64,000 nt of DNA from Candidatus Spongiihabitans sp. (lineage in GTDB: Bacteria; Pseudomonadota; Gammaproteobacteria; Arenicellales; Poriferihabitantaceae). This document shows, in pieces, positions 1-64,000 of this stretch. Within the stretch, counting starts at the first letter, position 1, and every line of letters starts with the position of its first letter. The position numbers were made by a program, and so were the translations under genes. The notes beneath the pieces are model-generated. The model was given only the letters and a program-made list of their open reading frames with translations, was not told the DNA's origin and made no database searches. The stretch covers positions 1,310,814-1,374,813 of the forward strand of contig OZ242212.1 of NCBI GenBank assembly GCA_965206355.1, read 5' to 3'.

Positions 1-1440
1 GGACCACAAATTATTCAGATGTTTGGTCGTGGTGTCCGTCTCAAGGGATATGGCATGTCGCTCAAACGGCATACCGCACTTGAGGGTGAACGTCCACTGG
101 ATAGCAATCAACTCAAATTTCTTGAAACGCTTAATATCTTTGGTCTTAAAGCCAACTATATGGACAAATTCAAACAGTATTTACAAAAAGAGGGCGTTAA
201 TGTTGATCGAGTTACCCTTGTATTGCCAGTAAAAAAACAGCTCACAAATATAAAACACCTTAAAATTCTTAAAAAACAGGACATCGGCGAGTTTCAATAC
301 TCAAAGGCACGCCTTGATTTGCCAGCCCAACCCGACAAACGAATCAGGGTAACGCTTGATCGTTACAAGCACTTGCAAGTTATTGCATCAGAAGAATACC
401 AAACAGGAAGCACAACACGCGCTAAAACAGAAGGAAAAATTAAGAAAAGGCATCTGGATTTGATCAACAAAAGAGAAGTCTATCATCAAGTACTAGAACG
501 AAAACACCGGTATTCATGGCATAACATCGCCGTTTCCCAAGAGACAGTGGATACGTTACTTGAAAATCAAGATTGGTACGCACTTTATATTCCATCTGAA
601 AAACTTCAACCATCACGCTACGGCAGAGTGCGAGAATGGGAAGCCCTTGCGGTTGATTTGATTTGTGAATATGCAAACCAATATTGGCGCAGAGAGAGAA
701 ATATCTGGGAACATAAATACATTGAAGCCGTGCCACTGGATGATAACGCGAATTATTTTGATGAATATCAAATTTCTGTTGATGCCGGGGAAGAAAACCT
801 GATAAAAAACATTAAGCAGTTGGTTGAAGATGTGGGAAATGGTCAATACGAAGAGCAATTAGGTTTAGGTGATGTGAATATATTGACTTCATGTTTTCAC
901 GCTTATGTGCCGTTGTTTCATGCTTCAACCGGTTCGGAAAAATCCGTTCAAATTTCTCCGCTTGTCTTAAATGATGGTGAAGCCCAGTTTATTAAAGACC
1001 TGAAAAAGATTGTGGAAAGTGCGAATATTTCTTTTCTAAAAGAAAAGCATATCTACCTGATGCGTAACATGAGTCGTGGAAAAGGGGTTTCTTTTTTTGA
1101 TGATTATTCTTTTTATCCTGACTTCATTCTTTGGGTCAAAGGCTCCGACAGACAAGACATTCTGTTTATCGACCCTAAAGGGCTTGTGAATTTTAACAGT
1201 CGTGTTATCTCCAAAGTGAACCTGCATGAGCGGATAAAAGACACCGAGAAAAAGATTCAGCAGAAACATAAAAATCTTTTTCTGCATTCCTATATCTGGT
1301 CTGTCACACATCCTAAAGACATTGGAAGCGATAGCGCAATGACACAGAATGATTGCCGAGAAAAGGGTATATTTCTGGCTCAAGGGGGTTCTTTTGAGAT
1401 GATTTGTCTCTTGCAACACGCGCTTGGTTGCCCTAAATGA
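1..1440 (+). CDS. C-terminal part of an SF2 helicase / restriction Res-like protein with a PD-(D/E)xK-type nuclease tail (5' end outside the window)
   Basis: Frame +1 is open from base 1 (GPQIIQMFGRGVRLKG), so helicase motif VI (Q-x-x-G-R-x-x-R) sits at the window edge. The C-terminal FYPDFILWVKG...ILFIDPKG resembles the PD...(D/E)xK core at the C terminus of type III Res subunits. Recognised by motif only. Confidence 0.5.
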   Translation, partial: GPQIIQMFGRGVRLKGYGMSLKRHTALEGERPLDSNQLKFLETLNIFGLKANYMDKFKQYLQKEGVNVDRVTLVLPVKKQLTNIKHLKILKKQDIGEFQYSKARLDLPAQPDKRIRVTLDRYKHLQVIASEEYQTGSTTRAKTEGKIKKRHLDLINKREVYHQVLERKHRYSWHNIAVSQETVDTLLENQDWYALYIPSEKLQPSRYGRVREWEALAVDLICEYANQYWRRERNIWEHKYIEAVPLDDNANYFDEYQISVDAGEENLIKNIKQLVEDVGNGQYEEQLGLGDVNILTSCFHAYVPLFHASTGSEKSVQISPLVLNDGEAQFIKDLKKIVESANISFLKEKHIYLMRNMSRGKGVSFFDDYSFYPDFILWVKGSDRQDILFIDPKGLVNFNSRVISKVNLHERIKDTEKKIQQKHKNLFLHSYIWSVTHPKDIGSDSAMTQNDCREKGIFLAQGGSFEMICLLQHALGCPK

Positions 1441-1603
1441 TGGTTGATAAATTTTGGTGAGAATAATCCACAGGGAGGGACAACTGATCGGAAAAAATCA
1501 TCGTTTGTGAGTGTGGTTATCAGGCATAGAGGGGCTGTACAATAGGATTAATGATTTTAATCCAAATGTTGGTTGGAATGCTTAATCCAGGATTGAAAGT
1601 ATA

Positions 1604-3793
1604 GTGTCATTATTACAAAACTCCCAAGACGATTGCAGCATTGATCAAGTGGTGTCTTGGCTGGAGTCTGCTTGCCCGCGGGAGATGGAGGAGAATGTGG
1701 CATCGGGCAGGCAAATGGTGGCTGTTTTGCAGGGGTTGAAGATGGATCGGGTTGGCTTGATTGCGGGTTTGCTACAGAGTTTGCTCAATGGCTTAACGCC
1801 GCTTTCCGAATCAGAATCGGCGCATGTTGATAGGCATTTTGGTGCTGGAGTCATCACTTTGTATCACAGTATCAATCGGATACGGCAGTTGTCTGACCGA
1901 TTAAGTGTTGCTGTTTCGAAGCGTAGCCGTGCGGAAACGGATGAAGAAAACCTTCGCAAAATGTTGATTACTATGGTCGATGATGTGCGGGTGGTGCAAA
2001 TTTGTCTGGCTAACCAATTGGTTTTACTTAGAGCGTCAAAAACAAAAACGGTTGCCTTCCAAAAAATTCAGGCACGCTTGACCGAGGATATTTACGCGCC
2101 ACTGGCCAATCGACTGGGCATCGGACAGCTCAAATGGGAATTGGAAGATTTTGCGTTTCGTTATTTACGTCCGCATGCCTATCATGCGCTTGCCAGCGAG
2201 CTGGAAGAAAAAAGGCAGGTGCGCGAACACTATATTGTGCGATTGCTGGCGGAGATACAAACGCATTTTCGCGATGCTGGCATTGATGCTGAACTGCAAG
2301 GGCGACCCAAGCATATTTATAGCATCTGGAAAAAAATGCAGCGCAAGGATTTGCAATTCAAGCAGTTATGGGATATTCGGGGAGTACGCATCCTTGTGCA
2401 TAATGTAGAAGATTGTTATTCGGCATTGAGCGTAATTCATTCAATGTGGCAGCACATTCCGGATCAATTTAGCGATTATATTTCAGTGCCCAAGATCAAT
2501 GGCTATCAATCCATTCATAGTGTGGTAATCGGTCCGCAAAATAAGAGTGTTGAAGTTCAAATACGCACTTATGCGATGCACGAAGAAAGCGAGCTGGGTG
2601 TTGCCGCACATTGGCGTTATAAAGAAAAACTCGGGCAGGACAATGATATCGATAGCAAAGTCGTGCGCTTACGCAGATTGCTGGACTGGAAAAATGAGGT
2701 TATGGAAGCGACTGCCACAGCAGATGAAGCGGTAGGCGAAAATGACGATGCAAATGCCCGCCACGAGCATCAGTATCAGCAACAGCGCCACACAGATCAG
2801 AGCCGACCCGACCAAAGAATCTATGTGTTCACACCTAAAGGAAGCATTGTCGATTTACCCGCAGGTTCGACACCGATAGATTTTGCTTATGCGATTCATT
2901 CCGAGGTCGGTCATCGAACTCGTGGTGCGCAAGTCAACGGCAAGATGGTACCGCTAAACTACACCTTGCAGACCACCGAGCAGGTGCATATCCAGACCGT
3001 TAAATCGGGTGCTCCGAGTAGGGATTGGCTGCGTAATGATCTTGGTGGTGTGCGCACAAACAGAGCGCGTAGCCGGATTTTGCAATGGTTCAAACATGCC
3101 GACTACGATCAAAATGTGTCCGAAGGAAGAGCTATGCTGGAGAGAGAATTACATCGTCTGGGGCTGGAGGATCTGAGTTATGAAAAAATAAATCAGCATA
3201 CCCATTTTCAAAAAGTAGAGGATTTATTAGCCGCAATCGGTGCCAAAGATTTCAAGTTATCTAAAGCCTTGTATCCGTTCAAACCGGCGTTGGATGAGGA
3301 CTTGGAATCCATAGTCAGTAAATCGAAACCGTCCACAACAGCACCCAATAAGGATAGTTTTAGAGTGCATGGCGTGGGTAATTTGCTGACGCGGATGGCG
3401 AAATGTTGTCGACCACTTCCGGGTGATCAAATTATTGGTTTTATTGCTTCTGGTCGGGGTGTTTCTATTCATAGACGGCAGTGCAGTAACATTCTTAACC
3501 TCGATGAAAGCCTGAGCAATCGGCTGATTGATGTGGATTGGGGAGAACAATCCCGATCCGTATATAATCTGGAATTACAGGTTACTGCCTACCACCGCAG
3601 CGGCTTGTTGCATGAAATCACCGAGAAACTAAAAGCGGCGAATGCAGACGTCATCAGCGTTAATATGGAGACCAATCAGGAGCATGTTACCCGATTACAG
3701 TTTCGCCTTGAAATAACTGGCACCATGCGCCCCGAACAATTGATTAGCCGATTATCTTCAATCCAAAATGTATTTGAGGTGAGGAGAGACTAA
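1604..3793 (+). CDS. relA: GTP pyrophosphokinase, (p)ppGpp synthetase I
   Basis: 729-aa ORF with GTG start. It has the RelA/SpoT synthetase core (HIYSIWKKMQRK, DIRGVRILV, GYQSIHSVV), a TGS domain (IYVFTPKGSIVDLPAGSTPIDFAYAIHSEVGHR) and a C-terminal ACT-like region. I saw no obvious HD hydrolase motif in the N-terminal part, so RelA rather than SpoT. Confidence 0.9.
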   Translation: MSLLQNSQDDCSIDQVVSWLESACPREMEENVASGRQMVAVLQGLKMDRVGLIAGLLQSLLNGLTPLSESESAHVDRHFGAGVITLYHSINRIRQLSDRLSVAVSKRSRAETDEENLRKMLITMVDDVRVVQICLANQLVLLRASKTKTVAFQKIQARLTEDIYAPLANRLGIGQLKWELEDFAFRYLRPHAYHALASELEEKRQVREHYIVRLLAEIQTHFRDAGIDAELQGRPKHIYSIWKKMQRKDLQFKQLWDIRGVRILVHNVEDCYSALSVIHSMWQHIPDQFSDYISVPKINGYQSIHSVVIGPQNKSVEVQIRTYAMHEESELGVAAHWRYKEKLGQDNDIDSKVVRLRRLLDWKNEVMEATATADEAVGENDDANARHEHQYQQQRHTDQSRPDQRIYVFTPKGSIVDLPAGSTPIDFAYAIHSEVGHRTRGAQVNGKMVPLNYTLQTTEQVHIQTVKSGAPSRDWLRNDLGGVRTNRARSRILQWFKHADYDQNVSEGRAMLERELHRLGLEDLSYEKINQHTHFQKVEDLLAAIGAKDFKLSKALYPFKPALDEDLESIVSKSKPSTTAPNKDSFRVHGVGNLLTRMAKCCRPLPGDQIIGFIASGRGVSIHRRQCSNILNLDESLSNRLIDVDWGEQSRSVYNLELQVTAYHRSGLLHEITEKLKAANADVISVNMETNQEHVTRLQFRLEITGTMRPEQLISRLSSIQNVFEVRRD

Positions 3794-3834
3794 AGGGTAC
3801 ATCTAAAGATAGCGAGTCTCTAAAGACGGTTGCA

Positions 3835-6672
3835 TTATGGTTGCTGAAGCAATGGTTTTAAGTAGGTGCCGGTATGAGATGTTTGTACTTCTGCAACTTG
3901 TTCAGGTGTGCCGCAGGCAACAATTTCTCCGCCGCCATCCCCGCCTTCCGGTCCCAGGTCTAAAATCCAGTCTGCCGTCTTTATTACGTCCAGATTATGC
4001 TCAATGACGAGGATGGTGTTGCCATGCTCTTTTAAGCGGTGGAGGACGCTTAGTAATTGGCGTATGTCGTGAAAATGCAGGCCAGTGGTCGGTTCATCAA
4101 GCACATAGAGGGTTCTGCCGGTGTCGCGTTTCGACAGTTCCCGAGAGAGTTTCACCCTTTGTGCTTCACCACCAGAAAGCGTGATTGCGCTTTGTCCAAG
4201 GGTAATATAGCCCAATCCGACATCAAGCAAGGTATCCAGTTTTCGTTTAATTGACGGAATGGCTGAAAAGAAGGGTGCAGCATTTTCAACAGTCATTTGT
4301 AGAATCTCGCTGATATTCTTGCCTTTATAGCGCACATCAAGAGTCTCGCGATTATATCGTTCACCTTGACACATATCACAGGAGACATAAATATCAGGCA
4401 GAAAATGCATCTCGACACGAATCAGTCCATCGCCCTGACAGGCTTCACAGCGACCACCTTTGACGTTAAATGAAAACCGTCCGGGTTTATAACCCCGCAC
4501 TCTGGATTCCTGTGTATTGGAAAATAAATCACGAATATGGGTGAATAACCCGGTGTAAGTCGCCGGATTAGAACGCGGTGTTCTGCCGATGGGACTCTGA
4601 TTAATTGAAATAATCTTGTCGAAATGAGTGAGCCCGGATATGGCAGAATAAGGCAGGGGCTGTGCCCGCATCAGATTTAATTGCTGGGCGACGGCAGGGT
4701 ACAGCGTGCCGTTGATCAGAGTGGATTTTCCGGAGCCAGATACACCGGTTATGCAGGTAAACAAGCCGACCGGGATTCGTGCAGACACATTCTTCAAATT
4801 ATTCCCCGTGGCACCCACAATTTCAAGCATTCGCTCTGGATCAGGGACGGTACGCGACCGTGGTACTTCAATTCGCTCCTTGCCGATTAGGAACTGCCCG
4901 GTAATGGAATTTTTTGCGTTAATCACCGTATTGGGTTTGCCCTGAGCGACAATAGTGCCACCATGTTTACCCGACCCCGGTCCTATATCAACCACATAAT
5001 CTGCGCTACGAATGGCTTCCTCGTCGTGTTCAACAACAATAACCGTATTGCCTAAATCTCTGAGATGAAACAAGGTTTTCAATAATCGGGCATTGTCTCG
5101 TTGGTGCAACCCGATTGACGGTTCATCCAGAACATACATGACACCGACCAGACCAGAGCCGATTTGTGATGCTAGTCGGATGCGTTGTGCTTCACCACCC
5201 GACAAAGTTTCTGCGGCTCGGGATAACGATAAATAATTGAGACCGACATTGATTAAAAACTCCAGTCGGGATTTGATTTCCTGGGCAATTTTTCGGGAAA
5301 TTTCGGCTCGTCTGCCCTGTAAATCAAGGTTCGTGAAAAATTTAAGAGTTTTTTCCACCGGCAATTTTGTCAGTCCCTGAATAGTCTGCCCTTCGATAAA
5401 CACATGACGCGCCGCAGTTCTCAAACGGCTACCATCACAGCTAGCACACATTTTGGTACTCATGTACTTCGCCAACTCTTCCCGCACAGAAGATGATTCG
5501 GTTTCGTGATACCGACGATGATAATTATTTATCACTCCTTCAAAGGTATGGCATTTCTCAAATTTTTTGCCAGGTCTTATGTAAACAAAATTAATCAGCG
5601 CATTGCCGCTACCATAAAATATGATTTCCTGATGTTTTTTTGATAGCGTGTGAAAGGGTGCGTCGACATCAAATCCATAGTGCTTGGCCAGACAGGTAAG
5701 TTGCGTATGGTAGTAGCCATTGCGCCGATCCCAGCCCGGAATGGCCCCGGCGGTCAAGGCTAATTCCGGATTATGCACAACCCGTTCGGGATCGAAGAAT
5801 TGGCGCACGCCTAAACCGTCGCAGTCCTCACAGGCCCCCGCCGGATTGTTAAACGAGAACAATCGGGGCTCCAGCTCATCAAGACTGTATCCACAGTGGG
5901 GACAGGCAAACTTGCTTGAAAACAGGAGGGTGTGCTGAATATTTTTCTGTTCGTCCAGTAGTGCAACTTTTGCGGTTCCGTCGGTAAGGTTCAACGCGGT
6001 TTCAAGAGATTCTGCAAGCCGTTGTCGATTCCCTTCCTTGATCAGCAGACGATCAATAATTACCTCAATATCATGTTTATAACGCTTGTCCAGTTTGGGT
6101 GGGTCATCCAGCTCGACGGTTTCACCATCAATGATGGCGCGTATGTAACCTTGAGAATGAAGCTCACCGATTAACTTATGGAATTCTCCTTTACGATTAT
6201 TTACAATGGGTGCCAGTAGCATCAATCGGCTACCTTGAGGTTGCACCATGATGGAATCAACCATCTGGCTGATGGTTTGTGCTTCCAGAGTAACATCGTG
6301 ATCCGGGCATTTAGGGTCACCAATTCTGGCGAACAATAAACGCAGATAGTCGTATATTTCGGTTACCGTGCCGACTGTGGAGCGTGGATTGTGAGAAGAG
6401 GATTTTTGTTCTATGCTGATTGCCGGAGACAATCCTTCAATCATATCGACATCGGGTTTTTCCATCATCGACAGAAATTGTCGGGCATAAGTGGACAGAG
6501 ACTCCACATAACGCCGTTGTCCTTCGGCGTAGATAGTGTCGAACGCAAGAGAAGACTTCCCCGACCCCGACAATCCGGTAATGACAATCAGCTCATCTCT
6601 TGGCAGGTCGAGATCGACTGATTTTAGGTTATGGGTTCTGGCTCCGCGAATTTGAATTTTTTCTATGGTCAC
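3835..6672 (-). CDS. uvrA: excinuclease ABC subunit A
   Basis: 945 aa with two ABC ATPase modules ([14 protein letters not shown] and [11 protein letters not shown]), the LSGGEAQR signature twice, and zinc-finger Cys clusters ([15 protein letters not shown]). Confidence 0.97.
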
Positions 6673-6765
6673 AACAAATCCGATTTTTCAAAACAAACCT
6701 GATACTATACGCGCCCTTTGCTATTGCAGACAACCACTAATTGCAAATTACGAAATGGCATCCGC

Positions 6766-7989
6766 ATGAAAATGAAAACAATAATCAATCCGATGTTGCC
6801 GAGCGAGCGCAGAGCGGTGTTCTCTTTGGCGAGTATTTTCTCGTTGCGTATGTTCGGGTTATTTATGTTGTTGCCGGTACTGGCTGTTTATGCAGAGCAT
6901 TTGAGCGGAACGACACCGCTATTGCTTGGGCTGGCACTGGGCATATACGGTTTAACGCAAGCTATTTTTCAAATACCGTTTGGTATGCTATCAGATCGCA
7001 TAGAGCGCAAAAAAGTAATCGCCTGCGGCTTAATCATATTTGCAGCGGGCAGTATCATAGCCGCGTTATCGGACTCCATTCAGTGGCTGATAGTGGGCAG
7101 GGCAGTGCAGGGTGCAGGCGCAATATCGGCAGCGGTTCTGGCATTAAATGCGGATTTAACCCGCAACGAACAGCGTACCAAGTCTATGGCAATCATCGGC
7201 ATCAGCATCGGCTTCACTTTTCTGATGTCTTTGATCTTTGCGCCGATTCTGCACGCTATTATCGGTATTGATGGGTTGTTTTGGTTAATTGCGCTGTTGG
7301 CACTGATGGCGATTCTGGTGTTGTACAAAGTAGTTCCGAGTGCGTCTCCGAGTGCCGAGAGTCAGAAATATGTGCCGCTTCGGGGGCAGATTAGCGATGC
7401 CCTGAAAAACCCGCAATTGATGCAACTCAATCTGGGTATTTTGGTGTTGCATCTCGTGTTAACCGCCTTGTTTTTAGTATTACCCAATATATTGATAACG
7501 CAAAGCGGGTTACCGCTATCTGGACACTGGAAACTATATGCGCCAATCTTGCTGGCATCGGTATTGGGGATGGCACCATTTGTGGTTGCCGGTGCAAAAC
7601 CGAAATTCGTCAAAATCGCCTATCAACTGGCGATTTCTCTGCTTCTGTTTGCTCTGCTGATGCTAGCATTTGCACTCAATCATTCGCTGCTCTGGTTGCT
7701 GCTGTCAATGGCAGTTTTCTTTAGTGCATTTAATGCGCTAGAGTCGCTGTTACCTTCTCTGGTGTCGCAGTTAGCTACGGCGAATAACAAGGGCACGGCG
7801 ATTGGAATTTACAATACCTTTCAATTTTCCGGCATCTTTTTCGGTGGAGTGGCAGGAGGTTGGATATTGGGGAGACAAGGAGTAGTGGGGGTTTTTGTGT
7901 TTTGTAGTGTTATTGTTATTGGATGGCTACTGCTGTCCTGCTTTACCCCCTATTTTGAGCTGACGAAACCCGAAAGCCGCCGAAATTGA
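6766..7989 (+). CDS. MFS transporter
   Basis: Highly hydrophobic multi-TM protein with an MFS loop 2-3 type motif (GMLSDRIERKK). ATG at 6766 (MKMKTI) is preferred over the TTG at 6718 listed in the ORF track. Confidence 0.8.
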   Translation: MKMKTIINPMLPSERRAVFSLASIFSLRMFGLFMLLPVLAVYAEHLSGTTPLLLGLALGIYGLTQAIFQIPFGMLSDRIERKKVIACGLIIFAAGSIIAALSDSIQWLIVGRAVQGAGAISAAVLALNADLTRNEQRTKSMAIIGISIGFTFLMSLIFAPILHAIIGIDGLFWLIALLALMAILVLYKVVPSASPSAESQKYVPLRGQISDALKNPQLMQLNLGILVLHLVLTALFLVLPNILITQSGLPLSGHWKLYAPILLASVLGMAPFVVAGAKPKFVKIAYQLAISLLLFALLMLAFALNHSLLWLLLSMAVFFSAFNALESLLPSLVSQLATANNKGTAIGIYNTFQFSGIFFGGVAGGWILGRQGVVGVFVFCSVIVIGWLLLSCFTPYFELTKPESRRN

Positions 7990-8185
7990 AAACCCAATAT
8001 TTGACAATAAACGGGCGCAATAAATGACTCGCAAAAAGGCGGGCTGATTGGTAGAATGAGGCAACTCAATGGAATTGAGCATGTGGGCATTGTTTGCGGC
8101 GGAACGATGATTACTTTGGAAGCGGACGAAAATGTCCGTAGTCACGCCGATGTTGAACGATATTTAAGACCGAAGGAGGTCCATA

Positions 8186-8662
8186 ATGGCAAGAGGCATT
8201 AACAAGGTTATACTGGTTGGAAATTTGGGGCGAGACCCGGAAATACGCTACACATCCAGTGGTGCGGCAGTAGCCAATATCACGCTGGCGACCAGTGATA
8301 CATGGAAAGACAAACAAACCGGCGACTCGCAGGAGCGTACCGAATGGCATCGAGTGGTGTTTTTTAATCGTCTGGCAGAAGTGGTGGGCGAATATCTTAA
8401 AAAAGGCGCGCAGGTTTACGTTGAAGGGCGAATACAAACCAGAAAGTGGCAGGATAAAAGTGGACAGGATCGTTATACCACCGAAGTGGTTGCCAGTGAA
8501 ATGCAAATGCTGGGAAGCAAGGGCGGTGGTTTTCAGCCTAATGAGGGTGGCTCAATGGACGATATGAATTTTGACCAGTCGGCATCTTCGGGTACGGCAT
8601 CCGCAAAACCAGCAAGCAAAGCCGTTGCTACCGAAGATTTTGATGACGATATTCCCTTTTAA
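8186..8662 (+). CDS. ssb: single-stranded DNA-binding protein
   Basis: OB-fold N terminus ([23 protein letters not shown]...WHRVVFF), a Gly/Ser-rich linker and an acidic tail [13 protein letters not shown] lies upstream of the ATG. Divergent from uvrA across one intervening gene. Confidence 0.95.
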
Positions 8663-8910
8663 GGGTGTTTTTGCTGATTGGCGTGTAGATAATGGGCAAA
8701 ATGTGACAAAGCGCACAGACCTATTGTTGTTAATAGTGGACAATTCCTCTTGCCCAAGGAAATGTATAGCCAATGGATTGGACAAAAAGAGGTAAGCTCA
8801 TAAGGATTAGGGATAGAATGTTGAGCGCTATCAGGATGCGATAGTAATTGATTTCATTATTAACGCGAGCTGATATTACCAAGGAGCTTCTTTGCATAAC
8901 ACCGGGGTAG

Positions 8911-8942
8911 AGCCCAGACTGTAAACCGGTCTGGGCTTTTTT
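8911..8942 (+). terminator. rho-independent terminator (9-bp stem AGCCCAGAC/GTCTGGGCT followed by a T-run)
   Basis: agcccagac-tgtaaaccg-gtctgggct-ttttt read directly. It lies about 250 nt downstream of the ssb stop with no annotated ORF in between. Confidence 0.5.
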
Positions 8943-9106
8943 GTGGCAAAACGGATAATCGTAAGCAAGCCGAAAGCGGATGGGTAGCGCGGCGCAAAGA
9001 TAGATGGCAACACAACATGATAAAGGCGGTATAATTTCCGCCTGCGGTGATTGGCGAGCGATGACAGTCATCTCGTTTGCTAACAACCCGGATAGCCTGT
9101 CCGCCG

Positions 9107-9760
9107 ATGAAAAATTTAAAGAAACTTAAACAACAATATGCTGATGCGGGAATCCGTCAGGACAGCGTCTGTCGTGACCCACTTGATCAATTCAGGTTGT
9201 GGTTTGATCAGGCGCTTGATTCGGGTATTGCCGAAGCTGATGGGTTTTGTTTGTCCACGGTATCGACAGAAGGAAAACCTTCCCAACGCACCGTGCTAAT
9301 GAAGTCTTATGACCGTGATGGTCTGGTATTTTACAGCAACCACCATAGCCGCAAAGCCCAGCAACTTATGCAGAATAATCAGGTTTCGGCATTGTTCCCA
9401 TGGTATGAACTGCATCGTCAGATAATTATTGAAGGCACAGTGAGTCGGGTCAGCGATCAATTATCACGCGACTATTTTCATTCCAGACCCCGGGAAAGTC
9501 AGATTAGCGCACACGCCTCTCGTCAAAGCGAGACAATTGCCTCACGACAAATGCTCGAACAGCAACAACAGGAAATAGAACAAGGGTTCGCCAACCAACA
9601 AATACCATTGCCAAAATTTTGGGGTGGTTACCGTATCAAGCCCACCCGTTTTGAATTTTGGCAAGGACGCGCCCACCGATTGCATGATCGAATTCTTTAC
9701 ATAAAGACAAATAGCGCAGAGAACGATAACCAATGGGAAATTATACGCTTATCGCCATAG
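9107..9760 (+). CDS. pdxH: pyridoxamine 5'-phosphate oxidase
   Basis: 217 aa from ATG 9107. PNPOx-type sequence including RTVLMK, the C-terminal FEFWQGRAHRLHDR and a terminal ...LSP. Confidence 0.9.
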   Translation: MKNLKKLKQQYADAGIRQDSVCRDPLDQFRLWFDQALDSGIAEADGFCLSTVSTEGKPSQRTVLMKSYDRDGLVFYSNHHSRKAQQLMQNNQVSALFPWYELHRQIIIEGTVSRVSDQLSRDYFHSRPRESQISAHASRQSETIASRQMLEQQQQEIEQGFANQQIPLPKFWGGYRIKPTRFEFWQGRAHRLHDRILYIKTNSAENDNQWEIIRLSP

Positions 9761-9879
9761 TGCGTGTGCCTGGCGGGTATTGTCGGATAAAGGTGGGCGA
9801 GACAAAACAACGCGCTTCGCGCTTTCACAGTCCCTTGATTGTGTCGGGTTATTGAACAACACTTAACCGTCAGGAGTCT

Positions 9880-11196
9880 ATTCTGAATCAATATCAACCC
9901 CTTGCAGACCGACTTAGACCCGCCCGATTACAGGAGGTGGTTGGTCAGCAACATATTCTTGCTGAACAGAAACCCTTGTATAGTGCGATTGCGAGCGGTC
10001 AATTGCATTCTATGGTGTTCTGGGGCCCACCCGGCACGGGCAAGACGACATTAGCCAAATTGCTTGCCGCACATTGTGAGGCAGAATTTGTTTCGTTGTC
10101 TGCGGTGTTGTGTGGAGTCAAGGATATTCGTACAGCAGTCACAGCGGCAAAGTTACGCTTACAGCTTGATCAGGGTAAGACCGTTTTATTTGTTGATGAG
10201 GTGCATCGGTTTAACAAATCACAGCAAGATGCGTTTCTGCCACATATTGAAAATGGCACGATCATTTTTGTTGGTGCAACCACAGAAAACCCGTCATTTG
10301 AATTGAACAATGCACTGTTGTCGCGCTTGCGAGTTTATGTGCTGCAAGCGTTATCGGTTGAGGACATCGTTAAATTGATTGAGCGCGCCTTGCAAGACAG
10401 AGAAAAAGGGCTGGGGCAATTAAGGTTGACTATGCAGCCTGAGGCTATTCGGCAACTTGCTGAAATGGCAGATGGCGATGCACGTCGCGCATTAACACTG
10501 CTGGAAATTGCGGCAGATTTGGCAGAGCAAGGCTGTATTAGCCGTGAATTGATTAGCGAAGTGATGGCTGGAGGGGCGTTGCGGCGCTTTGATAAAGGCG
10601 GTGAAGCTTTTTACGATCAAATTTCTGCGCTACATAAGTCAGTGCGTGGCTCTGCTCCGGATGCCGCACTGTATTGGTTTTGTCGGATGATTGATGGCGG
10701 TTGTGATGCGCTGTATATTGCGCGCAGAATTGTTAGAATGGCTTCCGAAGACATCGGTAATGCCGACCCCAGGGCATTGCAAATTGCCTTAGACGCATGG
10801 CAGACTCATGAGCGATTGGGCAGTCCTGAAGGGGAGTTGGCATTGGCACAAGCAATCATTTATCTGAGCGTGGCGGCAAAAAGTAATGCGGTTTATTCGG
10901 CGTTTAATCAAGCGATGTCTGTCGCCAGAAAATCGGGTTCTCTGGAGGTGCCATTGCATTTGCGAAACGCACCGACCAAGCTGATGAAAGATCTTGAATA
11001 TGGCGATCAATATCGTTATGCACATAATGAGCCGGAGGCTTACGCTGCCGGCGAGAACTACTTCCCGGATAAATTAAAAGCCACTGTTTTTTATCAGCCA
11101 GTGGAGCGCGGATTAGAGATTAAGATAAAAGAAAAGCTGGCGCAGCTCAGGCTATGGGATAAGGCAGCGGATAAAAAAGCGGATAAGAAAATCTAA
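9880..11196 (+). CDS. rarA: replication-associated recombination protein A (AAA+ ATPase MgsA/RarA)
   Basis: Walker A GPPGTGKTTLA, Walker B/sensor VLFVDEVHRFNK and the MgsA C-terminal domain (YDQISALHKSVRGS). The conserved N-terminal motif PLADRLRPARLQEVVGQQHIL begins upstream of the first GTG (9937). The frame is open from 9856 and AGGAG (9872-9876) precedes ATT 9880 / CTG 9883. The product is secure; the start is uncertain. Confidence 0.85.
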   Translation: MLNQYQPLADRLRPARLQEVVGQQHILAEQKPLYSAIASGQLHSMVFWGPPGTGKTTLAKLLAAHCEAEFVSLSAVLCGVKDIRTAVTAAKLRLQLDQGKTVLFVDEVHRFNKSQQDAFLPHIENGTIIFVGATTENPSFELNNALLSRLRVYVLQALSVEDIVKLIERALQDREKGLGQLRLTMQPEAIRQLAEMADGDARRALTLLEIAADLAEQGCISRELISEVMAGGALRRFDKGGEAFYDQISALHKSVRGSAPDAALYWFCRMIDGGCDALYIARRIVRMASEDIGNADPRALQIALDAWQTHERLGSPEGELALAQAIIYLSVAAKSNAVYSAFNQAMSVARKSGSLEVPLHLRNAPTKLMKDLEYGDQYRYAHNEPEAYAAGENYFPDKLKATVFYQPVERGLEIKIKEKLAQLRLWDKAADKKADKKI

Positions 11197-11402
11197 TTAT
11201 AAGGTTAAGCCTTTCATTTAAATGGCAGAATGAAGCTGGACTGATCCGCACAGCCCCATATTCATTGAAAACAGGCGGCAAACAATCAATAATCATTATC
11301 TTGTATATAAGAATTATAAATTTTTATATTTGCACTGTTTATATCATTATCCGCGCATAATTAATTATACCCTTTAATCCTGATTACGACGACAATAATA
11401 TT

Positions 11403-12341
11403 ATGAGTTTCTACGAAGTGATTCCCGCGCAAGTCCGCTTGCAGCGAAGTGAATTGGCAGTTCCGGGTTCTAATCTCGGGATGTTTGAGAAGGCGGCTAA
11501 CAGTGCGGCGGATTTTGTGTTTCTGGATTGCGAAGATGCGGTAGCACCAGATGATAAGGAGCAGGCAAGAAAAAATATCATTGAAGCCCTGAACGATATT
11601 GATTGGCGTGGCAAGGGTAAAACCGTTTCGGTGCGTATCAATGGTTTGGATACCCATTATATGTATCGTGATGTGGTGGATATTGTCGAGCAGGCGGGCA
11701 ATAAACTGGATACCATTTTAATTCCCAAGGCGGGCACGGCTGCAGATATTTATACGGTTGATTGTTTGGTTAGTCAGATTGAAACGGCGATGGGTATTAA
11801 GCACCGTATCGGTCTGGAAGCGTTGATCGAAACCACGTTGGGTATGGCTAATGTTGAAACTATCGCGCAGAGCAGTAAACGACTGGAGGCATTGCATTTT
11901 GGGGTTGCCGATTATGCGGCGAGTTGTCGGGCACGGACGGTCGTTATTGGTGGGCTGAATCCTGATTATCCCGGCGATCAATGGCATGCCAGTTTACAGC
12001 GTATGTTGGTTGCTTGTCGGGCATACGGATTGCGGGCGATTGATGGGCCGTTTGGTGATTTCAACGATCCTGACGGTTTTACTGACGCTGCCAAACGGGT
12101 CGCTACTATGGGCTTTGAAGGTAAGTGGGCAATACACCCTTCGCAAATTGAATTGGCAAATAAGGTGATGTCGCCACCAGCGGAAGAGGTTGATCGGGCT
12201 AAGCGTGTCCTGCAATCTTTGGATGAAGCGGCGAAGGCAGGTAAGGGTGCCGCGTCTCTGAATGGAAAATTGATTGATGCAGCTTCAGCACGAATGGCAG
12301 AAAACATCGTCAAGCAAGCCAAACTTATTGATAGAAGCTAA
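11403..12341 (+). CDS. mcl: L-malyl-CoA/beta-methylmalyl-CoA lyase (HpcH/HpaI aldolase / CitE family)
   Basis: 312 aa. Long stretches match my recollection of methylotroph MclA (RSELAVPGSN, DAVAPDDKEQARKNIIEALND, RINGLDTHYMYRDVVDIVE, FGVADYAAS, GFEGKWAIHPSQI). Directly followed by a malate thiokinase pair. Confidence 0.85.
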   Translation: MSFYEVIPAQVRLQRSELAVPGSNLGMFEKAANSAADFVFLDCEDAVAPDDKEQARKNIIEALNDIDWRGKGKTVSVRINGLDTHYMYRDVVDIVEQAGNKLDTILIPKAGTAADIYTVDCLVSQIETAMGIKHRIGLEALIETTLGMANVETIAQSSKRLEALHFGVADYAASCRARTVVIGGLNPDYPGDQWHASLQRMLVACRAYGLRAIDGPFGDFNDPDGFTDAAKRVATMGFEGKWAIHPSQIELANKVMSPPAEEVDRAKRVLQSLDEAAKAGKGAASLNGKLIDAASARMAENIVKQAKLIDRS

Positions 12342-12528
12342 TGGAAGCCGCTGTTTTACTTGTTGTGCTGTTTGTTGCCGATGTGATTGTCGCTGTTTCC
12401 TTTATGCGGGTGCGGGCATCAGTGTTTGGTATTCCCTTGTTTAACAGCGTCCTCTAAATCGACTAATTTCGTCAATTAGCGTCATTACTCAATAACATCA
12501 TTTTAATTAACACAGGCGGAGTCAATCA

Positions 12529-13692
12529 GTGGAAGTTCACGAATATCAGGCCAAACAATTACTCAAACAGTTTGGCGTCTCAATACCGGTTGGCGGACTG
12601 GCTTATAGTCCGGAACAAGCAGTATATCGTGCCAATGAAATCGGTGGTGAAAAATGGGTGGTTAAAGCCCAAATTCATTCCGGTGCCCGTGGTAAAGCGG
12701 GTGGCATAAAGTTTTGTAGCAACACGCAGGAAGTGTGGGATGCAGCGGAATCCCTGCTAGGTAGGAAATTGGTGACCCATCAAACTGGTGTGGAAGGCAA
12801 GATGGTGTACCGTTTATATGTTGAGCCGGCTACCGAAATCAAGAGTGAATTGTATTTTGGGTTGGTGCTTGACCGTAGCCACGAGTGTGTTGTGGCAGTG
12901 GGTTCCTCTCAGGGAGGCATGGATATTGAGGAAGTATCGAGCAAAAATCCCGAGTCATTGATAAGAATCAATGTTGAGCCAGCGGTGGGTATGCAGGCTT
13001 TTCAGGCGCGGCAAATGGCTTTCCAGTTAGGGCTTGAGGGGCAGCAGGTTCAGCAGGCGGTGAGTGTATTTTTGAAGTCGTATAGGGCATTCCGTGACCT
13101 TGATGCAACGATGCTGGAAATCAACCCGCTGACCATCACCCAAGCAGATACGGTGGTTGCGCTTGATGCGAAGATGTCATTTGACGACAACGCATTATTC
13201 CGTCGAACAAATATTTCTGAGTATCGCGATAAGTCGCAGGAAGATCCGAGGGAAATGGAAGCAGCAGATCGCGGATTGAGTTACGTTGGTCTGGAGGGCA
13301 ATATCGGTTGTATCATCAATGGTGCGGGGCTTGCTATGGCGACCATGGATATTATCAAAATGAAAGGTGGTGAGCCTGCGAACTTTCTGGATATTGGTGG
13401 TGGTGCTTCTCCGGAACGAGTGGCTAAGGCGTTTCGGCTGGTTTTGTCGGATGCGAAAGTGGATGCCATATTAGTCAATATTTTTGCCGGTATCAATCGC
13501 TGTGACTGGGTTGCTGAAGGTGTGATTCAGGCGGTGCAGAAACTCAAGCCCAGCGTGCCCGTGGTGGTGCGCTTGTCGGGTACCAATGTCGAAGCGGGGC
13601 AGGCGATAATCAATAATTCTGATCTTGGCATTCTCTCTGCGGATACATTAGACCAGGCTGCCGAAGTGGTCGTTAATTCCATTCAAAAATAA
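12529..13692 (+). CDS. mtkA: malate--CoA ligase (malate thiokinase) beta subunit; SucC paralogue
   Basis: ATP-grasp SucC-like N terminus ([15 protein letters not shown] start) and [15 protein letters not shown]. Assigned to Mtk rather than Suc because of operon linkage to mcl and the Mtk-like partner subunit. Confidence 0.75.
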
Positions 13693-13699
13693 AGAACTC

Positions 13700-14578
13700 A
13701 TGGCTATTTTAATTGATGAAAAAACCAAAATCCTGATTCAGGGTTTCACTGGACAAATGGGCACATTCCATGCTCAGGAAATGATTGCTTATGGCACTAA
13801 TGTTGTCGGCGGAGTGACTCCAGGGAAAGGAGGGGAAAACCATCTTGGTAAACCAGTATTTAATTCAGTGAAAGAAGCGGTGCGGGAAACAGGCGCTGAA
13901 GCCAGTATTGTATTTGTGCCACCAGCATTTGCTGCCGACAGCATAATGGAAGCTGCCGAAGCCAATTTACGTTACTGCGTCTCCATCACCGATGGGATTC
14001 CGGCACAGGATATGTTGCGGGTCAAGCGGTATATGCGGCGTTTCAAGAAAGAACAACGTATGTGTCTGGCAGGACCGAATTGTGCGGGAACAATCAGTCC
14101 GGGCAAGGCGATGTTGGGTATTATGCCCGGACATATCTATCAGGAAGGTCGGGTCGGCATCATAGGGCGTTCCGGTACATTAGGCTATGAGGCGGCCTCT
14201 CAAATCAAGTCGGTAGGGATAGGGGTTTCTACCAGCGTGGGCATCGGCGGTGATACGATCAATGGTAGTTCATTCAAGGATCATTTAATTCGATTTGAAC
14301 AAGACCCTGAAACCGATGCTATTATTATGATTGGTGAAATTGGTGGGCCACAAGAAATTGAAGCGGCAGAATATTTTAAGGCGCATATGTCGAAACCAGT
14401 GATCGCCTACATTGCTGGTTTAACCGCGCCCAAAGGACGCAGAATGGGACATGCTGGTGCCATTGTTAGCTCATCAGGTGAGAGTGCAGTAGAAAAAGTG
14501 GAGGTTCTCAAGCAATGTGGCATCCACATCGTACCGTCGCCCGCTGAATTCGGCGCGACCATACAGAAGGTTTTATAG
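13700..14578 (+). CDS. mtkB: malate--CoA ligase alpha subunit; SucD paralogue
   Basis: CoA-ligase alpha subunit with phosphohistidine loop MGHAGAI. The segment [24 protein letters not shown] matches what I recall of MtkB rather than SucD. Confidence 0.8.
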
Positions 14579-14747
14579 CGAATCTGGGTGAATATGATGC
14601 GCTATAAAAAATTTTGATACAGCGGCTACAGAGGTGGTGAATAAAGTCCGCTTTTCCAGGGTTTTTTGGCAGAAGCGGAGTCCCGATTGTTGCCTGTTTT
14701 TAACTTGTGATTGCGAAGAAATAAGCACTATTGAAGCCAGACACACG

Positions 14748-14778
14748 TTGTCAAATGTGTCGCTTATTATGGTATAAT
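14748..14778 (+). promoter_or_regulatory. candidate sigma70 promoter (TTGTCA - 19 nt - TGgTATAAT, extended -10)
   Basis: ttgtca at 14748-14753 and tggtataat ending at 14778, about 48 nt upstream of the HisA-like start. The spacer is 19 nt (long), partly offset by the extended -10 TG. Confidence 0.35.
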
Positions 14779-14825
14779 AGCTTGTTATAGCCGACTTGCG
14801 TTAACCGAATTTTAGGAATGAGCCG

Positions 14826-15569
14826 ATGATTATTTATCCTGATATTGAATTGCACAATGGTCAATGTGTGAATCTAAGGCATGGTAGTATTGATGACCCG
14901 AAAGTATTTGGAATTAAGCCTCTGGATGCGGCAAAAAAATTTGAACAGGGTGGTGCACAATGGTTGCATGTGGTTGATTTAGACGGGGTGTTTGAATATC
15001 ATGGAGAAAACTCGGAAATCATCAAGGAGATTATTGCTAATTCTAGTATTCCGGTACAGGTAGGCGGGGGAATACGCTCGCTCAGTTCGGTGGATTGGTG
15101 GCTGGACAATGGTGCGTCCCGCGTAGTCATGGGGACTGCGGCGGTTGCTGATCCGAGACTGATTGATGATGTATGCGTAAAATATCCGCAAAAAATCGTG
15201 GTCAGTATTGATGCTAGGGATGGTAAAGTGGTTTCACATGGCTGGAAAAATATCTCGACTTTTAGCGCAATGGAATTGGCAAAACGATTCGAGCAATCAG
15301 GAGTTGCGGCGATTATATATACGGATATTGATCGCTATAATGAATTGCCGGAAAGCAGTATGGCGAATACGACACAGATGGGCACTGAATTAAGTTGTCC
15401 GGTTATCTCCAGTGGAACGATTCGCAATCTGGATGATGTTTCTATGCTGTCGAATCTGCCGAACATTGACGGCGTGGTGATAGGTTGGGCATTGTTTAAT
15501 GAACAAGTGTCCATTGAAGATGCGGTAGCGGTGGGCAGTCAGAAACCAACAGAGGCGGCGTTTATCTAG
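14826..15569 (+). CDS. HisA-family (beta/alpha)8-barrel protein, divergent stand-alone paralogue
   Basis: Collinear with HisA (MIIYPDIEL, LHVVDLDG, PVQVGGGIRS, VVSIDARDGKV..GW, GVVIGWAL). Several HisA motifs are altered: PDIEL for PAxDL, SSGTI for SGGI/V, and TDIDRYNEL where the HisA-type DGT motif is expected. Confidence 0.7.
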   Translation: MIIYPDIELHNGQCVNLRHGSIDDPKVFGIKPLDAAKKFEQGGAQWLHVVDLDGVFEYHGENSEIIKEIIANSSIPVQVGGGIRSLSSVDWWLDNGASRVVMGTAAVADPRLIDDVCVKYPQKIVVSIDARDGKVVSHGWKNISTFSAMELAKRFEQSGVAAIIYTDIDRYNELPESSMANTTQMGTELSCPVISSGTIRNLDDVSMLSNLPNIDGVVIGWALFNEQVSIEDAVAVGSQKPTEAAFI

Positions 15570-15632
15570 TTGGTCTGGCTGATCTCGGGTTTATCTGGTT
15601 TATCTTGTCCTTATTTGAAGAAGGGACGAATG

Positions 15633-16136
15633 CTACTGGGTAAAGACAACGCCTGTGGTCAGTTCTTCATACAGTTTATAGTGGGTTTGTTGCATGCCGA
15701 GCTTGCGGTAGGTTGATTGTGCGATTGTATTTTCATTCTCCACATACAACCGATAGCCACAAACAGTGCGGTTTTGTTGCGCGAGATGTTTTACCTGTGC
15801 GTAAAGCCGACGATAAACACCTTTTCTTCTCCATTTGGAAGTGACATAAACACTCTGAATCCACCAAAACTGTCCGTTTCTCCAGTCACTCCACTCGGTA
15901 GTCACCATAAGGGAGCCTGCGATTTCACGGTCAGATTCATCATTTGTTTCGGCAACCAGGTAAAAACCAAGCGCATCATCAGCAATGAGTTTGCGCACCC
16001 CAGATAATATCACTTCAGGAATAAGCGTAATCCCTTCAGTTTCCTGTGCCATTTTCTCATTAAATGCAGCAATTTGTAGCGCATCGGACAAGATGGCTCG
16101 CCGTATCGTGATTTGACCTTCCACTGCTATTGCCAT
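15633..16136 (-). CDS. GNAT family N-acetyltransferase
   Basis: 167 aa from ATG 16136. Acetyl-CoA binding motif region (WIQSVYVTSKWRRKGVYRRLY, i.e. Q/R-x-x-G-x-G/A like). The longer ORF-track start at 16235 adds a non-conserved extension. Confidence 0.8.
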   Translation of the reverse strand: MAIAVEGQITIRRAILSDALQIAAFNEKMAQETEGITLIPEVILSGVRKLIADDALGFYLVAETNDESDREIAGSLMVTTEWSDWRNGQFWWIQSVYVTSKWRRKGVYRRLYAQVKHLAQQNRTVCGYRLYVENENTIAQSTYRKLGMQQTHYKLYEELTTGVVFTQ

Positions 16137-16308
16137 TATGGGATATGAGTGATTTTGACTGTCTATTATAGGACATCTTAACGGTATTATTGCAATCCGC
16201 CACGAGGGATAAAATATATCAATAAATAGATGCACACCATCGTTTCAGGATATGATTTTTTCCAGTTGGTGTTTTCGTTTTACCCAATCGGGGAGCGAAT
16301 TGCCGAGC

Positions 16309-16520
16309 AAGTTATAAAATGCTTGGGGCTGTTCCAGACAACACCGCGGAGTAAGTTATAAAATGCTTGGGGCTGTTCCAGATAACACCGCGGAGTAAGT
16401 TATAAAATGCTTGGGGCTGTTCCAGATAACACCGCGGAGCAAGTTATAAAATGCTTGGGGCTGTTCCAGATAACACCGCCGCGTAAGTTATAAATGCTTG
16501 GGGTTGTCCTCGGTAACGCT
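16309..16520. repeat. tandem array of a 44-bp unit (4 near-identical copies plus 1 degenerate)
   Basis: Units AAGTTATAAAATGCTTGGGGCTGTTCCAGA(C/T)AACACCGCGGAG(T/C) start at 16309, 16353, 16397, 16441 and 16485 (exact 44-nt period). There are no spacers between units. Confidence 0.9.
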
Positions 16521-16556
16521 AATAAGTATGTTTTTCGTCTATATTGAATGTGGACA

Positions 16557-17765
16557 TTAGGATAACCAGTGTTGTGCGGGTGTTGACAGAAACTTCTCAA
16601 GCGAGATTCCGCCCGTGCCGATTATTAATTTCCGCGTTGGCTTGTACAGTTTATCGAAAACATCCATGCCCGAAAATGTATGAGAAATTCGACCGCTTTT
16701 TACTTCTATTGCTACAAGTTTCCTGCATCGTTGCAACACGAAATCCACTTCATGATTACGACCCCGCCAATAGAATAATTGACAATCTCCACTAGCGGCG
16801 GCGTTGACCAGATGGGCACCCACTGCGGACTCTGTCAATCGTCCCCAATATGCCTTGTCTGCAAATGCCTCGGTATAGGACATACCGGATTGAGCCGTTA
16901 TTAGTGCGGTATTGGTTACCTGAAGTTTCGGGCTGGAGCCACGTCGCCGTACTGCCTGACCGGCATATTTATCTAATCCAGTGAGTATCCCGGCACCAGC
17001 GAGCAGGCTAAGATAGTGTGCTAACGTGGTGGTGTTGCCTGCATCCTGAAGCTGCCCGAGCATTTTTGTATAAGAAAGGATTTGTCCCGAATAGCTGCAC
17101 CCCAGTTCAAACAGTCGCCGTAACAATGCCGGTTTATCAACACGGGAAAGCAACAGAACATCACGTGCAACGGTGGTTTCAATGAGCGAGTCCATAATAT
17201 AGCGCGACCAGCGGACGGGTTGTTTTATTAAGAGGGCTGCTCCCGGATAGGCACCGTAAAAAAGGTATTGTTCCAGATTCCATCCGAAAGCCTGACGCAT
17301 TTCAAGGAAACTCCAATGTGGCATATGTAACATTTCAAAACGACCGGCAAGGCTTTCTGTCAAGCCCTGCCCAATCAATAACGGTGCGGAACCCAATAAC
17401 ACCATCTTAACCCTTCTTTGCTTGCGCGTGTCTTCATCCCAAAGACGCTTTACCGTTTCCGCCCAGTGTGGCACCTTCTGCACCTCATCCAATATCAGCA
17501 GGGCAGTTTTCCTTCTCGGTTTGTCCGCCAGCAATCGCGCCTGCTCCCATTGTGTTTCAACCCACCCACTACCGCGTAATGTCGGTTGGTCTGCGCTGGC
17601 AAAGTGGTACGGCAGTTTGCCACGCTCTGCCACTTGCAAGACTAGCGTAGTTTTACCCACCTGCCTTGCCCCTGAGAGCACCTGAATAAACCGTCGAGGT
17701 TCTTTCAGTCGCCCCAACAACACTGTCGCCTGTGTTCTAGTGAATATATTTTTACTCAATACCAT
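16557..17765 (-). CDS. AAA+ ATPase, DUF4143-type (ATP-binding protein)
   Basis: 402 aa. Walker A SGARQVGKTT, Walker B LLILDEVQK, and a C-terminal region typical of the 'ATPase with DUF4143' family. Confidence 0.75.
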   Translation of the reverse strand: MVLSKNIFTRTQATVLLGRLKEPRRFIQVLSGARQVGKTTLVLQVAERGKLPYHFASADQPTLRGSGWVETQWEQARLLADKPRRKTALLILDEVQKVPHWAETVKRLWDEDTRKQRRVKMVLLGSAPLLIGQGLTESLAGRFEMLHMPHWSFLEMRQAFGWNLEQYLFYGAYPGAALLIKQPVRWSRYIMDSLIETTVARDVLLLSRVDKPALLRRLFELGCSYSGQILSYTKMLGQLQDAGNTTTLAHYLSLLAGAGILTGLDKYAGQAVRRRGSSPKLQVTNTALITAQSGMSYTEAFADKAYWGRLTESAVGAHLVNAAASGDCQLFYWRGRNHEVDFVLQRCRKLVAIEVKSGRISHTFSGMDVFDKLYKPTRKLIIGTGGISLEKFLSTPAQHWLS

Positions 17766-17947
17766 GAGTAGTATTACTCAATATATTAAGTAATTTGTCA
17801 AGAGGGTTTGATTGATTATTTCACTTGCATTGATTCCTTATACAAATGGCCTTTTCAATAGTATTAGGCAAATGTCTTGAAGTCCAAAGGCATATTCCTT
17901 GGCTACTATTTGTTTGTCCCTGCTGTGATAGGGGTGCTGTGATTGGG

Positions 17948-18778
17948 CTATAGGGTGCGTCGTCCGTGTAAAAAAGAAAACTGGCCGATGTGTTTGCGTT
18001 TGTTGTCGTTGTTGCGGAGGTAATTTTCCAGCTCGCCTGATTGCTGCAATTGCTGTAATTGCATGCCGATGGCTTCAATGGTTTTGTCGGAGACCGTACT
18101 CCACATCGAATCACCATCACGCCAAGACTTGTCCAGCGGGCCGCGTGGGTCGAAATAGGCGTCACCTTGCATCAGGGCATCTATCGGCACGAAACATTGC
18201 TGGTAGGCGATACCCGCATCATTCATAAGCTGTCGTAAAACATCAAGCGTGGCGTGGCGTTTGCACATCTGTGCTGTTTCTTCGGGAATCAGTTGGTAAT
18301 ACCAGAATCCATGACGTAATTGTTGTTGTGAGCAAGTGTTGATGATGAGGTTGCCAGCGGGTTTTAAGACCCGTGCCAATTCAGCGAACACTTGGCGATA
18401 GCTTGGATAGTCGGCATCGGCGGCGAGTGGCAGGTGATGTAATACTTGATTGATCATGATGCCGTCAAAGAGCGCGTCCTCAAAGGGTAGCGCGTCAATA
18501 GGCGCATGATGGAAGGTTATGCGCTTGTCGTTGGCTACAAGTTTCTCGCGGGCGCGATTAAGCATACCCAAGTTAATATCCACGGCACTAATTTTTCCGA
18601 CCTGAAGCAGCAGCGCCATTGTGTAATTTCCAGTGCCACAGCCTGCATCCAGTAAGTGTTGTTGCGCCAGAGGAGTCTGACTCTGCGCCAGACAGCCGCT
18701 GATTATTTCCACCCCAACAGGGATGCGCGTGGTATCATAGCACTGCGATGTTTCGGAATAATTTTCGTAACTACTCAT
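17948..18778 (-). CDS. class I SAM-dependent methyltransferase
   Basis: Motif I LLDAGCGTGNYT and post-I/II motifs (ISAVDIN, FDGIMINQVLHHL). Confidence 0.85.
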   Translation of the reverse strand: MSSYENYSETSQCYDTTRIPVGVEIISGCLAQSQTPLAQQHLLDAGCGTGNYTMALLLQVGKISAVDINLGMLNRAREKLVANDKRITFHHAPIDALPFEDALFDGIMINQVLHHLPLAADADYPSYRQVFAELARVLKPAGNLIINTCSQQQLRHGFWYYQLIPEETAQMCKRHATLDVLRQLMNDAGIAYQQCFVPIDALMQGDAYFDPRGPLDKSWRDGDSMWSTVSDKTIEAIGMQLQQLQQSGELENYLRNNDNKRKHIGQFSFLHGRRTL

Positions 18779-18792
18779 GTTGGTAACCTGTT

Positions 18793-18952
18793 ATGGAAAC
18801 GGCACATGATAACGGTTTTTGCGATGTTTCTCAGTGCAGTTGGTGCTCACAAAAGAAAGCCCGTAACCCGTCATGGAAACGGTGCATGATAACGGCTTTT
18901 GGGATATTCTTCAGTGAGTTTGTGTTCAAAAAAAAGCCCGCCAGAGACGGGC
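18793..18952. repeat. tandem duplication of an ~80-bp unit (about 75% identity)
   Basis: ATGGAAACGG(CA/TG)CATGATAACGG... occurs at 18793 and again at 18873. Each unit ends in AAAGCCCG. Only the second copy completes the terminator hairpin. Confidence 0.7.
18928..18952 (-). terminator. rho-independent terminator of the YHS-domain gene
   Basis: On the minus strand: GCCCG-TCTCTGG-CGGGC followed by TTTTTTTT (plus-strand A-run 18928-18935). It lies 80 nt downstream of the stop at 19032. Confidence 0.7.
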
Positions 18953-19031
18953 AAAGGAGGAGGTAATGAATGGTGGTGAGGGTATGAAGCGGCTATCTGC
19001 CAGTTATTCTGGCAACGACAAACGGCAACGC

Positions 19032-19496
19032 TCAATCAAGTACTTTTGGCCAATTTACATCGCCAAGAACAATCAGGTTATCTCTGTCAGACGCCCACTT
19101 GGCCTGTATATTCTCATCATAGTTCAAATAAAGTTTGTCGTTCACTATGCTCCACAGTAACGGATCTCCTGATGCTGTGTTGCCATGGGCAACCGCCCAG
19201 GCACAATATCCTCCGTATTGGGGCACATACTTTTGCGGATTTTCTTTGAATTTTGCAAGATTTTCCTTGTTGGAGAAATACCAGTCAGCTTCTTTATATT
19301 CGGTAGCGATACGCTTTTTCCCCTCTATTGCTTTGCCGTCAGTGAAGTAGGAAACGACATCATAGCCGCCAGCACCAGCACGACTGAAATACGAAGTATA
19401 AATGGGATCCTTAGCTGCATAAGCGCAAGTTGCAAGGACAAAAAGGCTGACGGCGATAACGATTTTCTTGTGAATTTTGTACATGACAGTAACCAT
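19032..19496 (-). CDS. secreted YHS-domain-type protein
   Basis: Signal peptide (KKIVIAVSLFVLATCAYA), then GGYDVVSYFTDGKA...YFSNKENLAKFKENPQKYVPQYGGYCAW, as I recall for proteins annotated as YHS domain-containing. Confidence 0.65.
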   Translation of the reverse strand: MVTVMYKIHKKIVIAVSLFVLATCAYAAKDPIYTSYFSRAGAGGYDVVSYFTDGKAIEGKKRIATEYKEADWYFSNKENLAKFKENPQKYVPQYGGYCAWAVAHGNTASGDPLLWSIVNDKLYLNYDENIQAKWASDRDNLIVLGDVNWPKVLD

Positions 19497-19655
19497 TATA
19501 ATTTTTAAGAAGTCTTGATCGTATCTGACTGCCGCTTAAAAAATAAGTTCATTTTAGAGCCATTTATGATGATTCCATCCTTACAATAGCGTGGTCGCTA
19601 ATTGTCAGATCACGCTATTTGCCTGATAATAGCAGACTATTTTTAATACTTTCGT

Positions 19656-20636
19656 ATGTTGATGGACAGAACCCAATACGGCGAGATAATCGAAGGTGCG
19701 GAGCGGCATATTGGCTTCTACATCTCCAATGATTTTAGTATGTTGCCATTGATTGCGGCGGTGGAGCCTTTGCGTATCGCCAATCGTATGTCACACAAGC
19801 CACTGTATCAGTGGTCGATTGTGACTGCAGATGGTGACCGTGCTTTGGCAACGAATGGCATGGCATTGACTGCCAGTTATGCGGTTAAAAATGCGCCGGA
19901 TTTCTGTATGCTATTTGTCTGTGGTCCTTATGCACCTAAAAATTTCAATCACCCACCTACGCTCGATTGGTTGGTGGCGCAGAGTAAGCGCGGTATTGTT
20001 ATTGGTGGCATTGAAACAGGCTGCCATATTCTTGCCGAATCGGGTCTTTTGGATGGGGTGCAATGCACGACGCACTGGGAGAATATGGCAGAGTTTGTTG
20101 AGAAATTTCCCGGACATAAGGTCTCATCCGATGTCTATGAGATTGATGGTAAGCGGGTAACCTGTTCTGGAGGAGCGGTTTCTATGGATATGATGCTATA
20201 TATCATTGAGCAACAGCATGGTCACGAGTTGGCCGCCTCGGTTGCCGACACGATGATTCATCCTGATATTCGCCATGCCAGTGAACCACAACGGATGAAT
20301 ATTCAGGCACGCACTGGTGTTAATCATCCGGTGTTGCTGGAGTGTATTGAGCTGATTGAAGCCAATATCGAACAACCCCTTTCTCCCCACGATCTAGCGC
20401 ATCTGGTTGGGGTGTCAAAACGGCAGTTGGAAAGGTTGTTCCGCTGCCATTTGAATATCACTCCGGCACGCTATTATTTGGGCATTCGGCTGGATGTGGC
20501 GCGAAAAATGCTGGAGACGAGTAGCATGAGAATTATTGATGTGGCGATAGCGTGTGGTTTTAAGTCTGCCGGACATTTTAGCAGTCGCTATGTTTCCAGC
20601 TACGGCGTAACGCCCCGAGCTACGCGTAAAAAATGA
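19656..20636 (+). CDS. GlxA-family transcriptional regulator (DJ-1/PfpI-like domain plus AraC HTH)
   Basis: N-terminal amidotransferase-like domain (GIETGCHILAESGLLDG) and a C-terminal AraC-type HTH (VGVSKRQLERLF...GFKSAGHFSSRY). Confidence 0.85.
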   Translation: MLMDRTQYGEIIEGAERHIGFYISNDFSMLPLIAAVEPLRIANRMSHKPLYQWSIVTADGDRALATNGMALTASYAVKNAPDFCMLFVCGPYAPKNFNHPPTLDWLVAQSKRGIVIGGIETGCHILAESGLLDGVQCTTHWENMAEFVEKFPGHKVSSDVYEIDGKRVTCSGGAVSMDMMLYIIEQQHGHELAASVADTMIHPDIRHASEPQRMNIQARTGVNHPVLLECIELIEANIEQPLSPHDLAHLVGVSKRQLERLFRCHLNITPARYYLGIRLDVARKMLETSSMRIIDVAIACGFKSAGHFSSRYVSSYGVTPRATRKK

Positions 20637-20918
20637 TTATTAACCGAGTTGTTACGGATTGTTGATCGGCTTGTCGGTATCGCTATCTGTATCGGGTATG
20701 AAATTATCACCTGATAATTATCAAGCGGCAACCTGAAAAGGCGCGGAAATTGAATTTCCAGTCGTTAAATGTTACATCATTAAGCTCAGATTCAATAATA
20801 CTTGGCGTTTTTGCCTCAAGGGTATCTTGATTGTCAGGCTTTTGCCGTGATTGCAAAGCAAGTTTTACAGGCAGAGTCGCGGTGAATAGGGGTGTCCTCA
20901 AGCATTAGACATAAACTT

Positions 20919-22490
20919 ATGACTAGAAGAGCAGGTGGAAGAGAAGCGAGAAAAGCGTTAAGAGCCGCACCGTTGGCTGAAAAGAATAAACCGATTAAAC
21001 CCGGTCAGCATGGTGGGCGATATATGCCTTTGACAGCGAATCAGTTGCAGCGGATTCACGAGGCCATGCTTGATCTGCTTGAAAATGTGGGGTTTACCCG
21101 CTTTATTCCGTCTTGTGCGGAAATGGTTACTAAAGCGGGAGGACGCTTAACAGCTGAAGGACGCTTATTGTTTCCAAGAGAACTCATTGAATGGACCATG
21201 GCAACCTGCGCCCGCGACATCACCCTTTATGGGCAGTCTCCTGAACACGATATGCACCTGAGCGGAAACAAAGTGCATTTTGGTACGGCAGGGGCGGCGG
21301 TTCACGTTGTTGATGAGTGGAAACATCATGATAAATACCCCAAGGGTGGCAGTTATCGGGAATCTACGCTTCAGGATTTATATGATGCGGCGCGCTTGGT
21401 GGATAAGCATGAGCATATTCATTTCTTCCAACGTTGTCTGGTTGCCCGTGATGTTGAGCAGCCGGCGGCGATGGATTTGAATACCACCTATGCCTCGGTT
21501 GCCGGTACGCGTAAACACTGTGGGGTCAGTTATGTGGATCCGAGTCATGCCGAGGAAGGACTGAAACTATTGCATGAAATTGCCGGTGGTGAAGATAAAT
21601 GGCGTGCCCGACCGTTTGTCAGTGTGTCGTGTTGTTTCGTCGTGCCGCCATTGCGTTTTGCCGAAGATGCCTGCAAGGTGATGGAGGTCTGTATTCGTGG
21701 CGGCATGCCGGTATTACTGCTCGCCGCCGGACAGGCAGGCGCGACCAGTCCGGCATCTTTGGCGGGTGCGGTGGTGCAGGAATGTGCAGAATCTTTGGCC
21801 GCATTGGCGTATGCGAATCTGATTGTACCGGGGCATCCCTGTGTTTATGCGCCATGGCCTTTCGTTTCTGATTTGCGCACCGGTGCCATGAGTGGCGGTA
21901 GTGGCGAGCAGGCGGTGTTGATGGCCGCCTGTGGTCAGGTCGGACGCTATTTGAACCTGCCGACCGGCATTGCCGCAGGCATGGCGGATTCCAAAATTCC
22001 TGATGCCCAGTCCGGCTTTGAAAAGGGCTATACGTTAGCACTTGCCGGTCATAGCGGCACCAATTTGGTGTATGAATCGGTCGGTATGCAGGCAAGTTTG
22101 CTGGGCTTTAGCTTTGAAGGCACGACCATAGATAATGACATGCTGGGCGCAATCAATCGTAGCGTGCGAGGCATCGAAATAGATACCGAGACGCTGGCGC
22201 TGGAGACCATCGAAGATGTTTGTACCCATGGGCCGGAACATTTTCTGGGACATCAGGCGACTTTATCAAGAATGGAAAGCGATTACGTCTATCCAGATGT
22301 GGGTAACCGATTGACCCCGGCAGAATGGCAGGAGCTGGGTTCTAAAACGGTTAATGAGGTTGCCAGAGAAAAAACCCGCGAAATACTGGACAGCCATTTT
22401 CCTGCACATATATCGGCTGAGTTGGATGCGCGTATTCGAGGTAAATTTGATATTCGTTTGCCGCGTGAGCAGATGCAATCGAAAGGTTAA
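20919..22490 (+). CDS. MttB-family methyltransferase (non-pyrrolysine trimethylamine/glycine-betaine methyltransferase family)
   Basis: About 520 aa. The N terminus MTRRAGGREARKALRAAP and overall length/composition match what I recall of the MttB superfamily. There is no in-frame amber codon. Confidence 0.8.
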   Translation: MTRRAGGREARKALRAAPLAEKNKPIKPGQHGGRYMPLTANQLQRIHEAMLDLLENVGFTRFIPSCAEMVTKAGGRLTAEGRLLFPRELIEWTMATCARDITLYGQSPEHDMHLSGNKVHFGTAGAAVHVVDEWKHHDKYPKGGSYRESTLQDLYDAARLVDKHEHIHFFQRCLVARDVEQPAAMDLNTTYASVAGTRKHCGVSYVDPSHAEEGLKLLHEIAGGEDKWRARPFVSVSCCFVVPPLRFAEDACKVMEVCIRGGMPVLLLAAGQAGATSPASLAGAVVQECAESLAALAYANLIVPGHPCVYAPWPFVSDLRTGAMSGGSGEQAVLMAACGQVGRYLNLPTGIAAGMADSKIPDAQSGFEKGYTLALAGHSGTNLVYESVGMQASLLGFSFEGTTIDNDMLGAINRSVRGIEIDTETLALETIEDVCTHGPEHFLGHQATLSRMESDYVYPDVGNRLTPAEWQELGSKTVNEVAREKTREILDSHFPAHISAELDARIRGKFDIRLPREQMQSKG

Positions 22491-22602
22491 TTCACATGAT
22501 AAACAAATAAAAAATAGGCGTTAATTTAGAGGCGTTTTAAGTTAGGACACCCAGATAAAAGGGGTTAATTTAGAACACCAAATTCCGTCAAGAGAAAAAG
22601 TA

Positions 22603-22743
22603 ATGAGTGTCAAAAAACTGCCGACTCAGGCAAAAATAGTGATTGTGAGTGTGATGGACGCGAGTCTGGCGTATCATCTTGCGGAAAAAGGTTGGAGTGA
22701 TTGCTTGTTGATTGAAAAAGGCGAGCTGACATCCTCGAGGTAA
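22603..22743 (+). pseudogene. 46-codon stub of an FAD-dependent oxidoreductase (dimethylglycine/sarcosine dehydrogenase-like N terminus)
   Basis: MSVKKLPTQAKIVIVSVMDASLAYHLAEKGWSDCLLIEKGELTSSR-stop. It keeps the spacing of the N-terminal dinucleotide-binding fold (xxVIVGGGxxGxSxAYHLAKxGWxDVxLLEKxELTSG), but the GGG is lost and the ORF ends after 46 codons. Confidence 0.5.
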
Positions 22744-22760
22744 CTTTTTTGAAGAAATGA

Positions 22761-23264
22761 TTAGACAGGCTTATTCAATGCTACCGTATATTCGATTAAA
22801 ACAGGCGAATTACGGGGTAAGCTCTTTACTCCGACTACTGTTCTGGCATGGCGGCCTTTGTCGGCGAGTGTTTCTATCAAATACTGTGAGGCACCATTGG
22901 CCACTTCTGATATGTCTTCAAAAGCGTCATCATGAGCGACATAGCATGTGAGCCTCAGGATGCGATTAAGGTTTTCCAGCCCCCCCGCAGAGTGATTGAG
23001 CCATGCTAACGCTTGTTGGGAACAAATTTTTGCGGCATCTTTGGCGTTTTCAAGGCTGATTTCATTTCCTACTTTCCCAACATAAGCGAGTTCACCTCTT
23101 TGTTTGGGAATTTGACCGGCGAGACGGACGGTTAAACCATCGATGGCTAAAATATCATACGGATATTTGGTCCCTTCTGGAACCGGTAGATTGCGGGCAA
23201 TTTCCGATATGTCTGGATTGAGCTTACCTTTGAGTTCTTCCATAGAAATTTGAATTCCCGGCAT
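22761..23264 (-). CDS. RidA/YjgF-family protein
   Basis: 167 aa of YjgF/RidA-like size and sequence, as I recognise it. Its start shares base 23264 with the stop of the upstream TRAP permease gene. Call is by family resemblance only. Confidence 0.7.
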   Translation of the reverse strand: MPGIQISMEELKGKLNPDISEIARNLPVPEGTKYPYDILAIDGLTVRLAGQIPKQRGELAYVGKVGNEISLENAKDAAKICSQQALAWLNHSAGGLENLNRILRLTCYVAHDDAFEDISEVANGASQYLIETLADKGRHARTVVGVKSLPRNSPVLIEYTVALNKPV

Positions 23265-25144
23265 TATTTAGCAACATTCGGATTCGTAGAGTTGGACCTG
23301 ATTCTTTGTAGCCACCAGATACCGGCGATTGCAACTGCGGCAAAACAGTTGAGAACAACGTTGGGAACGATCAAAATTACCGCGGCAGATAGAAGAAGGA
23401 CACGCCCAAGCCATCCCAATGGACGGCTACCAAGCCATCCGGTCATAGTGATTGAAAGACATACAATTGCTATGGCCGAGCGTAGCAGTACAACAAATAA
23501 ACTTCCCCATTCCCCTTTCCCCAATAGCTCGGGATTGGCGACAAATAGAAACGGGATGACATATGCAGGCATACCCAACGCAAATGCCCGCCACCCCACA
23601 GCAGTGGAACTTGCTCCTGCGATTGGTGCTGCGGCAAACGCTGCCACTGCAACTGGTGGGGTAATTTGCCCAAGTACGGCATAGTAAAAAACAAACAGAT
23701 GTGCGGCCAATGGATTAGCACCAAGATTGACCAGGGCTGGGGCCACCAATGTTGCCTGAATAATATAGGCGGGTGTGGTCGGCATTCCCATACCAAAAAT
23801 AAAGGCCGCAATCATCGCCAAAAATAAGGCGGCGTAGAGATTGCCGTCAGCAAATGCTAGGACCAGACTGCTGAATCGGAAGCCGAGGCCCGAAATTTGA
23901 ACAATCCCAACAATAATACCGGCAGAAGCACAAGCAATAGCCACGGTAACAGCTGTGCGGGCACCGAGTTCCAACCCTTTTGCCAGGATTGATGGCGACA
24001 CCCACGTAGAGCGCCTGAGGAAAGGAGTGATCAAAGTGACCACCACCCCGTAAAAGGCGCAAACACTTGGAGTGTAGCCGATAATCAGGAAAATCATAAT
24101 CACAATCAAGGGCAACAAGAATGTCCACCCAGCCTTAAATTCGCACCAGGTGGCCCCCTTTTCGCTACGCTCCAAGGGCTGTAAGCCATGTTTCAACGCT
24201 TCCCAATGCACAGCCACAAATAGTGATGAAAAGAAAAGGAAAGCTGGCAGGGCCGCCGCCGTGATGACTTCTTGATAGCTGATTCCCAATATCGCGGCCA
24301 TTAGAAAGGCCGCCGCTCCCATGATCGGTGGAGTAATCTGTCCACCTGTAGAGGCGACCGCTTCAACTGCACCAGCGAAGGCTTTTGGATAACCCAGTTT
24401 TTTCATCATCGGGATGGTGACGGCACCAGTGGTTGCCACATTGGCGACCGAACTGCCAGACATTGTTCCCATCAACGCGCTTGCAACAACTGCCATTTTG
24501 GCAGGTCCACCGCGCGTTGACCCGGTTGCAGATTTTGTCACGTTTACAAAGAAGTCTCCGCCACCAATCACTTGAAGCAGTGCACCAAAGACAACAAACA
24601 AGAAAATAAAGTCTGTGGAAACCCCAAGGGCTACACCGAAAATACCTTCAAAACTGAAATACATTTGGTCAACAAATTCGTTGATACCGACGCCCTTGTG
24701 GGCAAGAGGCCGCAGAATTTCGACATGACGCATGTAAGGCCCGGCAAACCCATAAACAACGAAGATCAAACAAAGTCCCGTAATCGCATTCCCTAGGCAT
24801 CTGCGCGTTAATTCCAGCACGACCAGCACCGTTCCGAGTGCGACAAAAAGTTCAACCAGCGTTGCCGTTTGTGTCCAAGGTGGGCGAATAACAATCGAGG
24901 CATGAAAAACAATCATATACCCGACGCACAGAATTGATAAGCCAATGAGTACAGCATCCAATACGCTGTGCATTCGGTTACCAGTCAACCTGTAGGTCAG
25001 ATATCCGATTACCAGAGAGAACAAAAGATGTGTGGCCCGCACTATCAGGTCGGGAAATAAGGTAAATGGTGAAGCTGTCAATAGATGGAACAACGCCATC
25101 GTTACTGCAAGAACGGCGATTATTTTTTCGAGCTTTAGGGTCAT
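23264..25144 (-). CDS. TRAP transporter fused permease subunit (TAXI-type system)
   Basis: 626 aa, very hydrophobic, with DctQ-like plus DctM-like fused architecture. Adjacent to a TAXI solute receptor. Confidence 0.85.
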   Translation of the reverse strand: MTLKLEKIIAVLAVTMALFHLLTASPFTLFPDLIVRATHLLFSLVIGYLTYRLTGNRMHSVLDAVLIGLSILCVGYMIVFHASIVIRPPWTQTATLVELFVALGTVLVVLELTRRCLGNAITGLCLIFVVYGFAGPYMRHVEILRPLAHKGVGINEFVDQMYFSFEGIFGVALGVSTDFIFLFVVFGALLQVIGGGDFFVNVTKSATGSTRGGPAKMAVVASALMGTMSGSSVANVATTGAVTIPMMKKLGYPKAFAGAVEAVASTGGQITPPIMGAAAFLMAAILGISYQEVITAAALPAFLFFSSLFVAVHWEALKHGLQPLERSEKGATWCEFKAGWTFLLPLIVIMIFLIIGYTPSVCAFYGVVVTLITPFLRRSTWVSPSILAKGLELGARTAVTVAIACASAGIIVGIVQISGLGFRFSSLVLAFADGNLYAALFLAMIAAFIFGMGMPTTPAYIIQATLVAPALVNLGANPLAAHLFVFYYAVLGQITPPVAVAAFAAAPIAGASSTAVGWRAFALGMPAYVIPFLFVANPELLGKGEWGSLFVVLLRSAIAIVCLSITMTGWLGSRPLGWLGRVLLLSAAVILIVPNVVLNCFAAVAIAGIWWLQRIRSNSTNPNVAK

Positions 25145-25271
25145 GAACAGGCTTTTTCAATGAAAGCGTACACTGTATTAACTCACACGCACAATGCATC
25201 TAACGCTAAATCTAAAGCACAAGAAACATAAACTTTCACAGACCCACTTCGGGCTGGGAGAGCCGTTATAA

Positions 25272-26288
25272 TTAATTCAGAGCGGCTGCATCCGTCTGGA
25301 TTCTTTGCTCTTTATAGAACTTTGCGGCACCTGGGTGAATAGGTGCCAGCATGCCACGACCAGTGGTATCTTTGGAGATATACCGTAGAAGAGCATGGGT
25401 TTTCTGGAATTTTTCAAGGTTGTTCCAGATAGTTGATGTCACTTTATATGCAGTATCATAAGACATCTTGTCGGAGGCAAACAGGAATGTTTTGGTGCCT
25501 ACAGAGATCGCGGTTGCGACTTGCCCCTGATAAAGACCAACCGGCAGCGTCACTTTTTCAAATCCACTTCCGTATTTTTCCAAATACTTATCAACCTTTG
25601 CTTCATCAAGCGAAAGAACACGAATTTTACGGGCAGCTTCTGTCGCAATAACAGTTGAGTGCGGATACAAGGCAAGCCACATTACAGCATCTAGCTGACC
25701 GTTGCGCAGACCGTTTTGTGATTCTTTCCAACTCAAGTGATGTACTTTACCACCATTAGCTCCCAGATCTTCGATCTTCATTCCGTACACAGAGAGCAGG
25801 TTGTTGAATGCATTCCATGATGTTTGACCAGGCTGGCCAGCACTAATTTGCTTGCCAACAAGATCTTCAATTGAGTTGATATCAGAGCTGGCATCTACCC
25901 AAATCTGAATAGCGCTTGGGAAAAAAGTCATTAGACCTTTAATGTTTTTGATAGGCTTTTCCGGAGTTGCGGGATCTCTGCCAGCCCAAGCGTCTGAAGC
26001 GTTACTTGCTGATGTGATACCGAGATCTGCTTCACCTGATGATACGCGAAGTAGGTTTGGACCAGAGCCACCTGGCTGAACCCCGACAATGCTGTCTGGA
26101 AACGCCGTGCGCATTAAATCACCAAGACCTGTTGCAACAACATTGAATGTGCCGCCACTAGGACCGCCACCAATGTTAAGGAACTTGGGGTCGGCAGCTT
26201 GTGCAATTGTGATTATGGAAAGCGTAGCGACCACAGAAAATGCCTGTGCGACTACACGGATGGAGCATGATTTCGGTAAGTGAATCAT
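25272..26288 (-). CDS. TAXI-family TRAP transporter solute-binding subunit
   Basis: Signal peptide then GGGPSGGTFNVVATGLGDL (TAXI hallmark). ATG 26288 is preceded by AAGGAG. Confidence 0.85.
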   Translation of the reverse strand: MIHLPKSCSIRVVAQAFSVVATLSIITIAQAADPKFLNIGGGPSGGTFNVVATGLGDLMRTAFPDSIVGVQPGGSGPNLLRVSSGEADLGITSASNASDAWAGRDPATPEKPIKNIKGLMTFFPSAIQIWVDASSDINSIEDLVGKQISAGQPGQTSWNAFNNLLSVYGMKIEDLGANGGKVHHLSWKESQNGLRNGQLDAVMWLALYPHSTVIATEAARKIRVLSLDEAKVDKYLEKYGSGFEKVTLPVGLYQGQVATAISVGTKTFLFASDKMSYDTAYKVTSTIWNNLEKFQKTHALLRYISKDTTGRGMLAPIHPGAAKFYKEQRIQTDAAALN

Positions 26289-26615
26289 TAGGAATCTCCT
26301 TTTTTTTAGACAATCAATTAAGAAGCAAATAAGACCGAACACAACAATTATACTTTAATGTAGAAATAAATCCCATTTTATACAATAAACATTATAGGTT
26401 AATAGCGGTTCCATATTTCTGATCGTTCACCTTATCCACTGAGACCTTAATGCAAGCATTACAATGTTTAACAAAGCTGGCAACGGTTGGAGATGATATT
26501 ATTACAGTTCGAGTTATCAGACCGAGCTCGTGGCACAAAGGCGAATCCATCTAATTTTTTGTGTTTGGTTAATCTGGGTGGACAAGAATAACAATCGTGC
26601 ATTTAAATATTAAAT

Positions 26616-26754
26616 GAGACCTTTGCACGGAAGATGATTTCGCTTTCAGGCCAGACAAAAACGCACGGAATGAGGGAGTTTATGCTTATAAATGACCGAT
26701 TGAGTACGTTTTTAACGCAGTATGCAGGTGAAATGGCTTTCGTGCAAAGGTCTC
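26616..26754 (+). mobile_element. 139-bp MITE, copy 1 (TIR GAGACCTTTGCACG...; TSD TAAAT)
   Basis: Terminal inverted repeats gagacctttgcacggaag.../...ctttcgtgcaaaggtctc. Flanked by taaat on both sides (26611-26615 and 26755-26759). About 96-97% identical copies lie at 42919 and 45186. Confidence 0.85.
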
Positions 26755-26859
26755 TAAATAACTTACATACACTCCAGAGTGTATTGTATGTTTGGTGGTA
26801 CTACATAACTGGACAAATTGACTACTGCTGGGGATTGTTATTGTTAGTAACACATAACC

Positions 26860-27525
26860 TGTCCGGTCTTGTAGCACATGATCTGTCTGGTTTTCATACT
26901 GCCCCGAGGAGGGAAGTTTATGAGGTGGACAGAGTGGCTGCAGGAGACCCGACTGACGAGATTTGAGGAAGCATATGAGAAGGACGGGGAGCTGTTTCAC
27001 CCAGAAGGAAGCGCGATTGCTGGGGGTTTGTGCCCGGACATTTCGACGCTACATTGATCGGTATGAGGATGAGGGCCTGGATGGTCTCATCGACAAAACA
27101 GAGACCTACCTGCCGGCTTACAACGCCGAGTTTACCCAGCCGTCACCAGAGCCGGGTTCCGCCTTTGTGGCGTGTCCGGATTTGAGCGTATTGGATAACA
27201 CCCTGTGTGAGCGCTTTGAGCGGACGGTGGGGAAGGACAATTGTGTGCACTTTGCGGGGCGGGAGCTACAGATACCAGCGGATCGTCACCGCTGTCATTA
27301 TGTCAAGGCGAAGGTCAAAGTGCTACGCTACCCCGATAACACCCTGGCCATTCACCACGGCCCCCGGGAGCTGGCAAGGTATGATGCCTTGTATCAGGTA
27401 GTATCAAATGCATTCCCGGTTGTCGCCTAATGTCCGCGGCTCAACCGGTAGTGGACAGGCCCCTCTTGGGAACCTTTCAACCATCACGCTAAAAGCGGAC
27501 AACCTATGTGCTACGAAACCGGACA
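26860..27525 (+). mobile_element. internally deleted IS remnant (666 bp) bounded by 20-bp inverted repeats
   Basis: TGTCCGGTCTTGTAGCACAT at 26860-26879. The reverse complement of 27506-27525 is TGTCCGGTTTCGTAGCACAT (18/20 match). Extra GGACA/TGTCC subterminal motifs occur inside both ends. It encloses the decayed transposase ORF. Confidence 0.7.
26921..27430 (+). pseudogene. transposase pseudogene (frameshifted and lacking the catalytic core)
   Basis: MRWTEWLQETRLTRFEEAYE (frame from 26921) shifts frame into ...QKEARLLGVCARTFRRYIDRYEDEGLDGLIDK (HTH). That is joined directly to a C-terminal transposase tail (LPAYNAEFTQP...CVHFAGRELQIPADRHRCHYVKAKVKVLRYPDNTLAIHHG). No DDE/rve core is present. 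The family (ISNCY-like?) is recalled only loosely. Confidence 0.6.
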
Positions 27526-27922
27526 TTTCTATTTGTTGCTAACAGCAGTGTTTGCGGTCGCCCGATCTCGCCGGGCCGCCAGGGTGGGTTGCCATTTCCC
27601 AGACTGCTCCAAGCGCCGCGCATAACCATACCATCCGAAACGATTGGCCACACCAGCGACGACACCGAACTGCAAGATTACCTGAGCTGCAACTCCCCGG
27701 CACCAGCGACGGCTTGCGCGCCCTGCACGACCGCGACGCCAGCCGTTGCGAAGCGGTGCTGAGCCTTGCCATCCATGCTGGGCGGCGGCGAGGGAAGAAA
27801 AATGGCTGCGCCAGGCGGAACTAAATTTCATTCGCGAAGTCACTACATGGTACCACCCGCCGCGCCGTTGCAGGACGCGGCACCCCCTGCGGTTGCAATT
27901 CCCATCAACCTTACCAAACGAC

Positions 27923-28348
27923 ATGACGATGAATATCCCCAACCACCTGCTGCGCACCGCCCTGCTCGGCCTGTGCCTGCTCGCCACCTCGTTGCCCGAT
28001 GCCGTAGCGCAACCGTTGGCCGGCGGTGGCTGGATCAATAAAAGCTACGACATCCACGGCAACTGGGAAATCACCGCCCGGGACGGCGAACGCTACCTCG
28101 TCTTTGATGAGGACTTCCAAACCCGCCGCGGCCCGGATCTCAAGGTGTACCTGTCCACCCTTTCGGTGGCTGCGGTGAGCGACCGCACGGTGGCGGAAAA
28201 TTCGGTGGAAATCGCCCCCCTGAAGTCGGCCCGCGGCGCCCAGGAATACGTAATCCCGGCGCACCTCGATCTCGCCGATTACCGCTCCGTGCTGATTCAC
28301 TGCAAGGCATATTCCCACCTGTGGGGCGGTGGGGAAATCATCCCCTGA
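27923..28348 (+). CDS. DM13 domain-containing secreted protein
   Basis: ATG 27923, signal peptide (LLRTALLGLCLLATSLPDAVA), then a DM13-like pattern (HGNWEI...FDEDFQTRRGPDLKVYLS...YRSVLIHCKAYSHLWGGG). The ORF-track start at 27746 adds unlikely sequence. Confidence 0.65.
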   Translation: MTMNIPNHLLRTALLGLCLLATSLPDAVAQPLAGGGWINKSYDIHGNWEITARDGERYLVFDEDFQTRRGPDLKVYLSTLSVAAVSDRTVAENSVEIAPLKSARGAQEYVIPAHLDLADYRSVLIHCKAYSHLWGGGEIIP

Positions 28349-28355
28349 ACCACTG

Positions 28356-28439
28356 CCTGTAGGCGGGGCAATGCGCCCTGTAGACGGAGCGACGCGCCCT
28401 ACACAGCCGGAGCGATGCACCCTGTAGACGGAGCGGCGG
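28356..28439. repeat. four tandem 19-23-bp GC-rich units (CCTGTAGACGGAGCGxxGCGC type)
   Basis: cctgtaggcggggcaatgcgc / cctgtagacggagcgacgcgc / cctacacagccggagcgatgcac / cctgtagacggagcggcgg, read directly. Confidence 0.75.
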
Positions 28440-29175
28440 TTGGGATAAAATGACGGGCCGCATCCCCGCCGGTTACCATGAGTTTCGCCGCGTGCACCAG
28501 CAGGCGGGTGCTAGCGCCTTCCTCGAGGCCGCTGCCCTTGAGGTTGCGGGTCATGCTGGCGTACTTGACCAGTTTGTCGGCGGTGACGGCGTCCAGCCCG
28601 GATTCGCGGACGATGATGTCGGCTTCCAGATCGGCACCGGGGTAGTTGAATTCGATGGAGACAAAGTGCTGTCGGGTGCTTTGCTTCAAGTCCTTGAGCA
28701 CGCTCTGATAGCCGGGATTGTAGGAGATGACGAGGCAGAATTCGGTCGGGGCGTGCAGCAGTTCACCGGTCTTGTCGATGGGCAGCGCGCGCCGGTCGTC
28801 GGCCAGCGGATGAATCACCACCGTGGTGTCCTTGCGCGCTTCGACGATTTCATCGAGATAGCAGATACCACCGGCGCGCACCGCGCGGCTCAGCGGGCCG
28901 TCCACCCAGCGGGTCTCGCCACCGACGATCAGATAACGCCCCACCAGATCCGCCGCGGTCAGGTCATCGTGGCACGACACTGTAACCAGTGGCCGCGAAA
29001 GCCGCCACGCAAGATGCTCCACAAAGCGGGTTTTCCCGCACCCGGTAGGGCCTTTGAGCAATACCGGAATGCGGTTCCGGTAGGCCGCCTCGAACAACGC
29101 AATCTCGTCTCGCTGCGGCGCGTAGTAGGGCTCGTCTTCGATGAGGTGTTGCTGCAATGCTGGTTCGCGGTTCAT
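28399..29175 (-). CDS. CbbQ/NirQ/NorQ-family AAA+ (MoxR-like) ATPase, apparently 3'-truncated
   Basis: Walker [14 protein letters not shown], Walker [11 protein letters not shown] and [21 protein letters not shown]. Similarity to CbbQ as I recall it ends after ...[15 protein letters not shown]. The last ~20 codons are read from the tandem repeat at 28356-28439. No cbbO/norD or RuBisCO partner is nearby. Confidence 0.8.
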
Positions 29176-29248
29176 TGGATTTGGCTGGTCACGGATATTT
29201 CGGAATTTTTTTATTTTGGAGAAATATAGACCATTATAATCCACTAAA

Positions 29249-29641
29249 TCAGGTCAATGACACGCCGTGAATTTCCTCACTGTCATCACGATTCCAATAT
29301 TTATTCGGATTTTCAGCATCCGATTTATACAATGATCTCAATCCAAATGCTGCAGTAACGCTTACCGTTGGTTCTTCATGAACATGGTATTGATTTATAA
29401 CTGCTAAAGTTCGCTTCAATACTTCGTGTTTTTTAGGTATTGAGATAATGATCTCCGATGATGGCACTTCCTGAATCGTTTCTTCAGCTCCTCCATATGT
29501 TCCTTCATTTCCTTTGAATCGACAACGACCACAATCGCGAATATACATACAGTGAGAATAATTTCCTTGTATTAATGGAAGTTTTTCTCCAAGTATTTTT
29601 GCAAACTCATCGACGGCTTTAAGTGGAACTTGTATATTCAC
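29249..29641 (-). CDS. hypothetical protein, possibly YqfO/Nif3-insert-like (COG3323-type) fold
   Basis: [22 protein letters not shown]...[43 protein letters not shown] parallels my recollection of the GNYxxCxxxxxGxGxFxP...G...E.E.R.E....L..V..A....HPYEEP pattern. Weak call. Confidence 0.35.
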
Positions 29642-29715
29642 AACCTATTCTGATTGCAGAAAATATTCATCTGTCTTGTAAATTTCTAACGCCATTTATG
29701 CTACACCGTTTGCTT

Positions 29716-30117
29716 TCATGGCATCCACTCCATTGCCAGCTCAGCTTGAAAAAAGGAATTTCCGCTTGGAGTAACAATGGCAGATCGGTCTATATCGCCA
29801 CGTATTATATATTTTTGACTGAAAAGAAACTTGCAGAAATCTATAGACCAGGCACCAGATATATGTGGGATTTGATGAGAATAGTCCATACAAGCATTGA
29901 TTTGTACTCGGTCTCGCGACCCTATTCCCAGTTTTTGCGACCATTCCTTCCCACAGTCAGTAAGCATATACTTGACGCTTTCAGGTTTTCTGCTAATTTT
30001 CAGGTAGCCACGTTTTTCTAGTGCAGCGACAATGGATATACCAAGCGCTCCCGCCAAATGACGGTAGCAGGTACGCGCCGCAACAAGATCACCGGATAAT
30101 CGACAATGCGTATTCAT
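29716..30117 (-). CDS. putative winged-helix transcriptional regulator (ArsR-related subgroup with a TCYxHLAG motif)
   Basis: ARTCYRHLAGALGISIVAALEKRGYL resembles the TCYDHLAGxLG segment of a subgroup of ArsR-type regulators. No classical N-terminal HTH precedes it, so it may be partial. Confidence 0.4.
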   Translation of the reverse strand: MNTHCRLSGDLVAARTCYRHLAGALGISIVAALEKRGYLKISRKPESVKYMLTDCGKEWSQKLGIGSRDRVQINACMDYSHQIPHISGAWSIDFCKFLFSQKYIIRGDIDRSAIVTPSGNSFFQAELAMEWMP

Positions 30118-30234
30118 AATAGTTTCCTGAGACCTTAAACTTCCACGGATTTAACCGCTGGGTGCGCTAAATTACTCGTCAGCAAAAGAACCACTGTAAT
30201 TATACCAAGGTAATCATACTATAAGGTAATCACA

Positions 30235-31113
30235 CTAAGAAGTGGTCTCATTTTTTCCTCCGTTATGGGTCCAGATGATATATACGATAGCGGTACCTGT
30301 GATTAGGATTCCGCCAATAAGCACTAATCCACTGGTCTGCTCGGCAAACAATATCCAGGCCCAAACAGGTGCTAAAGGAATCTCGATTAACCCTATCAAA
30401 GCAGCCGCTAATACAGAAACTCGCGTCACTCCCAGAAGGTAGATACCGAATCCGAATCCCACATTTACAAATCCATACAATCCCAACCAAATATAATCTG
30501 ACATCTGAAGCAGCGTGTGGGTCACAAAAGGCAGCACGGCGAGCGCACCCAGAAAAGCGGATAGATAGGTCGCTTTTGTGGTATTCGCTTTTGGAAAAAA
30601 TTTTGTGGCGACGGTCAATGCTGCCATGAAAAATGTCATTCCAAGGGCAAGGGCTATTCCCAAATAATCGTTCAATGCCGCATTACCAAAAGTCATGATG
30701 ATCATGCCTGACGCAGACATTACACTGCAAGAAATTGAAAATGCAGAAATTCGCTCCCTCAAAAAAATAAGCGATAGAAGATAAGTAACCAAAGGCATTG
30801 TGCCATATACGAATGATACGTTTGCAATGGTCGTGAAAAAAAACGCTGATATAAAGCAAATCATGCCTGCCGCAGACAAGCCTGCAATACAAAACTCCCC
30901 GAACGAAAAAACAAACAAATCTTTAGCTGATTTCTTTTTATTCATCATGTAATAAATAAAAAGAACACAAAGCCCTCCAATCATCGACCTCCATAGCAAT
31001 GTAGTGGGAATATCTGTTGTCACTACCCGCGTAAAAAGCCCTGCCGTACTCCAGGAAAGTGCTGCAATTAATATCAAAAATGGGCCCATCACATTACCCA
31101 TGATGTCCCCCAT
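30235..31113 (-). CDS. DMT-superfamily (EamA-like) transporter
   Basis: About 290 aa with ten predicted hydrophobic segments and a two-fold EamA-like organisation. Confidence 0.8.
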   Translation of the reverse strand: MGDIMGNVMGPFLILIAALSWSTAGLFTRVVTTDIPTTLLWRSMIGGLCVLFIYYMMNKKKSAKDLFVFSFGEFCIAGLSAAGMICFISAFFFTTIANVSFVYGTMPLVTYLLSLIFLRERISAFSISCSVMSASGMIIMTFGNAALNDYLGIALALGMTFFMAALTVATKFFPKANTTKATYLSAFLGALAVLPFVTHTLLQMSDYIWLGLYGFVNVGFGFGIYLLGVTRVSVLAAALIGLIEIPLAPVWAWILFAEQTSGLVLIGGILITGTAIVYIIWTHNGGKNETTS

Positions 31114-31433
31114 TAAGTTGCTTCAAAAACACACTTTGAAAGACACACATTGAATTTTTTACCTGCTCAAAGTATAAATTATAGTCGCTGTTATCTAAAC
31201 AACTTCCCGTTTCTTTTTTACGCGGCAATGAATACATTACTTTTCCTTTAAACCCTAAGTTTTTCCAGTCTTTGTTTTGTTATTCTATAGTTATCTTTTG
31301 CTTGGACATTTGGATTTTCATCCATACCATTATGGTAAATCACATCAATTTCATTAAGCTTGACGTTTTCCAGCTTCTCCGTTTCAAATTAGCACTCCCC
31401 CTGAAACCGCCTTGTAGCTTGTAATTTAACGCA

Positions 31434-32417
31434 TCATACAACATGTAACCCCCTTGTATAGGTCCATAACATATGGCACTCTGGCTGGTTATTGATAAGG
31501 GCTTGTATGGGAGATTGTAAGGCCAGGGCCTGGTGGGGTCGTTGGGTATGGTAGAACACCAGCCAATCGGCCATTGCGCGGTTGAAGGCGCCGAGATCGG
31601 TGAATAGTAAATCCTCGTGGAAATCCACGAAGGATTCCTGCAACGTGCGGTTGAAGCGTTCGCAATGGGCGTTCATTTTCGGCGATTTGGGGTAGGTCCA
31701 CCAATGGGTGATGTGACGGCGTTGGAGTTCTGCTTCGAAATCTTTCATGAACTCCGAGCCATTATCGGACAGCACATAACGGATCGGCACCGGGGTCAGG
31801 TCATCCAGCGCGCGTATCGCCGCCGCTGCCCGGCGACTACTGCGGGTGGTGGAAGCCCAGGCAAAGGCGAAGCGCGAGCATGGGTCGATGAAGGTGAATA
31901 TATAGCGGCGGATGCCATCGCGTACGCGCTCCACGGTGTCGCAGGCGAACAGTTCCATCGGCGTGCCGACGTACCCCCTGGGGCGGCGTGTTTTGTAGCG
32001 CTGGCGCACGGGTTTGCGCTGCCCGCGGGCATTCAGGCGTAGCGGAGCGTGGCGCATTTTATCCGGTGCGAATTGGATGATGCGACCGATGGTGGAGACG
32101 CTTGGCGGGGTGATGCCGTGTGATTGGCACCATGGCAAAAGCAGCACCGACAGGGGGAGTTTACCGAGGTTGGGATGTTGCCGGCGCCAGCGTCGCACCT
32201 CGGCTACCAATGCTGGCGACCAGGTCGGGCGTCGTCGGCGCTTGGGCGCTGTGGAGCGGGGCGTCAAGGCCTCTGGATTATCGGCATGCGCTTTGAGGGT
32301 TTGGCGCCAGCGGTACAGGGTGCGGCGGCTGACCGAAAAGGCCTCGCAGGCAGCGGCGGTGCCGTGGGTCTGCCAAAAGCGCAGAATGGTGATCCGGTGT
32401 TGGGCTTGTGGGTTCAT
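31434..32417 (-). CDS. IS481-family DDE transposase (rve integrase core)
   Basis: N-terminal HTH (AACEAFSVSRRTLYRWR) and an rve core with D..D..E context (FACDTV, LSDNGSEF, PKMNAHCERFNRTLQE). ATG 32417 (MNPQAQHR) is the preferred start. The stop lies a few nt beyond the left IR. Confidence 0.85.
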   Translation of the reverse strand: MNPQAQHRITILRFWQTHGTAAACEAFSVSRRTLYRWRQTLKAHADNPEALTPRSTAPKRRRRPTWSPALVAEVRRWRRQHPNLGKLPLSVLLLPWCQSHGITPPSVSTIGRIIQFAPDKMRHAPLRLNARGQRKPVRQRYKTRRPRGYVGTPMELFACDTVERVRDGIRRYIFTFIDPCSRFAFAWASTTRSSRRAAAAIRALDDLTPVPIRYVLSDNGSEFMKDFEAELQRRHITHWWTYPKSPKMNAHCERFNRTLQESFVDFHEDLLFTDLGAFNRAMADWLVFYHTQRPHQALALQSPIQALINNQPECHMLWTYTRGLHVV

Positions 32418-32539
32418 CTGCCCACGATACCCGATACGGGCAACGCGATAAAACCCCTTGATGCAGTGGCCGATGTGGTGGATTTTCACAGCATCTCCTC
32501 CGAACCCGTGGAGTGCCATATGTTTCTGAGCTTATGCAG
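31453..32539 (-). mobile_element. IS481-family insertion sequence (about 1.09 kb)
   Basis: Ends share an inverted repeat: CTTGTATAGGTCCATAACATATGGCACTC (from 31453) versus the reverse complement of the right end CTGCATAAGCTCAGAAACATATGGCACTC (ending 32539), with the inner 15 nt identical. The right boundary is independently defined by where the second partial copy (44723-44958) diverges. No target duplication was recognised. Confidence 0.65.
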
Positions 32540-32606
32540 AAATTTTTCTAAAGGGGACGCTTGAGCTTTGGGCTGATAAACCCCATCTGGCTGTCCGCCG
32601 CCAGCG

Positions 32607-33479
32607 TTATTCCGTTAATTCCGGGTCAAGTAATTCACTCAACATTCGTTTTCCATGTCCGTTTTTAGCGGCCTCCTGGTAAATCGCTCGCATGAGCGGA
32701 GCGAGATGCGGATGTTGATTTGATCCTGTTTTAATTTGATCCAACATATCGCAAATATAAGAAAAATCTTTCAGGGTGTTTTCGATGGAGAACACATAAC
32801 CGCAATAGTCTCCCAACAGCGCGTGATTAAGTATACGCTCCAAGGCCGAGGAGCGCCCCGACCCCAAGCGCGCCAAACCATATAATTTTTCCCAATCCGT
32901 ATCTAATGCGCGGGCGTAGTTGAAAGCCTCCACCACCAAGGTGGCAGTTCCCAGTGCGAGGAAGTTGCTAACGAGTTTTGCGCGACTTCCCGCCCCGACT
33001 TCGCCGAAACGTTCCACCCGCTTGCAAAAACACGACAACACCGCCCGTGCGCGCTCAAAATCGTTCTCCGCACAACCAACCATCCCACCAAGAGTCCCAT
33101 CATCTGCTTGTTTCACGCCACCGCTCACCGGTGATTCGACGTAGGACACACCGTTCCCGGAAAGAAGTGCGGCGAAGGCTATGGTGGCATCGGGAGGGTT
33201 GGTGCTGGTGTCGATCACCATCATTGAGGGGCGCAAAAAAGGGCGCAACGCCCCGATGACTTCACTTGCCGCCACGTTGCCGGTTACGCACAGAACGATC
33301 GTATCAGAGGCGTTTGCCAAGGCCTCGTGCGACGATGCTTCCTGTGCGCCAGACGCGACCAATTCTTCGATGGGCGCACGATTATTATGGGCTATGACGG
33401 TAAGTGCATGACCACTACGCAAAAGATTTTTCGCCATTCCCCGCCCCATAATACCGGCGCCGACAAATCCTGTTCGCAT
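32607..33479 (-). CDS. NAD(P)-dependent beta-hydroxyacid dehydrogenase family oxidoreductase
   Basis: N-terminal Rossmann motif GFVGAGIMGRGMAKNL and the 3-hydroxyisobutyrate dehydrogenase-type middle motif (ESPVSGG). ATG 33479 is preferred. Confidence 0.8.
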   Translation of the reverse strand: MRTGFVGAGIMGRGMAKNLLRSGHALTVIAHNNRAPIEELVASGAQEASSHEALANASDTIVLCVTGNVAASEVIGALRPFLRPSMMVIDTSTNPPDATIAFAALLSGNGVSYVESPVSGGVKQADDGTLGGMVGCAENDFERARAVLSCFCKRVERFGEVGAGSRAKLVSNFLALGTATLVVEAFNYARALDTDWEKLYGLARLGSGRSSALERILNHALLGDYCGYVFSIENTLKDFSYICDMLDQIKTGSNQHPHLAPLMRAIYQEAAKNGHGKRMLSELLDPELTE

Positions 33480-33492
33480 CCCAGGTCCCGGA

Positions 33493-34236
33493 TTAGAGCG
33501 ACCACCCGCCATCGACAATATTCACAGTGCCGGTGGTGAACTTTGATTCATCACTTGCCAGATGGATGATGATGCCGGTAACTTCATCCGCCCCGGCGAA
33601 TCGCCCGATGGGCTGACGGGCGAGAAATTCCGCCATTGCGCGGTCGTAATCCCCGGTATCGCGCATCCGCTGTTCCAACGAGGGAGTGCGAATCGTTCCC
33701 GGACATATCGCATTACAACGGATACCCTGGTCCACGAAATCCCGGGCAACGGTTTTGGTCAAACCCAGAATTGCGGCTTTGGTTGCGCTGTAGAGACAAC
33801 GGTTGGATACACCCTTTATTGACGAGGCAACCGATGCCATATTGATAATCGACCCGCACTGATGTTCCAGCATGGCGGGAAGGTAGGCGCGAATGAGTCG
33901 GAATTGCGAACGCAGATTCAGGGTAAAGGCGAGCTCCCAATCTTCTTCGGTTACATCCAGCACCGTTCCGTTGTGCACCATACCCGCGCAATTGAACAAT
34001 ATGTCGAGGGCACCGGTTTTTTGCGGGGCGGCGGATATTTCCCCGGCATCGGTTACGTCAAGGAGGAATATATGAATTGCCGGTACATCATCTTGCAAAC
34101 GCTTCAGGCCTGCTTCGTCAACATCGGTTGCGTATACTTCCGCACCTTCGTGCGACATGGCGATTGCGCTTGCTCGTCCCATGCCTTGCGCCGCTGCGGT
34201 GATAAGTGCCCGCTTTCCCTCAAGCCTTCCACGCAT
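33493..34236 (-). CDS. SDR-family oxidoreductase
   Basis: Cofactor motif TAAAQGMGRA, NCAG, and the catalytic YSATKAA (Y-x-x-x-K). Confidence 0.85.
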   Translation of the reverse strand: MRGRLEGKRALITAAAQGMGRASAIAMSHEGAEVYATDVDEAGLKRLQDDVPAIHIFLLDVTDAGEISAAPQKTGALDILFNCAGMVHNGTVLDVTEEDWELAFTLNLRSQFRLIRAYLPAMLEHQCGSIINMASVASSIKGVSNRCLYSATKAAILGLTKTVARDFVDQGIRCNAICPGTIRTPSLEQRMRDTGDYDRAMAEFLARQPIGRFAGADEVTGIIIHLASDESKFTTGTVNIVDGGWSL

Positions 34237-34263
34237 GCCCGCTTTCCCGATCGTTGGATTCCA

Positions 34264-35211
34264 TCACCGAATGTCACCTCGCCCCTGAGTGGCAAGGCGG
34301 GCGTTTGTCGTGTCCGACCGGATAATGGCGTGCAGGGCGGTTTGAGCGCTTTTGAGCGCTTTGCGCAGATCATGTTTTAACGCCGCATTCATTGCGCGCA
34401 ATGGCGGGCGCACCGTGCCGGACGGGAGTTTTTTCAGTGCACAGGCGTACTTCACCGATTGGGCAAGTTGGCCGCCTTGTTCCAACACCGAAGTCAGCGG
34501 CAACAGCGCGTTCATCATTAGTCGTGCTTTGTCGAAATCTTTGTCGCGCACGCACGTGTGGTAGAAATCGACGACTTCTTCGATCAAGAAATTCCCCATC
34601 GGCGTGATCCAGCTGGTGGCGCCCCAGACGAAAAACTCAAGCGCTTGATCCTCCGCACCGCAACTTAACTCCAAACGCGGAAATTCATGTGCAATCAAGT
34701 GAATGCGGTTGACATCACCACTCGCTTCCTTGATGGAACGAAAGTGATCATGTTGCCCGACGAGGGCGAGAAACTCCGCCTCCATGTTGACGCCGGTGCG
34801 TCCCGGATAGTTATACAGCATGATGGGAAGGCCGGCGGCGCGGTCAATCGACAGGCAGTGAGCGGCAAGCTCGTGTTGAGTCGGTAGTGAATAAGGCGGT
34901 GCAGCCACGAGCAATCCATCAGCTCCGGCTTCGCGTGCGGCCTCGGCAAGCGCACAGGCAAGTGGGGTGGTCATGTCATTGACACCACATAGTATGGGTA
35001 CGCGTCCGTTGATAACTGACTTGGCGAAATGAAATTGGCGCACGCGCTCCTCAGTGGAGAGGGCATAACTCTCGCCGGTCGTTCCACCGACGATAATCGA
35101 ATGCACCTTGCCGGCAATCATATATTCAATGATTTCGGCATACCCCGATTCATCAACGCTATAATCGTCGTTAAACGGTGTGATGATCGGCGGAATGATT
35201 CCTTTGAACAT
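34264..35211 (-). CDS. dihydrodipicolinate synthase (DapA/NAL) family lyase; candidate pyrroline-4-hydroxy-2-carboxylate deaminase
   Basis: GTTGES motif (VGGTTGESYAL), YNYP motif (LYNYPGRTG) and Schiff-base lysine context (SIKEASGD). The function is inferred from neighbours. Confidence 0.75.
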   Translation of the reverse strand: MFKGIIPPIITPFNDDYSVDESGYAEIIEYMIAGKVHSIIVGGTTGESYALSTEERVRQFHFAKSVINGRVPILCGVNDMTTPLACALAEAAREAGADGLLVAAPPYSLPTQHELAAHCLSIDRAAGLPIMLYNYPGRTGVNMEAEFLALVGQHDHFRSIKEASGDVNRIHLIAHEFPRLELSCGAEDQALEFFVWGATSWITPMGNFLIEEVVDFYHTCVRDKDFDKARLMMNALLPLTSVLEQGGQLAQSVKYACALKKLPSGTVRPPLRAMNAALKHDLRKALKSAQTALHAIIRSDTTNARLATQGRGDIR

Positions 35212-35334
35212 AGAAGTATCCTCGGGTGATTCGTGTCGGCTCTCAAGTCGACAACCTGTATACTATACTGCGGGGGGTCGGTCAAGGGGTGATTTACGAC
35301 CCTCCAAGCCCGTGTTGTCAAATGCACGCCACCG

Positions 35335-36105
35335 ATGGCTTATAATAAGGGGATGGTGACAATGAAAAACCCAATCGATACCAGGCAAAAACAGTGTAAT
35401 GACAAGGGCGCAGATATTCGTCGCCGTGGCAGTGGTGCGCAAATCGTCTACAAGTCGTTACGCCACGATATTCTCTGCCTTGAATTGCCTCCCGGAGAGA
35501 TGTTGGATGAGGTGGTGTTGGGCGAGCGCTTCGGTATGTCGCGCTCACCGGTGCGCGAGGCGCTCATCCGGTTGTCGGCGGAAGGACTGGTGGCGACCCT
35601 GCCGAATAAAAGCACCATTGTCATGCCGCTCAATATTGAGAATTATCCGGCCTACATTGATGCCCTCGACTTGTTACAGCGCGTGACGGCACGCCTGGCG
35701 GCGCGCTTACGAAACGAGGAGGATTTGCGCATCATAAATGCCAGCCAATCGGAATTTCTAAAAAACCTCGATGCCGGGGATATTTCCGGCATGATAGAAA
35801 CCAATCACGATTTTCATGCCGCCATCTGCGAAGCTGGTCGCAATCGCTATTTTAATTTCCTGCACGCCCGCCTGCTTGATGACGGACGACGCATGTTGCA
35901 TTTGTATTTTCATTCTTTCGGCGAACACGTACCGTATTCGATTCGCCGTGATCACGATTTAATTATCAAAGCGATTGAGTTACAGGACGAAGATTTGGCG
36001 GAAAAGTGCGCCCACGACCATGTAATCCAGGTTGGCAAGCGTTTCACCGATTATCTGAGCGCGCGCCAAACGCTGGATTTTAATCTCGCTCCACCCGAAC
36101 GATAG
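35335..36105 (+). CDS. GntR-family transcriptional regulator (FadR/FCD subfamily)
   Basis: wHTH (LGERFGMSRSPVREALIRLSAEGLV) followed by an all-helical FCD-like domain. The start is uncertain among several in-frame Met codons. Confidence 0.85.
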   Translation: MAYNKGMVTMKNPIDTRQKQCNDKGADIRRRGSGAQIVYKSLRHDILCLELPPGEMLDEVVLGERFGMSRSPVREALIRLSAEGLVATLPNKSTIVMPLNIENYPAYIDALDLLQRVTARLAARLRNEEDLRIINASQSEFLKNLDAGDISGMIETNHDFHAAICEAGRNRYFNFLHARLLDDGRRMLHLYFHSFGEHVPYSIRRDHDLIIKAIELQDEDLAEKCAHDHVIQVGKRFTDYLSARQTLDFNLAPPER

Positions 36106-36120
36106 TACAACGGTAGTACC

Positions 36121-37383
36121 TCAGCGCGGCGCAAACGGGGACAGGTCGAATGCCGGAGATGTACCGGAAATCAATGCGGCAAGCGCCTTACCGGTGGTCG
36201 GGCCCTGCGTCATTCCGAGATGGCCGTGTGCCAGGCCGTAGTACACAGCCAGATGCTTGCGAGATTGACCGATGACCGGCAGGGTGTCGGGCAACGAGGC
36301 ACGATGCCCCATCCAGCGTTCACCCAAATGCCAGTCGAAACCGGGGAGAAGCGTGTGCGCGAGTTGTTCCATTTTTGTGAATATGAGCGGGTTGGGCGGC
36401 GCCTCGATGCCGGCAAATTCGTCCCAGCCACCGATGCGTAATCGATAGCGGTCTCCGGATTGTAACGGCGTTGCCACCACTCCGCGTTCGGCAAAAACAA
36501 GATTGTGATGGATGGCTGCGCCATCGGTGGCAAGCGTGAGGTTGTATCCGCGCTCGGCTTGTATATTGTGGGGTTCGTTGAGTTGGCGCAATAGCGGCCT
36601 TGACCATGCACCAGCGGTGACCACCAACCGGTCAACGGTAAAATCACCATTGCCCTCACTGTGGATCCGTATAGGTTCGCGCTTCGCCGAAATCTTCCGC
36701 ACCCGGTCGCGGATATGAGAAATTCTCCCGGTGCGGCTTGCGTAGTCGAATAATGATGACACCACCCCCCCCGGGTCCGCGAGGATGCCAGTGCGGTGTA
36801 TCAAAACCCCGCCTTTAATGCCGGCTCCAAGGGCGGGTTCCATCTGCTGCAAGCGCGCACGCTCCACCTGCTCCACCCCGCCAGTGAGCGCAACATCAAC
36901 ACCACTCCAAAGTTTAAAGCCAGCGCGAAGGGTTTGGGTGCTCTCATAGAGTTGAATAGCCCCAGCGTCTTTCAGTAGCCTAGCGCATCCGGCGCGGTGT
37001 AGGAGTTCGGTAAAGTCGGTGTGGCAATGGCGGTTCATTTGCACCAGGGCCGAGGTTGCGCGTCGAAAATTTTTACGGCGGGCGGCGTAAACAAAACCGC
37101 CCAGCCACGGTAACATCCTGGGTAGATAGTGCAGAGGGATAAAGAGCGGCCCCATGGGGTTTGTCAGCAACGCTGGCGTGTTTTTCAGGGTTGCCGGCGA
37201 GGCGAGGGGATGGACGAGCGCCGGAAATATTTGTGCCGCATTACCCCTGGAAGCCCCGCCCTGGCCGGGCGAATGGGGGTCAAAAAGAGTGACGGTAAAG
37301 CCATTTTCCACGAGGAAACAGGCGGTGGATACGCCGACGATACCCGCACCGACGATGCCGACATTAGTCCCGTGATTGTTCAT
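36121..37383 (-). CDS. FAD-dependent oxidoreductase (DAO family; candidate D-hydroxyproline/D-amino-acid dehydrogenase)
   Basis: N-terminal GVVGAGIVGVSTA dinucleotide fold, 420 aa, with a DadA-like C-terminal GHLGMTQGPTTG. Confidence 0.8.
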   Translation of the reverse strand: MNNHGTNVGIVGAGIVGVSTACFLVENGFTVTLFDPHSPGQGGASRGNAAQIFPALVHPLASPATLKNTPALLTNPMGPLFIPLHYLPRMLPWLGGFVYAARRKNFRRATSALVQMNRHCHTDFTELLHRAGCARLLKDAGAIQLYESTQTLRAGFKLWSGVDVALTGGVEQVERARLQQMEPALGAGIKGGVLIHRTGILADPGGVVSSLFDYASRTGRISHIRDRVRKISAKREPIRIHSEGNGDFTVDRLVVTAGAWSRPLLRQLNEPHNIQAERGYNLTLATDGAAIHHNLVFAERGVVATPLQSGDRYRLRIGGWDEFAGIEAPPNPLIFTKMEQLAHTLLPGFDWHLGERWMGHRASLPDTLPVIGQSRKHLAVYYGLAHGHLGMTQGPTTGKALAALISGTSPAFDLSPFAPR

Positions 37384-37389
37384 GGATAT

Positions 37390-38424
37390 CTACTGTAGCA
37401 GGTCGAACGCATCGCCCCAGCAGTCGGAAAGAAGATAGCCTTGCGGATACGGATCGGTGGGGTCAACGCCGATTTGGTGAATCCCATAGATCCACCCACG
37501 CCCACTGATGCGCGTGAGGACGGCGGTTTTCCCACCGACAGTGCTCTCCCCGTACAGTTCGACATCAAACTGCCCGCCGGTGATGGAATTCGCTACGATT
37601 TTATCGCCAACCTTAGCCTCCCTGTAAGCATGACGCACCGCCATTCGTGCGGCATTTCCGGTGCCACACGGTGAACGATCAATGCGACCGGGTGGCAGAA
37701 TGGTTGCGCCGGTCAGTTCGCCATCCTCAGTGGTGTCAACGAACATCATGTAAGCAAGCGAATTGATGGAGGGAATTTCGGGATGGCAAATAGTGACGGT
37801 ATTTCGTAACGCCCGATGGATGCGACAACCGGCATCGACCAAAGCGCGTGCCTGTTCCGGGACGATCTTCAGTTTTAAGTTACGTGGGTTGATGAAGGCG
37901 TAATAAACGCCGCCGAAAGCGATGTCCACCGAAATTTCCCCCAATCCCGGCACATTCACTTCGACATCCAATGCTTCGACGAAAGCGGGGGGCATATCAA
38001 GGAGCACGCGGACGCATTTCCCGCCCTGACATTGCGCACGCGCAGTGACTAACCCGGCGGCGGTGTCAAGGCGGACGATGGTTTCGGGCTCCTTCATTTC
38101 GACCATCCCGGTTTCAAGAAGGACGGTCACCACACAAATTGCATTGGAGCCCGACATTGCGTGCGCCTTGTCGCTTTGCAGAATGATGAACCCGACATCC
38201 GCGTCGGCGCGCGTCGGCGCGAAGACAAGGTTGGTGCTCATCTGTGCCTGACCGCGAGGCTCAAACACGCAAAACCGACGAAGCGAGTCACTTGTGTTGT
38301 TGAGGTAATCCATTTTTTCGGCCATGGTCGATCCGGGTACATCCACCACCCCGCCGGTGATTACGCGCCCAACCTCACCTTCGGCATGGGCTTCAATCAT
38401 GGTTAGTGTTTTACGCCACCTCAT
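37390..38424 (-). CDS. proline racemase-superfamily enzyme (hydroxyproline epimerase/dehydratase type)
   Basis: IEAHAEGEVGRV, DRSPCGTGNAARMA (second catalytic Cys motif). The first catalytic site reads AMSGSNAI, i.e. Ser where racemases/epimerases have Cys (by-eye alignment). Confidence 0.8.
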   Translation of the reverse strand: MRWRKTLTMIEAHAEGEVGRVITGGVVDVPGSTMAEKMDYLNNTSDSLRRFCVFEPRGQAQMSTNLVFAPTRADADVGFIILQSDKAHAMSGSNAICVVTVLLETGMVEMKEPETIVRLDTAAGLVTARAQCQGGKCVRVLLDMPPAFVEALDVEVNVPGLGEISVDIAFGGVYYAFINPRNLKLKIVPEQARALVDAGCRIHRALRNTVTICHPEIPSINSLAYMMFVDTTEDGELTGATILPPGRIDRSPCGTGNAARMAVRHAYREAKVGDKIVANSITGGQFDVELYGESTVGGKTAVLTRISGRGWIYGIHQIGVDPTDPYPQGYLLSDCWGDAFDLLQ

Positions 38425-38639
38425 TGGCAGGAACCCCCAATTCCCCTCAAGTTGGTCCGTGATTTCGGTATTTTACAGCAATTTTTTGTAAATACTTGTT
38501 GTCGACAATAAGTATTTGTGCTATGTATAGGGGGCGGCATTTGCCGCCGGGCCATAATGGCGCTGGTACGTTCTCTCGGCCAACGTCTTTGGGTAATGTA
38601 CAAACGCGAATATAAATTGACCATGTGCAGGAGGAAATC

Positions 38640-39455
38640 ATGATTCTGTCCAAGATTGTTACACCAGTGCTCATCGCTTTTTCAGTTTCGTTACTGGCGA
38701 CCGGCGTGAGCCGTGCCGACAAAGTAGATGATGTTATTAACGCCGGCGTCGTACGTTGTGGTGTTGTGCTTGACTTTCCGCCCATCGGCTATCGTGACGC
38801 CAACAATGAGCCCGCTGGATTCGATGTTGAATACTGCAAGGATCTGGCCAAGGCACTCGATGTTGAATATAAAATTCTGCCGGTTACCTGGGCGGAACGC
38901 CTGCCAGTGATTGTGACTAATCGCGCTGACGTTGTTTTTGGCGGTACCTCTGACTCGCTTGAACGAGCCAAAACAGTCGGTTTCACCATTCCATATGCTA
39001 TCTACTATGCCCAGGCTGTAGTCGGTAAAGATACCGGAATCACCCGCTTTGAGGACATGAAAGGCAAGCGTATCGCTGCTGCCGTTGGAACCGTCCCGGA
39101 GCAGGAGTTTTTGAAATACGCCAAGCGCTGGGGAACCGAAAACCTTTACCAGGGCTATCAAAGCGAAAACGAAGTTTTCCTTGCGGTTGCCCAAGGCAAA
39201 GCGGATGCTGGAATCACCACCAACACGGCGGTCAAACCGATTGCTGAGCGCTATGAGACGGTGATCGCTGGCCCACGGATGCCGTGGACCACCGACTATA
39301 CCTCGGTAGTGGGACCACGTAAGGATGTTGCCTGGCTTAATTACCTCAATCTGTTTATCACCCACCAAGTGCGTTCCGGGCGGTATCAGGAACTGTGGTC
39401 GCGGTTTGTCGGTAGTGAGGGCCCGGAATTGCGCGTTCCGGGAGTAATGTACTAG
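38640..39455 (+). CDS. amino-acid ABC transporter substrate-binding protein (family 3 SBP)
   Basis: AGGAGG upstream of ATG 38640, a signal peptide, and a polar-amino-acid SBP-type sequence (GFDVEYCKDLAKAL). Confidence 0.85.
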   Translation: MILSKIVTPVLIAFSVSLLATGVSRADKVDDVINAGVVRCGVVLDFPPIGYRDANNEPAGFDVEYCKDLAKALDVEYKILPVTWAERLPVIVTNRADVVFGGTSDSLERAKTVGFTIPYAIYYAQAVVGKDTGITRFEDMKGKRIAAAVGTVPEQEFLKYAKRWGTENLYQGYQSENEVFLAVAQGKADAGITTNTAVKPIAERYETVIAGPRMPWTTDYTSVVGPRKDVAWLNYLNLFITHQVRSGRYQELWSRFVGSEGPELRVPGVMY

Positions 39456-39522
39456 GCTATCGGGCAAGTGAAATTGGACGGGGCGGACATCGCCGCCCCG
39501 AACACAGCCTAGCGTATCGTTC

Positions 39523-40182
39523 GTGGATTACACTTTCCATTGGCGCCCGGTTTTTCGAGAATTGCCGGAGTTGTTGGGCGCGGGCCTTCTCACCATGGAG
39601 GTCGCCATCTTGTCTATGATTGCCGGCACATTCATCGGCCTTGCGCTCGCGCTTTGCCGTATGAACGGCCCGCGGATTTTACGATGGATGGCCATCTCCT
39701 GGATTGAACTTGCGCGCAATACTCCGGCTATTTTTCAGCTATTCTTTTTTGCTTTTGGCATCGGCGCCTTCGGCATTCACCTCGCCCCGTATACGATTGT
39801 CCTGATGGGACTTTCTTTTAATAACGCCGGCTACCTCGCCGAAAATTTTCGCGGCGGATTCAAGGCGATACCGACGGTGCAGATTCACGCTGCCCGCTCG
39901 CTCGGTATGTCGGCAACCCAGGCATATGTGCGCATAGTCATTCCACAATTATTCCGTATCGTTTACTACCCGATGACCAATCAAATGGTATGGGCGGTAT
40001 TGATGAGTTCGCTTGGCATGCTGGTGGGATTTCGTGAATTATCCGGCGAGACTCAATTTTTCGCTTCGCGGACGTTTCGCATCTTCGAATACTTCGCCGT
40101 GACTGCGGTCATTTACTACGTGATCGTCAAATTGATCTTGGGTGCCTCTCGCCTCGTCGCATGGCGCATCTTTCGTTATTGA
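39523..40182 (+). CDS. amino-acid ABC transporter permease
   Basis: His/Glu/Gln/Arg-type permease with an EAA-loop-like segment (AARSLGMSATQAYVRIVIPQ). Confidence 0.85.
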   Translation: MDYTFHWRPVFRELPELLGAGLLTMEVAILSMIAGTFIGLALALCRMNGPRILRWMAISWIELARNTPAIFQLFFFAFGIGAFGIHLAPYTIVLMGLSFNNAGYLAENFRGGFKAIPTVQIHAARSLGMSATQAYVRIVIPQLFRIVYYPMTNQMVWAVLMSSLGMLVGFRELSGETQFFASRTFRIFEYFAVTAVIYYVIVKLILGASRLVAWRIFRY

Positions 40183-40191
40183 GGGCTGAAG

Positions 40192-40866
40192 ATGACGGAA
40201 GAAACAAGCCAGGCGGTGGTTTTTTTCACCAGTTTCCAGGCAAGCGACCTGCGATTTATGGCCGAAGCCGCCGGTCGGACGGTGTTAATTTCGGCCATTT
40301 CGATCAGTTTCGGTACGGTTTTCGGTTGCATCTTCGGGTGGATGGTGCATTCACTCAAGCTAGTCGGCAGTATCGCCCTTAATTTTGTTCTTGACATATT
40401 CCGCAGCGTACCGTTGATTATTCAGTTGATTTTGTTTTATAACTTGTTTCCATTGATCGGCGTCCACTTTGATCCTTTCGCCGCAGGAATTTTCGTTTTA
40501 ACATTCTACACATCAGCGTTGGTCGCTAATGTTGTGCGTGGCGGTATCGAATCTGTTGGACAACCCATGCGACGCGCGGCCAGGTCTCTGGGCATGAGTT
40601 ACTGGCAGGATATGTTTCACGTGGTGGCGCCGATTGGGGTGCGCGCGGTGTTTCCGGCCTGGATCGGTGTGGCGCTTGGTATACTCAAAGACAGTGCCCT
40701 GGTTTCGGTACTCGGTTATGTGGAGCTACTTCGCGCCTCGCAGATTTTGATTACACGAACCCAGGAACCTTTTCTCATTCTGGCTGTCGCCGGCGCATTT
40801 TATTTCGCGCTTTCGTTCCCTGTTTCCAGGTTCGGGATGCGTTTGGAGGCGAAGTGGCGGTCATGA
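40192..40866 (+). CDS. amino-acid ABC transporter permease
   Basis: Second permease with an EAA-like loop (AARSLGMSYWQDMFHVVAP). Confidence 0.85.
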   Translation: MTEETSQAVVFFTSFQASDLRFMAEAAGRTVLISAISISFGTVFGCIFGWMVHSLKLVGSIALNFVLDIFRSVPLIIQLILFYNLFPLIGVHFDPFAAGIFVLTFYTSALVANVVRGGIESVGQPMRRAARSLGMSYWQDMFHVVAPIGVRAVFPAWIGVALGILKDSALVSVLGYVELLRASQILITRTQEPFLILAVAGAFYFALSFPVSRFGMRLEAKWRS

Positions 40867-41585
40867 TCGAAGTGCAGGATTTACACAAATATTTTGGTGA
40901 ACTGCATGTTCTCAAAGGCATTAATGTGACCGTCGAAAAAGGTGAAGTGCTGAGCATAATCGGCGCTTCCGGATCAGGAAAATCCACCTTTCTTTATTGT
41001 ATCAATGCGCTTGAGCCGATCCAGCGAGGCGAGGTGGTTGTAGATGGCGTGTCGGTACATGCTCGCAGAACCGATATTAATAAATTGCGACAGAATCTCG
41101 GCATGGTTTTTCAGCAGTGGAACTCTTTCCCGCATCTTACCGCTCTGGAAAATGTTGCGCTTGCACCGCGCATCGTCAAGAAGAAGTCAGGAGCGGAGGC
41201 GCGCGAAATTTCCCGCAAACAACTTCAGCACGTGGGTCTCGGTGACAAGCTTAATGCGTACCCTTCAGCGCTTTCCGGTGGCCAGCAGCAACGGCTTGCG
41301 ATTGCGCGTGCGTTGGCGATGGAGCCGAATTACATGTTGTTCGACGAAGCGACTTCGGCACTTGATCCCGAACTGGTTGGTGAAGTTCTCGACACTATGC
41401 GCCTGCTTGCTGAAGAGGGTATAACCATGATTTGTGTAACCCATGAGATGGGTTTCGCGCGGGATGTATCCGATCGGATTGCATATTTTCATGAAGGAAT
41501 CATTGAAGAGATTGGACCACCCGCGCAACTTTTCACCGATCCTCAATCCGAAAACACCAAAAAATTTCTACACAATGTTCGATAA
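40863..41585 (+). CDS. amino-acid ABC transporter ATP-binding protein
   Basis: Walker [10 protein letters not shown], signature LSGGQQQR, Walker [12 protein letters not shown]. Its ATG overlaps the permease stop (ATGA). Confidence 0.9.
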
Positions 41586-41607
41586 CCGCGAGGTGGCGCA
41601 TGACGCA

Positions 41608-42714
41608 ATGAAAATCACTGGATTACGAATGCATCGCATGGACTTGCCACTCAAGGAGGGGCGATATAGTTGGGGAGATGGGAAGTTTGTCGAAGTTTTT
41701 GACAGTACGTTGGTGGTGGTCGAAACTGATGCGGGCATCGAGGGTTATGGCGAAGTATGCCCGTTGGGGCCGGTCTACTTGCCTGCTTTTGCGGCGGGCG
41801 TGCGCGCCGGCGCCGGCGAAATGGCACCACACTTGATTGGACTTGACCCCACCAATCTCACGCGGGTGAATGACACCATGGACACGGCATTGTCGAGACA
41901 TCCTTACGCCAAGTCGCCTATCGATATTGCGTGCTGGGATATTCTGGGCAAGTCACTGAGCGTCCCGGTATGCCATCTGCTGGGGGGCGAGCAGGGTGAG
42001 GCGGTCGCACTTTATCGTGCCATCAGTCAGTTGCCCGCCGATGAAATGGCCGCCAATGTCGCTTCATACCGCGAGGCAGGCTATCGAAAATTCCAGTTGA
42101 AAGTCGGTGCGCAGGCGAAAGCGGATATTCAGCGCATTCACGCTGTGAGATCAGTTTTGCATGAAGATGAGATTTTGGTCGCTGACGCCAACCGTGGTTG
42201 GCAGGCGCATAACGCATTGCGTGTGGTGAGTGCTGTCGCCGATCTGGATGTGTATATTGAGCAACCCTGTCGATCATACAAGGACTCCCTCGCCATACGA
42301 CGGCACACTAATCTTCCTTTCATACTGGACGAGTCCATCGATGGCCTGACATCGTTGTTACGCGCTTACCAAGACGGTGCAATGGACGCGGTAAATCTCA
42401 AAATATCAAAACTCGGTGGCTTGTTGAAAACACGCATTCTCCGGGATGTCTGTGTGGAGCTGGATATTCCGATGACCATAGAGGATACCTGGGGCGGGGA
42501 CATTACCACCGCCACCATCGCACATCTGGCACACTCCACCCCGCAACGATGTCGATTTAGCTCCACCGACTTCAATGACTATGTGACGGTTGCCAATGCC
42601 GAAGGTACGCCACCTCGCGTCGGTGGAACAATGATGGCGTCACGCCAGCCGGGGTTGGGGGTTGTTCCTGATTGGAAGGTGTGGGGCGAGCCGATCGGCG
42701 TTTATCGGGCATAG
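41608..42714 (+). CDS. enolase-superfamily enzyme, muconate-lactonizing-enzyme subgroup (candidate hydroxyproline(-betaine) epimerase / cis-3-hydroxyproline dehydratase)
   Basis: KxK motif (FQLKVG), metal ligands in VADANRGW / IEQPC / LDES context, and a second catalytic Lys (NLKISKLGG). ATG 41608 (MKITGLRM) is preferred over the ORF-track start, which overlaps the ATPase gene. Confidence 0.8.
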   Translation: MKITGLRMHRMDLPLKEGRYSWGDGKFVEVFDSTLVVVETDAGIEGYGEVCPLGPVYLPAFAAGVRAGAGEMAPHLIGLDPTNLTRVNDTMDTALSRHPYAKSPIDIACWDILGKSLSVPVCHLLGGEQGEAVALYRAISQLPADEMAANVASYREAGYRKFQLKVGAQAKADIQRIHAVRSVLHEDEILVADANRGWQAHNALRVVSAVADLDVYIEQPCRSYKDSLAIRRHTNLPFILDESIDGLTSLLRAYQDGAMDAVNLKISKLGGLLKTRILRDVCVELDIPMTIEDTWGGDITTATIAHLAHSTPQRCRFSSTDFNDYVTVANAEGTPPRVGGTMMASRQPGLGVVPDWKVWGEPIGVYRA

Positions 42715-42742
42715 CAAAGGGCAAACCCTTTGACTGTGTGCG

Positions 42743-43740
42743 TTAAGGTAGCAGCACCGTCGTCCCCGTGGTGCGGCGGTTTTCTAAATCTTTGTGGGCG
42801 GTTACCGCTTCGGACAGTGGGTAGGTTTGGTTGATGCGGATGCTGAGTGCGCCGGAGAGTACCGCGTCGAATACTTCGCCTGCGCGGTAGATTAATTCGT
42901 CGCGGCCGGCGGTGTAGTGAGACCTTTGCACGGAAGATGATTTCGCTTTTAGGCCAGGCAAAAACGCACGGAATGAGGGAGTTTATGCTTATAAATGACC
43001 GATTGAGTACGATTTTAACGCAGCATGGAGGTGAAATGGCTTTCGTGCAAAGGTCTCGTAGTGAAACAGTGAGGGGCGGGTCAGGTAGAGTCCGCCTTTG
43101 GTGTTCAGGATGCCGATGTCCAGGGGCTCGACCTTGCCGGAGGATTGGCCGAAAGAGACCAGGGTGCCGCGGGTTTTGAGGCAGTCCAGGGACGGCGTGA
43201 AGGTCGCCTGTCCCACCGAATCGTACACCACCGGCACGCCCGTGCCGCCGGTGATTTCTTGCACGCCCTCGACGAAGTTTTCGCGGCTGTAGTTGATGAC
43301 ATATTGGCAGCCGTTGGCCTGGGCGAGGGCGGTTTTTTCTTCGGAGCCGGCGGTGCCGATCACGGTGACGCCGAGGTGTTTGGCCCACTGGCAGGCGAGC
43401 AATCCGACTCCGCCGGCGGCGGCGTGGAACAAAATCGTCTCCCCGGCCTTGACCCGGTAGGCGCTGCGGTCGTCAATGCCGTCGGGAATTTTTACCGCCC
43501 GCGCCGCCGGCAGGTTGCGCGCTTCGCAATAGGCGCCGAGGGGCGGCGAAGCGTAGGCGACCCGCTCACCGACGCTGAAATCGCTCACACTGGCGCCGAC
43601 CTTTTCCACCACCCCCGCCCCTTCAAGGCCCGGCGTGAACGGCAGTTGCGGCGCCGCCGCGGATTCCCGGTGTTCACCGGGTACTTTCCGCGGAGCGGGC
43701 GAGCTGCCCTGCCCCGCGGATTCTTACCTGGGCGGCGTCA
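42743..43740 (-). pseudogene. qor: NADPH:quinone oxidoreductase (zeta-crystallin family) pseudogene: MITE insertion, frameshift, internal deletion, 5' truncation
   Basis: Fragments ...PQLPFTPGLEGAGVVEKVG..., ...FHAAAGGVGLLACQWAK..., ...TRPSLFHY | MITE | HYTAGRDEL...TTGTTVLLP. RGKYP lies in another frame upstream. About 18 residues expected between DDRSA and YRVKAGE are missing. There is no start codon. Confidence 0.8.
42919..43057 (+). mobile_element. 139-bp MITE, copy 2 (inside qor; TSD GTAGT)
   Basis: 5 substitutions relative to copy 1. GTAGT is present at 42914-42918 and 43058-43062. Removing the element and one TSD copy restores the Qor reading frame (SLFHYTAGRDEL). Confidence 0.9.
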
Positions 43741-43773
43741 GAGGCGACTGTCGACCGGCGACCGGCGACCAGG

Positions 43774-44722
43774 TTATTCGCCGGTGAGGGCTTTTGCACC
43801 CACCGCCGAGATCAACGCCTTGTGCTTGGCGATCTCGGTCTGGTGGTAGCGGCTCAGGGCGTCGCCCGACAGCCATTCCTCACAGGCAAGCCCGTCATCA
43901 ACGCAGAACTTTTGCCACTCGTCGGAATTAAACAGCGTCGCGAACAAATCTATGTACCACTGTTGCGCATCTTCGGACATGTCCGGCGGCCCGTTGATGG
44001 AGCGCTGCATGTAGTATTGCAGATCATGGCCGAGCTCCTTGGCGGTGGGGATGTCGGGATAGGCCGGAAGCCGCTCGGCGGTGAATTGCACCAGGGGTTT
44101 GGTGTTGCCGGCGCGGTAAAACTCGTTTTGCTCCGCCGGATTGTTCACGGTTGAGTCAATGTGGTTGCCCACCAGGTTTTTGGCCACGGTGCCGCCGCCG
44201 GGGAAAGGAATGTAGGTAACCTCATAATCAAAGTAGTCCCCCATCATCGCGGTCAGGATGGAATCTTCCTGGCCGGAGCCGGTGCCACCCACTTTCCAGC
44301 TTTTGCCGGCGGCTTTGACCGCGCCCACGTAACTGTCCAGGTCGGTGATGTCGGCGCGATCCTGATTAACCCACAGCAGGAAATTGTCCAGCGCCATGCG
44401 GCCAATGGGCGTGAAATTCCCGACATCAACACCGATGCCTTTCTGAATGATGGGCGTGGTATAGAAACTGTTCAGGGTCACCAGCACAACGTGGTCATCG
44501 CCAGCTTTGTCCTGCAAATAGCGTAGCGCTTCAGCGCCCGACCCGCCGGGTTTGTTGATCGGAATAAATGGCCGCGGCGAGAGGTTTTTCTTCTCGATCA
44601 GCCCCTGCAACAGGCGCGCGATCTGATCCGCGCCGCCGCCAGCGCCGGCCATGATGATGAGTTCAATGGGCTTTTTCGGCGACCAGTCGCTGAACGCCAG
44701 CGTTGAAAGACCCAGCCCCAGC
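43774..44722 (-). pseudogene. Bug/TctC-family tripartite tricarboxylate transporter substrate-binding protein, 5'-truncated by an IS fragment
   Basis: The frame reads ...AVALGLGLSTLAFSDQSPKKPIELIIMAGAGGGADQIARLL...KPGGSGAEAL... but the signal peptide is cut at about 44722, where IS481 sequence begins. No start codon remains. No tctA/tctB is nearby. Confidence 0.7.
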
Positions 44723-44958
44723 GCGACAGCGGTACAGGGTGCGGCGGCTGACCGAAAAGGCCTCGCAAGCAGCGGCGGTGCCGTGGGTCTGCCAAAAGCG
44801 CAGAATGGTGATTCGGTGTTGGGCTTGTGGGTTCATCTGCCCACGATACCCGATGCGGGCAACGCGATAAAACTCCTTGATGAGGTGGCCGATGTGGTGG
44901 GTTTTTACAGCATCTCCTCCGAGCCCGGGGAGTGCCAGATGTTTCTGAGCTTATGCAG
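44723..44958 (-). mobile_element. 236-bp fragment (transposase-proximal end) of a second IS481-family copy
   Basis: Collinear, same-orientation match to 32304-32539 with a handful of substitutions. Both matches stop at ...GAGCTTATGCAG. Confidence 0.85.
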
Positions 44959-45185
44959 GCCATGTTTGATGCCATCCCATTATGGGACAAATCGGGTGGT
45001 AGTTTAGCGCTGGAGCGAGTTTTTCAGAATTGTCAGGGCATATCTTGACGGATTCAGTCGCTAGTGTGCGGGATTTTAGGAAGATTCTTGGGAATTCCCA
45101 GAATTCCTCGGAGCATCCGCGCAATTTGTGGTCGCAATTTTGGCTGGGATACATGGTATTATCATAGTCTGGCTAACTATTATGA

Positions 45186-45324
45186 GAGACCTTTGCACGA
45201 AAGCCATTTCACCTGCATGCTGTGTTAAAATCGTACTCAATCGGTCATTTATAAGCATAAACTCCCTCATTCCGTGCGTTTTTGCCTGGCCTGAAAGCGA
45301 AATCATCTTCCGTGCAAAGGTCTC
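45186..45324 (-). mobile_element. 139-bp MITE, copy 3 (inverted; 50 nt upstream of the first YcaO gene)
   Basis: The reverse complement differs from copy 1 at about 4 positions. It is flanked by ATGA on both sides (4 unambiguous nt). Confidence 0.85.
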
Positions 45325-45374
45325 ATGAAATTAACCGCGCCGTCGCACCCTATTGGCGCGCGCATATAACCACC

Positions 45375-47789
45375 ATGTTTTATAAATCAAAAAATGATGA
45401 AGGCCTGATTCAAGTTCCTGCGGTCACCCCTCACGTCGAGGTCATCACTTTCGACAACGCCGAAATGAATATCGGCGATGATTTTCCCGAAGAGGAACTA
45501 CGTAATATGAATCTATGCTTTTGTGTCGACGCACAGGGCGCTGGGTATGGGCTACTGGGGCCGTTGCATAGAGATATCATGTGCCTGGTGGATGGTTCCC
45601 GCACTCGCATGGAAATCGTCGAGGCGCTCCAGAAAATCGGCCACGATGCTATGGATACGAATACCATGCTAGCCAGTCTGGCTTACCGGTTTTTGCTGGT
45701 GTCAGCGGAGCATTCACTCCAGCCCGAACAAGCGGCGTTGTTTTCTGCACTGGGCATCACGCCGCGCTGCGCGGAAGAGTGCATGGCCGAATTGAAAATT
45801 TTTATTCACAGCATCAGCGCGCACCGCGATGGCGCGGGCATTGTAACCGAAGCATTGTCCAATCTAGGTTGCGGAAACCGCGCCATTGTCGATGCCGAAG
45901 ATAGCGCCGATGTCGTTATCGTGTTGGTTGATGACTACCTGCAAACAGAACTGGAAACCATCAACCAGCGCTTTCTCAAAAACCGGAAAAAATGGTTGCC
46001 ACTGAAATTGAGCGGCACTGAAGGCCTGGTCGGCCCGCTGTTTAATTTGCGGAAAAATGGATTTTGCATGACGTGTTTGCAGACTAACTTGCGCAACAAT
46101 CGCGAACTTCGCAGTTTTTTTGGGCACAACCGCGACGGCGCTGACATCGCCAAAGAGAGAATCTTTGAATCATCGCTTGCCCGTGGCCGCGCGGTTGAAG
46201 CTCTGTTGCAGATGATTAAATCCCTGCTGGCCGACGCTGATCAGTATATCGATGTCAATACCGAAGGACATTTTCAAAGCATTGAACATTACGTCTTGTC
46301 GAGTAACACGGTTATCAACACCCAATCCTGGCACTATGTGAATAAAAGGCCACAGTGCGCCTGTTGCGGCGACCCGCAAACGATCAACAATGAACGCCCG
46401 CCTAATCCGGTGGATTTATCTCAAGGGTCAAAAGAATCTATGTTCACCAGCGGCGGCATGAAAGCTCGGTCGCCGCTACAGACCTGGAACAAATATCAAC
46501 ACTTGATTTCTCCGCTAACCGGTGTTGTAACAGGCGTTGTTCGATCTTCTCCGCCGGACGATTCGTGGCTTCACGTTTATTGGGCAGGCAGCAATTTGGC
46601 TATCGTTAATAAACTTTTCCACTCTCTCAGCACCAGCCTGCGAACCAAGAGCGCAGGCAAGGGGCGGTCGGACTCCCAGGCCAAGGTCAGTGCCTTGTGC
46701 GAAGCCCTGGAACGCAATAGCGGGGTCTATGACGGCACTGAAATTCATCGCCGCGCGCGATTTATCGATTTTGACGAGGGCGAAGCTCTGCGGCCTAACG
46801 ACATCATGCTATTCAGCGATAATCAATATAAGATGCGCGACCAGGTGGCGTCAAAGAAATTTCGTTTCTACCGACTTCCGGAGTTGGATTTCGACGAGAA
46901 CGTGGAAGTCGAATGGACACCATTCTGGTCGGTAAGCCGCAAGCAGCATGTCTGGATGCTGTCTGCTCAGGCTTATTTCTCTTACTATTCAAGCAATATG
47001 GAACTCAACAAATTCATGGGGAATCCGGATTCCAATGGTGCCGCATCGGGAAACACCATTGCCGAGGCATTCGTGCAAGGTTTTATGGAATTAGTGGAGC
47101 GCGATGCCTTCGCCATCTGGTGGTATAACCGTTTATCCTATCCGGAAGTCGATATCGCCAGTTTCATGGACCCATTCTTGACTCAATTGGTGGAACACTA
47201 CCGCACCGAATACAATCGAAATGTATGGGTGCTTGATATTACTCATGACTTTGGCATTCCGGTTTTTGTCGCCGTGTCCGAGCGCTTTGACAAGAAAAAA
47301 CGTGATATCTGCGTGTCCGCTGGCGCCCATTTTGATCCGCATATTGCATTGTTGCGCGCGATTTGTGAACTCAATCAATACGCATCGGTGGTATTGCGTT
47401 CCACCGATGATGTGTCCAGTTATACTTATTTCGATCAAGAATGCCTTGACTGGTGGCACAACGCCACCTTACAAAACAATCCGTATCTTTTGCCCGACAG
47501 CAAGGCGGCCAAAACCACCAAGGCGGATTATCCTGTCATCGCACGCACCCAGGCTGAAGAATCACAGGCCTGCATTGATGCAGTCCATACCAAAGGCATG
47601 GAGATTCTGGTGATGGACCAGACCAAACCCGATATCGGGTTGCCAGTGATCAAGATACTGGTGCCAGGGATGCGCCATTTCTGGGCCCGTTTTGCCCCGG
47701 GACGACTCTACGATGTGCCTGTGGAGATGGGAAAACTGAGCAAACCCACCCCTGAACAGGATTTGAATCCCACCCCCGTATTCATCTAA
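45375..47789 (+). CDS. fused E1-like/RRE plus YcaO azoline-forming heterocyclase (PatD/TruD-like), copy 1
   Basis: N terminus VPAVTPHVEVITF, wHTH-like LVDGSRTRMEIVEAL, and a Cys quartet (FCMTCL ... CACCGD). YcaO core KSAGKGRSDSQAKVSALCEALERNSG, ELVERDAFAIWWYN, and C-terminal PGRLYDVPVEMG...NPTPVFI. The ORF-track start at 45282 lies inside the MITE and is rejected. Confidence 0.85.
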   Translation: MFYKSKNDEGLIQVPAVTPHVEVITFDNAEMNIGDDFPEEELRNMNLCFCVDAQGAGYGLLGPLHRDIMCLVDGSRTRMEIVEALQKIGHDAMDTNTMLASLAYRFLLVSAEHSLQPEQAALFSALGITPRCAEECMAELKIFIHSISAHRDGAGIVTEALSNLGCGNRAIVDAEDSADVVIVLVDDYLQTELETINQRFLKNRKKWLPLKLSGTEGLVGPLFNLRKNGFCMTCLQTNLRNNRELRSFFGHNRDGADIAKERIFESSLARGRAVEALLQMIKSLLADADQYIDVNTEGHFQSIEHYVLSSNTVINTQSWHYVNKRPQCACCGDPQTINNERPPNPVDLSQGSKESMFTSGGMKARSPLQTWNKYQHLISPLTGVVTGVVRSSPPDDSWLHVYWAGSNLAIVNKLFHSLSTSLRTKSAGKGRSDSQAKVSALCEALERNSGVYDGTEIHRRARFIDFDEGEALRPNDIMLFSDNQYKMRDQVASKKFRFYRLPELDFDENVEVEWTPFWSVSRKQHVWMLSAQAYFSYYSSNMELNKFMGNPDSNGAASGNTIAEAFVQGFMELVERDAFAIWWYNRLSYPEVDIASFMDPFLTQLVEHYRTEYNRNVWVLDITHDFGIPVFVAVSERFDKKKRDICVSAGAHFDPHIALLRAICELNQYASVVLRSTDDVSSYTYFDQECLDWWHNATLQNNPYLLPDSKAAKTTKADYPVIARTQAEESQACIDAVHTKGMEILVMDQTKPDIGLPVIKILVPGMRHFWARFAPGRLYDVPVEMGKLSKPTPEQDLNPTPVFI

Positions 47790-47812
47790 AAATTGCGCCG
47801 AGCGAACAGTTG

Positions 47813-50236
47813 ATGACTCCTCAATCCACTCGCGACATGCGCAAACACGGCAGTGACGCCGGCATTGTGCAGTTGCCAAAAATTGCGCCTCATCTGCATA
47901 TCGATATTGTTGAGATCGACCCCTCTGGCGCCGGCCCTGATAAGTCAATGTTGATAACCTCGGAATACGATAAGAACTATTACCAGATTTATCCGATAGC
48001 AGAATTAGGCGAAATGCTTTTGGCCGCGATTGATGGCGATGCAAGTGCAACGCAGCTGATTCAAAGAATCACCTCCTCGTCACGCTATAGCCATCTGGAG
48101 GTTGCCGCTATGCTGTCGCTGCTTTCCAACGCCGACATCATCATTTCGGGGCGATACGACATGCCTGACGGACAAGCTGCGTTGTGGCTAAATATGGGAT
48201 TTACCCCTGCCCTTGTGGAAAACACAACGAGTCGGTTGCGGGTTGCGATTGTCGATAAGGCGGAGTCTCCCGCCTACCAACAAGAGTTGGGAACGATGCT
48301 GCGCAGTCTTGGCGTGAACACGAGCGATGGAGATGTCTTGGACAGCGATTTGACAGTCGTGGTGGTTGATGATTATTTGCATAAATCGTTGAATAAAATA
48401 AATCGAGATTATCTGAAAAAAAAGATCCGATGGTTGCCGGTTAAATTAAGCGGTAATGTTCATTGGGCCGGCCCCGTATTCAATCAGCCGAACCGCGTTA
48501 AAACTGATTCCGAACTTGTTTTGGAAAAACCGTACATGGCGAAAGATTTCTGCTGGTATTGCCTGGCGGAGCGAATAGAAAACGGTCGTCAAATAGAGCA
48601 GGCGAAATATCGACAAACCGACCTCAAGCCCCGCCCTGCTTCGAAAATGTATACTCCGGCCCTGCAAGCGAGCGCCTACAACATCACGCTGGAGATAATC
48701 AAATACCTGTTGCACGCTGATCAAGAAACAGAATTCGATGTTCACCCATTCTGCTCATCATCGTGGGTGTGGGATCAGATAAGTAATCGATCCGACTGGC
48801 ACATTGTCAATAAAAATCCCGCCTGCGTGGTTTGCGAGCAACCATCAACCGACGACATTGATCCGATACATCTCGATGATGTTGAGATCGGAGAGCGTTA
48901 TGTAAGCAGTGGCTGGCGCATCGTGCCTATCGAACAAACTTTTGAGAACTATCGCCACCTCAACAATGCCTATACGGGTGTTATCGACCTGTTTGAGGAT
49001 ATTCAAAACCCAGTCGATGATTTCTGCTTTGTCTCTGAATCAAGCAATAACATCTCGACAAAAAGCAACGCCATATTCTTTCCCTTGATGAGCGTCAGGA
49101 TGCGCAATGCGGGGAAAGGAATCACACCTGCTTCGGCACGCACCGGCGCCTTGTGCGAATCCATCGAGCGCTATAGCACCAGCTTGCACGGCGCTGAAAT
49201 CCGTAGACGCGCCCGCTATCAAGATTTTCCCGCAGGGCAAGCATTGATGCCAAACTGCTTTATGAATTTCAGCGATAAACAATTTGTGCAGAATCAGCAG
49301 GGCAACCAAGATGCCAGTGGCAATCCATTTGTCAACATTCCTGCCCGACTAACTGAATATGAATACTGCGAGTGGTCGCCTGTTTGGTCTTTTACGCAAC
49401 AACAAACCATCTGGACGCCGACCCAATCGCTGTATTTCGGCTATCCATATAAAAATCGCTGGATCGCCATTCCGGATACCAACGGAGTCGCCGCTGGCAA
49501 CACCCGAACAGAGGCATTTGTACAGGCATTTCTAGAGGTTCTGGAGCGCGATGCCGTCAGTATTTGGTGGTATAACCAACTGCAATGTAGAGAACTTGAT
49601 CTGGATTCGATTGATATTCCCTTCATCCGCCGGGTTGTCGATCAATACGAAAAGAAAAATAGGCGCTGTTGGGTATTGGATATCACCTTTGATCTGGGGG
49701 TTAATATTTTTGTGTTCCTGAGCCGTAAAAATTCTTCCGCCACCAAGGGCGAAGAAATTTGTCTGGGGTGCGCCGCTCATTTTGATCCGGAGATCGCCCT
49801 GACCCGAGCCATATGCGAACACAGCCAACTCTGGACAATGATTGAAAATCGGCGCGAAAAAACCTTTTTTAAGAAGTTATCGCCAGCCTTCTCAGCTTGG
49901 CTACAAAATGCCACAACTATGGCGAAATCACTCAAGTATTTGTTGCCTGCGGGTAAAAAGCAGTGGTGTGATTATCCGTTGAATTTAGAATTTAACCTGC
50001 TACAACAACGCCAGGCTTGCCTGAAGATGGTGGAAGAAAATGGCTGGCAACTGTACCTGGCCGACTTCACCCGCCCCAGCATAGGGTTGTCGGTCATTCG
50101 GGTGATGATTCCTGAGTTGCGTAGTATGCACCGGAGGCTTGGTCCTGGCAGGCTATATGATGTTCCGGTAGAAATGGGGCTGCTCAAGTGCGCAAAAATC
50201 GAAGAGGAAATGAACGAGATTGATATTTTTATTTGA
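47813..50236 (+). CDS. fused E1-like/RRE plus YcaO heterocyclase (PatD/TruD-like), copy 2
   Basis: Same architecture as copy 1: LPKIAPHLHIDIVEI, IDGDASATQLIQRI, FCWYCL ... PACVVCE, NAGKGITPASARTGALCESIERYS, EVLERDAVSIWWYN, PGRLYDVPVEMG. It starts 21 nt after copy 1 ends. Confidence 0.85.
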   Translation: MTPQSTRDMRKHGSDAGIVQLPKIAPHLHIDIVEIDPSGAGPDKSMLITSEYDKNYYQIYPIAELGEMLLAAIDGDASATQLIQRITSSSRYSHLEVAAMLSLLSNADIIISGRYDMPDGQAALWLNMGFTPALVENTTSRLRVAIVDKAESPAYQQELGTMLRSLGVNTSDGDVLDSDLTVVVVDDYLHKSLNKINRDYLKKKIRWLPVKLSGNVHWAGPVFNQPNRVKTDSELVLEKPYMAKDFCWYCLAERIENGRQIEQAKYRQTDLKPRPASKMYTPALQASAYNITLEIIKYLLHADQETEFDVHPFCSSSWVWDQISNRSDWHIVNKNPACVVCEQPSTDDIDPIHLDDVEIGERYVSSGWRIVPIEQTFENYRHLNNAYTGVIDLFEDIQNPVDDFCFVSESSNNISTKSNAIFFPLMSVRMRNAGKGITPASARTGALCESIERYSTSLHGAEIRRRARYQDFPAGQALMPNCFMNFSDKQFVQNQQGNQDASGNPFVNIPARLTEYEYCEWSPVWSFTQQQTIWTPTQSLYFGYPYKNRWIAIPDTNGVAAGNTRTEAFVQAFLEVLERDAVSIWWYNQLQCRELDLDSIDIPFIRRVVDQYEKKNRRCWVLDITFDLGVNIFVFLSRKNSSATKGEEICLGCAAHFDPEIALTRAICEHSQLWTMIENRREKTFFKKLSPAFSAWLQNATTMAKSLKYLLPAGKKQWCDYPLNLEFNLLQQRQACLKMVEENGWQLYLADFTRPSIGLSVIRVMIPELRSMHRRLGPGRLYDVPVEMGLLKCAKIEEEMNEIDIFI

Positions 50237-50290
50237 TGCGGTGAAATCCAACGGCCACGATTTTTTCGACCGCACATGGATTGCCGGAAA

Positions 50291-50968
50291 TTATGAATAC
50301 CAGCGAACGAACTCTTGGTTATTCTCACGAACACGCTCCAGATCAGCGTCATCGCTGACATCACCCGGGTAGCCCAGCGACATTCCGCAAAGTAACTTCA
50401 TATCGTCTTCAATGCCTAAAATATACTTGGCAATTTTCGGGTAGTTTCCCCAAGACGCCTGCGAACAGGTTGCGAGGCCGTATTCCTGGGCCGCCAGCAT
50501 GATATTTTGCATAAACATGCCAATATCCAGCAAGGAGCCCTGGGCGAGTCCGCTTTCGATAAAAAACAACAATCCGACATCAGCCCCGAAAAAATAATAG
50601 TTCTGCTTTTGAAGGGCGATAACCGCCGGCCAGTCAATATACTCTTGAGTAAATTGAATCCCTTTGGCTTGATAAAGCCGAGTCCCCATCAAATGCCGGC
50701 GCAGATTATATTTCAGTGGCATTGATTCAGGATAATAGGCGATCTCCGGACTGGGTTTCTGCTGTGCCTCCGAGGCTTTAATGTAAGCATCGGTAAGTTT
50801 TTTCTTGGTCTCCCCCTGAACAACCGCAACCTGCCAGGGCTGCATATTGCCCCCGGTAGGCGCTTCTTTGGCAATGCCTATAATTTTATCAACCACATCA
50901 ACAAGAACAGGTTTGTCCGTGAAGGATCGTATGGATTTACGCTTAACAATCGCATCGATCGTATTCAT
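50291..50968 (-). CDS. nitroreductase-family FMN oxidoreductase
   Basis: 225 aa. Classical N terminus (AIVKRKSIRSFTDKPV) and nitroreductase-fold length. Confidence 0.8.
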   Translation of the reverse strand: MNTIDAIVKRKSIRSFTDKPVLVDVVDKIIGIAKEAPTGGNMQPWQVAVVQGETKKKLTDAYIKASEAQQKPSPEIAYYPESMPLKYNLRRHLMGTRLYQAKGIQFTQEYIDWPAVIALQKQNYYFFGADVGLLFFIESGLAQGSLLDIGMFMQNIMLAAQEYGLATCSQASWGNYPKIAKYILGIEDDMKLLCGMSLGYPGDVSDDADLERVRENNQEFVRWYS

Positions 50969-50986
50969 GGCTGAAAAAACGAGAAG

Positions 50987-52021
50987 TTAGAGACCGCTGG
51001 CGCTAAGACGAAACAACGCCTTTTTGTAATTTTGTTGCACTTCGGGGTTAAGGAACGCATTTTCACTGAGAGCAAGCATATAGCGCTCAGGATAACGATA
51101 AGGGATTTCGTCTGGGGAATCTCCTCTGATAATTCGCACTGCCAGTTTCAGCGCCCCGGCACCTTGTTCATATGGAGATACACCAACTGAGAGCAAAATG
51201 CCGTCTTCCGAATTGAAGACATTCATTCCAATCACCGCCGCATTGCTATTGACCTGAGTCCAGGCACCGACTTCTTCAGAATCAACACGGCTACCGTTCT
51301 CATCCAACAGCTGACGGTATCCGGAAACCAGAATATAGTCGTAGTCACCAGAATTTTCCAGGATAAATTTTTGCCACTGAGCGTAATCAGCCACGAACTC
51401 TCCCCCACGATAATCGATGTTTCCCCAGTCCTGCGCGGCTAGAAAATCAGAATTTTTGTGACTCGAGGTGGAAGTATCCGCCAAAAATAACACGGATACG
51501 GGCGCCTCAATTTCTTGCAGTCTGTTCAATTCGGCAATAACCAGCTTCAAGGATGTCAGTGGTTTGTGTTCAAAAATGCCTGTTATGTTATCGGCCCCTG
51601 AATACCCATATTTTTCAACCGAGGAATTTACCCCGGAAAATACAACATCGATATCTGGGTGGTTCAGATAATGTTTGGAAATGATGTTTTGAGCGGAATC
51701 ATCCACAGCGATAATGACCTGCGGATCAAATGCTTCCACATATGTAACAAAGTCTTGTTCGACTCGTTGTTTGTTTTTTGGGTAATCCAAATTACGCGTA
51801 TTCATATAAAAATAACGTATTTTTACATTATATTTCAATTGTTTGAAAGCAGACAGCAAACTTTGATCGATCAGATTTGTCCACACATAATCTTTTCCAT
51901 AACTGTGCAATACCATAATACGCGGAGTTTCACTGACTATGCTGACATACAAAGATCCCAGTAACATGCCGCACACAACCAGCGTTGCTACATATGTTTT
52001 TTTAATTACCATAAAGCCCAC
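50987..52021 (-). CDS. membrane-anchored periplasmic protein resembling the ABC_sub_bind (COG2984) substrate-binding fold
   Basis: One N-terminal TM helix (YVATLVVCGMLLGSLYVSIV), then RIMVLHSYGKDYVWT...DVVFSGVNSS...NITGIFEH, as in the periplasmic domains of uncharacterised ABC SBPs and sensor proteins. No partner permease or ATPase is adjacent. Confidence 0.45.
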   Translation of the reverse strand: MGFMVIKKTYVATLVVCGMLLGSLYVSIVSETPRIMVLHSYGKDYVWTNLIDQSLLSAFKQLKYNVKIRYFYMNTRNLDYPKNKQRVEQDFVTYVEAFDPQVIIAVDDSAQNIISKHYLNHPDIDVVFSGVNSSVEKYGYSGADNITGIFEHKPLTSLKLVIAELNRLQEIEAPVSVLFLADTSTSSHKNSDFLAAQDWGNIDYRGGEFVADYAQWQKFILENSGDYDYILVSGYRQLLDENGSRVDSEEVGAWTQVNSNAAVIGMNVFNSEDGILLSVGVSPYEQGAGALKLAVRIIRGDSPDEIPYRYPERYMLALSENAFLNPEVQQNYKKALFRLSASGL

Positions 52022-52188
52022 CTCTTTATTTGAACTGCATCATTGGCATCCATAGTTGGTACTGCTGATACTGTTAGTAAATTTCAAGGAATGTCCCCCG
52101 CATTGTTGCAATGCTAAACGAATTCAATTTTCTGTGCAATCGGCCTGGAATTTTAACGCCAACGCCTGACTGGCGCCGTCATTCCGCT

Positions 52189-55100
52189 TCATGCCATATC
52201 GGCTGAGGGGATCAAGGGCGCACGAAACGGATTCAGGTTTTTACGCGCGTGAACACTCAACAACAACAGCCCCATATCCGCCTGTCCATGAATGGCGCCC
52301 ACCCGAAAATTATCGTCCGCCCAGCAATCGGGAAACCAGCACTGACTGCTACGCTTGCGCTGAACAATCTCATTGACTAAGTTATCCACGGCCTCCCGAG
52401 GAGAATTAACGCCTGGTACGGCCAATAACTGGTAAAGATGATCCATCAGAAATTCTCCAGACTTGGTCAACAACTGTTTGGCCGTGTATTCATGCGCCTG
52501 CTGTTCCGGCATTCCCCCGGTATGATGTTCGCCGGAAGCATTGCGCGCCTTCTCTTCCTGCAAATCCGCTATAAAATTCCGTAGTTTCAAGTAGCCCGGA
52601 TGCTCCACGAATAACGGCCAGTTGTCTTGCATGTATTGGTTGACCAGGTACATGCCAGAAGTGGCATTCGGCAGAAACGCATTCGCATATTTGCGATAGG
52701 TGTCGGTTTGTTCCGGACTTGCCTGCAAGGATTTGGTCTCGATCAATTCCAGTATTTGTTCAATCCATGGAGTCAATATTTCGTTGTTAAAAAGCAATTC
52801 CAACTCAGTAAAACGGTATAAAAGGCCACTGATGCCATGCCGATAATCCACAAAAAGGCTATCCGTATCGCGCATCTCTTTCAGCAAATCTACCGTCAGA
52901 TGTTCTACATTTGCAGTCAGGTTGTTATTCATTGCTGGTTTAACCCGCGCCAGACTGCACAACGCGGCCAGCTTTGATCCGTGCAAACTGATTACGCCAT
53001 ATGTTTTGGCTGTTTCATATTCAAACCCTTCAATAGCGTCTCCAGTCATGTATTCATAGCACTTGCGCAACGCCTTGATGTTGTCGTTTTTTGGGGCGGC
53101 ATATTGCTGTAGCGTTGCGAGGAAAACAATAATGCCACTGCAACCGTCAAAATTCAGTAGCAAACGTTGCGGGATGCGGATGTTGTTTAACTGTAGTCTG
53201 CCGATGGCGAGGTAATCCTTCAAATTTTCTGTTTGATTGATATTGGATGCCAGTTGGTTGCCTATTTCCTGAGCCAGGGCCACGAACTCTCCATCCGTTA
53301 CCGACTGTGATGCGTTGCTTACATCGTTGCTCCGCCGCCACGGGCGCCGGGGGTTGTCGGGTCGCGTCGAAAACAATGCTTTGATGTAGCTTATCTGGCG
53401 ATCAGTCTCATTCAGCGAGTAAGCGTAATTTCGGGCTATCTTGGAAAGCGTGGTTTTTTTGAAAAAATTTTCTTCGGTGGCAACATTCGCAGTATTGAAA
53501 AGCAGCAGGCTGTTGGTTTGTAATTCAAACAACGGGACATCATTGTTCCATATATCATTTCTTATGCCGTCGATAATGGTGATCGGAAAGCCTTTAAATA
53601 TCGAGAAAAACCTGTCCAGCGCAATACTTGCGCGTACGCCGTCATTCCCGCAATCACCGAAAAACCTGGCTATCAGCGAATAGCATTGCCAGGTATCGAC
53701 GACGATATGACGAAAACGAGCTTGGTCGATACGTTGATAGAACTGCTGTAGTGCTTCACGCCCAATATCCGATTCCAACAACTTTCCCATGCGCCTGTAG
53801 CCATCGATAAAAATTTCCAGAAAGTCGTTCATGTCCTGGAACTCACCTTGATAAAAAGGCGCATAATCGCTGGCCTCGAAATCGTCATATAAATTATCTT
53901 TTTTCGAAAACGGAACCTGTTGCTTTCCCGGAGGTGTTGTTACGCTGATATCAATCCCATCCGCCAACTTAAAGCTCACCGACCCCGGCATGAGCAGTGG
54001 CAACATGCCCACCATCTGCATTTTTCTAAATTGCACGACGTGTTCATCTTGCTCGTCGGTGTTCCAGAGATCTTCGAAACTGTTGCCGACAATTGTTTCA
54101 TAATCAATAAAATAGGGCATGTCGGCACAAGCGATTAGGTTGTCATACCAGAAATCATTGCCATTCAATAACTGTAGCACAAACAACCATCCCCCCAAGC
54201 GCCGGTAAAAAGTCTCCACTTCCGACAGCTGACCGCACGCTTGCCAGCGAACCCGTTGCTCCCAGCCATACCCCTGGCAATACATAAACGCGGGCGTCAA
54301 CGGCACAAACTCACTGTGCGATGGATGCAGGTCTTGCAGTAATAATCCGATTGCCCAAGTGCCTATCAGGTTTTTTGGCTTGTAGACAACATCGCCGCGG
54401 CTGGTCTCGAAAATAGCCACTGAACGCCCGCCGCGGTGCGGGTCCCCCAAACCGCAGCGTAGCCGTGAAACGACAATACCGTCATCGGTTTGCGCTTGCG
54501 GGCGCAACATCTGAACTGTGAGTTGAGATAGGTCAGCGGTAAATCTGTGCAGCATTTCCTCCGTGGCTATCTGCCAGCGAAACACCAGATTGCCAATAAT
54601 TTTGACCAGAATCGGTTGGCGTTCAAAAGCCGCTTGCCAAAACCCCAATGTTTCAAATAATTGTTGTCGATAATCGTCTTCGCCCTCGGGAAAACTGCCG
54701 GGATACGCATTCAATACGCCAAACAGTGGCGGCGCAAGCCGCGACATAAGGTTTTCAAGCAAATCGTTCACGCTGGCTTCGGTCAGCTGAATCCCGGCTG
54801 ATGCCAACTGATGTTGTTGAGCGTTGAGCCACGGGCGACACAATTCCGCCCAGGCGACAGCCAGCGTCAAGTGGGGTTTTTTTTCAGCGTACTCCGGTTT
54901 AATTCTTTCATCGTGTTGCCGCCAACGTTCATATAAATCAATGAATGTTTTTGCCCAGTCGGGCAAATACTCCGGGGCGGATACATCCACATCGCGCATG
55001 GATTGATACCACTGCTGTTGATCCAGCCCACGGCGTCGTAAAATTTCCCCCCCCTCCGGCGCGGGTCGGAACAAGGCGCTCCAACTATCGCATCGGTTTT

Positions 55101-55230
55101 GTAAAACAACCGCATCTTGCTCGGCGCTGAATGTAAATGCCCCGGACTTGATGCGTTCCTCGGGGAAACTTGCCCGGGCAATCCATTGATACAGGCGCGA
55201 TGCGTCCTGTCGGCTCGCGCTACTTGTCAT
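52189..55230 (-). CDS. LanM-like (class II lanthipeptide synthetase-like) protein: DUF4135-type dehydratase domain plus a degenerate LanC-like domain
   Basis: 1013 aa. N-terminal domain motifs GDPHRGGRSV, VVYKPKNL, GYGWEQ, FYRRLGGWL and NDFWYDNLIACADMPYFIDYE. The C-terminal alpha-toroid-like repeats (NFDGCSGIIVFL, DYRHGISGLLYRF, AIHGQADMGLLLL) lack recognisable WCxG / CHG zinc-ligand motifs. Confidence 0.75.
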   Translation of the reverse strand: MTSSASRQDASRLYQWIARASFPEERIKSGAFTFSAEQDAVVLQNRCDSWSALFRPAPEGGEILRRRGLDQQQWYQSMRDVDVSAPEYLPDWAKTFIDLYERWRQHDERIKPEYAEKKPHLTLAVAWAELCRPWLNAQQHQLASAGIQLTEASVNDLLENLMSRLAPPLFGVLNAYPGSFPEGEDDYRQQLFETLGFWQAAFERQPILVKIIGNLVFRWQIATEEMLHRFTADLSQLTVQMLRPQAQTDDGIVVSRLRCGLGDPHRGGRSVAIFETSRGDVVYKPKNLIGTWAIGLLLQDLHPSHSEFVPLTPAFMYCQGYGWEQRVRWQACGQLSEVETFYRRLGGWLFVLQLLNGNDFWYDNLIACADMPYFIDYETIVGNSFEDLWNTDEQDEHVVQFRKMQMVGMLPLLMPGSVSFKLADGIDISVTTPPGKQQVPFSKKDNLYDDFEASDYAPFYQGEFQDMNDFLEIFIDGYRRMGKLLESDIGREALQQFYQRIDQARFRHIVVDTWQCYSLIARFFGDCGNDGVRASIALDRFFSIFKGFPITIIDGIRNDIWNNDVPLFELQTNSLLLFNTANVATEENFFKKTTLSKIARNYAYSLNETDRQISYIKALFSTRPDNPRRPWRRSNDVSNASQSVTDGEFVALAQEIGNQLASNINQTENLKDYLAIGRLQLNNIRIPQRLLLNFDGCSGIIVFLATLQQYAAPKNDNIKALRKCYEYMTGDAIEGFEYETAKTYGVISLHGSKLAALCSLARVKPAMNNNLTANVEHLTVDLLKEMRDTDSLFVDYRHGISGLLYRFTELELLFNNEILTPWIEQILELIETKSLQASPEQTDTYRKYANAFLPNATSGMYLVNQYMQDNWPLFVEHPGYLKLRNFIADLQEEKARNASGEHHTGGMPEQQAHEYTAKQLLTKSGEFLMDHLYQLLAVPGVNSPREAVDNLVNEIVQRKRSSQCWFPDCWADDNFRVGAIHGQADMGLLLLSVHARKNLNPFRAPLIPSADMA

Positions 55231-55240
55231 TAATAATTAT

Positions 55241-56821
55241 TTACAATGCTGTGGGCGATAATGCAGCGCCATGAATAGCCGCGCTGGCCGGTAAGTCGAT
55301 ATCGTCAAAATTGAAATTTTCTGGCCGGCTACCCAACATAAACTCGCCGATGTTGCATTCTATATGAGGGGCGTTGCCAGTTGCTTGACAGAATAGTTCG
55401 GTATTGCCTGACCCCAACCCGCAGCCTGCCAGCCCCATCGCCGTGGCATTCAAATAAAATGTCTGGTAGACAACGCCGGTATTTCGCAACATCGTGCTGT
55501 ATGCGATATTGTGGTATTTCCAACTGACTCTTTGAAAACGAGACGCGATATGTACGACTGTTTGCGGCCGGACGATTTGAGCACAACTCACAAATGCCGA
55601 TTGTATCAGCCCCTCCGTGTAGTCATTCTTGTCGCTCAATTTGACCAGCTCATGGGTTGACGGCGAGTAATAATAGATACCAGGGTTGATGCCATGCGCC
55701 CGATCCACAGTGAGATAAAATTCCAATTCATAACTGGCCCCTCCAGTTGGATAGGGGCGCCAGGCCAAACCCATGTCAGTCTGCTGGTCGGGATTCTTCG
55801 CGCTGGCCACGCGCGTGTCGCATTCATAGAGAAGGCGCCCAGTGCGGAAAAAGAATTCACCCAACTGTTTCAAAGAAACGGGCGATTCTTCGTTGTAGGC
55901 GCGAAGACTGGCGCGTTGGATAACCAGACTGGTTAAACTTTTATCATTTGCCGCCAGGTACTGTAATTCGGGCTTGTATAGCGCGATTCGTTCGCCGTCC
56001 GGCACTGGCTTGACCGCGGGCTGTGGGTCAATCAAATTAACAAAAGGAAAGGCGCCGCCAAAATTAAAACCGTAGTTGTAGCTGAGTCGGCTGTTCGCAT
56101 GGGTTAGCAAATCATGGAAATCCCATTGCTGAATGGCGTTGTCGCCCTCCTCCAGCCGAGTTGGCAGGTGAGTCGAATTCTTGTTCACCGAAATAACGAA
56201 TTGTTCGTGATACAGTACATTGACCAGACAGCGAAAACCTTCAAACAAATCATTATCGTTGCCACAGGCAGATTGAATTTGCTGCAAATCCGTTCCAAAA
56301 GCCAACTCGAACAAGAGTTTTTGCACGGCTTTTTCCCGGATGACAAAGCGCTTGTCTCTGAGTGGCATCGACAACAACAACTGGTCATCATCCCGATGCA
56401 GATAACAAAAACGCGAGATCGTGATTTTTCCGTTTTCCGGTAGATTGTTCGGCTTCGACATATCCGGCAACAACTTACCAACATTGCAATACTCAATTTC
56501 CGCCAGCAATCTATTGCGCGGACACGCCACGCCAATCACGATTAGATTTTTTACGATAAAATCCGCGGTCTGCAACAGGCCGAAATGACAATCGTTTTCG
56601 GTATCCAACTGCTGACGCACGGCGCTAACGGGCACTTGGCGGCGCTGCTGCGCCAACCAGCTCAGCGCTTTATTCAGGGATTTTGCGACCGGTATTTTGT
56701 TGTGAAAGTCGCCACGTTTGATTTCAACTTCATTGGCATCGGGGCAGGATGTGATTTGACAGTGACTGTCCAGTCTGGCGGTTGCCAGCGGCTGTTTCAT
56801 TAAATCCGTGATAAATGTCAT
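55241..56821 (-). CDS. SagB/ThcOx-type FMN-dependent dehydrogenase (azoline oxidase family) with a long N-terminal extension
   Basis: C-terminal half WRPYPTGGASYELEFYLTVDRAHGINPGIYYYSPSTHELVKL plus a nitroreductase-fold tail. About 250 N-terminal residues have unknown function. Confidence 0.8.
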   Translation of the reverse strand: MTFITDLMKQPLATARLDSHCQITSCPDANEVEIKRGDFHNKIPVAKSLNKALSWLAQQRRQVPVSAVRQQLDTENDCHFGLLQTADFIVKNLIVIGVACPRNRLLAEIEYCNVGKLLPDMSKPNNLPENGKITISRFCYLHRDDDQLLLSMPLRDKRFVIREKAVQKLLFELAFGTDLQQIQSACGNDNDLFEGFRCLVNVLYHEQFVISVNKNSTHLPTRLEEGDNAIQQWDFHDLLTHANSRLSYNYGFNFGGAFPFVNLIDPQPAVKPVPDGERIALYKPELQYLAANDKSLTSLVIQRASLRAYNEESPVSLKQLGEFFFRTGRLLYECDTRVASAKNPDQQTDMGLAWRPYPTGGASYELEFYLTVDRAHGINPGIYYYSPSTHELVKLSDKNDYTEGLIQSAFVSCAQIVRPQTVVHIASRFQRVSWKYHNIAYSTMLRNTGVVYQTFYLNATAMGLAGCGLGSGNTELFCQATGNAPHIECNIGEFMLGSRPENFNFDDIDLPASAAIHGAALSPTAL

Positions 56822-56885
56822 TCTAATTCTTCAACGTCCTTAGCCATATCCCCGCAGGATGGTGAATTGCCCAGATTGTACGGGG

Positions 56886-56921
56886 GCCGACAGCAACACC
56901 GCCCGACCTCAAGTCGGGCGG
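56886..56921 (-). terminator. GC-rich hairpin (9-bp stem) downstream of the precursor genes; candidate leaky terminator/attenuator
   Basis: Minus strand: CCGCCCGAC-TTGAG-GTCGGGCGG followed by TGTTGCTGT (an interrupted U-tract). It sits between precursor A (stop 56991) and the SagB-type gene (start 56821). Confidence 0.45.
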
Positions 56922-56990
56922 CTTTGACTGCGAAGATATTTTCCTGCAACCATCATGCAACCATCATGGTTGGGCCGACGGCATAATGAT

Positions 56991-57377
56991 TTAGCTACTG
57001 CCGGCAGTTCCCGCACTGCCCACGCTACCCACACAGCCACCGGATGAAGCGGTTGATGTGAATGTGCCAAGTGTTGACGCGGAGCCAGCGGTGCCGACGG
57101 TCCCCGCGGAGCCGGTTTTTCCGGCGGCTTGAATCTGGTTCAAATCACTCGCGGAGAGCTGGTGATCTGCCGGAAGATGCGGCGGCATTTGCACGTAGGT
57201 TGTATCTTGGGTTGAGGTTATCACTCTGATCTCCGGCGCATCGCCTCCCCCGAAGAGGTTGTCATAACCGATCTGCGCCAACGCATTCGTATCATGCTCT
57301 CGTAACTGTTGGCGAAACTCAGGATCGTGCATCAATTGCAGTCCGGCATCGGGACTCATATCAGTTTTCGTATTCAT
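56991..57377 (-). CDS. RiPP precursor peptide A (NHLP-type leader; 42-aa G/S/T/A-rich core)
   Basis: Leader ...DPEFRQQLREH...EIRVITSTQDTTYVQMPP...LNQIQAAG. Core KTGSAGTVGTAGSASTLGTFTSTASSGGCVGSVGSAGTAGSS. An SD-like GAGG lies upstream of the ATG. Confidence 0.8.
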   Translation of the reverse strand: MNTKTDMSPDAGLQLMHDPEFRQQLREHDTNALAQIGYDNLFGGGDAPEIRVITSTQDTTYVQMPPHLPADHQLSASDLNQIQAAGKTGSAGTVGTAGSASTLGTFTSTASSGGCVGSVGSAGTAGSS

Positions 57378-57430
57378 TGTCAGACCTCGTTTGATTGGTT
57401 TGGATTAACTCTGGAACGTTCTTGAACAAG

Positions 57431-57781
57431 TTACGCCGAGCCGGCGGTGCCGGCGGTGCTTGCGGAACCCGCGCTACCCACGGTTGAAGTGAGGGTGCTG
57501 ATACTGCTTGCTGTCGTCGCAGTACCAACGCTACCGTTGGTGTTGCCCGCCGCTTGAATGGAAAGTAATTCCTCGGAGCTGATCGTGGAAAGGTGCTCAA
57601 CCTGTGCAAGCGGGACATACATCGTGTCGGGACCATTGATCACCAGTTTGACTTCAATCTCCGAATCCGCGGCAATAATCTCGTTGTCAATGGCATACTG
57701 TCTGGGATCGTTGCGAATGTCTCGACGCGTATCCGGATCAAGCATGGATTGTGTTAATGAAGAATCTGTTAAAGTATTCAT
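57431..57781 (-). CDS. RiPP precursor peptide B (NHLP-type leader; 37-aa core without Cys)
   Basis: Leader ...EIEVKLVINGPDTMYVPL...LLSIQAAG. Core NTNGSVGTATTASSISTLTSTVGSAGSASTAGTAGSA. AGGAG lies 6 nt upstream of the ATG. Confidence 0.8.
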   Translation of the reverse strand: MNTLTDSSLTQSMLDPDTRRDIRNDPRQYAIDNEIIAADSEIEVKLVINGPDTMYVPLAQVEHLSTISSEELLSIQAAGNTNGSVGTATTASSISTLTSTVGSAGSASTAGTAGSA

Positions 57782-57809
57782 GACTATCTCCTATCAGGGT
57801 TAAAGTTGA

Positions 57810-58175
57810 CTAGGCGGAACCAGCAGTGCTTGCGGAACCAGCGGAACCACCTGTTGACAATGTGGTATTGGCTGTACCCACCGTGCTGGCGCTGCCAGCG
57901 CACGCTATGGTACTGGCCCCGCTACCCGCCGCTTGTATCTGGGCCAGATGATTTTCATCCAACGCATGCGCGTTGCTGATTTCCGGAAAAACAATATACA
58001 TCGTGTCAGCGGTGTTGGTTACCACCTTGAATTCCTCATTGCCACTTAACTCGGACAACGGGTGGCCTTGGGATTGCATCTCGGCATAAGCCGCTTTGGG
58101 GTCGTCAAGATACTTCTGCCGCACAACCGGGTCGGCCATCATTGAAATAGTGTCTTGGATTTGTTGCTTATTCAT
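57810..58175 (-). CDS. RiPP precursor peptide C (NHLP-type leader; 37-aa core)
   Basis: Leader ...DPVVRQKYLDDP...EFKVVTNTADTMYIVFP...LAQIQAAG. Core SGASTIACAGSASTVGTANTTLSTGGSAGSASTAGSA. GAGG lies upstream of the ATG. Confidence 0.8.
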   Translation of the reverse strand: MNKQQIQDTISMMADPVVRQKYLDDPKAAYAEMQSQGHPLSELSGNEEFKVVTNTADTMYIVFPEISNAHALDENHLAQIQAAGSGASTIACAGSASTVGTANTTLSTGGSAGSASTAGSA

Positions 58176-58464
58176 AGTCGGTTACCTCATTCATGTCGTG
58201 TGGTTGGGGGTTGCTCATGTTGCACACGGGAACTTAAAGCATGGCGGTTTTGCCTGCAACCTCTTTTTTCCACTTAACAGCAAGTGGTTGTATACACTTT
58301 CGCGGTCTTCGGCAAAAATCTCCAGGGGCGTGCTTACTGGGTGTGGGCCTGACATGGATGCCCGACCAAGGCATTCAAGGCGGTGATTTTGCGGCGGCGC
58401 GCCGCTTCTATAAACCGCGACGGGGACCTGCCCCGGCGATAAAGCCGGGCAACCCGTGCGGGGT

Positions 58465-61400
58465 TCACTCCACCTGCATTTGTCTAATGGCTAATTCGTA
58501 AAACAATCCTCGTTTCGCCAGCAACTCTTCATAACTGCCTTGCTCGACAATTTCTCCCTGGTCCATAACATATATCCGGTCGGCATTGCTGATGGTGGTC
58601 AAGCGATGGGCGATGACTATGCGGGTGATGTTCATTTGTAGCAGGCTGTCCTGCACAACCTTTTGGGTGATGTTGTCGAGTGCGCTGGTTGCTTCGTCCA
58701 GCAACAAAATGGCGGGGTGGTGCGAAATGGCGCGAGCGATCATCACGCGCTGCAATTGCCCGCCCGACAGGCCGCCACCGCCAAACGACGACAGCAGGGT
58801 ATGCATGCCCATGGGCAAATCCTTGATATCCTTTTCCATGCCTGCTTTTTCGGCGGCTTCCCAGGCCGCTTCCAGGGTAACGTTGGTGTCTTCGCAGGCG
58901 ATATTTTCATAAATGCTACCCGGCAAAAGATCGCCGTTTTGCAAAACGACGCCAATCCGTCTTCGCAAATCGGAGAGGTCAATGTCATTCACATTCGTAT
59001 CATCGACAAAAACCGCCCCCTTGTGCGGTTGCTCGAACCCCAGCAACAGGTTGAACAAAGTGGACTTGCCCGATCCGGAACGCCCGACGATAGCGGCATA
59101 TTCACCTTCCTTGATTTCCAGGGTTATATTTTTGAGAATGGGAATCCCCGGCTGGTACTGAAAGTCGACCGAATTGAAACGAACATCGCCGCGCAAAGAC
59201 GGCAGCTGGGGCTTTTGTACGCCCACTTCCACGGGTTCCTGGAGTATGGGATCCATGCGCTTAACCATGGGAATGGTGCTCATCACTGACAGCAACACCA
59301 GCGCCAGTGAGATCATGGTGCTGGATAATTGCCCAAAAGCCGTATTGAACAAGATGAAGTCGCCCAGGCTGAAGTCTGTTTGATAACCCGCTTCCAGCAA
59401 ACCGAAATAGATAAAACCGAAGATAATAATACTGCCGATAAGCGGAATAATGCTTGCCGCCACCTGCAATACATTGTTCGAAAGCATATATTGTCGGTTT
59501 TCCACGACCACCCTGTTATGTACGTTTGACCACAACGCCAACGCGGTATTTTCCTTGGCCGCCACTCTTAGTTTGGAAATGCCATTCAGTAGTTGAAATA
59601 TCAGTCCGTCAACCTTGCCTTTATATTCAAATATATTGGCAAGAATTGGCAATACTCTGCGGCATATTATCCAGGTCAGAATGAAGAACAGCGAGAATGC
59701 CGCCATGATAATGAAGGCCAGCCGCCAACTGTAATAAAACAGCAGGGACAGATTGAACAGCACCGAGATCGAAGAACTAATGACGTTGGCGGTGGATGAT
59801 GTCCAGACTGCCTGTATATCGTCAAAGATATTCGCCCTGCTGGACAGATCTCCCACAGCGTGGCGATTAAAAAAGGTCATAGGCAACCGCAGCAAACGAC
59901 TCCAGATGGCAGCATGTATATCCAGCGAGAGAAAATATTCGATGCGCAGCACGGCTATGCTATTGAAAAAATTAGCAACCAGCATTCCAATAATTGCCGC
60001 AAACAGCGCCAATAAATAACTGTTCAGAAGCGCAAAATTAAAACTTGGCAGCGCACTTGAAAGTAACTTTCCGAGAATAATGGGGTGAACCAGAGTGATT
60101 GCCCCCAGAATGACAGCAGTCAGCAAAATACGTTTAACATCGATATGGGCAAGCTGAAGTGCTTGCAATAAAAACCCTTTAATGCTGGTAACGCTCTCAC
60201 TCAGTCGTCGGTATATTAACAACGCTTCAGGAGTAATTTTTTCTGCAATCGAATCCGAAAGATATTTCCATTCATCGGTTTTCGGATCATAATATTTATA
60301 TCGTGTTACTTCATAGTAAAGCAACACTGGAAATGTATGGCCTTCCAGAAATGCTACCAGCGTCCAATCATCTTTTTTATACCATTTTCCAGTGAGCGTT
60401 ACTTTGCGCTTATCGAATCCTCCCAATGCGAGCAGATGCTCCAACCCTCCAAATGTGGTGGGATCGGCGGCTTCTAAAATTTCAGTGGCAATCGATTTGA
60501 CTTCGCTTTTGCTGATTTTGCACAACTCCAGCAACAAATTGCTGTTGGCTGAAGTGCGATCTATCACCGTGGTGTATGGAACAATATCTTCTTTTCCGTG
60601 AAAAGCGTTCACGAAATTGAAATTCATGGTCTGCATATTTTGTTGTTCGATTTCCTTGGAGCGAACTATATCGTTCTGCTGTTGCCGCTCGAATCCCAAT
60701 GCCTGCAGATACAGCAAGACGCTGATCAGGTGGTGAAAATCATCAACCGTTTTATTGCCGAGACCTTGTTGGAGCAGTTGCCGGGTGGTGAAGATATCGA
60801 CAACAACGTTTTCGGAAACAACCACCGTATCCCGACTAAACAGCGGAAATTGGAATTGATTGATTCGGCTACTGGCGCGAATTTCCAGCCCTCTATAATT
60901 AGCCAGAATGGTTGAAGCGGCATCGCTGATTTCTTCCGAGCGGGCGAATTGCAGCCATAGGATTTCGTCTTTAGCGCCGCTTTGCGCGCAGATATTTTCT
61001 TCGATGATTTGTTGTTGGTCAGTGCCGGAAAACCGCAACAACCGAAAAGCGGGCAAGTCAGTGTTGTTTGGTAGCGCACTGGTGATTTTCTCCACCCAGT
61101 TAGCCACGCCGAATAGAGCATGATCGGTCAGTTTATCGTGATGTAACAACGCATGCCGATCCACCACTGACAGTTTATCGTTCTCGCCCACTATCATGAA
61201 AAAACCGAGATAGAGATGTTGCGATTTTTCACGCTCCAGAATTTCAGGTTTTATGGGCAGGCCATCAAGGGAGGAAGGGGGGGAGCCAGGGAAAATATAC
61301 TCACCCGCCCCAAATGCGTGTATTTTTTTTCTGTTGTATAAGGGCACGCCGTCGCAAGTTCGCGCGACATAGACGGAGACTTCGCCTTCTTCAACTCGAT

Positions 61401-61506
61401 AGCAGTGACTGGGATTATCCAATGGAACGATTCGATTGGAGTTTTCCAACGGTCGAATATTAAGCAACTCCGAATGTTGCTGGGTAAATTGTGGGAGATC
61501 AGGCAT
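58465..61506 (-). CDS. bacteriocin/NHLP-type export ABC transporter permease/ATPase with a long N-terminal extension (cNMP-binding-like plus non-catalytic peptidase-like region)
   Basis: 1013 aa. N-terminal beta-barrel-like YRVEEGEVSVYVA...FGAGEYIFPG, a six-TM ABC exporter domain, and an NBD with [28 protein letters not shown]. Confidence 0.85.
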   Translation of the reverse strand: MPDLPQFTQQHSELLNIRPLENSNRIVPLDNPSHCYRVEEGEVSVYVARTCDGVPLYNRKKIHAFGAGEYIFPGSPPSSLDGLPIKPEILEREKSQHLYLGFFMIVGENDKLSVVDRHALLHHDKLTDHALFGVANWVEKITSALPNNTDLPAFRLLRFSGTDQQQIIEENICAQSGAKDEILWLQFARSEEISDAASTILANYRGLEIRASSRINQFQFPLFSRDTVVVSENVVVDIFTTRQLLQQGLGNKTVDDFHHLISVLLYLQALGFERQQQNDIVRSKEIEQQNMQTMNFNFVNAFHGKEDIVPYTTVIDRTSANSNLLLELCKISKSEVKSIATEILEAADPTTFGGLEHLLALGGFDKRKVTLTGKWYKKDDWTLVAFLEGHTFPVLLYYEVTRYKYYDPKTDEWKYLSDSIAEKITPEALLIYRRLSESVTSIKGFLLQALQLAHIDVKRILLTAVILGAITLVHPIILGKLLSSALPSFNFALLNSYLLALFAAIIGMLVANFFNSIAVLRIEYFLSLDIHAAIWSRLLRLPMTFFNRHAVGDLSSRANIFDDIQAVWTSSTANVISSSISVLFNLSLLFYYSWRLAFIIMAAFSLFFILTWIICRRVLPILANIFEYKGKVDGLIFQLLNGISKLRVAAKENTALALWSNVHNRVVVENRQYMLSNNVLQVAASIIPLIGSIIIFGFIYFGLLEAGYQTDFSLGDFILFNTAFGQLSSTMISLALVLLSVMSTIPMVKRMDPILQEPVEVGVQKPQLPSLRGDVRFNSVDFQYQPGIPILKNITLEIKEGEYAAIVGRSGSGKSTLFNLLLGFEQPHKGAVFVDDTNVNDIDLSDLRRRIGVVLQNGDLLPGSIYENIACEDTNVTLEAAWEAAEKAGMEKDIKDLPMGMHTLLSSFGGGGLSGGQLQRVMIARAISHHPAILLLDEATSALDNITQKVVQDSLLQMNITRIVIAHRLTTISNADRIYVMDQGEIVEQGSYEELLAKRGLFYELAIRQMQVE

Positions 61507-63692
61507 TATTGGTGTGCAATTAATTTAGCGTAAACGCCGTCTTTATCCGCAGCAAGTCTCATATGGTCGCCACGCTGAACAATTCGACCTTTGTCGAGCA
61601 CCAGAATTTGATCAGCATCGCGAATAGTGCTGAGACGATGCGCTACAATCACCAGGCTGCAACAACGGCGCTTGATACCATCCATCACCTTTTTTTCGAC
61701 AATCGTATCGAGCGCCGATGTCGCTTCGTCCAGGATAATCAGGCTGGGATTGGTAACCAGCGCGCGGGCGATTTCAAGGCATTGGCGTTGCCCGCCACTG
61801 AAATTTCTACCACCCTCTAGAATTTGATGGCTATAGTTGCCGGGCAGTTTATTGATGGTTTCCAGCAAACCGACATCCTCCAGCGCTTCGCCAATTCTAA
61901 TGTCCATAATGGTTTTGTCCCACAGCGTCAGGTTGTCTCGCACCGACCCTTCGAACAATATAATTTCTTGACTTACCATGGACACGGAACGACCGAAAGT
62001 AAAAGTGTCAATAGCGTCCAGATGCTGTTCGTCATACAGAATTTCTCCTTGCGATGGTTCATAAAGCCGCGATAATAATTTGAGCAATGTTGATTTACCG
62101 CTGCCCGAAGAACCGACTATGGCGATTGAATTACCTGGTTCAACGGTGAAATCAATGTCTTTCAATGCGGGCGCACCGTTCTTTGTATAGCTGAATGCAA
62201 GGTTTGACACTCCCAACTTGCCATAGAGTCTTGGCGGCCCGGCCAGTTTCGCGGGCTGGGCACGCTTTTCGGGCTGATAGCTCAGCACATCGTCCAAACG
62301 GTCCAGATCGCCTTTTAGTTGTTGTAGTTCGGCACCAAAACTGACCAAGCTGGAAATGGGCCGCATAAATTGTTGCGCTAATCCTTGAAACGCAATCAGA
62401 CCGCCTACTGTCATCACGCCATCTATAATCAGGCGACTACCCACCAGAATAATGATACATACAGCGAGACCGGTCAGAAAATTTGGGGTCAGCACTAGGA
62501 TGCAGGAATAAATATTGAGGGTTTTCTTGGCCCTGACCATGCGCGCCTGAATGCCCGTCCAGCGTCTGAAAAATACGCTTTCGATACCATTGGCTTTCAA
62601 CGTTCCGATCGCGTTAAGGCCACTCATTGACACCCCGAGAAGGTTGCTTTTTTCTTTGAGAAAAACCTTATTGACGGTGCTCCGTTTTTCATTAAGAATA
62701 GCCAGAACAAGAAAATTCAGCGACACCATAACAATAGCGACCAACCCCAATATATTGTTATAAAGGATGAGAATTGCGCCGTAAATAACCGAAGTCATCA
62801 CATTGATTACATTGATGGCCACATTGTTTGCAAGCGTTTGAGCAACCCGGTCATTGGATGCCACGCGATCGGCTATGTCGCCGATATACCGCTGAGCAAA
62901 GAACAACAAAGGCAACTCAAAGATATGCTTCATGAATTTTGCTGCGGACGTTATTCCCATTTTCAGATTCAGCAGCGTTAACATTCGATACTGAATGCTG
63001 AGCATCACGGTTTGCGCTATAAAAGTGATGACCATAGCCAAAACCAGCGGGCGCATTAGCGAATCCAGCCCGCGAATCAACACGTCATCAATAAAAATTT
63101 TACTGAACACCGGAACCACCAGTCCGATGATGGACAGCATCAGCGTGACCAGCGTCAAGTAGAGCAGGTTTTTTGTTTCGCCGGACAGACGCCTGGCCAG
63201 ACTGCTATGAATTTTTTGCGGAGAACCGACCGGCCTGAAATCTTTTGTTTTGGTGAAATTGATAGCGACGCCAGTGAAATTATCGTCAAACTCTTGACGG
63301 GTGACCGTCTTGCGGCCTTCGCCCGGATCATTGAGATAGTATATCCCTTTTTTGGTATCCAATCCTTCCAGCACTAAGAAGTGATTGAATTTCCAAAAAA
63401 TAATCGCCGGAAAAACGACTCGATCAACCAGATTATCCAAATCCGCTCGCACCCCCTGGGCAACGAGATTAAAACTCTTGGCAACCTTCACCAACGCCAA
63501 GGCATTGCTACCGTCACGCGATACGTCACAGGATTTTCTGAGCTGCTCCAGACTTTGATGCACACCGTGGTAAGCCAATATAGCACCCAAAGACGCCGCG
63601 CCGCACTCAGTCGCCTCCATCTGCATGAAGACCGGTGTTTTGCGGCGAATGACTTTGCTTTTTTTGGTGCGCTTAAGCAACGAAGCAAACAT
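61506..63692 (-). CDS. bacteriocin export ABC transporter with an N-terminal C39 peptidase domain
   Basis: Catalytic Cys context QMEATECGAASLGAILAYHG, a C39 His region (HFLVLEG), TMD, and an NBD with [27 protein letters not shown]. Its stop overlaps the next ABC gene start (TAATG). Confidence 0.9.
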   Translation of the reverse strand: MFASLLKRTKKSKVIRRKTPVFMQMEATECGAASLGAILAYHGVHQSLEQLRKSCDVSRDGSNALALVKVAKSFNLVAQGVRADLDNLVDRVVFPAIIFWKFNHFLVLEGLDTKKGIYYLNDPGEGRKTVTRQEFDDNFTGVAINFTKTKDFRPVGSPQKIHSSLARRLSGETKNLLYLTLVTLMLSIIGLVVPVFSKIFIDDVLIRGLDSLMRPLVLAMVITFIAQTVMLSIQYRMLTLLNLKMGITSAAKFMKHIFELPLLFFAQRYIGDIADRVASNDRVAQTLANNVAINVINVMTSVIYGAILILYNNILGLVAIVMVSLNFLVLAILNEKRSTVNKVFLKEKSNLLGVSMSGLNAIGTLKANGIESVFFRRWTGIQARMVRAKKTLNIYSCILVLTPNFLTGLAVCIIILVGSRLIIDGVMTVGGLIAFQGLAQQFMRPISSLVSFGAELQQLKGDLDRLDDVLSYQPEKRAQPAKLAGPPRLYGKLGVSNLAFSYTKNGAPALKDIDFTVEPGNSIAIVGSSGSGKSTLLKLLSRLYEPSQGEILYDEQHLDAIDTFTFGRSVSMVSQEIILFEGSVRDNLTLWDKTIMDIRIGEALEDVGLLETINKLPGNYSHQILEGGRNFSGGQRQCLEIARALVTNPSLIILDEATSALDTIVEKKVMDGIKRRCCSLVIVAHRLSTIRDADQILVLDKGRIVQRGDHMRLAADKDGVYAKLIAHQ

Positions 63693-63726
63693 ATACTTGA
63701 TGAGTATTTATCAATGCCATTCCTGA

Positions 63727-64000
63727 TTAAGCAAAAAAGGAACGCAATAAAGGAATCAACATGGTGATGGGTTTGCGTTTTTCTAAAATAAACTCGACCG
63801 TCCCCAGGCTACCTATATTAATGGAATTTTCCTCAGCTCCGCGCGGCGATGTCCACGACAAACCGTTTTTGGAAGCGGGGTCACTTTTCAGTTCAATTCT
63901 GACTTCATACAGCGCGCCTGCCCGGGTAAATTGATCCACCAGCGCCTGGTTGGCCAATTTTGATGCAATGCCGGCAGCGGTAATCGGCAGTTCTGAAACG
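63727..64000 (-). CDS. HlyD-family membrane-fusion/secretion protein, C-terminal end only (5' part outside the window)
   Basis: The frame stays open to the window edge (...VSELPITAAGIASKLANQALVDQFTRAGALYEVRIEL...GTVEFILEKRKPITMLIP). The position upstream of the two ABC genes fits the exporter set. The fragment is too short for strong motif evidence. Confidence 0.55.
   Translation of the reverse strand, partial: VSELPITAAGIASKLANQALVDQFTRAGALYEVRIELKSDPASKNGLSWTSPRGAEENSINIGSLGTVEFILEKRKPITMLIPLLRSFFA

Follow-up and report, generated by a model that had tools for sequence, protein, structure and literature searches.

What class of peptide is made by the gene cluster at the end of a 64,000-nucleotide stretch of Candidatus Spongiihabitans sp. 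DNA (GCA_965206355.1 OZ242212.1:1310814-1374813, hereafter the window), and is that class new? Positions 45375-64000 encode two E1-YcaO proteins, a ThcOx-like oxidase, a LanM-like protein, a nitroreductase, an SBP-like protein, three precursor peptides and NHLM export genes. A first-pass annotation held that this combination matches none of the characterised classes and that such an enzyme set has no known product. Neither claim is supported: the same gene combination defines the dehydrazoles of Pei, Zhu and Nair (Nat Commun 2023; PMC10676384), one of which, carnazolamide, has been reconstituted (PMC10676384), and nostatin A is a natural product made by similar enzymes (2024; PMC11583998). As the class was already described in 2023, the cluster is not a new system; it is an uncharacterised member of that class. 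In our view it is likely to encode the biosynthesis of dehydrazole-type RiPPs, namely linear azole peptides with dehydroamino acids that derive from precursors with an NHLP ("proteusin-like") leader. From the genes, the peptides are predicted to carry oxazole rings and, probably, dehydroamino acids.

Gene content and borders of the cluster

Each gene on the list of the first-pass annotation was recovered at its place with profile matches far above chance (Table 1), and its YcaO, SagB/ThcOx and DUF4135 assignments were upheld in profile searches, with YcaO1 exceeding the TIGR03604 cut-off. The region 36-44.6 kb is occupied by genes for hydroxyproline/amino-acid catabolism and transport, which indicates that the left border of the cluster is real. 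At the other end the HlyD gene is cut by the window end, in keeping with the earlier proposal that the cluster, of at least 18.6 kb, continues past it.

Table 1. Features of the cluster in window coordinates
Feature	Coordinates	Strand	Evidence
YcaO1, fused E1-like/leader-binding and YcaO cyclodehydratase (LynD/PatD type)	45375..47789	+	PF02624 E 7e-84
YcaO2, second, more divergent fused E1-like and YcaO cyclodehydratase	47810..50236	+	PF02624 E 7e-76
Small FMN nitroreductase-family protein, 225 aa	50291..50968	-	PF00881 E 6e-27
Membrane-anchored periplasmic-binding-protein-like (SBP-like) protein	50987..52021	-	PF04392 E 4.6e-6, 26.5 bits (cut-off 25.9)
LanMbC-type dehydratase, 1013 aa, DUF4135 kinase/lyase and zinc-less LanC-like domain	52189..55230	-	DUF4135 (PF13575) E 3e-56
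SagB/ThcOx-type FMN azoline dehydrogenase	55241..56821	-	PF22767 ThcOx E 4e-17; TIGR03605 E 2e-40
PreC, 86-aa NHLP-type leader ending QIQAAG and 42-aa core KTGSAGTVGTAGSASTLGTFTSTASSGGCVGSVGSAGTAGSS	56991..57377	-	translation; alignment
PreB, 79-aa leader ending SIQAAG and 37-aa Cys-free core NTNGSVGTATTASSISTLTSTVGSAGSASTAGTAGSA	57431..57781	-	translation; alignment
PreA, 84-aa leader ending QIQAAG and 37-aa core SGASTIACAGSASTVGTANTTLSTGGSAGSASTAGSA	57810..58175	-	TIGR03793 NHLP leader E 1.3e-4, below cut-off; alignment
NHLM-type ABC exporter subunit 2 (permease/ATPase)	58465..61506	-	TIGR03797 E 2e-203, residues 355-1010
NHLM-type ABC exporter subunit 1 with N-terminal C39 peptidase domain	61506..63692	-	TIGR03796 E 3e-259
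NHLM HlyD-family secretion protein, C-terminal end, cut by window end	63727..64000	-	TIGR03794 E 3e-14

The presence together of C39-ABC, second ABC and HlyD-family genes (TIGR03796/03797/03794) identifies the export system as NHLM. The C39-ABC protein passes its model's cut-off (862 against 853 bits) and has the active-site Cys motif ECGAA near its N-terminus, while the second ABC protein scores slightly under its own (677 against 709 bits). The latter has an N-terminal extension of about 350 aa, with no Pfam match in the first 352 aa, and the alignment with its homolog in one related locus (L004) starts at residue 1. The HlyD fragment covers positions 351-421 of the 421 in TIGR03794 and shares 87% identity with the complete protein (443 aa) of another (L001).

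Azole-forming enzymes and accessory proteins

YcaO1 is a cyclodehydratase of the LynD/PatD kind (TIGR03604 247.6 bits, cut-off 219; TIGR03882 leader-binding domain E 5e-20), which aligns with LynD (4v1t) over residues 54-802 (E 1.5e-143). With its start at the ATG at 45375 it equals its orthologs in length, and its C-terminus, NPTPVFI, conforms to the NPxPVFI end kept in 8/8 of them. YcaO2 scores slightly below the TIGR03604 cut-off (215 bits; TIGR03882 E 2.5e-14); it aligns full length with TruD (4bs9, E 5.5e-90) and retains the motifs ALCESIERYS, NGVAAGNT and LEVLERDA. It is devoid of the Pro-rich C-terminus: NP.P is lost in five of the eight YcaO2 orthologs, including that of the window, and the other three keep the first Pro alone.

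The SagB/ThcOx protein exceeds the TIGR03605 cut-off (138 bits against 78) and matches the CyaGox structure 5lq4 (E 5e-62). The closest solved structures of the smaller flavoprotein are, in contrast, 3gr3 (E 4.5e-44) and NfnB, which are generic nitroreductases rather than SagB/McbC. Its gene adjoins that of the LanM-like protein in L001, L002, L004, L005, L006, L012 and L013; among the loci examined, L003 and L015 lack it, so that the core chemistry does not depend on it. In the SBP-like protein the PF04392 match is limited to residues 270-329 and a hydrophobic segment is present at the N-terminus; the only homologs encoded next to the cluster are those of L001 (37% identity) and L002 (61%). 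In the proposed pathway these two proteins are accessories.

Both YcaO proteins align full length with the cyanobactin enzymes LynD, TruD and MusD (E 1e-143 to 1e-87). However, cyanobactin systems (LynD, TruD, PatD and MusD; ThcOx and CyaGox) possess PatA/PatG, whereas the window has neither these proteases nor a macrocyclase or cyanobactin-type precursor; its leaders are NHLP-type and would be cleaved by a C39-ABC transporter.

A LanM-like protein with a zinc-less cyclase-like domain

The LanM-like protein shares the two-domain fold of the class II lanthipeptide synthetases CylM, LicM2 and ProcM. Its AlphaFold model (pLDDT 85.5, pTM 0.88) retrieves LicM2 (E 3e-24) and CylM (E 3e-20) in Foldseek searches as full-length matches of ~1000 columns. 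It differs from these synthetases in being without zinc ligands, in having Trp in place of the DxH His and in substrates virtually without Cys. In the C-terminal domain (residues 640-1013) no alignment column has Cys or His in more than 13 of the 24 homologs, and the WCxG and CHG motifs, present in the canonical LanMs of the same match list, are missing; the LANC_like score of 20.4 bits is likewise under the cut-off (23.2). As the protein is without zinc ligands and the cores are almost without Cys, no lanthionine is expected.

The N-terminal domain presents a different picture. Eight of the nine CylM catalytic residues are kept (D252, H254, K274, D347, N352, D364, R506 and T512), and the motifs GDPH, YKPK, D..N, FIDYET and R....DT, which belong to the kinase and elimination sites, are invariant among 24 homologs with identity down to 30%. 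This conservation argues for retained kinase/lyase activity. The exception is the equivalent of CylM His349 in the DxH kinase motif, which is Trp throughout the clade. The change could alter or weaken activity; the H349A mutant of CylM is slow, yet still active.

The protein aligns over 98% of its length, at 31% identity (E 7e-120), with P0022 of a Candidatus Thioglobus cluster ("Cluster 39"), which is classed as LanMbC. Its homology to the characterised CcaM and NstG is indirect, by way of a Candidatus Thioglobus protein that PMC10676384 placed in that class.

Precursors with period-3 cores

No further precursors were detected by tblastn in the window beyond PreA, PreB and PreC. Their leaders of 79-86 aa share the motif (F/V)KVV..T.DT.Y..P in an alignment that includes 18 family precursors, and PreB is 50% identical to precursor b of L001. 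The NHLP leader model TIGR03793 is matched by 11 of the 18 family precursors (best E 3e-10) and the nitrile hydratase alpha model by four; the window's own precursors each fall under the curated NHLP cut-off. PF02979 is carried by many additional metagenomic homologs.

The cores consist of tripeptide repeats of the form [G/S]-[S/T/C]-[A/V/I/L], with 47% Ser, Thr or Cys. The period of three in these residues is evident in the window's three cores (lag-3 z = 6.0) and more so in 19 family cores (z = 12.7). The residue ahead of the periodic site is Gly in 47% and Ser in 34% of cases, and the one behind it is Ala, Val, Ile or Leu in 78%. As had been noted before, the cores are nearly Cys-free, with 2 Cys in 116 residues and none in PreB. 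These patterns fit a product in which every third residue becomes an azole and some of the predicted azoles directly follow a dehydrated Ser/Thr. By a heuristic count, Ser or Thr directly precedes the periodic site 3-5 times per window core; with about half of the periodic sites following Gly, which cannot be dehydrated, Dha/Dhb may be as few as about 3-5 per core.

Relationship to characterised dehydrazoles

Dehydrazoles are defined by the combination of an NHLP leader with a YcaO, a dehydrogenase and a protein in which DUF4135 is joined to a cyclase-like domain without zinc (PMC10676384). The cca cluster of Chryseobacterium carnipullorum, from which carnazolamide was fully reconstituted (PMC10676384), has in common with the window an NHLP-leader precursor, a YcaO, an azoline dehydrogenase and a protein of this DUF4135 architecture, the 1015-aa CcaM. 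CcaM is leader-independent and acts only on Ser that precedes an azole (PMC10676384), and the azoles of carnazolamide each have a Dha directly ahead (PMC10676384). The cca cluster differs in its single YcaO and in encoding the rSAM epimerase CcaD, the methyltransferase CcaH and the S8 leader peptidase CcaF, whereas in the window there are two YcaOs and an additional nitroreductase, with neither epimerase nor methyltransferase, leader cleavage and export are assigned to C39-ABC, and the cores are nearly Cys-free.

The nst cluster of Nostoc sp. resembles the window in its NHLP-type leader, the cyclodehydratase NstD, the oxidase NstE and the LanM-like NstG (PMC11583998). The nostatin A core is built of three-residue blocks, e.g. 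Ser-Thr-Ala converted to Dha-mOxa-Ala (PMC11583998), and its STA and SSx blocks also occur in the window's cores. In contrast to these, where Gly-(Ser/Thr)-(Ala/Val) triplets dominate and Cys is almost absent, nostatin A contains several thiazoles, a sactionine bridge and a methylated proline, and nst encodes a PoyD-like epimerase and a second rSAM protein. The triplet pattern of the window's cores thus fits both the CcaM rule and the Dha-(m)Oxa-Ala blocks of nostatin A, and we count it in favor of a dehydrazole.

The closest architecture in the literature is that of the uncultured Candidatus Thioglobus Cluster 39 (Pei et al. 2023, Suppl. Fig. 21), reported as two YcaO/dehydrogenase pairs, one LanMbC and several precursors (PMC10676384). 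We identified it as locus L012 (GCA_900180405.1 FXLE01000048); its precursor A3 corresponds to the ORF at 12102-12410, apart from a small number of mismatches in the supplement as read by machine. That architecture is the window's own: two E1-YcaO proteins of ~760-800 aa, a ThcOx/SagB, a DUF4135-only LanM-like protein of roughly 970 aa, a nitroreductase of 226 aa and several precursors of the NHLP type whose cores are rich in G/S/T/A. Identities are 31% for the LanM-like protein, 54% for YcaO1, 35% for YcaO2, 44% for SagB and 49% for the nitroreductase. L012 differs in having an extra Nif11-type precursor and, on its 13.6-kb contig, no adjacent NHLM exporter or SBP-like gene, and it has been described bioinformatically only.

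The rSAM epimerase and methyltransferase of both characterised pathways are missing from the window's cluster, so that the first-pass annotation was right to note the absence of these proteusin enzymes. Profile searches detected no rSAM gene in the cluster region of the window (45-64 kb) or in the stretch next to it (36-45 kb), nor was one found in L012 or in the fully bounded relative L013.

Three other classes were considered and rejected. A strict-sense proteusin of the polytheonamide type would share the NHLP-type leader, but no gene for a PoyD-like rSAM epimerase was found between 36 and 64 kb. For a cyanobactin, profile searches of the cluster found neither PatA/PatG subtilisin-like proteases nor a macrocyclase, and just the heterocyclase and oxidase are cyanobactin-like. 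For a thiopeptide they found no split LanB-type dehydratase and no [4+2] pyridine synthase domains; weak matches of the S/T-rich cores to NF033482 (thiocillin; E 1e-4, below cut-off) look compositional.

Proposed pathway and alternatives

The pathway starts from three precursors, whose NHLP-type leaders are roughly 80 aa long and whose Gly/Ser/Thr/Ala cores have 37-42 aa. Both E1-YcaO proteins, which are LynD-like enzymes, would bind the leaders and catalyze ATP-driven cyclodehydration of Ser/Thr (rarely Cys), presumably at the middle of each triplet, to give (methyl)oxazolines. By homology, the ThcOx/SagB flavoprotein would oxidise these azolines to azoles. By analogy with CcaM, the DUF4135 protein may then phosphorylate and eliminate Ser, and perhaps Thr, directly before an azole to produce Dha/Dhb; no thioether rings would form at this step as the LanC-like domain is without zinc ligands. 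Finally, the family membership of the transporters suggests that the C39-ABC protein cuts after (A/G)(A/G)G and exports the product with the second ABC and HlyD proteins. The chemistry anticipated by the first-pass annotation, a linear (methyl)oxazol(in)e-rich peptide that possibly carries dehydroamino acids and undergoes double-Gly-type cleavage on export, is thereby supported as a prediction.

The alternative that survives best, which we nevertheless regard as unlikely, adds to a dehydrazole-type pathway some undescribed chemistry by YcaO2 and/or the nitroreductase, beyond azoline formation and oxidation. Possibilities are reduction of Dha/Dhb to D-Ala/D-Abu in place of the rSAM epimerase, or a division of labour by leader type. 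Consistent with such a role, all clade loci with a YcaO retain both paralogs, YcaO1 and YcaO2, and the YcaO2 C-terminus is degenerate in each; in L012 and L013 the nitroreductase gene shares 4 bases with the LanM-like gene; the nitroreductase is closer to generic NAD(P)H-flavin reductases than to SagB/McbC; and L001 and L013 have the same three leader types as the window. However, the nitroreductase is absent from L003 and L015, and we know of no nitroreductase-fold Dha reductase. YcaO2, moreover, keeps its ATP/Mg-binding Glu motifs and aligns along the whole of TruD, which makes ordinary cyclodehydration the simplest reading, and Pei et al. interpret the genes as two YcaO/dehydrogenase pairs (PMC10676384).

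A quite improbable alternative is that the product is simply a linear azole peptide of LAP/TOMM or cyanobactin-like type, its cores modified by the YcaOs and the oxidase only, with the DUF4135 protein being catalytically dead, a scaffold, or directed at another substrate. The clade-wide Trp in the DxH motif, the sub-threshold LANC_like match and the 47% of periodic sites that follow a Gly would all accord with it. The invariance of the motifs that hold the eight CylM residues speaks against this reading, as do the position of Ser as the second commonest residue before the periodic site and the synteny of the LanM-like gene with YcaO and SagB genes across loci (L002 has SagB, LanM-like and nitroreductase genes and no YcaO inside its 10-kb flanks). 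It is also at odds with the behavior of the related CcaM, which works on azole-containing cores only (PMC10676384).

A class II, prochlorosin-like lanthipeptide, in which the LanM-like protein would dehydrate and form lanthionines while the YcaOs contribute a few azoles or serve an adjacent pathway, can be dismissed as highly improbable: the TIGR03897 LanM match (E 2.5e-77) is of the kind it predicts, and prochlorosins too use NHLP leaders and NHLM exporters (Haft 2010, as cited in PMC11583998), but that match stays under the cut-off (260 against 304 bits) and ends at residue 831, the C-terminal zinc motifs are gone, the cores have hardly any Cys, and YcaO, SagB and LanM-like genes are syntenic in distant genomes.

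Distribution and implications

To our knowledge, carnazolamide and nostatin A are the only two characterised dehydrazole products. Nostatin A has cytostatic activity in the low nanomolar range (PMC11583998). The Spongiihabitans cluster is part of a marine gammaproteobacterial sub-branch known from genomes and metagenomes only, with a leaner enzyme set (no epimerase or methyltransferase), two cyclodehydratases and nearly Cys-free tripeptide-repeat cores. Its products would reveal the form of an all-oxazole dehydrazole, and would bear on the generality of the azole-dependent Ser dehydration rule of CcaM and on the functions of the paired YcaOs and the extra flavoprotein.

As a tentative conjecture, to which we give little credence, the gammaproteobacterial clade with two YcaOs could form a distinct dehydrazole subclass, with almost all-oxazole, Gly-rich products bearing an azole every third residue and with new YcaO2/nitroreductase chemistry. 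Candidates for the latter may be leader-type- or context-specific cyclodehydration, or flavin-dependent reduction of Dha/Dhb that replaces rSAM epimerisation, and the invariant DxW kinase motif may mark an azole-dependent dehydration mechanism.

The full cassette of YcaO1, YcaO2, SagB and LanM-like genes was found in eight loci (L001, L003-L006, L012, L013 and L015), and the cassette loci come from gammaproteobacterial genomes and metagenomes. The relatives include Arenicellales and Candidatus Thioglobus assemblies, and an association with sponges is hinted at by locus tags such as SPONN_ and SPONL_.

Affiliation with the dehydrazoles

Pei, Zhu and Nair (Nat Commun 2023) mined the DUF4135 proteins that co-occur with YcaO and found all of them to have a cyclase-like domain free of zinc ligands, the combination being termed 'LanMbC' and the products dehydrazoles (PMC10676384). 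An ORF map and profile searches recovered every gene that the first-pass annotation had named in the cluster, and sequence comparison places the cluster as an uncharacterised member of this class. The earlier suggestion of a novel RiPP system is therefore not supported: the class is published, and the architecture itself is already in print as a cluster of an uncultured Ca. Thioglobus, in which a single LanMbC and several precursors accompany two YcaO/dehydrogenase pairs (PMC10676384). Our locus L012 is that cluster, as identified by the precursor sequences in Supplementary Fig. 21 (PMC10676384). The cluster is of moderate interest for natural-product discovery.

Genes of the cluster, with window coordinates and the match or method behind each assignment
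Feature	Position	Strand	Basis
YcaO1, fused E1-like/YcaO heterocyclase	45375-47789	+	LynD E 1.5e-143, full-length
YcaO2, fused E1-like/YcaO heterocyclase	47810-50236	+	TruD E 5.5e-90, full-length
Nitroreductase, 225 aa	50291-50968	-	profile search
Membrane-anchored SBP-like protein	50987-52021	-	PF04392, marginal match
DUF4135 (LanM-like) protein, 1013 aa	52189-55230	-	DUF4135 E 3e-56
SagB/ThcOx dehydrogenase	55241-56821	-	cyanobactin oxidase CyaGox E 5e-62
Three precursor genes (PreA, PreB, PreC)	57810-58175, 57431-57781, 56991-57377	-	ORF map
Second ABC exporter (ABC2)	58465-61506	-	TIGR03797 677 bits, slightly under cut-off
C39-peptidase ABC exporter	61506-63692	-	TIGR03796 862 bits, over curated cut-off
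HlyD-family gene, interrupted by window end	from 63727	-	TIGR03794 E 3e-14

The LanM-like protein as a predicted dehydratase

The match of the LanM-like protein to the LanC-like model lies under the cut-off and spans just the first half of that model. An AlphaFold model from 24 homologs (pLDDT 85.5, pTM 0.88) was aligned by Foldseek over ~1000 columns with LicM2 (E 3e-24) and CylM (E 3e-20), and as these alignments run the full span of both enzymes, the two domains of the protein are predicted to carry the LanM fold. The CylM residues required for phosphorylation and elimination have been established by mutagenesis (PMC4550811); in a HMMER alignment D252, H254, K274, D347, N352, D364, R506 and T512 each have a counterpart in the LanM-like protein. 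These residues fall within the motifs GDPH, YKPK, NDFWYDN, FID(Y/F)ET and R....DTW, which vary little or not at all among the 24 clade members, even at 30% identity, and this conservation of the kinase and elimination motifs argues for a retained dehydratase role. The one exception is CylM H349 in the DxH motif, replaced by Trp in the whole clade. The site of CylM D347/H349 is covered by NDFWYDN at residues 358-364 (window 54148-54168), and DFW(Y/F)DN is found in all members of the YcaO-associated DUF4135 clade and of a sister clade of ~840-aa proteins (homologs P0002-P0024, P0026, P0028, P0029 and P0034).

Canonical LanMs returned by the same search retain D(F/L)HxEN together with the WCxG and CHG motifs. 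These two zinc-ligand motifs are absent from the C-terminal domain in the 24 clade sequences, and in no column of that domain does Cys or His occur in over 13 of the 24. Since the zinc ligands are missing and the window cores hold just 2 Cys in 116 residues, a lanthionine-forming role of the protein, and with it a lanthipeptide product, is excluded at the sequence level. A thiopeptide reading, prompted by weak NF033482 matches, is likewise rejected: the matches score under the cut-off and fall on the low-complexity cores, and LanB and [4+2] genes are absent. A cyanobactin pathway is dismissed for want of PatA/PatG proteases.

Precursors and proposed pathway

We gathered 19 precursors of the family, 18 of which were aligned. 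Their leaders are 70-90 aa long and share the motif (F/V)KVV..T.DT.Y..P; the terminal L..(I/M)Q(A/G)(A/G)(G/A) is of double-Gly type and suits the C39 peptidase. The NHLP leader model is matched by 11 of the 18 (best E 3e-10) and the nitrile hydratase alpha model by four; more than 200 additional metagenomic homologs include many with PF02979. Taken alone, the three window precursors stay under the curated NHLP cut-off. Gly, Ser, Thr and Ala are not strung together at random in the cores: Ser, Thr and Cys recur with a period of three (lag-3 z = 6.0 for the window cores, 12.7 for all 19), with depleted co-occurrence at lags 1, 2, 4 and 5. The residue preceding a periodic site is Gly (47%) or Ser (34%), and the next is Ala, Val, Ile or Leu in 78%. 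Each window core has roughly 13-15 candidate azole sites, 3-5 of them directly preceded by Ser/Thr, the phase assignment behind these approximate counts being heuristic with visible slips.

Two characterised pathways offer a framework for these observations. Carnazolamide was reconstituted from an NHLP-leader precursor: a YcaO/dehydrogenase pair forms its eight azoles, and the LanM-like enzyme CcaM its eight Dha. CcaM acts solely on Ser before an azole, is leader-independent and requires its fused cyclase-like domain (PMC10676384). In the nostatin A cluster an NHLP-type precursor is encoded together with a cyclodehydratase, an oxidase, a LanM-like enzyme and a PoyD-like epimerase; nostatin A is a natural product whose core consists of three-residue blocks, e.g. 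Ser-Thr-Ala converted to Dha-mOxa-Ala (PMC11583998). As in nostatin A, STA and SSx blocks are found in the window cores.

Most probably, the leader-binding YcaO enzymes cyclise the middle residues of core triplets to (methyl)oxazolines, which the ThcOx-type flavoprotein would convert to azoles by oxidation. The DUF4135 protein would then dehydrate Ser, and perhaps Thr, immediately before the azoles, and the C39-ABC/ABC2/HlyD system would cut the leader after (A/G)(A/G)G and export the product. The chemistry first envisaged, a linear (methyl)oxazol(in)e-rich peptide that may carry dehydroamino acids, is reasonable. The sequences show the classes of the enzymes and the periodicity of the cores; which residues are modified, in what order and to what product is extrapolated from the carnazolamide and nostatin A pathways.

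Relatives and gene neighborhoods

Searches of a 5.8-billion-protein index with a single sequence and with a 24-sequence profile showed that the DUF4135 protein has a small set of close homologs, ~24 clusters at 90% identity that score >1189 bits against the clade profile, almost all from metagenomes or MAGs; the Chryseobacterium protein CcaM was not among the homologs returned by either query. A scan of one genome per species gave six gammaproteobacterial loci (L001-L006), including L001 from an Arenicellales MAG at 58% identity. Five of these loci group YcaO1, YcaO2, SagB and the LanM-like gene; the sixth, L002, is without a YcaO within 10 kb. The same pattern recurs in three further loci, L012, L013 and L015 (a TARA scaffold). 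The L013 cluster is bounded by recR/ybaB at one side and putA at the other, and within it there is no epimerase, methyltransferase or exporter.

In 8/8 orthologs the C-terminus of YcaO1 (window 47769-47789) reads NP(T/I/V)PVFI, as in LynD. At the C-terminus of YcaO2 (window 50216-50236) the second Pro is lost in 8/8 orthologs and both Pro in five, including the window protein; its Glu-rich ATP/Mg motifs are kept. A Pro-rich C-terminus is important for the activity of azoline-forming YcaOs, and the pattern is a hint that the two cyclodehydratases differ in function. The window, L001 and L013 have three leader types in common, which would fit a division of labor between YcaO1 and YcaO2; Pei et al. 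also suggested such a division (PMC10676384).

The nitroreductase is closer to generic NAD(P)H-flavin reductases than to SagB/McbC. Its gene accompanies the cassette in L001, L002 and L004-L006 and, in L012 and L013, shares a 4-base overlap with the LanM-like gene. L003 and L015 lack it, and it appears to be an accessory component. The SBP-like protein is confined to the closest relatives, L001 and L002. ABC2 has an N-terminal extension of ~350 aa (window 60450-61506) with no Pfam match, which is also present in the L004 homolog (alignment from residue 1).

Between the SBP-like and SagB genes, L001, the closest relative, encodes a 489-aa polytopic membrane protein and an apparent TolC-type outer-membrane protein (L001 4843-7903), both assigned from translations alone. 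Unlike L001, the window has no such genes at this position, and its outer-membrane partner may lie beyond 64 kb or elsewhere. Immediately upstream of the L001 SagB gene, the end of an ORF (7725-8150, - strand) resembles an NHLP leader (...KVELLFNTDKLVHIVLPYIEGEDV) and is not followed by a core peptide. This ORF may encode a leader-like protein in its own right or be the remnant of a precursor. A sister-clade locus in another genome (L014 2126-15464) encodes one YcaO, a ThcOx-type oxidase and a DUF4135 protein of 840 aa. These genes are flanked on either side by small ORFs, about ten in all (82-131 aa), that probably represent a large precursor family.

Cluster borders and flanking regions

The ATG at 45375 gives YcaO1 804 aa, against 803-813 aa in its orthologs. 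The region at 36-44.6 kb encodes D-amino-acid oxidase-family, proline racemase-family, amino-acid ABC transporter, enolase-superfamily and TctC receptor proteins. The cluster start therefore remains at ~45.3 kb, where it had originally been placed; a search for tailoring genes across the upstream 36-45 kb found primary-metabolism and transport genes only. By tblastn the window holds no precursors beyond the three. Rfam has zero matches inside the cluster, and predicted promoters and terminators across 44.5-64 kb are no more numerous than in shuffled sequence.

G+C is 0.52-0.59 at window 32000-46000, compared with 0.46-0.51 in the cluster and mostly 0.46-0.48 at 1-26 kb; the high-G+C region, with its D-amino-acid oxidase, racemase-family, transporter, enolase-superfamily and TctC genes, may have been acquired separately as a catabolic island. 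At window 42702-43849 ORFs of 228, 207 and 234 aa overlap one another on both strands, and none has a Pfam match. Further upstream, the Rfam model PYLIS_3 (pyrrolysine insertion sequence, mttB) matches 21981-22080 (+) with 52.9 bits (E 6e-8), within an MttB-family methyltransferase gene (20892-22490; PF06253 E 4e-108). The match is probably due to similarity of the coding sequence in an MttB homolog that lacks pyrrolysine.

Follow-up and report, generated by a model that had tools for sequence, protein, structure and literature searches.

A gene in the DNA analysed here (a 64,000-nucleotide stretch from Candidatus Spongiihabitans sp., referred to as the window) encodes a LanM-like protein with variant residues in its kinase loop and no recognisable zinc ligands in its LanC-like domain. 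What does such an enzyme do? An earlier note, made from the sequence of this DNA, had considered three readings: a dehydratase only, a phosphotransferase only, or a scaffold. We found no new kind of enzyme here: the gene is a new member of a family published in 2023, the LanMbC enzymes of the dehydrazole pathway (Pei, Zhu and Nair, Nat Commun 2023, PMC10676384). Features of the gene and its surroundings are given in Table 1.

Table 1 Features of the LanMbC locus in the window. Positions are those of the window; residue numbers are those of the LanMbC protein.
Feature	Position	Strand	Remarks
E1-like/YcaO fused cyclodehydratase 1	45282..47789	+	TIGR03604 247.6 bits, over cutoff; TIGR03882; PF02624 E=7e-84
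E1-like/YcaO fused cyclodehydratase 2	47810..50236	+	TIGR03604 215.2 bits; TIGR03882; PF02624 E=7e-76
Small nitroreductase-family flavoprotein, 225 aa	50291..50968	-	PF00881 E=6e-27
344-aa protein (orf344)	50987..52021	-	Between LanMbC gene and nitroreductase; weak ABC_sub_bind match only
LanMbC-type gene	52189..55230	-	1013 aa; DUF4135 dehydratase fused to zinc-less LanC-like domain
LanC-like alpha/alpha-toroid domain	52192..53313	-	Residues 640-1013, C-terminal; without Cys-Cys-His site
I-H-G	52285..52293	-	Last Gly-rich repeat; not the CHG equivalent
DUF4135 kinase/lyase (dehydration) domain	53521..54615	-	Residues 206-570; Pfam match; alignment to CylM and LicM2
R507-H-I-V-V-D-T513-W514	53689..53712	-	Phosphate-elimination residues (CylM R506/T512), then family-invariant Trp
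I-D376-Y-E378-T	54094..54108	-	Mg-binding Asp (CylM D364) and Glu; alignment to CylM
Catalytic loop D359-F-W361-Y-D363-N364	54139..54156	-	Opposite CylM D347-x-H349-x-E-N352
GDPHRGGRSV ... VVYKPK	54373..54447	-	Nucleotide-binding region with K284 (CylM K274)
ThcOx-domain + SagB-type FMN dehydrogenase, 526 aa	55241..56821	-	PF22767 E=4e-17; PF00881; TIGR03605 E=1.9e-40
Precursor A3, 128 aa	56991..57377	-	NHLP-like leader ending IQAAG; 42-aa Gly/Ser/Thr/Ala core, 1 Cys
Precursor A2, 116 aa	57431..57781	-	Leader ending IQAAG; 37-aa core, no Cys
Precursor A1, 121 aa	57810..58175	-	Weak NHLP leader match; leader ending IQAAG; 37-aa core, 1 Cys
NHLM-type export ABC transporter subunit 2, 1013 aa	58465..61506	-	TIGR03797 E=2.4e-203
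NHLM-type ABC transporter with C39 leader peptidase, 728 aa	61506..63692	-	TIGR03796 862 bits, over cutoff; Peptidase_C39 E=3e-32

Family assignment and the loop of the dehydration domain

The open reading frame has exactly the ends that the earlier note gave for it, and it is read from the minus strand. The LanM landmarks listed there are all present, namely GDPHRGGRSV (residues 262-271), VVYKPK (281-286), GYGWEQ (320), FYRRLGG (341) and PYFIDYE (372). The assignment to the LanM-type family is far beyond chance because the Pfam match to DUF4135 (PF13575) has E=2.9e-56 and because an AF2 model of the whole protein (pLDDT 85.5) gave full-length Foldseek matches to LicM2 (E=3e-24) and CylM (E=3e-20) over about 1000 aligned columns. 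As in CylM (5dzt) and LicM2 (6st5), the fold has two domains, and the lipid-kinase-like domain holds the same Lys, Asp, Asn, Asp, Arg and Thr. The score against the profile of canonical LanMs (TIGR03897) was 260.5 bits, below the cutoff of 304, with the match spanning only profile positions 73-729 of 932; the PF05147 score (20.4 bits) was also below its cutoff of 23.2. Profile scores split the group cleanly from canonical LanMs, with values of at least 482 bits versus at most 371 bits. The closest relatives, which are 46-62% identical, come from other uncultured Gammaproteobacteria, an Arenicellales MAG being one example.

In alignments to LanM references, a check that the earlier note had proposed, the kinase and elimination residues were found intact. 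The HMMER alignment to CylM (5dzt) placed D-F-W-Y-D-N (residues 359-364) opposite D347-L-H349-Y-E-N352, and IDYET opposite I-D364-N-E-T, so that the variant loop had been read correctly: the D-x-H-x-E-N loop of canonical LanMs is absent. In the MAFFT columns, three LanMbC clades at 20-60% identity all keep K284, D359, N364, D376, R507 and T513 unchanged, as well as the D, W, D and N of the loop. The Trp/Asp loop was found in 161/161 zinc-less Trp-type relatives, the clade of the characterised enzyme CcaM included, and in none of these 161 together with a zinc site. This does not agree with the earlier suspicion that the change from His to Trp might be a defect; judged from the sequences, the Trp/Asp loop is an invariant family signature. 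The available portions of the text and supplement of PMC10676384 do not mention the loop. In CylM, the H349A variant is slow and reaches near-full modification, and D347A and D364A are dead (PMC4550811). Because H349A still dehydrates, loss of the loop His would be tolerable.

CcaM is the LanMbC enzyme of the carnazolamide/dehydrazole pathway of Chryseobacterium carnipullorum (PMC10676384). Its clade was missed by our word-indexed profile search; the route to it began with an exhaustive representative search and continued with BLAST of fragments from the supplement, after which a third search for homologues was started from P0162. BLAST of the CcaM fragment printed in the supplement of PMC10676384 gave matches of 74-92% within the clade. 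The loop in this clade is DFWLDN. For CcaM itself (WP_073335633.1) the loop was deduced from 13 closely related proteins of the clade and from an orthologue that lies in a matching gene cluster; in locus L014 of this clade the cca cluster recurs. Identity of the window protein to the clade is only 25% over 637 aa (BLASTP to P0238, E=1e-33). The two have in common a D-F-W-x-D-N loop, a T-W motif for elimination and, in the C-terminal part, a WFxDxWAxD...HG motif.

The LanC-like domain

Neither WCxG nor CHG was found in the LanMbC protein, and across 24 close relatives the C-terminal domain shows no conserved Cys or His. The absence of the zinc triad, as the earlier note had described it, was therefore confirmed. 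This was not the case for its proposal that I-H-G (residues 980-982) stands at the CHG site. A local hhalign comparison of the C-domain profile to canonical LanM C-domains had a probability of 94.5% for the first half only (about the first 185 columns), and a forced global alignment was used for the CHG and WCxG positions. The global profile-profile alignment, which is of low confidence in the second half, places CHG near residues 924-932 (SGEFLMDHL). The same placement was obtained from the BLAST alignment to the CcaM clade and the published CylM/CcaM alignment. The repeat that holds IHG reads PGLMxGxAGIG in canonical LanMs, and His981 varies within the family (H/Y/M/G). The motif QCWFPDCW, in which the earlier note had found the only nearby Cys residues, occupies residues 963-970.

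Compared to CylM and LicM2, the window protein thus lacks the Cys-Cys-His site and also the GxAHG acid motif, and toroid repeats 4-6 have lost their Gly-rich motifs. Its substrates differ as well, since the cores of the three precursors hold 1, 0 and 1 Cys, as the earlier note had counted (0-1), and are not the Cys-bearing substrates needed for thioether rings. With the zinc triad absent and so few Cys, thioether formation is neither possible nor needed, and on this point we agree with the earlier note. The toroid fold itself is retained. A model of the domain (pLDDT 85.3) matched MadC, LanCL2, GCR2, LanCL1 and NisC (class I or eukaryotic), CuvL and SalKC (class III), and LicM2 and CylM (class II) in the Foldseek ranking, all with TM of about 0.46-0.54. 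In PMC10676384 the LanMbC C-domain is labelled as a class III (LanKC-type) zinc-independent cyclase domain.

Gene neighbourhood and precursors

The earlier note did not mention the adjacent YcaO cyclodehydratases and the dehydrogenase. The ThcOx/SagB gene directly precedes the LanMbC gene both in the window and in 6/6 genome loci of relatives (L001-L006). The order YcaO-YcaO-ThcOx/SagB-LanMbC is collinear in L003-L006, followed by the small nitroreductase in L004-L006. Across the six loci compared, this nitroreductase lies 3' of the LanMbC gene in five, being directly adjacent in L001, L004, L005 and L006, and was not detected in L003. In L002, as in the window, a homologue of orf344 separates the two genes; the 344-aa protein is conserved in L001 and L002 only. 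A YcaO gene and a ThcOx/nitroreductase gene also adjoin the LanM-like gene in two more distant Trp-type clades, and an azole-forming YcaO with a ThcOx-type dehydrogenase was present in each of the ten Trp-type loci that we inspected. Where zinc-less relatives have Thr at the position of W361, they are found in YcaO-TfuA (thioamide-type) clusters without ThcOx dehydrogenase.

Both YcaO genes of the window are on the opposite strand and convergent with the LanMbC operon. Their start codons are uncertain, and the coordinates of cyclodehydratase 1 are those of the longest open reading frame. Co-regulation with the LanMbC operon is an assumption that we took only from the conserved neighbourhood. 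The tRNA scan and GC profile gave no sign of the cluster being a recent island. The cores of A1-A3 consist of 43-50% Ser and Thr, with four Ser-(Ser/Thr/Cys) sites per core. The match of A1 to TIGR03793 (NHLP) was under the cutoff (21.7 bits), and the TIGR03797 score of ABC transporter subunit 2 (677.4 bits) was below the curated cut-off of 709.4.

Two published dehydrazole clusters can be compared to this one. The cca pathway also has YcaO and ThcOx-type dehydrogenase neighbours and NHLP-type precursors with Ser/Thr-rich cores. The window cluster differs from it in having two E1-fused YcaOs and the extra small nitroreductase, and in having no rSAM epimerase, S8 protease or methyltransferase; the C39-ABC exporter pair replaces the S8 leader protease, and there are three precursors with nearly Cys-free, Gly/Ala-rich cores as opposed to the Cys-rich CcaA core. 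The sister cluster of Ca. Thioglobus, described in PMC10676384 by bioinformatics only, combines a single LanMbC with two YcaO/dehydrogenase pairs and several NHLP precursors. The A1-A3 cores of that cluster (…AAG|…TAGS.GT..ST.S..GSAGS…) align with those of the window, and its LanM (P0022) is a full-length relative of the window LanMbC at 31% identity. The Nif11-type fourth precursor of that cluster was not seen in the window cluster.

Proposed pathway and competing explanations

Because YcaO cyclodehydratases and a dehydrogenase are adjacent, we consider the protein to be a dehydratase that depends on azoles and belongs to the LanMbC type already published. With high confidence, it would be an ATP-dependent Ser/Thr kinase-lyase with a zinc-free toroid that works inside a dehydrazole RiPP pathway. 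CcaM requires ATP and Mg, accepts only the azole-containing peptide, and dehydrates only Ser preceding an azole; the leader is not needed, and the zinc-less C-domain is required in cis (PMC10676384). From this published biochemistry we infer, by analogy, the azole dependence, the leader independence, the order of steps and the modified residues in the window pathway. The two E1-fused YcaO cyclodehydratases would first bind the three NHLP-type precursors. The ThcOx/SagB flavoprotein would then oxidise azolines to (methyl)oxazoles and thiazoles, perhaps together with the 225-aa nitroreductase, which is possibly a second azoline dehydrogenase. In the third step the LanMbC protein would phosphorylate Ser directly preceding an azole and eliminate the phosphate to give dehydroalanine, with no thioether formed. 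D359 would act as the base, K284, N364 and D376 would serve ATP and Mg, and R507 and T513 would serve elimination. The toroid would be a required substrate-binding or structural partner and not a cyclase. Finally, the C39-peptidase ABC transporter would cut after the AAG motif and export the product. The product is most likely a ribosomal peptide in which dehydroalanines adjoin oxazoles or thiazoles. The number and positions of azoles and dehydroalanines in the window cores are a guess, because these cores hold hardly any Cys and a great deal of Gly and Ala, which sets them apart from the Cys-rich core of CcaA. Goadsporin and thiopeptide pathways are similar in that azoles are made by YcaO and dehydrogenase and Ser dehydration follows on the azole-containing peptide (PMC10676384); they use split LanB-type, glutamyl-tRNA-dependent dehydratases as opposed to the ATP-dependent LanM-type kinase-lyase of the window.

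The dehydratase could instead be independent of azoles, being guided by the leader to Ser and Thr of the unmodified precursor, with the YcaOs acting independently or later and with Dha/Dhb perhaps undergoing later steps such as reduction by the small nitroreductase encoded nearby. Conservation of all dehydration residues, the small flavoprotein downstream in five of six loci and the low identity to the CcaM clade would fit this explanation. We nevertheless regard it as unlikely, as the CcaM clade has the same loop, elimination motif (T-W) and C-terminal WFxD motif, and as the Trp-type loci inspected all carry azole-forming genes; azole dependence would also avert competition of YcaO and dehydratase for the same Ser/Thr, as reasoned in PMC10676384.

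An enzyme that stops at phospho-Ser/Thr, or a non-catalytic scaffold that holds the peptide for the YcaOs, would follow if the Trp crippled catalysis. The loop is indeed off the LanM consensus at two positions, and it is not obvious what chemistry a toroid without zinc would perform by itself. However, the invariance of all six catalytic residues over three clades points to selection on catalysis including elimination, the clade of the active dehydratase CcaM (PMC10676384) has the same loop, and the CylM H349A result also speaks against this explanation. We thus judge it very improbable, and of the three readings in the earlier note, dehydratase only is the best, the ATP, Mg and catalytic residues all being invariant. 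The reading as a decayed pseudo-enzyme was rejected from the conservation pattern. Formation of (methyl)lanthionine rings by a canonical class II lanthipeptide synthetase with non-standard metal ligands would agree with the overall LanM architecture and fold, but the C-domain without conserved Cys/His, the cores with 0-1 Cys and the profile scores leave it almost no probability, and given the conservation pattern we rejected it as effectively refuted by the sequence.

Returning to the azole-dependent dehydratase, we tentatively suggest that W361 may recognise the azole after the target Ser, and that the second invariant Trp (W514), beside the elimination Thr, may contribute. We propose this because the Trp/Asp loop never occurs with a zinc site, and because, in the loci inspected, azole-forming YcaO and ThcOx genes accompany the Trp type and YcaO-TfuA clusters the Thr type. 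If true, the two Trp residues would explain why LanMbC acts on azole-containing peptide only and how phosphate is eliminated without an enolate.

The current understanding stands, since the enzyme class, the zinc independence and the sister cluster were all published in 2023 (PMC10676384). In genome mining, the azole-dependent LanMbC type may be recognised by a simple rule, D-x-W-x-D-N combined with WFxD...G in the C-terminal part and with neither WCxG nor CHG. The window cluster, with poly-oxazole/dehydroalanine peptides as predicted products, would represent a further dehydrazole RiPP branch in uncultured marine Gammaproteobacteria, one with two YcaOs and nearly Cys-free, Gly/Ser/Thr/Ala-rich precursors.

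Dehydration domain and its variant loop

The LanM-like gene is one 1013-codon open reading frame, on the minus strand, which fills the whole span claimed for it in the earlier note and encodes all of the motifs quoted there, in the same order. Pfam detects DUF4135, the dehydration domain of LanM proteins, from residue 206 to residue 570 (E=2.9e-56). The LanC-like Pfam model reaches 20.4 bits (cutoff 23.2) over the first 156 of its 350 positions only, and the NCBIfam LanM model TIGR03897 reaches 260.5 bits (cutoff 304) over profile positions 73-729 of 932 only. HMMER against PDB sequences aligned the protein to the canonical synthetases LicM2 (E=4e-19) and CylM (E=2e-9). AlphaFold2, given 24 relatives, produced a confident model (pLDDT 85.5, pTM 0.88), whose matches to LicM2 (E=3e-24, TM 0.59/0.64, 1015 aligned columns) and to CylM (E=3e-20) span the full length. 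The proposed LanM-like identity thus stands.

In the HMMER alignment, D359-F-W-Y-D-N364 lies opposite CylM D347-L-H349-Y-E-N352, and I-D376-Y-E-T opposite I-D364-N-E-T, so that D-F-W-Y-D-N had been correctly read as replacing D-x-H-x-E-N, which every canonical LanM sampled retains. The 24 close relatives and a second clade, whose proteins have about 840 aa, all read D-F-W-[YF]-D-N; a Kitasatospora clade has D-[LM]-W-A-D-N. Residues invariant across the three clades, at 20-60% identity, include K284, D359, W361, D363, N364, D376, E378, R507, T513, W514, Y517 and W965, and this set covers the phosphorylation (K274, D347, N352, D364) and elimination (R506, T512) residues of CylM. Judged by sequence, the replacement of His by Trp and of Glu by Asp is not decay. 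In CylM, D347A and D364A are inactive, and H349A is slow yet gives almost full modification in 10 h (PMC4550811); because H349A still modifies, loss of the His is compatible with dehydratase activity.

When 1.84 billion cluster representatives were searched exhaustively with HMMER, about 135 full-length ones scored higher than the canonical LanM range. We then classified the 260 full-length collected sequences with a detectable loop by the residues at CylM positions 349/351 and by a strict WCxG…C[HC]G zinc pattern. Trp/Asp was found in 161 sequences lacking the pattern, and no sequence with a loop Trp had it. His/Glu occurred with the pattern in 46 sequences and without it in 12; the 15 Thr/Asp sequences lack it. 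The pattern occurs in 53 sequences in total, with His at position 349 in 51, Phe in one and the loop undetected in two. From these counts, the Trp/Asp loop is a strict signature of LanMbC, the LanM-like dehydratases with a zinc-less LanC-like domain. The text and supplement text of PMC10676384 do not mention this Trp or a DxH loop, which its figures may show. A second invariant Trp, W514, directly follows the elimination Thr, T513. Together with zinc-less Thr-type relatives in YcaO-TfuA contexts, the two features suggest that the Trp residues may help to recognise azoles.

The Thr-type proteins P0181 (locus L017, 10001-13150), P0168 (L018, 10001-13090) and P0184 (L015, 3237-6419) read D-F-T-x-D-N. 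Their clusters encode a Nif11 precursor, a short YcaO and TfuA (a thioamide-forming pair), a glycosyltransferase, an ADH_N-like gene and ThiF/rhodanese with ThiS; no ThcOx/SagB dehydrogenase was found in the three. They may represent a thioamide/dehydroamino-acid RiPP family that is distinct from this one and possibly uncharacterised. P0074, P0079 and P0083 are otherwise canonical LanMs (D-F-H-F-E-N, WCYG present) with SLNQGDLG at the expected CHG; their zinc site is lost in part and in another way, with no relation to the Trp-type family.

Zinc site and C-terminal domain

All canonical LanMs retrieved alongside the relatives of the window protein have WCxG followed by CHG about 45 residues on. 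When aligned with them, the window protein and its relatives show either gaps or dissimilar residues at these positions. No Cys or His in the C-terminal domain is conserved among the 24 full-length relatives (30-62% identity): both Cys of QCWFPDCW become Arg, Gln, Ser or Thr elsewhere in the family, and His981, the His of IHG, varies as H/Y/M/G. Profile-profile comparison with canonical C-domains was significant for the first three Gly-rich repeats only (probability 94.5%). In a forced global alignment, the canonical CHG falls near residues 924-932 (SGEFLMDHL) and GAIHGQADMGLLLL falls on the last repeat, canonical PGLMxGxAGIG; BLAST to the CcaM clade and the published CylM/CcaM alignment independently give the same placement. 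The zinc ligands are therefore absent as claimed, and the equation of IHG with the CHG site is wrong.

When the C-domain is modelled alone (pLDDT 85.3, pTM 0.89), the structures closest to it belong to the LanC family, each with a TM near 0.5: MadC, LanCL2, GCR2, LanCL1 and NisC, together with CuvL, LicM2 and CylM through their cyclase domains. Class I, II and III cyclase-type folds rank similarly. Since LanC-family proteins remain the top matches, the model indicates that the alpha/alpha-toroid is kept.

Gene cluster and related loci

The minus-strand genes are listed in order of transcription.

Features of the cluster and of the upstream region
Feature	Position	Strand	Remarks
C39-peptidase NHLM ABC transporter		-	TIGR03796, 862 bits
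Second NHLM-type ABC subunit	58465-61506	-	TIGR03797, 677.4 bits, just under cut-off 709.4
Precursor A1	57810-58175	-	A1-A3: 116-128 aa, weak NHLP-leader matches
Precursor A2	57431-57781	-
Precursor A3	56991-57377	-
ThcOx-domain/SagB-type dehydrogenase		-
LanM-like protein	52189-55230	-	1013 aa
344-aa protein	50987-52021	-	hydrophobic N-terminus, weak ABC_sub_bind match only
Nitroreductase-family protein, 225 aa	50291-50968	-	without ThcOx N-terminal domain
Two YcaO fusions, about 800 aa		+	converging on minus-strand operon; TOMM leader-binding (E1-like) domain and SagD-type YcaO
rve-type integrase/transposase	31434-32519
Hydroxyproline catabolism block	to 44000		GC 0.55 versus 0.44-0.49 in preceding 32 kb

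The precursor leaders end in IQAAG. The cores, of 37-42 aa, are nearly all Gly/Ser/Thr/Ala, with four Ser-(Ser/Thr/Cys) dipeptides each and 1, 0 and 1 Cys, in agreement with the 0-1 Cys noted earlier. In the second ABC subunit, residues 1-354 form an N-terminal extension (about 350 aa) to which neither Pfam nor NCBIfam assigns a family; the TIGR03797 match starts at 355. The block that follows the integrase (DHDPS-like, DAO oxidoreductase, proline-racemase family, cis-3-hydroxy-L-proline dehydratase, ABC transporter) borders the RiPP cluster on its upstream side and may have been acquired as an island.

Six related loci, all from uncultured marine Gammaproteobacteria, came out of a genome scan; one of them belongs to an Arenicellales MAG (58% identity). 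ThcOx/SagB lies directly upstream of the LanM-like gene in all six; YcaO-YcaO-ThcOx/SagB-LanM-like is collinear on one strand in L003-L006, with the small nitroreductase next in L004-L006. A 225-aa nitroreductase lies 3' of the LanMbC gene in 5/6 loci; it could be a second azoline dehydrogenase, an option on which the two YcaO/dehydrogenase pairs spoken of in PMC10676384 bear, or have another role such as reduction. The 344-aa protein inserted before it is kept in L001 (37% identity) and L002 (61%) and absent from L003-L006. At least six NHLP-type precursor genes with related cores, tandem or dispersed, in L001, the Arenicellales MAG (14104-14409, 20128-22166), indicate precursor multiplication in its clade. 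YcaO and a ThcOx/nitroreductase gene also adjoin LanMbC in two more distant Trp-type clades. In L012, from the ~840-aa clade (P0028), whose C-terminal domain is shortened, about ten small ORFs of 82-131 aa on both sides (3685-5838, 13383-15464) are likely a large precursor set.

Kinship to the CcaM pathway and proposed function

The window cluster is of the "dehydrazole" pathway type of Pei, Zhu and Nair (Nat Commun 2023, PMC10676384). The LanM of their Ca. Thioglobus cluster is P0022, a full-length relative (31% identity), and the window precursors align with Ca. Thioglobus A1-A3 in leader and core. Peptide fragments of their Supplementary Fig. 4 were mapped to our collected representatives, and every mapped protein has the Trp: Cystobacter S9PA60 to P0157 (91% over the fragment), A0A2N3KQU4 to P0124 (98%), Kitasatospora E4NFR7 to P0044 (93%) and A0A2D8UIJ3 to P0162 (73%). 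A P0162-seeded search recovered the Chryseobacterium clade (fragments 74-92% identical to the CcaM/Chryseobacterium rows), with DFWLDN in 13/13 clusters. The locus of one member, from Chryseobacterium sp. MYb264, matches the cca cluster in every gene, with a precursor, a YcaO, a ThcOx-type dehydrogenase, a 476-aa protein (CcaD position), the LanM-like gene, an S8 peptidase and a methyltransferase. BLAST aligns the CcaM clade to the window protein at 25% identity over 637 residues (E=1e-33), with a second alignment over the C-terminal WFxDxWAxD...HG motif.

CcaM, from Chryseobacterium carnipullorum, requires ATP and Mg for dehydration, and its C-domain in cis; the leader is dispensable, only peptide with azoles already in place is dehydrated, and no lanthionine results (PMC10676384). 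By analogy, we consider the following scheme highly probable as a whole. The YcaO fusions and flavoprotein(s) would first install (methyl)oxazoles, and thiazoles at the rare Cys; LanMbC would then phosphorylate and eliminate the Ser preceding an azole to give Dha; the toroid would provide substrate binding or structural support, with no part in cyclisation; and the C39-ABC transporter would cut the leader after AAG and export the product.

That the window enzyme dehydrates independently of azoles is improbable. The earlier suggestion of a kinase-only enzyme or scaffold is less probable still, as the loop changes are not decay and both the phosphorylation and elimination residues are invariant. 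A true lanthionine synthetase would be the least expected outcome.

The literature already covers the LanMbC enzyme class with its function and zinc independence, as well as a sister cluster. The modest additions made here are the Trp/Asp loop signature, the second invariant Trp and the Thr-type relatives in YcaO-TfuA contexts.

Follow-up and report, generated by a model that had tools for sequence, protein, structure and literature searches.

A two-YcaO gene cluster in Candidatus Spongiihabitans with three candidate dehydrazole-type peptide precursors

Results

Three tandem precursor genes with long leaders and Cys-poor cores

The window (the whole 64,000-nucleotide stretch of Candidatus Spongiihabitans DNA that was analysed) contains three short tandem genes, all on the minus strand: precursor C (57810–58175, 121 aa), precursor B (57431–57781, 116 aa) and precursor A (56991–57377, 128 aa). 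The ORF list bears out the sizes given by the first-pass annotation, and the separate Shine-Dalgarno sites that it assigned to the three genes are present as GAGGT (C and A) or GGAG (B), 5–8 nt upstream of each ATG. The leaders (79–86 aa) all end in the IQAAG sequence that had been described, with the leader of precursor C spanning residues 1–83/84 to the terminal IQAA(G), and a common leader pattern (DP..R, VV.NT.DT.Y...P, L..IQAAG) is visible in alignments. Core-encoding segments lie at 57810–57923 for C (the boundary of the first-pass annotation), 57431–57544 for B and 56991–57119 for A, extending to 57926, 57547 and 57122, respectively, if the Gly is counted as core. The tails of A, B and C are identical to the cores that had been quoted (42, 37 and 37 aa), and our recount returns the same 19, 18 and 17 Ser, Thr and Cys residues (45–49% of each core), of which 1, 0 and 1 are Cys, while Gly, Ser, Thr and Ala together account for 83%, 84% and 86% of the tails. 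Of the sequence blocks said to be shared between cores, STL.T does not occur as such in B, where the sequence is STLTS, and the C-terminal GSAG(S/T)A...AGS(A/S) fits loosely but not strictly.

A GC-rich 11-bp hairpin (56897–56923, minus strand) lies in the 169 nt that separate precursor A from the downstream oxidase gene, and the predicted RNA fold of the minus strand of 56822–56990 has an energy of -66.6 kcal/mol (z = -3.1). The hairpin could act as a partial terminator or serve to stabilise the mRNA. A consensus scan of 56700–58600 returned nothing useful, with no canonical promoter or terminator in that interval.

Export genes and leader cleavage

The precursor genes sit between NHLP export genes and genes for modification enzymes, and precursors, enzymes and exporter together occupy ~19 kb. 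On the export side, the minus strand encodes an NHLP ABC transporter that lacks a peptidase domain and has a 350-aa N-terminal extension (ABC2; 58465–61506, 1013 aa; TIGR03797 677 bits, slightly under the cut-off of 709), an NHLP ABC transporter with an N-terminal C39 peptidase domain (ABC1; 61506–63692, 728 aa; TIGR03796 862 bits against a cut-off of 853; PF03412 E 3e-32) and the C-terminal 90 aa of an HlyD-type membrane-fusion protein (63727–64000), whose gene is cut by the window end and whose fragment matches the last 86 positions (336–421 of 421) of TIGR03794 with an E value of 1.1e-18. ABC1 retains the catalytic Cys (ECGAASL), His (NHFLVL) and Asp (NDPG). By these profile matches the three genes appear to constitute a complete HlyD, C39-ABC and ABC export system of the NHLP type.

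The first-pass annotation placed C39 cleavage after the Ala-Gly of IQAAG. Cleavage and export by the C39-ABC protein are supported by the gene context, but the site is more likely to follow the Ala-Ala: in gapless alignments the window Ala-Ala is aligned with the Gly-Gly cleavage site of homologues, so that cleavage probably occurs at QAA|G, one residue earlier. An Ala-Ala site would be atypical for C39 peptidases, which act on double-glycine leaders. For unmodified core A the calculated mass is 3595.65 Da with a cut at QAA|G and 3538.63 Da with a cut after QAAG.

Modification enzymes and other cluster genes

Two fused E1-like/RRE and YcaO cyclodehydratase genes lie on the plus strand. YcaO1 (45282–47789; longest ORF 835 aa from a TTG start) matches PF02624 (E 7e-84) and TIGR03604 (248 bits, cut-off 219), and its true start is probably near residue 32, since homology begins at residues 20–35. 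Its orthologues are 52–84% identical and share the C-terminal sequence LNPxPVFI. YcaO2 (47810–50236; 808 aa as the longest ORF) matches PF02624 (E 7e-76) and TIGR03882, scores just below the TIGR03604 cut-off (215 bits against 219) and lacks the proline-rich C-terminus kept by YcaO1; its orthologues form a lineage separate from YcaO1 in every locus compared. Both proteins keep the GKG...E..ER and AAGN..EA....E..ERD motifs.

The remaining enzyme genes are on the minus strand. Adjacent to the precursors is a SagB/ThcOx-type FMN azoline dehydrogenase (55241–56821, 526 aa; TIGR03605 138 bits against a cut-off of 78), which also matches PF22767 (ThcOx) and the CyaGox structure 5lq4 (E 5e-62); an exact-sequence search with this oxidase matched no public contig. 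It is followed by a LanM-like dehydratase of the zinc-less 'LanMbC' type (52189–55230, 1013 aa; DUF4135 E 2.9e-56). The AF2 model of this protein (pLDDT 82) is a full-length match to LicM2 and CylM, with a C-terminal domain that resembles NisC (probability 0.94). The three columns that hold the zinc ligands (Cys/Cys/His) in six canonical LanMs contain a gap, Gly or Pro in 14 relatives as well as in the window protein. The closest homologues are from locus L002, a sequencing-run contig (62% identity) and an Arenicellales MAG (58%), followed by sponge-associated or uncultured Gammaproteobacteria. Dehydration by a zinc-less LanM-like enzyme did not figure in the first-pass annotation.

Two further genes complete this side of the cluster. 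A 344-aa conserved protein with an N-terminal membrane or signal segment (50987–52021) matches PF04392 marginally (26.5 bits against a cut-off of 25.9) and returned no relative in a PDB sequence search; its gene is found in L002, L009 and L010 and is absent from the Thioglobus-like loci. A 225-aa nitroreductase-fold flavoprotein (50291–50968; PF00881 E 6e-27; PDB 3gr3 E 4.5e-44) is possibly a second dehydrogenase. Its orthologues (42–74% identity) adjoin the LanM-like gene in L002, L009, L010 and L012–L014, and L015 has a 226-aa nitroreductase-fold gene, recognised by Pfam only, at the same position.

The cluster is conserved across related loci

The enzyme core of two YcaOs, oxidase and LanM-like protein recurs in L002, L009 and L011–L015, accompanied by the nitroreductase in L002, L009 and L012–L015 but not in L011. 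L010 contains the oxidase, LanM-like, 344-aa and nitroreductase genes, and L004 has five precursors followed by two YcaOs. Precursors of the G/S/T/A type are present in the fetched DNA of L002, L004, L009 and L012–L015. Judged from this gene content, the window cluster is complete and syntenically conserved.

A large precursor family of NHLP kinship

Iterative HMM searching of the related loci yielded 38 precursors, and a search with the family profile recovered 1,176 representative proteins at E<=1e-3 (367 at E<=1e-10), so that the family comprises at least 1,176 representative sequences. The window proteins match the profile with E values of 1e-39 to 5e-44, although the profile alignment includes them. 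The subfamily has a wide distribution among marine and sponge-associated Gammaproteobacteria, and several relatives with genomes of 1.5–2 Mb carry at least six family members each. The precursor C orthologue in L002 is 56–58% identical, and comparison of the two leaders gives a dN/dS of ~0.15, with dS near saturation; the precursors are under purifying selection. Family size, dN/dS and the period-3 cores described below establish that these ORFs are more than chance.

The three leaders fall into three old types of paralogue, and for each type there are orthologues in related clusters. In addition to the C-type orthologue in L002, B-type leaders (...RQYAIDN..I.AD...) are found in L004, L007 and L009 (42–53% identity) and A-type leaders (...ALA.(I/F)GY...) in L004 and L009. 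The core A block ASTLGT(F/V)TSTASSGGCV is also found in L001, an AT-rich 1.5 Mb genome.

The leaders had been called NHLP-type, and this assignment stands at the level of the family but not for single window leaders. Against TIGR03793, the model proposed for checking the claim, for which the curated cut-off is 50.9 bits, precursor C scores 21.7 bits (E 1.3e-4), and neither A nor B has a match at E<=0.01. Among the homologues, however, 81 of 117 match TIGR03793 (best E value 1e-27), 45 of 117 match TIGR01323 (nitrile hydratase alpha), and several carry precomputed PF02979 annotations. Membership of the NHLP clan is thus supported through family homology to NHLP and nitrile hydratase alpha sequences.

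Cores have a conserved three-residue period

The G/S/T/A core is retained throughout the family. In each window core the three-residue spacing of Ser, Thr and Cys is significant (p<=0.002 relative to shuffled sequences), and in family cores the S/T/C autocorrelation reaches z = +35 at lag 3. In >90% of ~225 homologues, Ser, Thr or Cys recurs at three-residue intervals along the core, and a register shift of +1 at mid-core divides the sites into two runs; the shift itself is present in 114 of 119 and 98 of 107 homologues. The window cores each have 12–14 in-register sites, mostly in X-Gly/Ala/Ser-(Ser/Thr) triplets, and about 3–4 Ser-Ser/Thr pairs. In core A the in-register sites are S5, T8, T11, S14, T17, T20 and S23 in the first run and S27, C30, S33, S36, T39 and S42 in the second. 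Family-wide, the residue preceding a periodic site is Gly (41%), Ser (29%) or Ala (13%). The cores therefore have a conserved periodic layout and are more than low-complexity sequence. Given that Gly or Ala precedes most periodic sites, dehydration may be a minor modification here.

Discussion

A model for maturation and export

The genes and their families, the synteny, the loss of the LanM zinc ligands and the periodic cores observed here are best explained if the three genes encode precursors of a dehydrazole-type RiPP, proteusin-like with a long NHLP-clan leader, a reading to which we assign a probability of about 0.8. The neighbouring enzymes most likely convert the precursors into oxazole-rich secreted peptides. 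Gene context, synteny and core conservation likewise favour the central proposal of the first-pass annotation, namely three RiPP precursors with cores for cyclodehydration and export by a C39 ABC transporter.

We infer every chemical step and the order of the steps, as well as what the second YcaO, the 344-aa protein and the 225-aa nitroreductase do. In this pathway, modelled on carnazolamide, the structured leader would dock onto the E1-like/RRE domain of either fused YcaO, or of both, and the YcaOs would turn the Ser, Thr and Cys at every third position of the core into (methyl)oxazolines or thiazolines, which the CyaGox-like flavoprotein would then oxidise to azoles. The zinc-less LanM-like enzyme would subsequently dehydrate the few Ser residues directly before an azole to dehydroalanine, and the HlyD/C39-ABC/ABC system would export the product after cutting off the leader at its double-glycine-type site, which is probably QAA|G.

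Alternative readings

A plain linear azol(in)e peptide, made by the YcaOs and oxidase with the LanM-like protein inactive, acting as a scaffold or serving some other role, would suit cores with only 3–4 Ser-(Ser/Thr/Cys) pairs each and with Gly or Ala before most periodic sites, as well as the Trp that replaces, throughout the subfamily, the invariant His of the D-x-H-x-E-N region of six canonical LanMs. We nevertheless consider it unlikely: the LanM-like protein is full length, is conserved in every related cluster (30–62% identity) and retains many invariant kinase-domain residues, Ser precedes 29% of the periodic sites family-wide, and a characterised homologous system dehydrates such Ser residues. 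The possibility that the products are unmodified double-glycine bacteriocins, or that the ORFs are untranslated, might draw on the failure of the consensus scan to find a canonical promoter or terminator. It is very improbable in view of the Shine-Dalgarno sites, the dN/dS of the leaders and the size of the family, and of the modification enzymes that adjoin precursors in L002, L004, L009 and L012–L015; conserved period-3 cores would also have no obvious reason in an unmodified peptide.

The LanM-like enzyme, long leaders and C39 transporter recall prochlorosin systems, in which Ser and Thr are dehydrated and then cross-linked to Cys, yet a class II lanthipeptide is contradicted by cores with 0–1 Cys, by a cyclase domain without any of its three zinc ligands and by the conservation of two YcaOs with an azoline oxidase in the cluster; we give this reading hardly any credence. 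Even less can be said for thiopeptide or pyritide-like precursors, which we reject. The window precursors do match NF033482 (thiocillin family) at 20.1–22.3 bits, as do 84 of 117 homologues, but these scores are under the 25-bit cut-off and the matches cover the S/T-rich tail, which marks them as compositional, and no split LanB dehydratase or pyridine synthase is found among the cluster genes scanned (45.3–64 kb).

Implications

Under the preferred dehydrazole-type reading, the cluster is a complete, intact example of an uncharacterised two-YcaO dehydrazole branch and a candidate for heterologous expression. The family-wide analysis predicts which residues are modified, with a period-3 array of Ser, Thr and Cys and a conserved mid-core +1 shift, and raises the question of why two cyclodehydratases are always retained together. 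It is possible, although we hold this tentatively, that the subfamily makes a new product class: almost Cys-free peptides of ~40 residues that carry 12–14 (methyl)oxazol(in)es, strictly three residues apart and in two registers, and few Dha. Two specialised YcaOs would generate these peptides as a small library. Each YcaO might then serve one leader type or one core half, or YcaO2 might introduce another kind of backbone modification. The notion of one YcaO per core half finds no support, since the core of carnazolamide, which has a single YcaO, also shifts register.

Comparison with known systems

By its domain content the cluster has the dehydrazole architecture of Pei, Zhu & Nair (2023): a DUF4135 dehydratase domain joined to a LanC-like domain without zinc ligands, a YcaO cyclodehydratase co-localised with an azoline dehydrogenase, and precursors in which a long leader of nitrile-hydratase type precedes a core rich in Ser, Thr and Cys. 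The first-pass view that such cores are unusual for both azole peptides and lanthipeptides is therefore out of date, as dehydrazoles were named in 2023 with homologous precursors in print, and the cluster is a new example and not a new kind.

The nearest published counterpart is the dehydrazole candidate 'Cluster 39' of an uncultured Ca. Thioglobus, with precursors A1–A3 (Pei, Zhu & Nair, 2023, Suppl. Fig. 21), which corresponds to our L015 (contig FXLE01000048.1). The family HMM matches the Thioglobus precursors with E values from 4.8e-28 (A1) to 3e-16 and a cluster-5 (Chondromyces) precursor at 2e-12. Both clusters combine two YcaOs, a ThcOx-type oxidase, a zinc-less LanM-like enzyme and a nitroreductase (226 aa in Thioglobus) with several precursors that have divergent NHLP-type leaders ending in AAG and G/S/T/A-rich cores. 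Full-length alignment of the two LanM-like proteins (E 7e-120) gives only ~30% identity, and the Thioglobus contig differs in having no 344-aa gene, no adjoining transporter, an extra Nif11-type precursor and shorter cores (about 30–35 aa, against 37–42 aa). The Thioglobus cluster is known from bioinformatics alone.

The heterocycloanthracin model is absent from the NCBIfam matches of the window precursors and their homologues. Heterocycloanthracin-type TOMMs reportedly contain Cys-Xaa-Xaa repeats that place a heterocyclisable residue at every third position, but are said to use Cys where the window cores use Ser/Thr, to have a different leader family and to lack a LanM-like enzyme. The precursors of a sponge-MAG proteusin survey were set aside as another family, with an LCCC motif.

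Carnazolamide (cca, Chryseobacterium carnipullorum), the founding dehydrazole, has eight azoles with a Dha before each, and its LanM-like enzyme CcaM is azole-dependent and leader-independent (Pei et al., 2023). By our reading of the residue numbers in that paper, its azoles are likewise spaced by three residues, and their register changes part-way along the core. The cca core differs in being ~30 aa long and Cys-rich, with four thiazoles, whereas the window cores have 0–1 Cys; cca has one YcaO only, and encodes three proteins to which the window cluster genes scanned gave no match, namely a radical-SAM epimerase, a methyltransferase and an S8 leader protease; the window cluster has a C39 export system instead. 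In the published similarity network the Thioglobus cluster falls into Cluster 39, whereas cca belongs to network 5 (Pei et al., 2023). Given this separation and the ~30% identity between the window and Thioglobus LanM-like proteins, azole dependence may not transfer.

Prochlorosins and NHLP/Nif11 systems (Haft, Basu & Mitchell, 2010) share the three-gene HlyD/C39-ABC/ABC export system and the pairing of many precursors per genome with one enzyme set, but prochlorosins are lanthipeptides formed by the zinc-containing ProcM from hypervariable cores, unlike the conserved periodic cores described here.

Nostatin A, a natural isolate from Nostoc sp. with nanomolar cytostatic activity, is a native product built of three-residue blocks (Delawska et al., 2024). 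Its cluster likewise combines an NHLP leader, a YcaO cyclodehydratase, an oxidase and a LanM-like dehydratase with three-residue building blocks, and an SSASTASS-type motif is common to both cores. It differs in its 30-aa core with six Cys, sactionine bridge and alkylated Pro, and in encoding an epimerase and a further radical-SAM protein. From its activity, products of this branch may be bioactive, which for the window cluster is speculation.

Precursor genes and leaders

The middle of a compact cluster is occupied by three tandem minus-strand ORFs, A (56991-57377, 128 aa), B (57431-57781, 116 aa) and C (57810-58175, 121 aa), and the interpretation of these as RiPP precursors in the first-pass annotation is supported overall. 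Positions, strand and lengths were as it described them, as were an SD for each ORF (GAGGT or GGAG, 5-8 nt before each ATG), the leader end IQAAG in all three, and core tails identical to those it quoted, with Ser+Thr+Cys at 19/42, 18/37 and 17/37 and with 1, 0 and 1 Cys in A, B and C. Gly, Ser, Thr and Ala together make up 83-86% of the tails. Two of its small patterns were inexact, the block STL.T being absent from B and the C-terminal core pattern being only approximate and loosely met, but neither is of consequence for the observation. The genes are real: leader C and its orthologue in the related locus L002 share 58% protein identity with pS of 0.69 and pN of 0.24 (dN/dS ~0.15, dS near saturation), and a family profile built from eight members matches at least 1,176 representative proteins at E≤1e-3 and 367 at E≤1e-10.

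The proposal that the leaders are of NHLP type fails for them singly, since only C touches the model (21.7 bits; cut-off 50.9), and holds at the family level. Among 117 homologues, 81 match TIGR03793 (best 1e-27) and 45 match nitrile hydratase alpha, so that the window leaders, although weak singly, are divergent members of the NHLP clan. The mutual identity of A, B and C is only 31-39%, and individual precursors of closer relatives each match A, B or C best; these are thus three old leader types and did not arise by recent tandem duplication.

In three gapless comparisons the Ala-Ala of the window leaders aligns with the Gly-Gly of homologues: 'IQAA-GNTNGSVGT' of B with 'LQGG-VNTTGSVGT' of the homologue P0121, B with 'IQGG-GNTTGS' of an Arenicellales orthologue, and 'LESLQAAG-TAST' with 'LGVVAGGK-TASS'. 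This register places a conserved Leu at -7 and Ile/Val at -4, as in double-glycine leaders, and together with the alignments points to probable cleavage between QAA and G, leaving Gly as core residue +1. The favoured position is one residue earlier than the cut after Ala-Gly in the first-pass annotation; the later cut, after QAAG, is a possible alternative, as Gly is the next residue at 44 of 49 'AA' sites.

Core architecture

The window cores are more than low-complexity sequence. Across 119 homologues, autocorrelation of Ser, Thr and Cys gave z of +35 at lag 3 and +28 at lag 6, with depletion at lags 1, 2, 4 and 5, and the three window cores are each significant singly (p≤0.002). When the best two-segment model was scored for each core, a +1 register shift near mid-core was found in 114/119 homologues and in 98/107 of an independent set; for shuffled cores the shift was +1 in 36, +2 in 30 and absent in 41. 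Periodic sites are most often preceded by Gly (41%), and less often by Ser (29%) or Ala (13%). Each window core has 12-14 in-register sites, with 3-4 Ser immediately before such a site, and specific blocks, ASTLGT(F/V)TSTASSGGCV among them, occur both in the window and in an AT-rich genome of 1.5 Mb.

Export and modification genes

Upstream of the precursors, on the same strand, lie the end of an HlyD-type gene (63727-64000; TIGR03794, E 1e-18), a C39-peptidase ABC transporter (61506-63692; TIGR03796, 862 bits, cut-off 853) in which the peptidase Cys, His and Asp are all kept, and a second ABC transporter (58465-61506; TIGR03797, 677 bits). The latter, peptidase-less subunit carries an N-terminal extension (residues 1-350) beyond TIGR03797 coverage, for which no Pfam match was found. 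Downstream, also on the minus strand, are a SagB/ThcOx oxidase (55241-56821; CyaGox E 5e-62), a LanM-like protein of 1013 aa (52189-55230), a membrane-anchored 344-aa protein (50987-52021; borderline PF04392, ABC substrate-binding-like) and a 225-aa nitroreductase. A membrane or signal segment is present at the N-terminus of the 344-aa protein, whose gene is kept in L002, L009 and L010, the closer clusters, and absent from Thioglobus-like ones. Two fused E1-like/YcaO cyclodehydratases, YcaO1 (45282-47789) and YcaO2 (47810-50236), are on the plus strand. The 169-nt spacer that separates precursor A from the oxidase gene folds better than its shuffles (z = -3.1) and holds an 11-bp GC-rich hairpin with no U-tract (56897-56923, minus strand), which could raise the precursor-to-enzyme transcript ratio.

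The LanM-like protein contains a DUF4135 dehydratase domain (E 2.9e-56) and a sub-threshold LanC match. Its AlphaFold model (pLDDT 82, pTM 0.84) matches LicM2 (E 1e-22) and CylM (E 1e-20) over the full length, and the modelled C-terminal domain resembles nisin cyclase (probability 0.94). In an alignment of the window protein with 14 relatives and six canonical LanMs, the columns that hold the Cys, Cys and His zinc ligands of the canonical enzymes contain a gap, Gly or Pro in the other 15; the protein is of the 'LanMbC' type of Pei, Zhu and Nair (PMC10676384). Within the kinase-like active-site region, Trp 361 (NDFWYDN, about 54148-54150) is also found in 14/14 aligned relatives and is His in 6/6 canonical LanMs, a change fixed across the subfamily.

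Related loci

The gene set is widely recurrent, being found among the loci compared in L002 (proteins 62-84% identical, order unchanged), an Arenicellales MAG (L009), a sponge-derived gammaproteobacterial MAG (L010), four gammaproteobacterial MAGs of 1.5-2 Mb (L011-L014) and an uncultured Ca. Thioglobus contig, FXLE01000048.1 (L015). The orthologues of YcaO1 and those of YcaO2 fall into two distinct lineages, and both occur in every locus with any YcaO gene (L010 has none within its fetched DNA). Both keep the motifs GKG...E..ER and AAGN..EA....E..ERD; all YcaO1 orthologues (L002, L004, L009, L011-L014) end in LNPxPVFI, and YcaO2 orthologues lack the second Pro (e.g. MNEIDIFI).

Precursor arrays range from one to six genes, and in some small genomes the precursors lie apart from the modification enzymes. 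In L002, the nearest cluster with conserved synteny, the only precursor (5601-6060) has a core that continues out of frame into a B-type leader remnant (…DMIAADANVEFKPVVND…), and this region looks like a decayed array. L011 (13004-14653) and L001 (9218-10360) lie on one chromosome of 1,486,647 bp, where the LanM-like gene adjoins a tandem run of five genes whose NHLP-type leaders are almost identical and whose non-G/S/T/A cores differ from gene to gene; the G/S/T/A-core precursors of that genome are about 100 kb away. The fifth gene of the L004 array (1750-2154) has an NHLP-type leader ending in SGG and a hydrophobic Gly/Ala/Leu/Pro core that is nearly devoid of Ser and Thr, and is a different kind of cargo within one array.

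Comparison with known systems

NHLP leaders and their three-gene export system were described by Haft et al. (2010). The dehydrazole class was named by Pei et al. (PMC10676384), in whose carnazolamide system a YcaO and a dehydrogenase form eight azoles and the zinc-less, LanM-like CcaM then dehydrates only azole-preceding Ser, the leader being unnecessary. Nostatin A is a native relative with three-residue blocks. Supplementary Fig. 21 of Pei et al. includes a Ca. Thioglobus 'Cluster 39' in which several precursors accompany one LanMbC and two YcaO/dehydrogenase pairs; FXLE01000048.1 is the contig of that cluster, and its three small ORFs are the printed A1-A3 and match the window precursor family. 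The window cluster is a further example of this recently described kind and not a new kind, and we infer all of its chemical steps. Several features set it apart from the characterised members. No epimerase, methyltransferase or S8 protease was matched among the cluster genes scanned, the cores are longer and contain almost no Cys, the sites are mostly Gly-(Ser/Thr), and there are two YcaOs, an additional nitroreductase and export through a C39 system.
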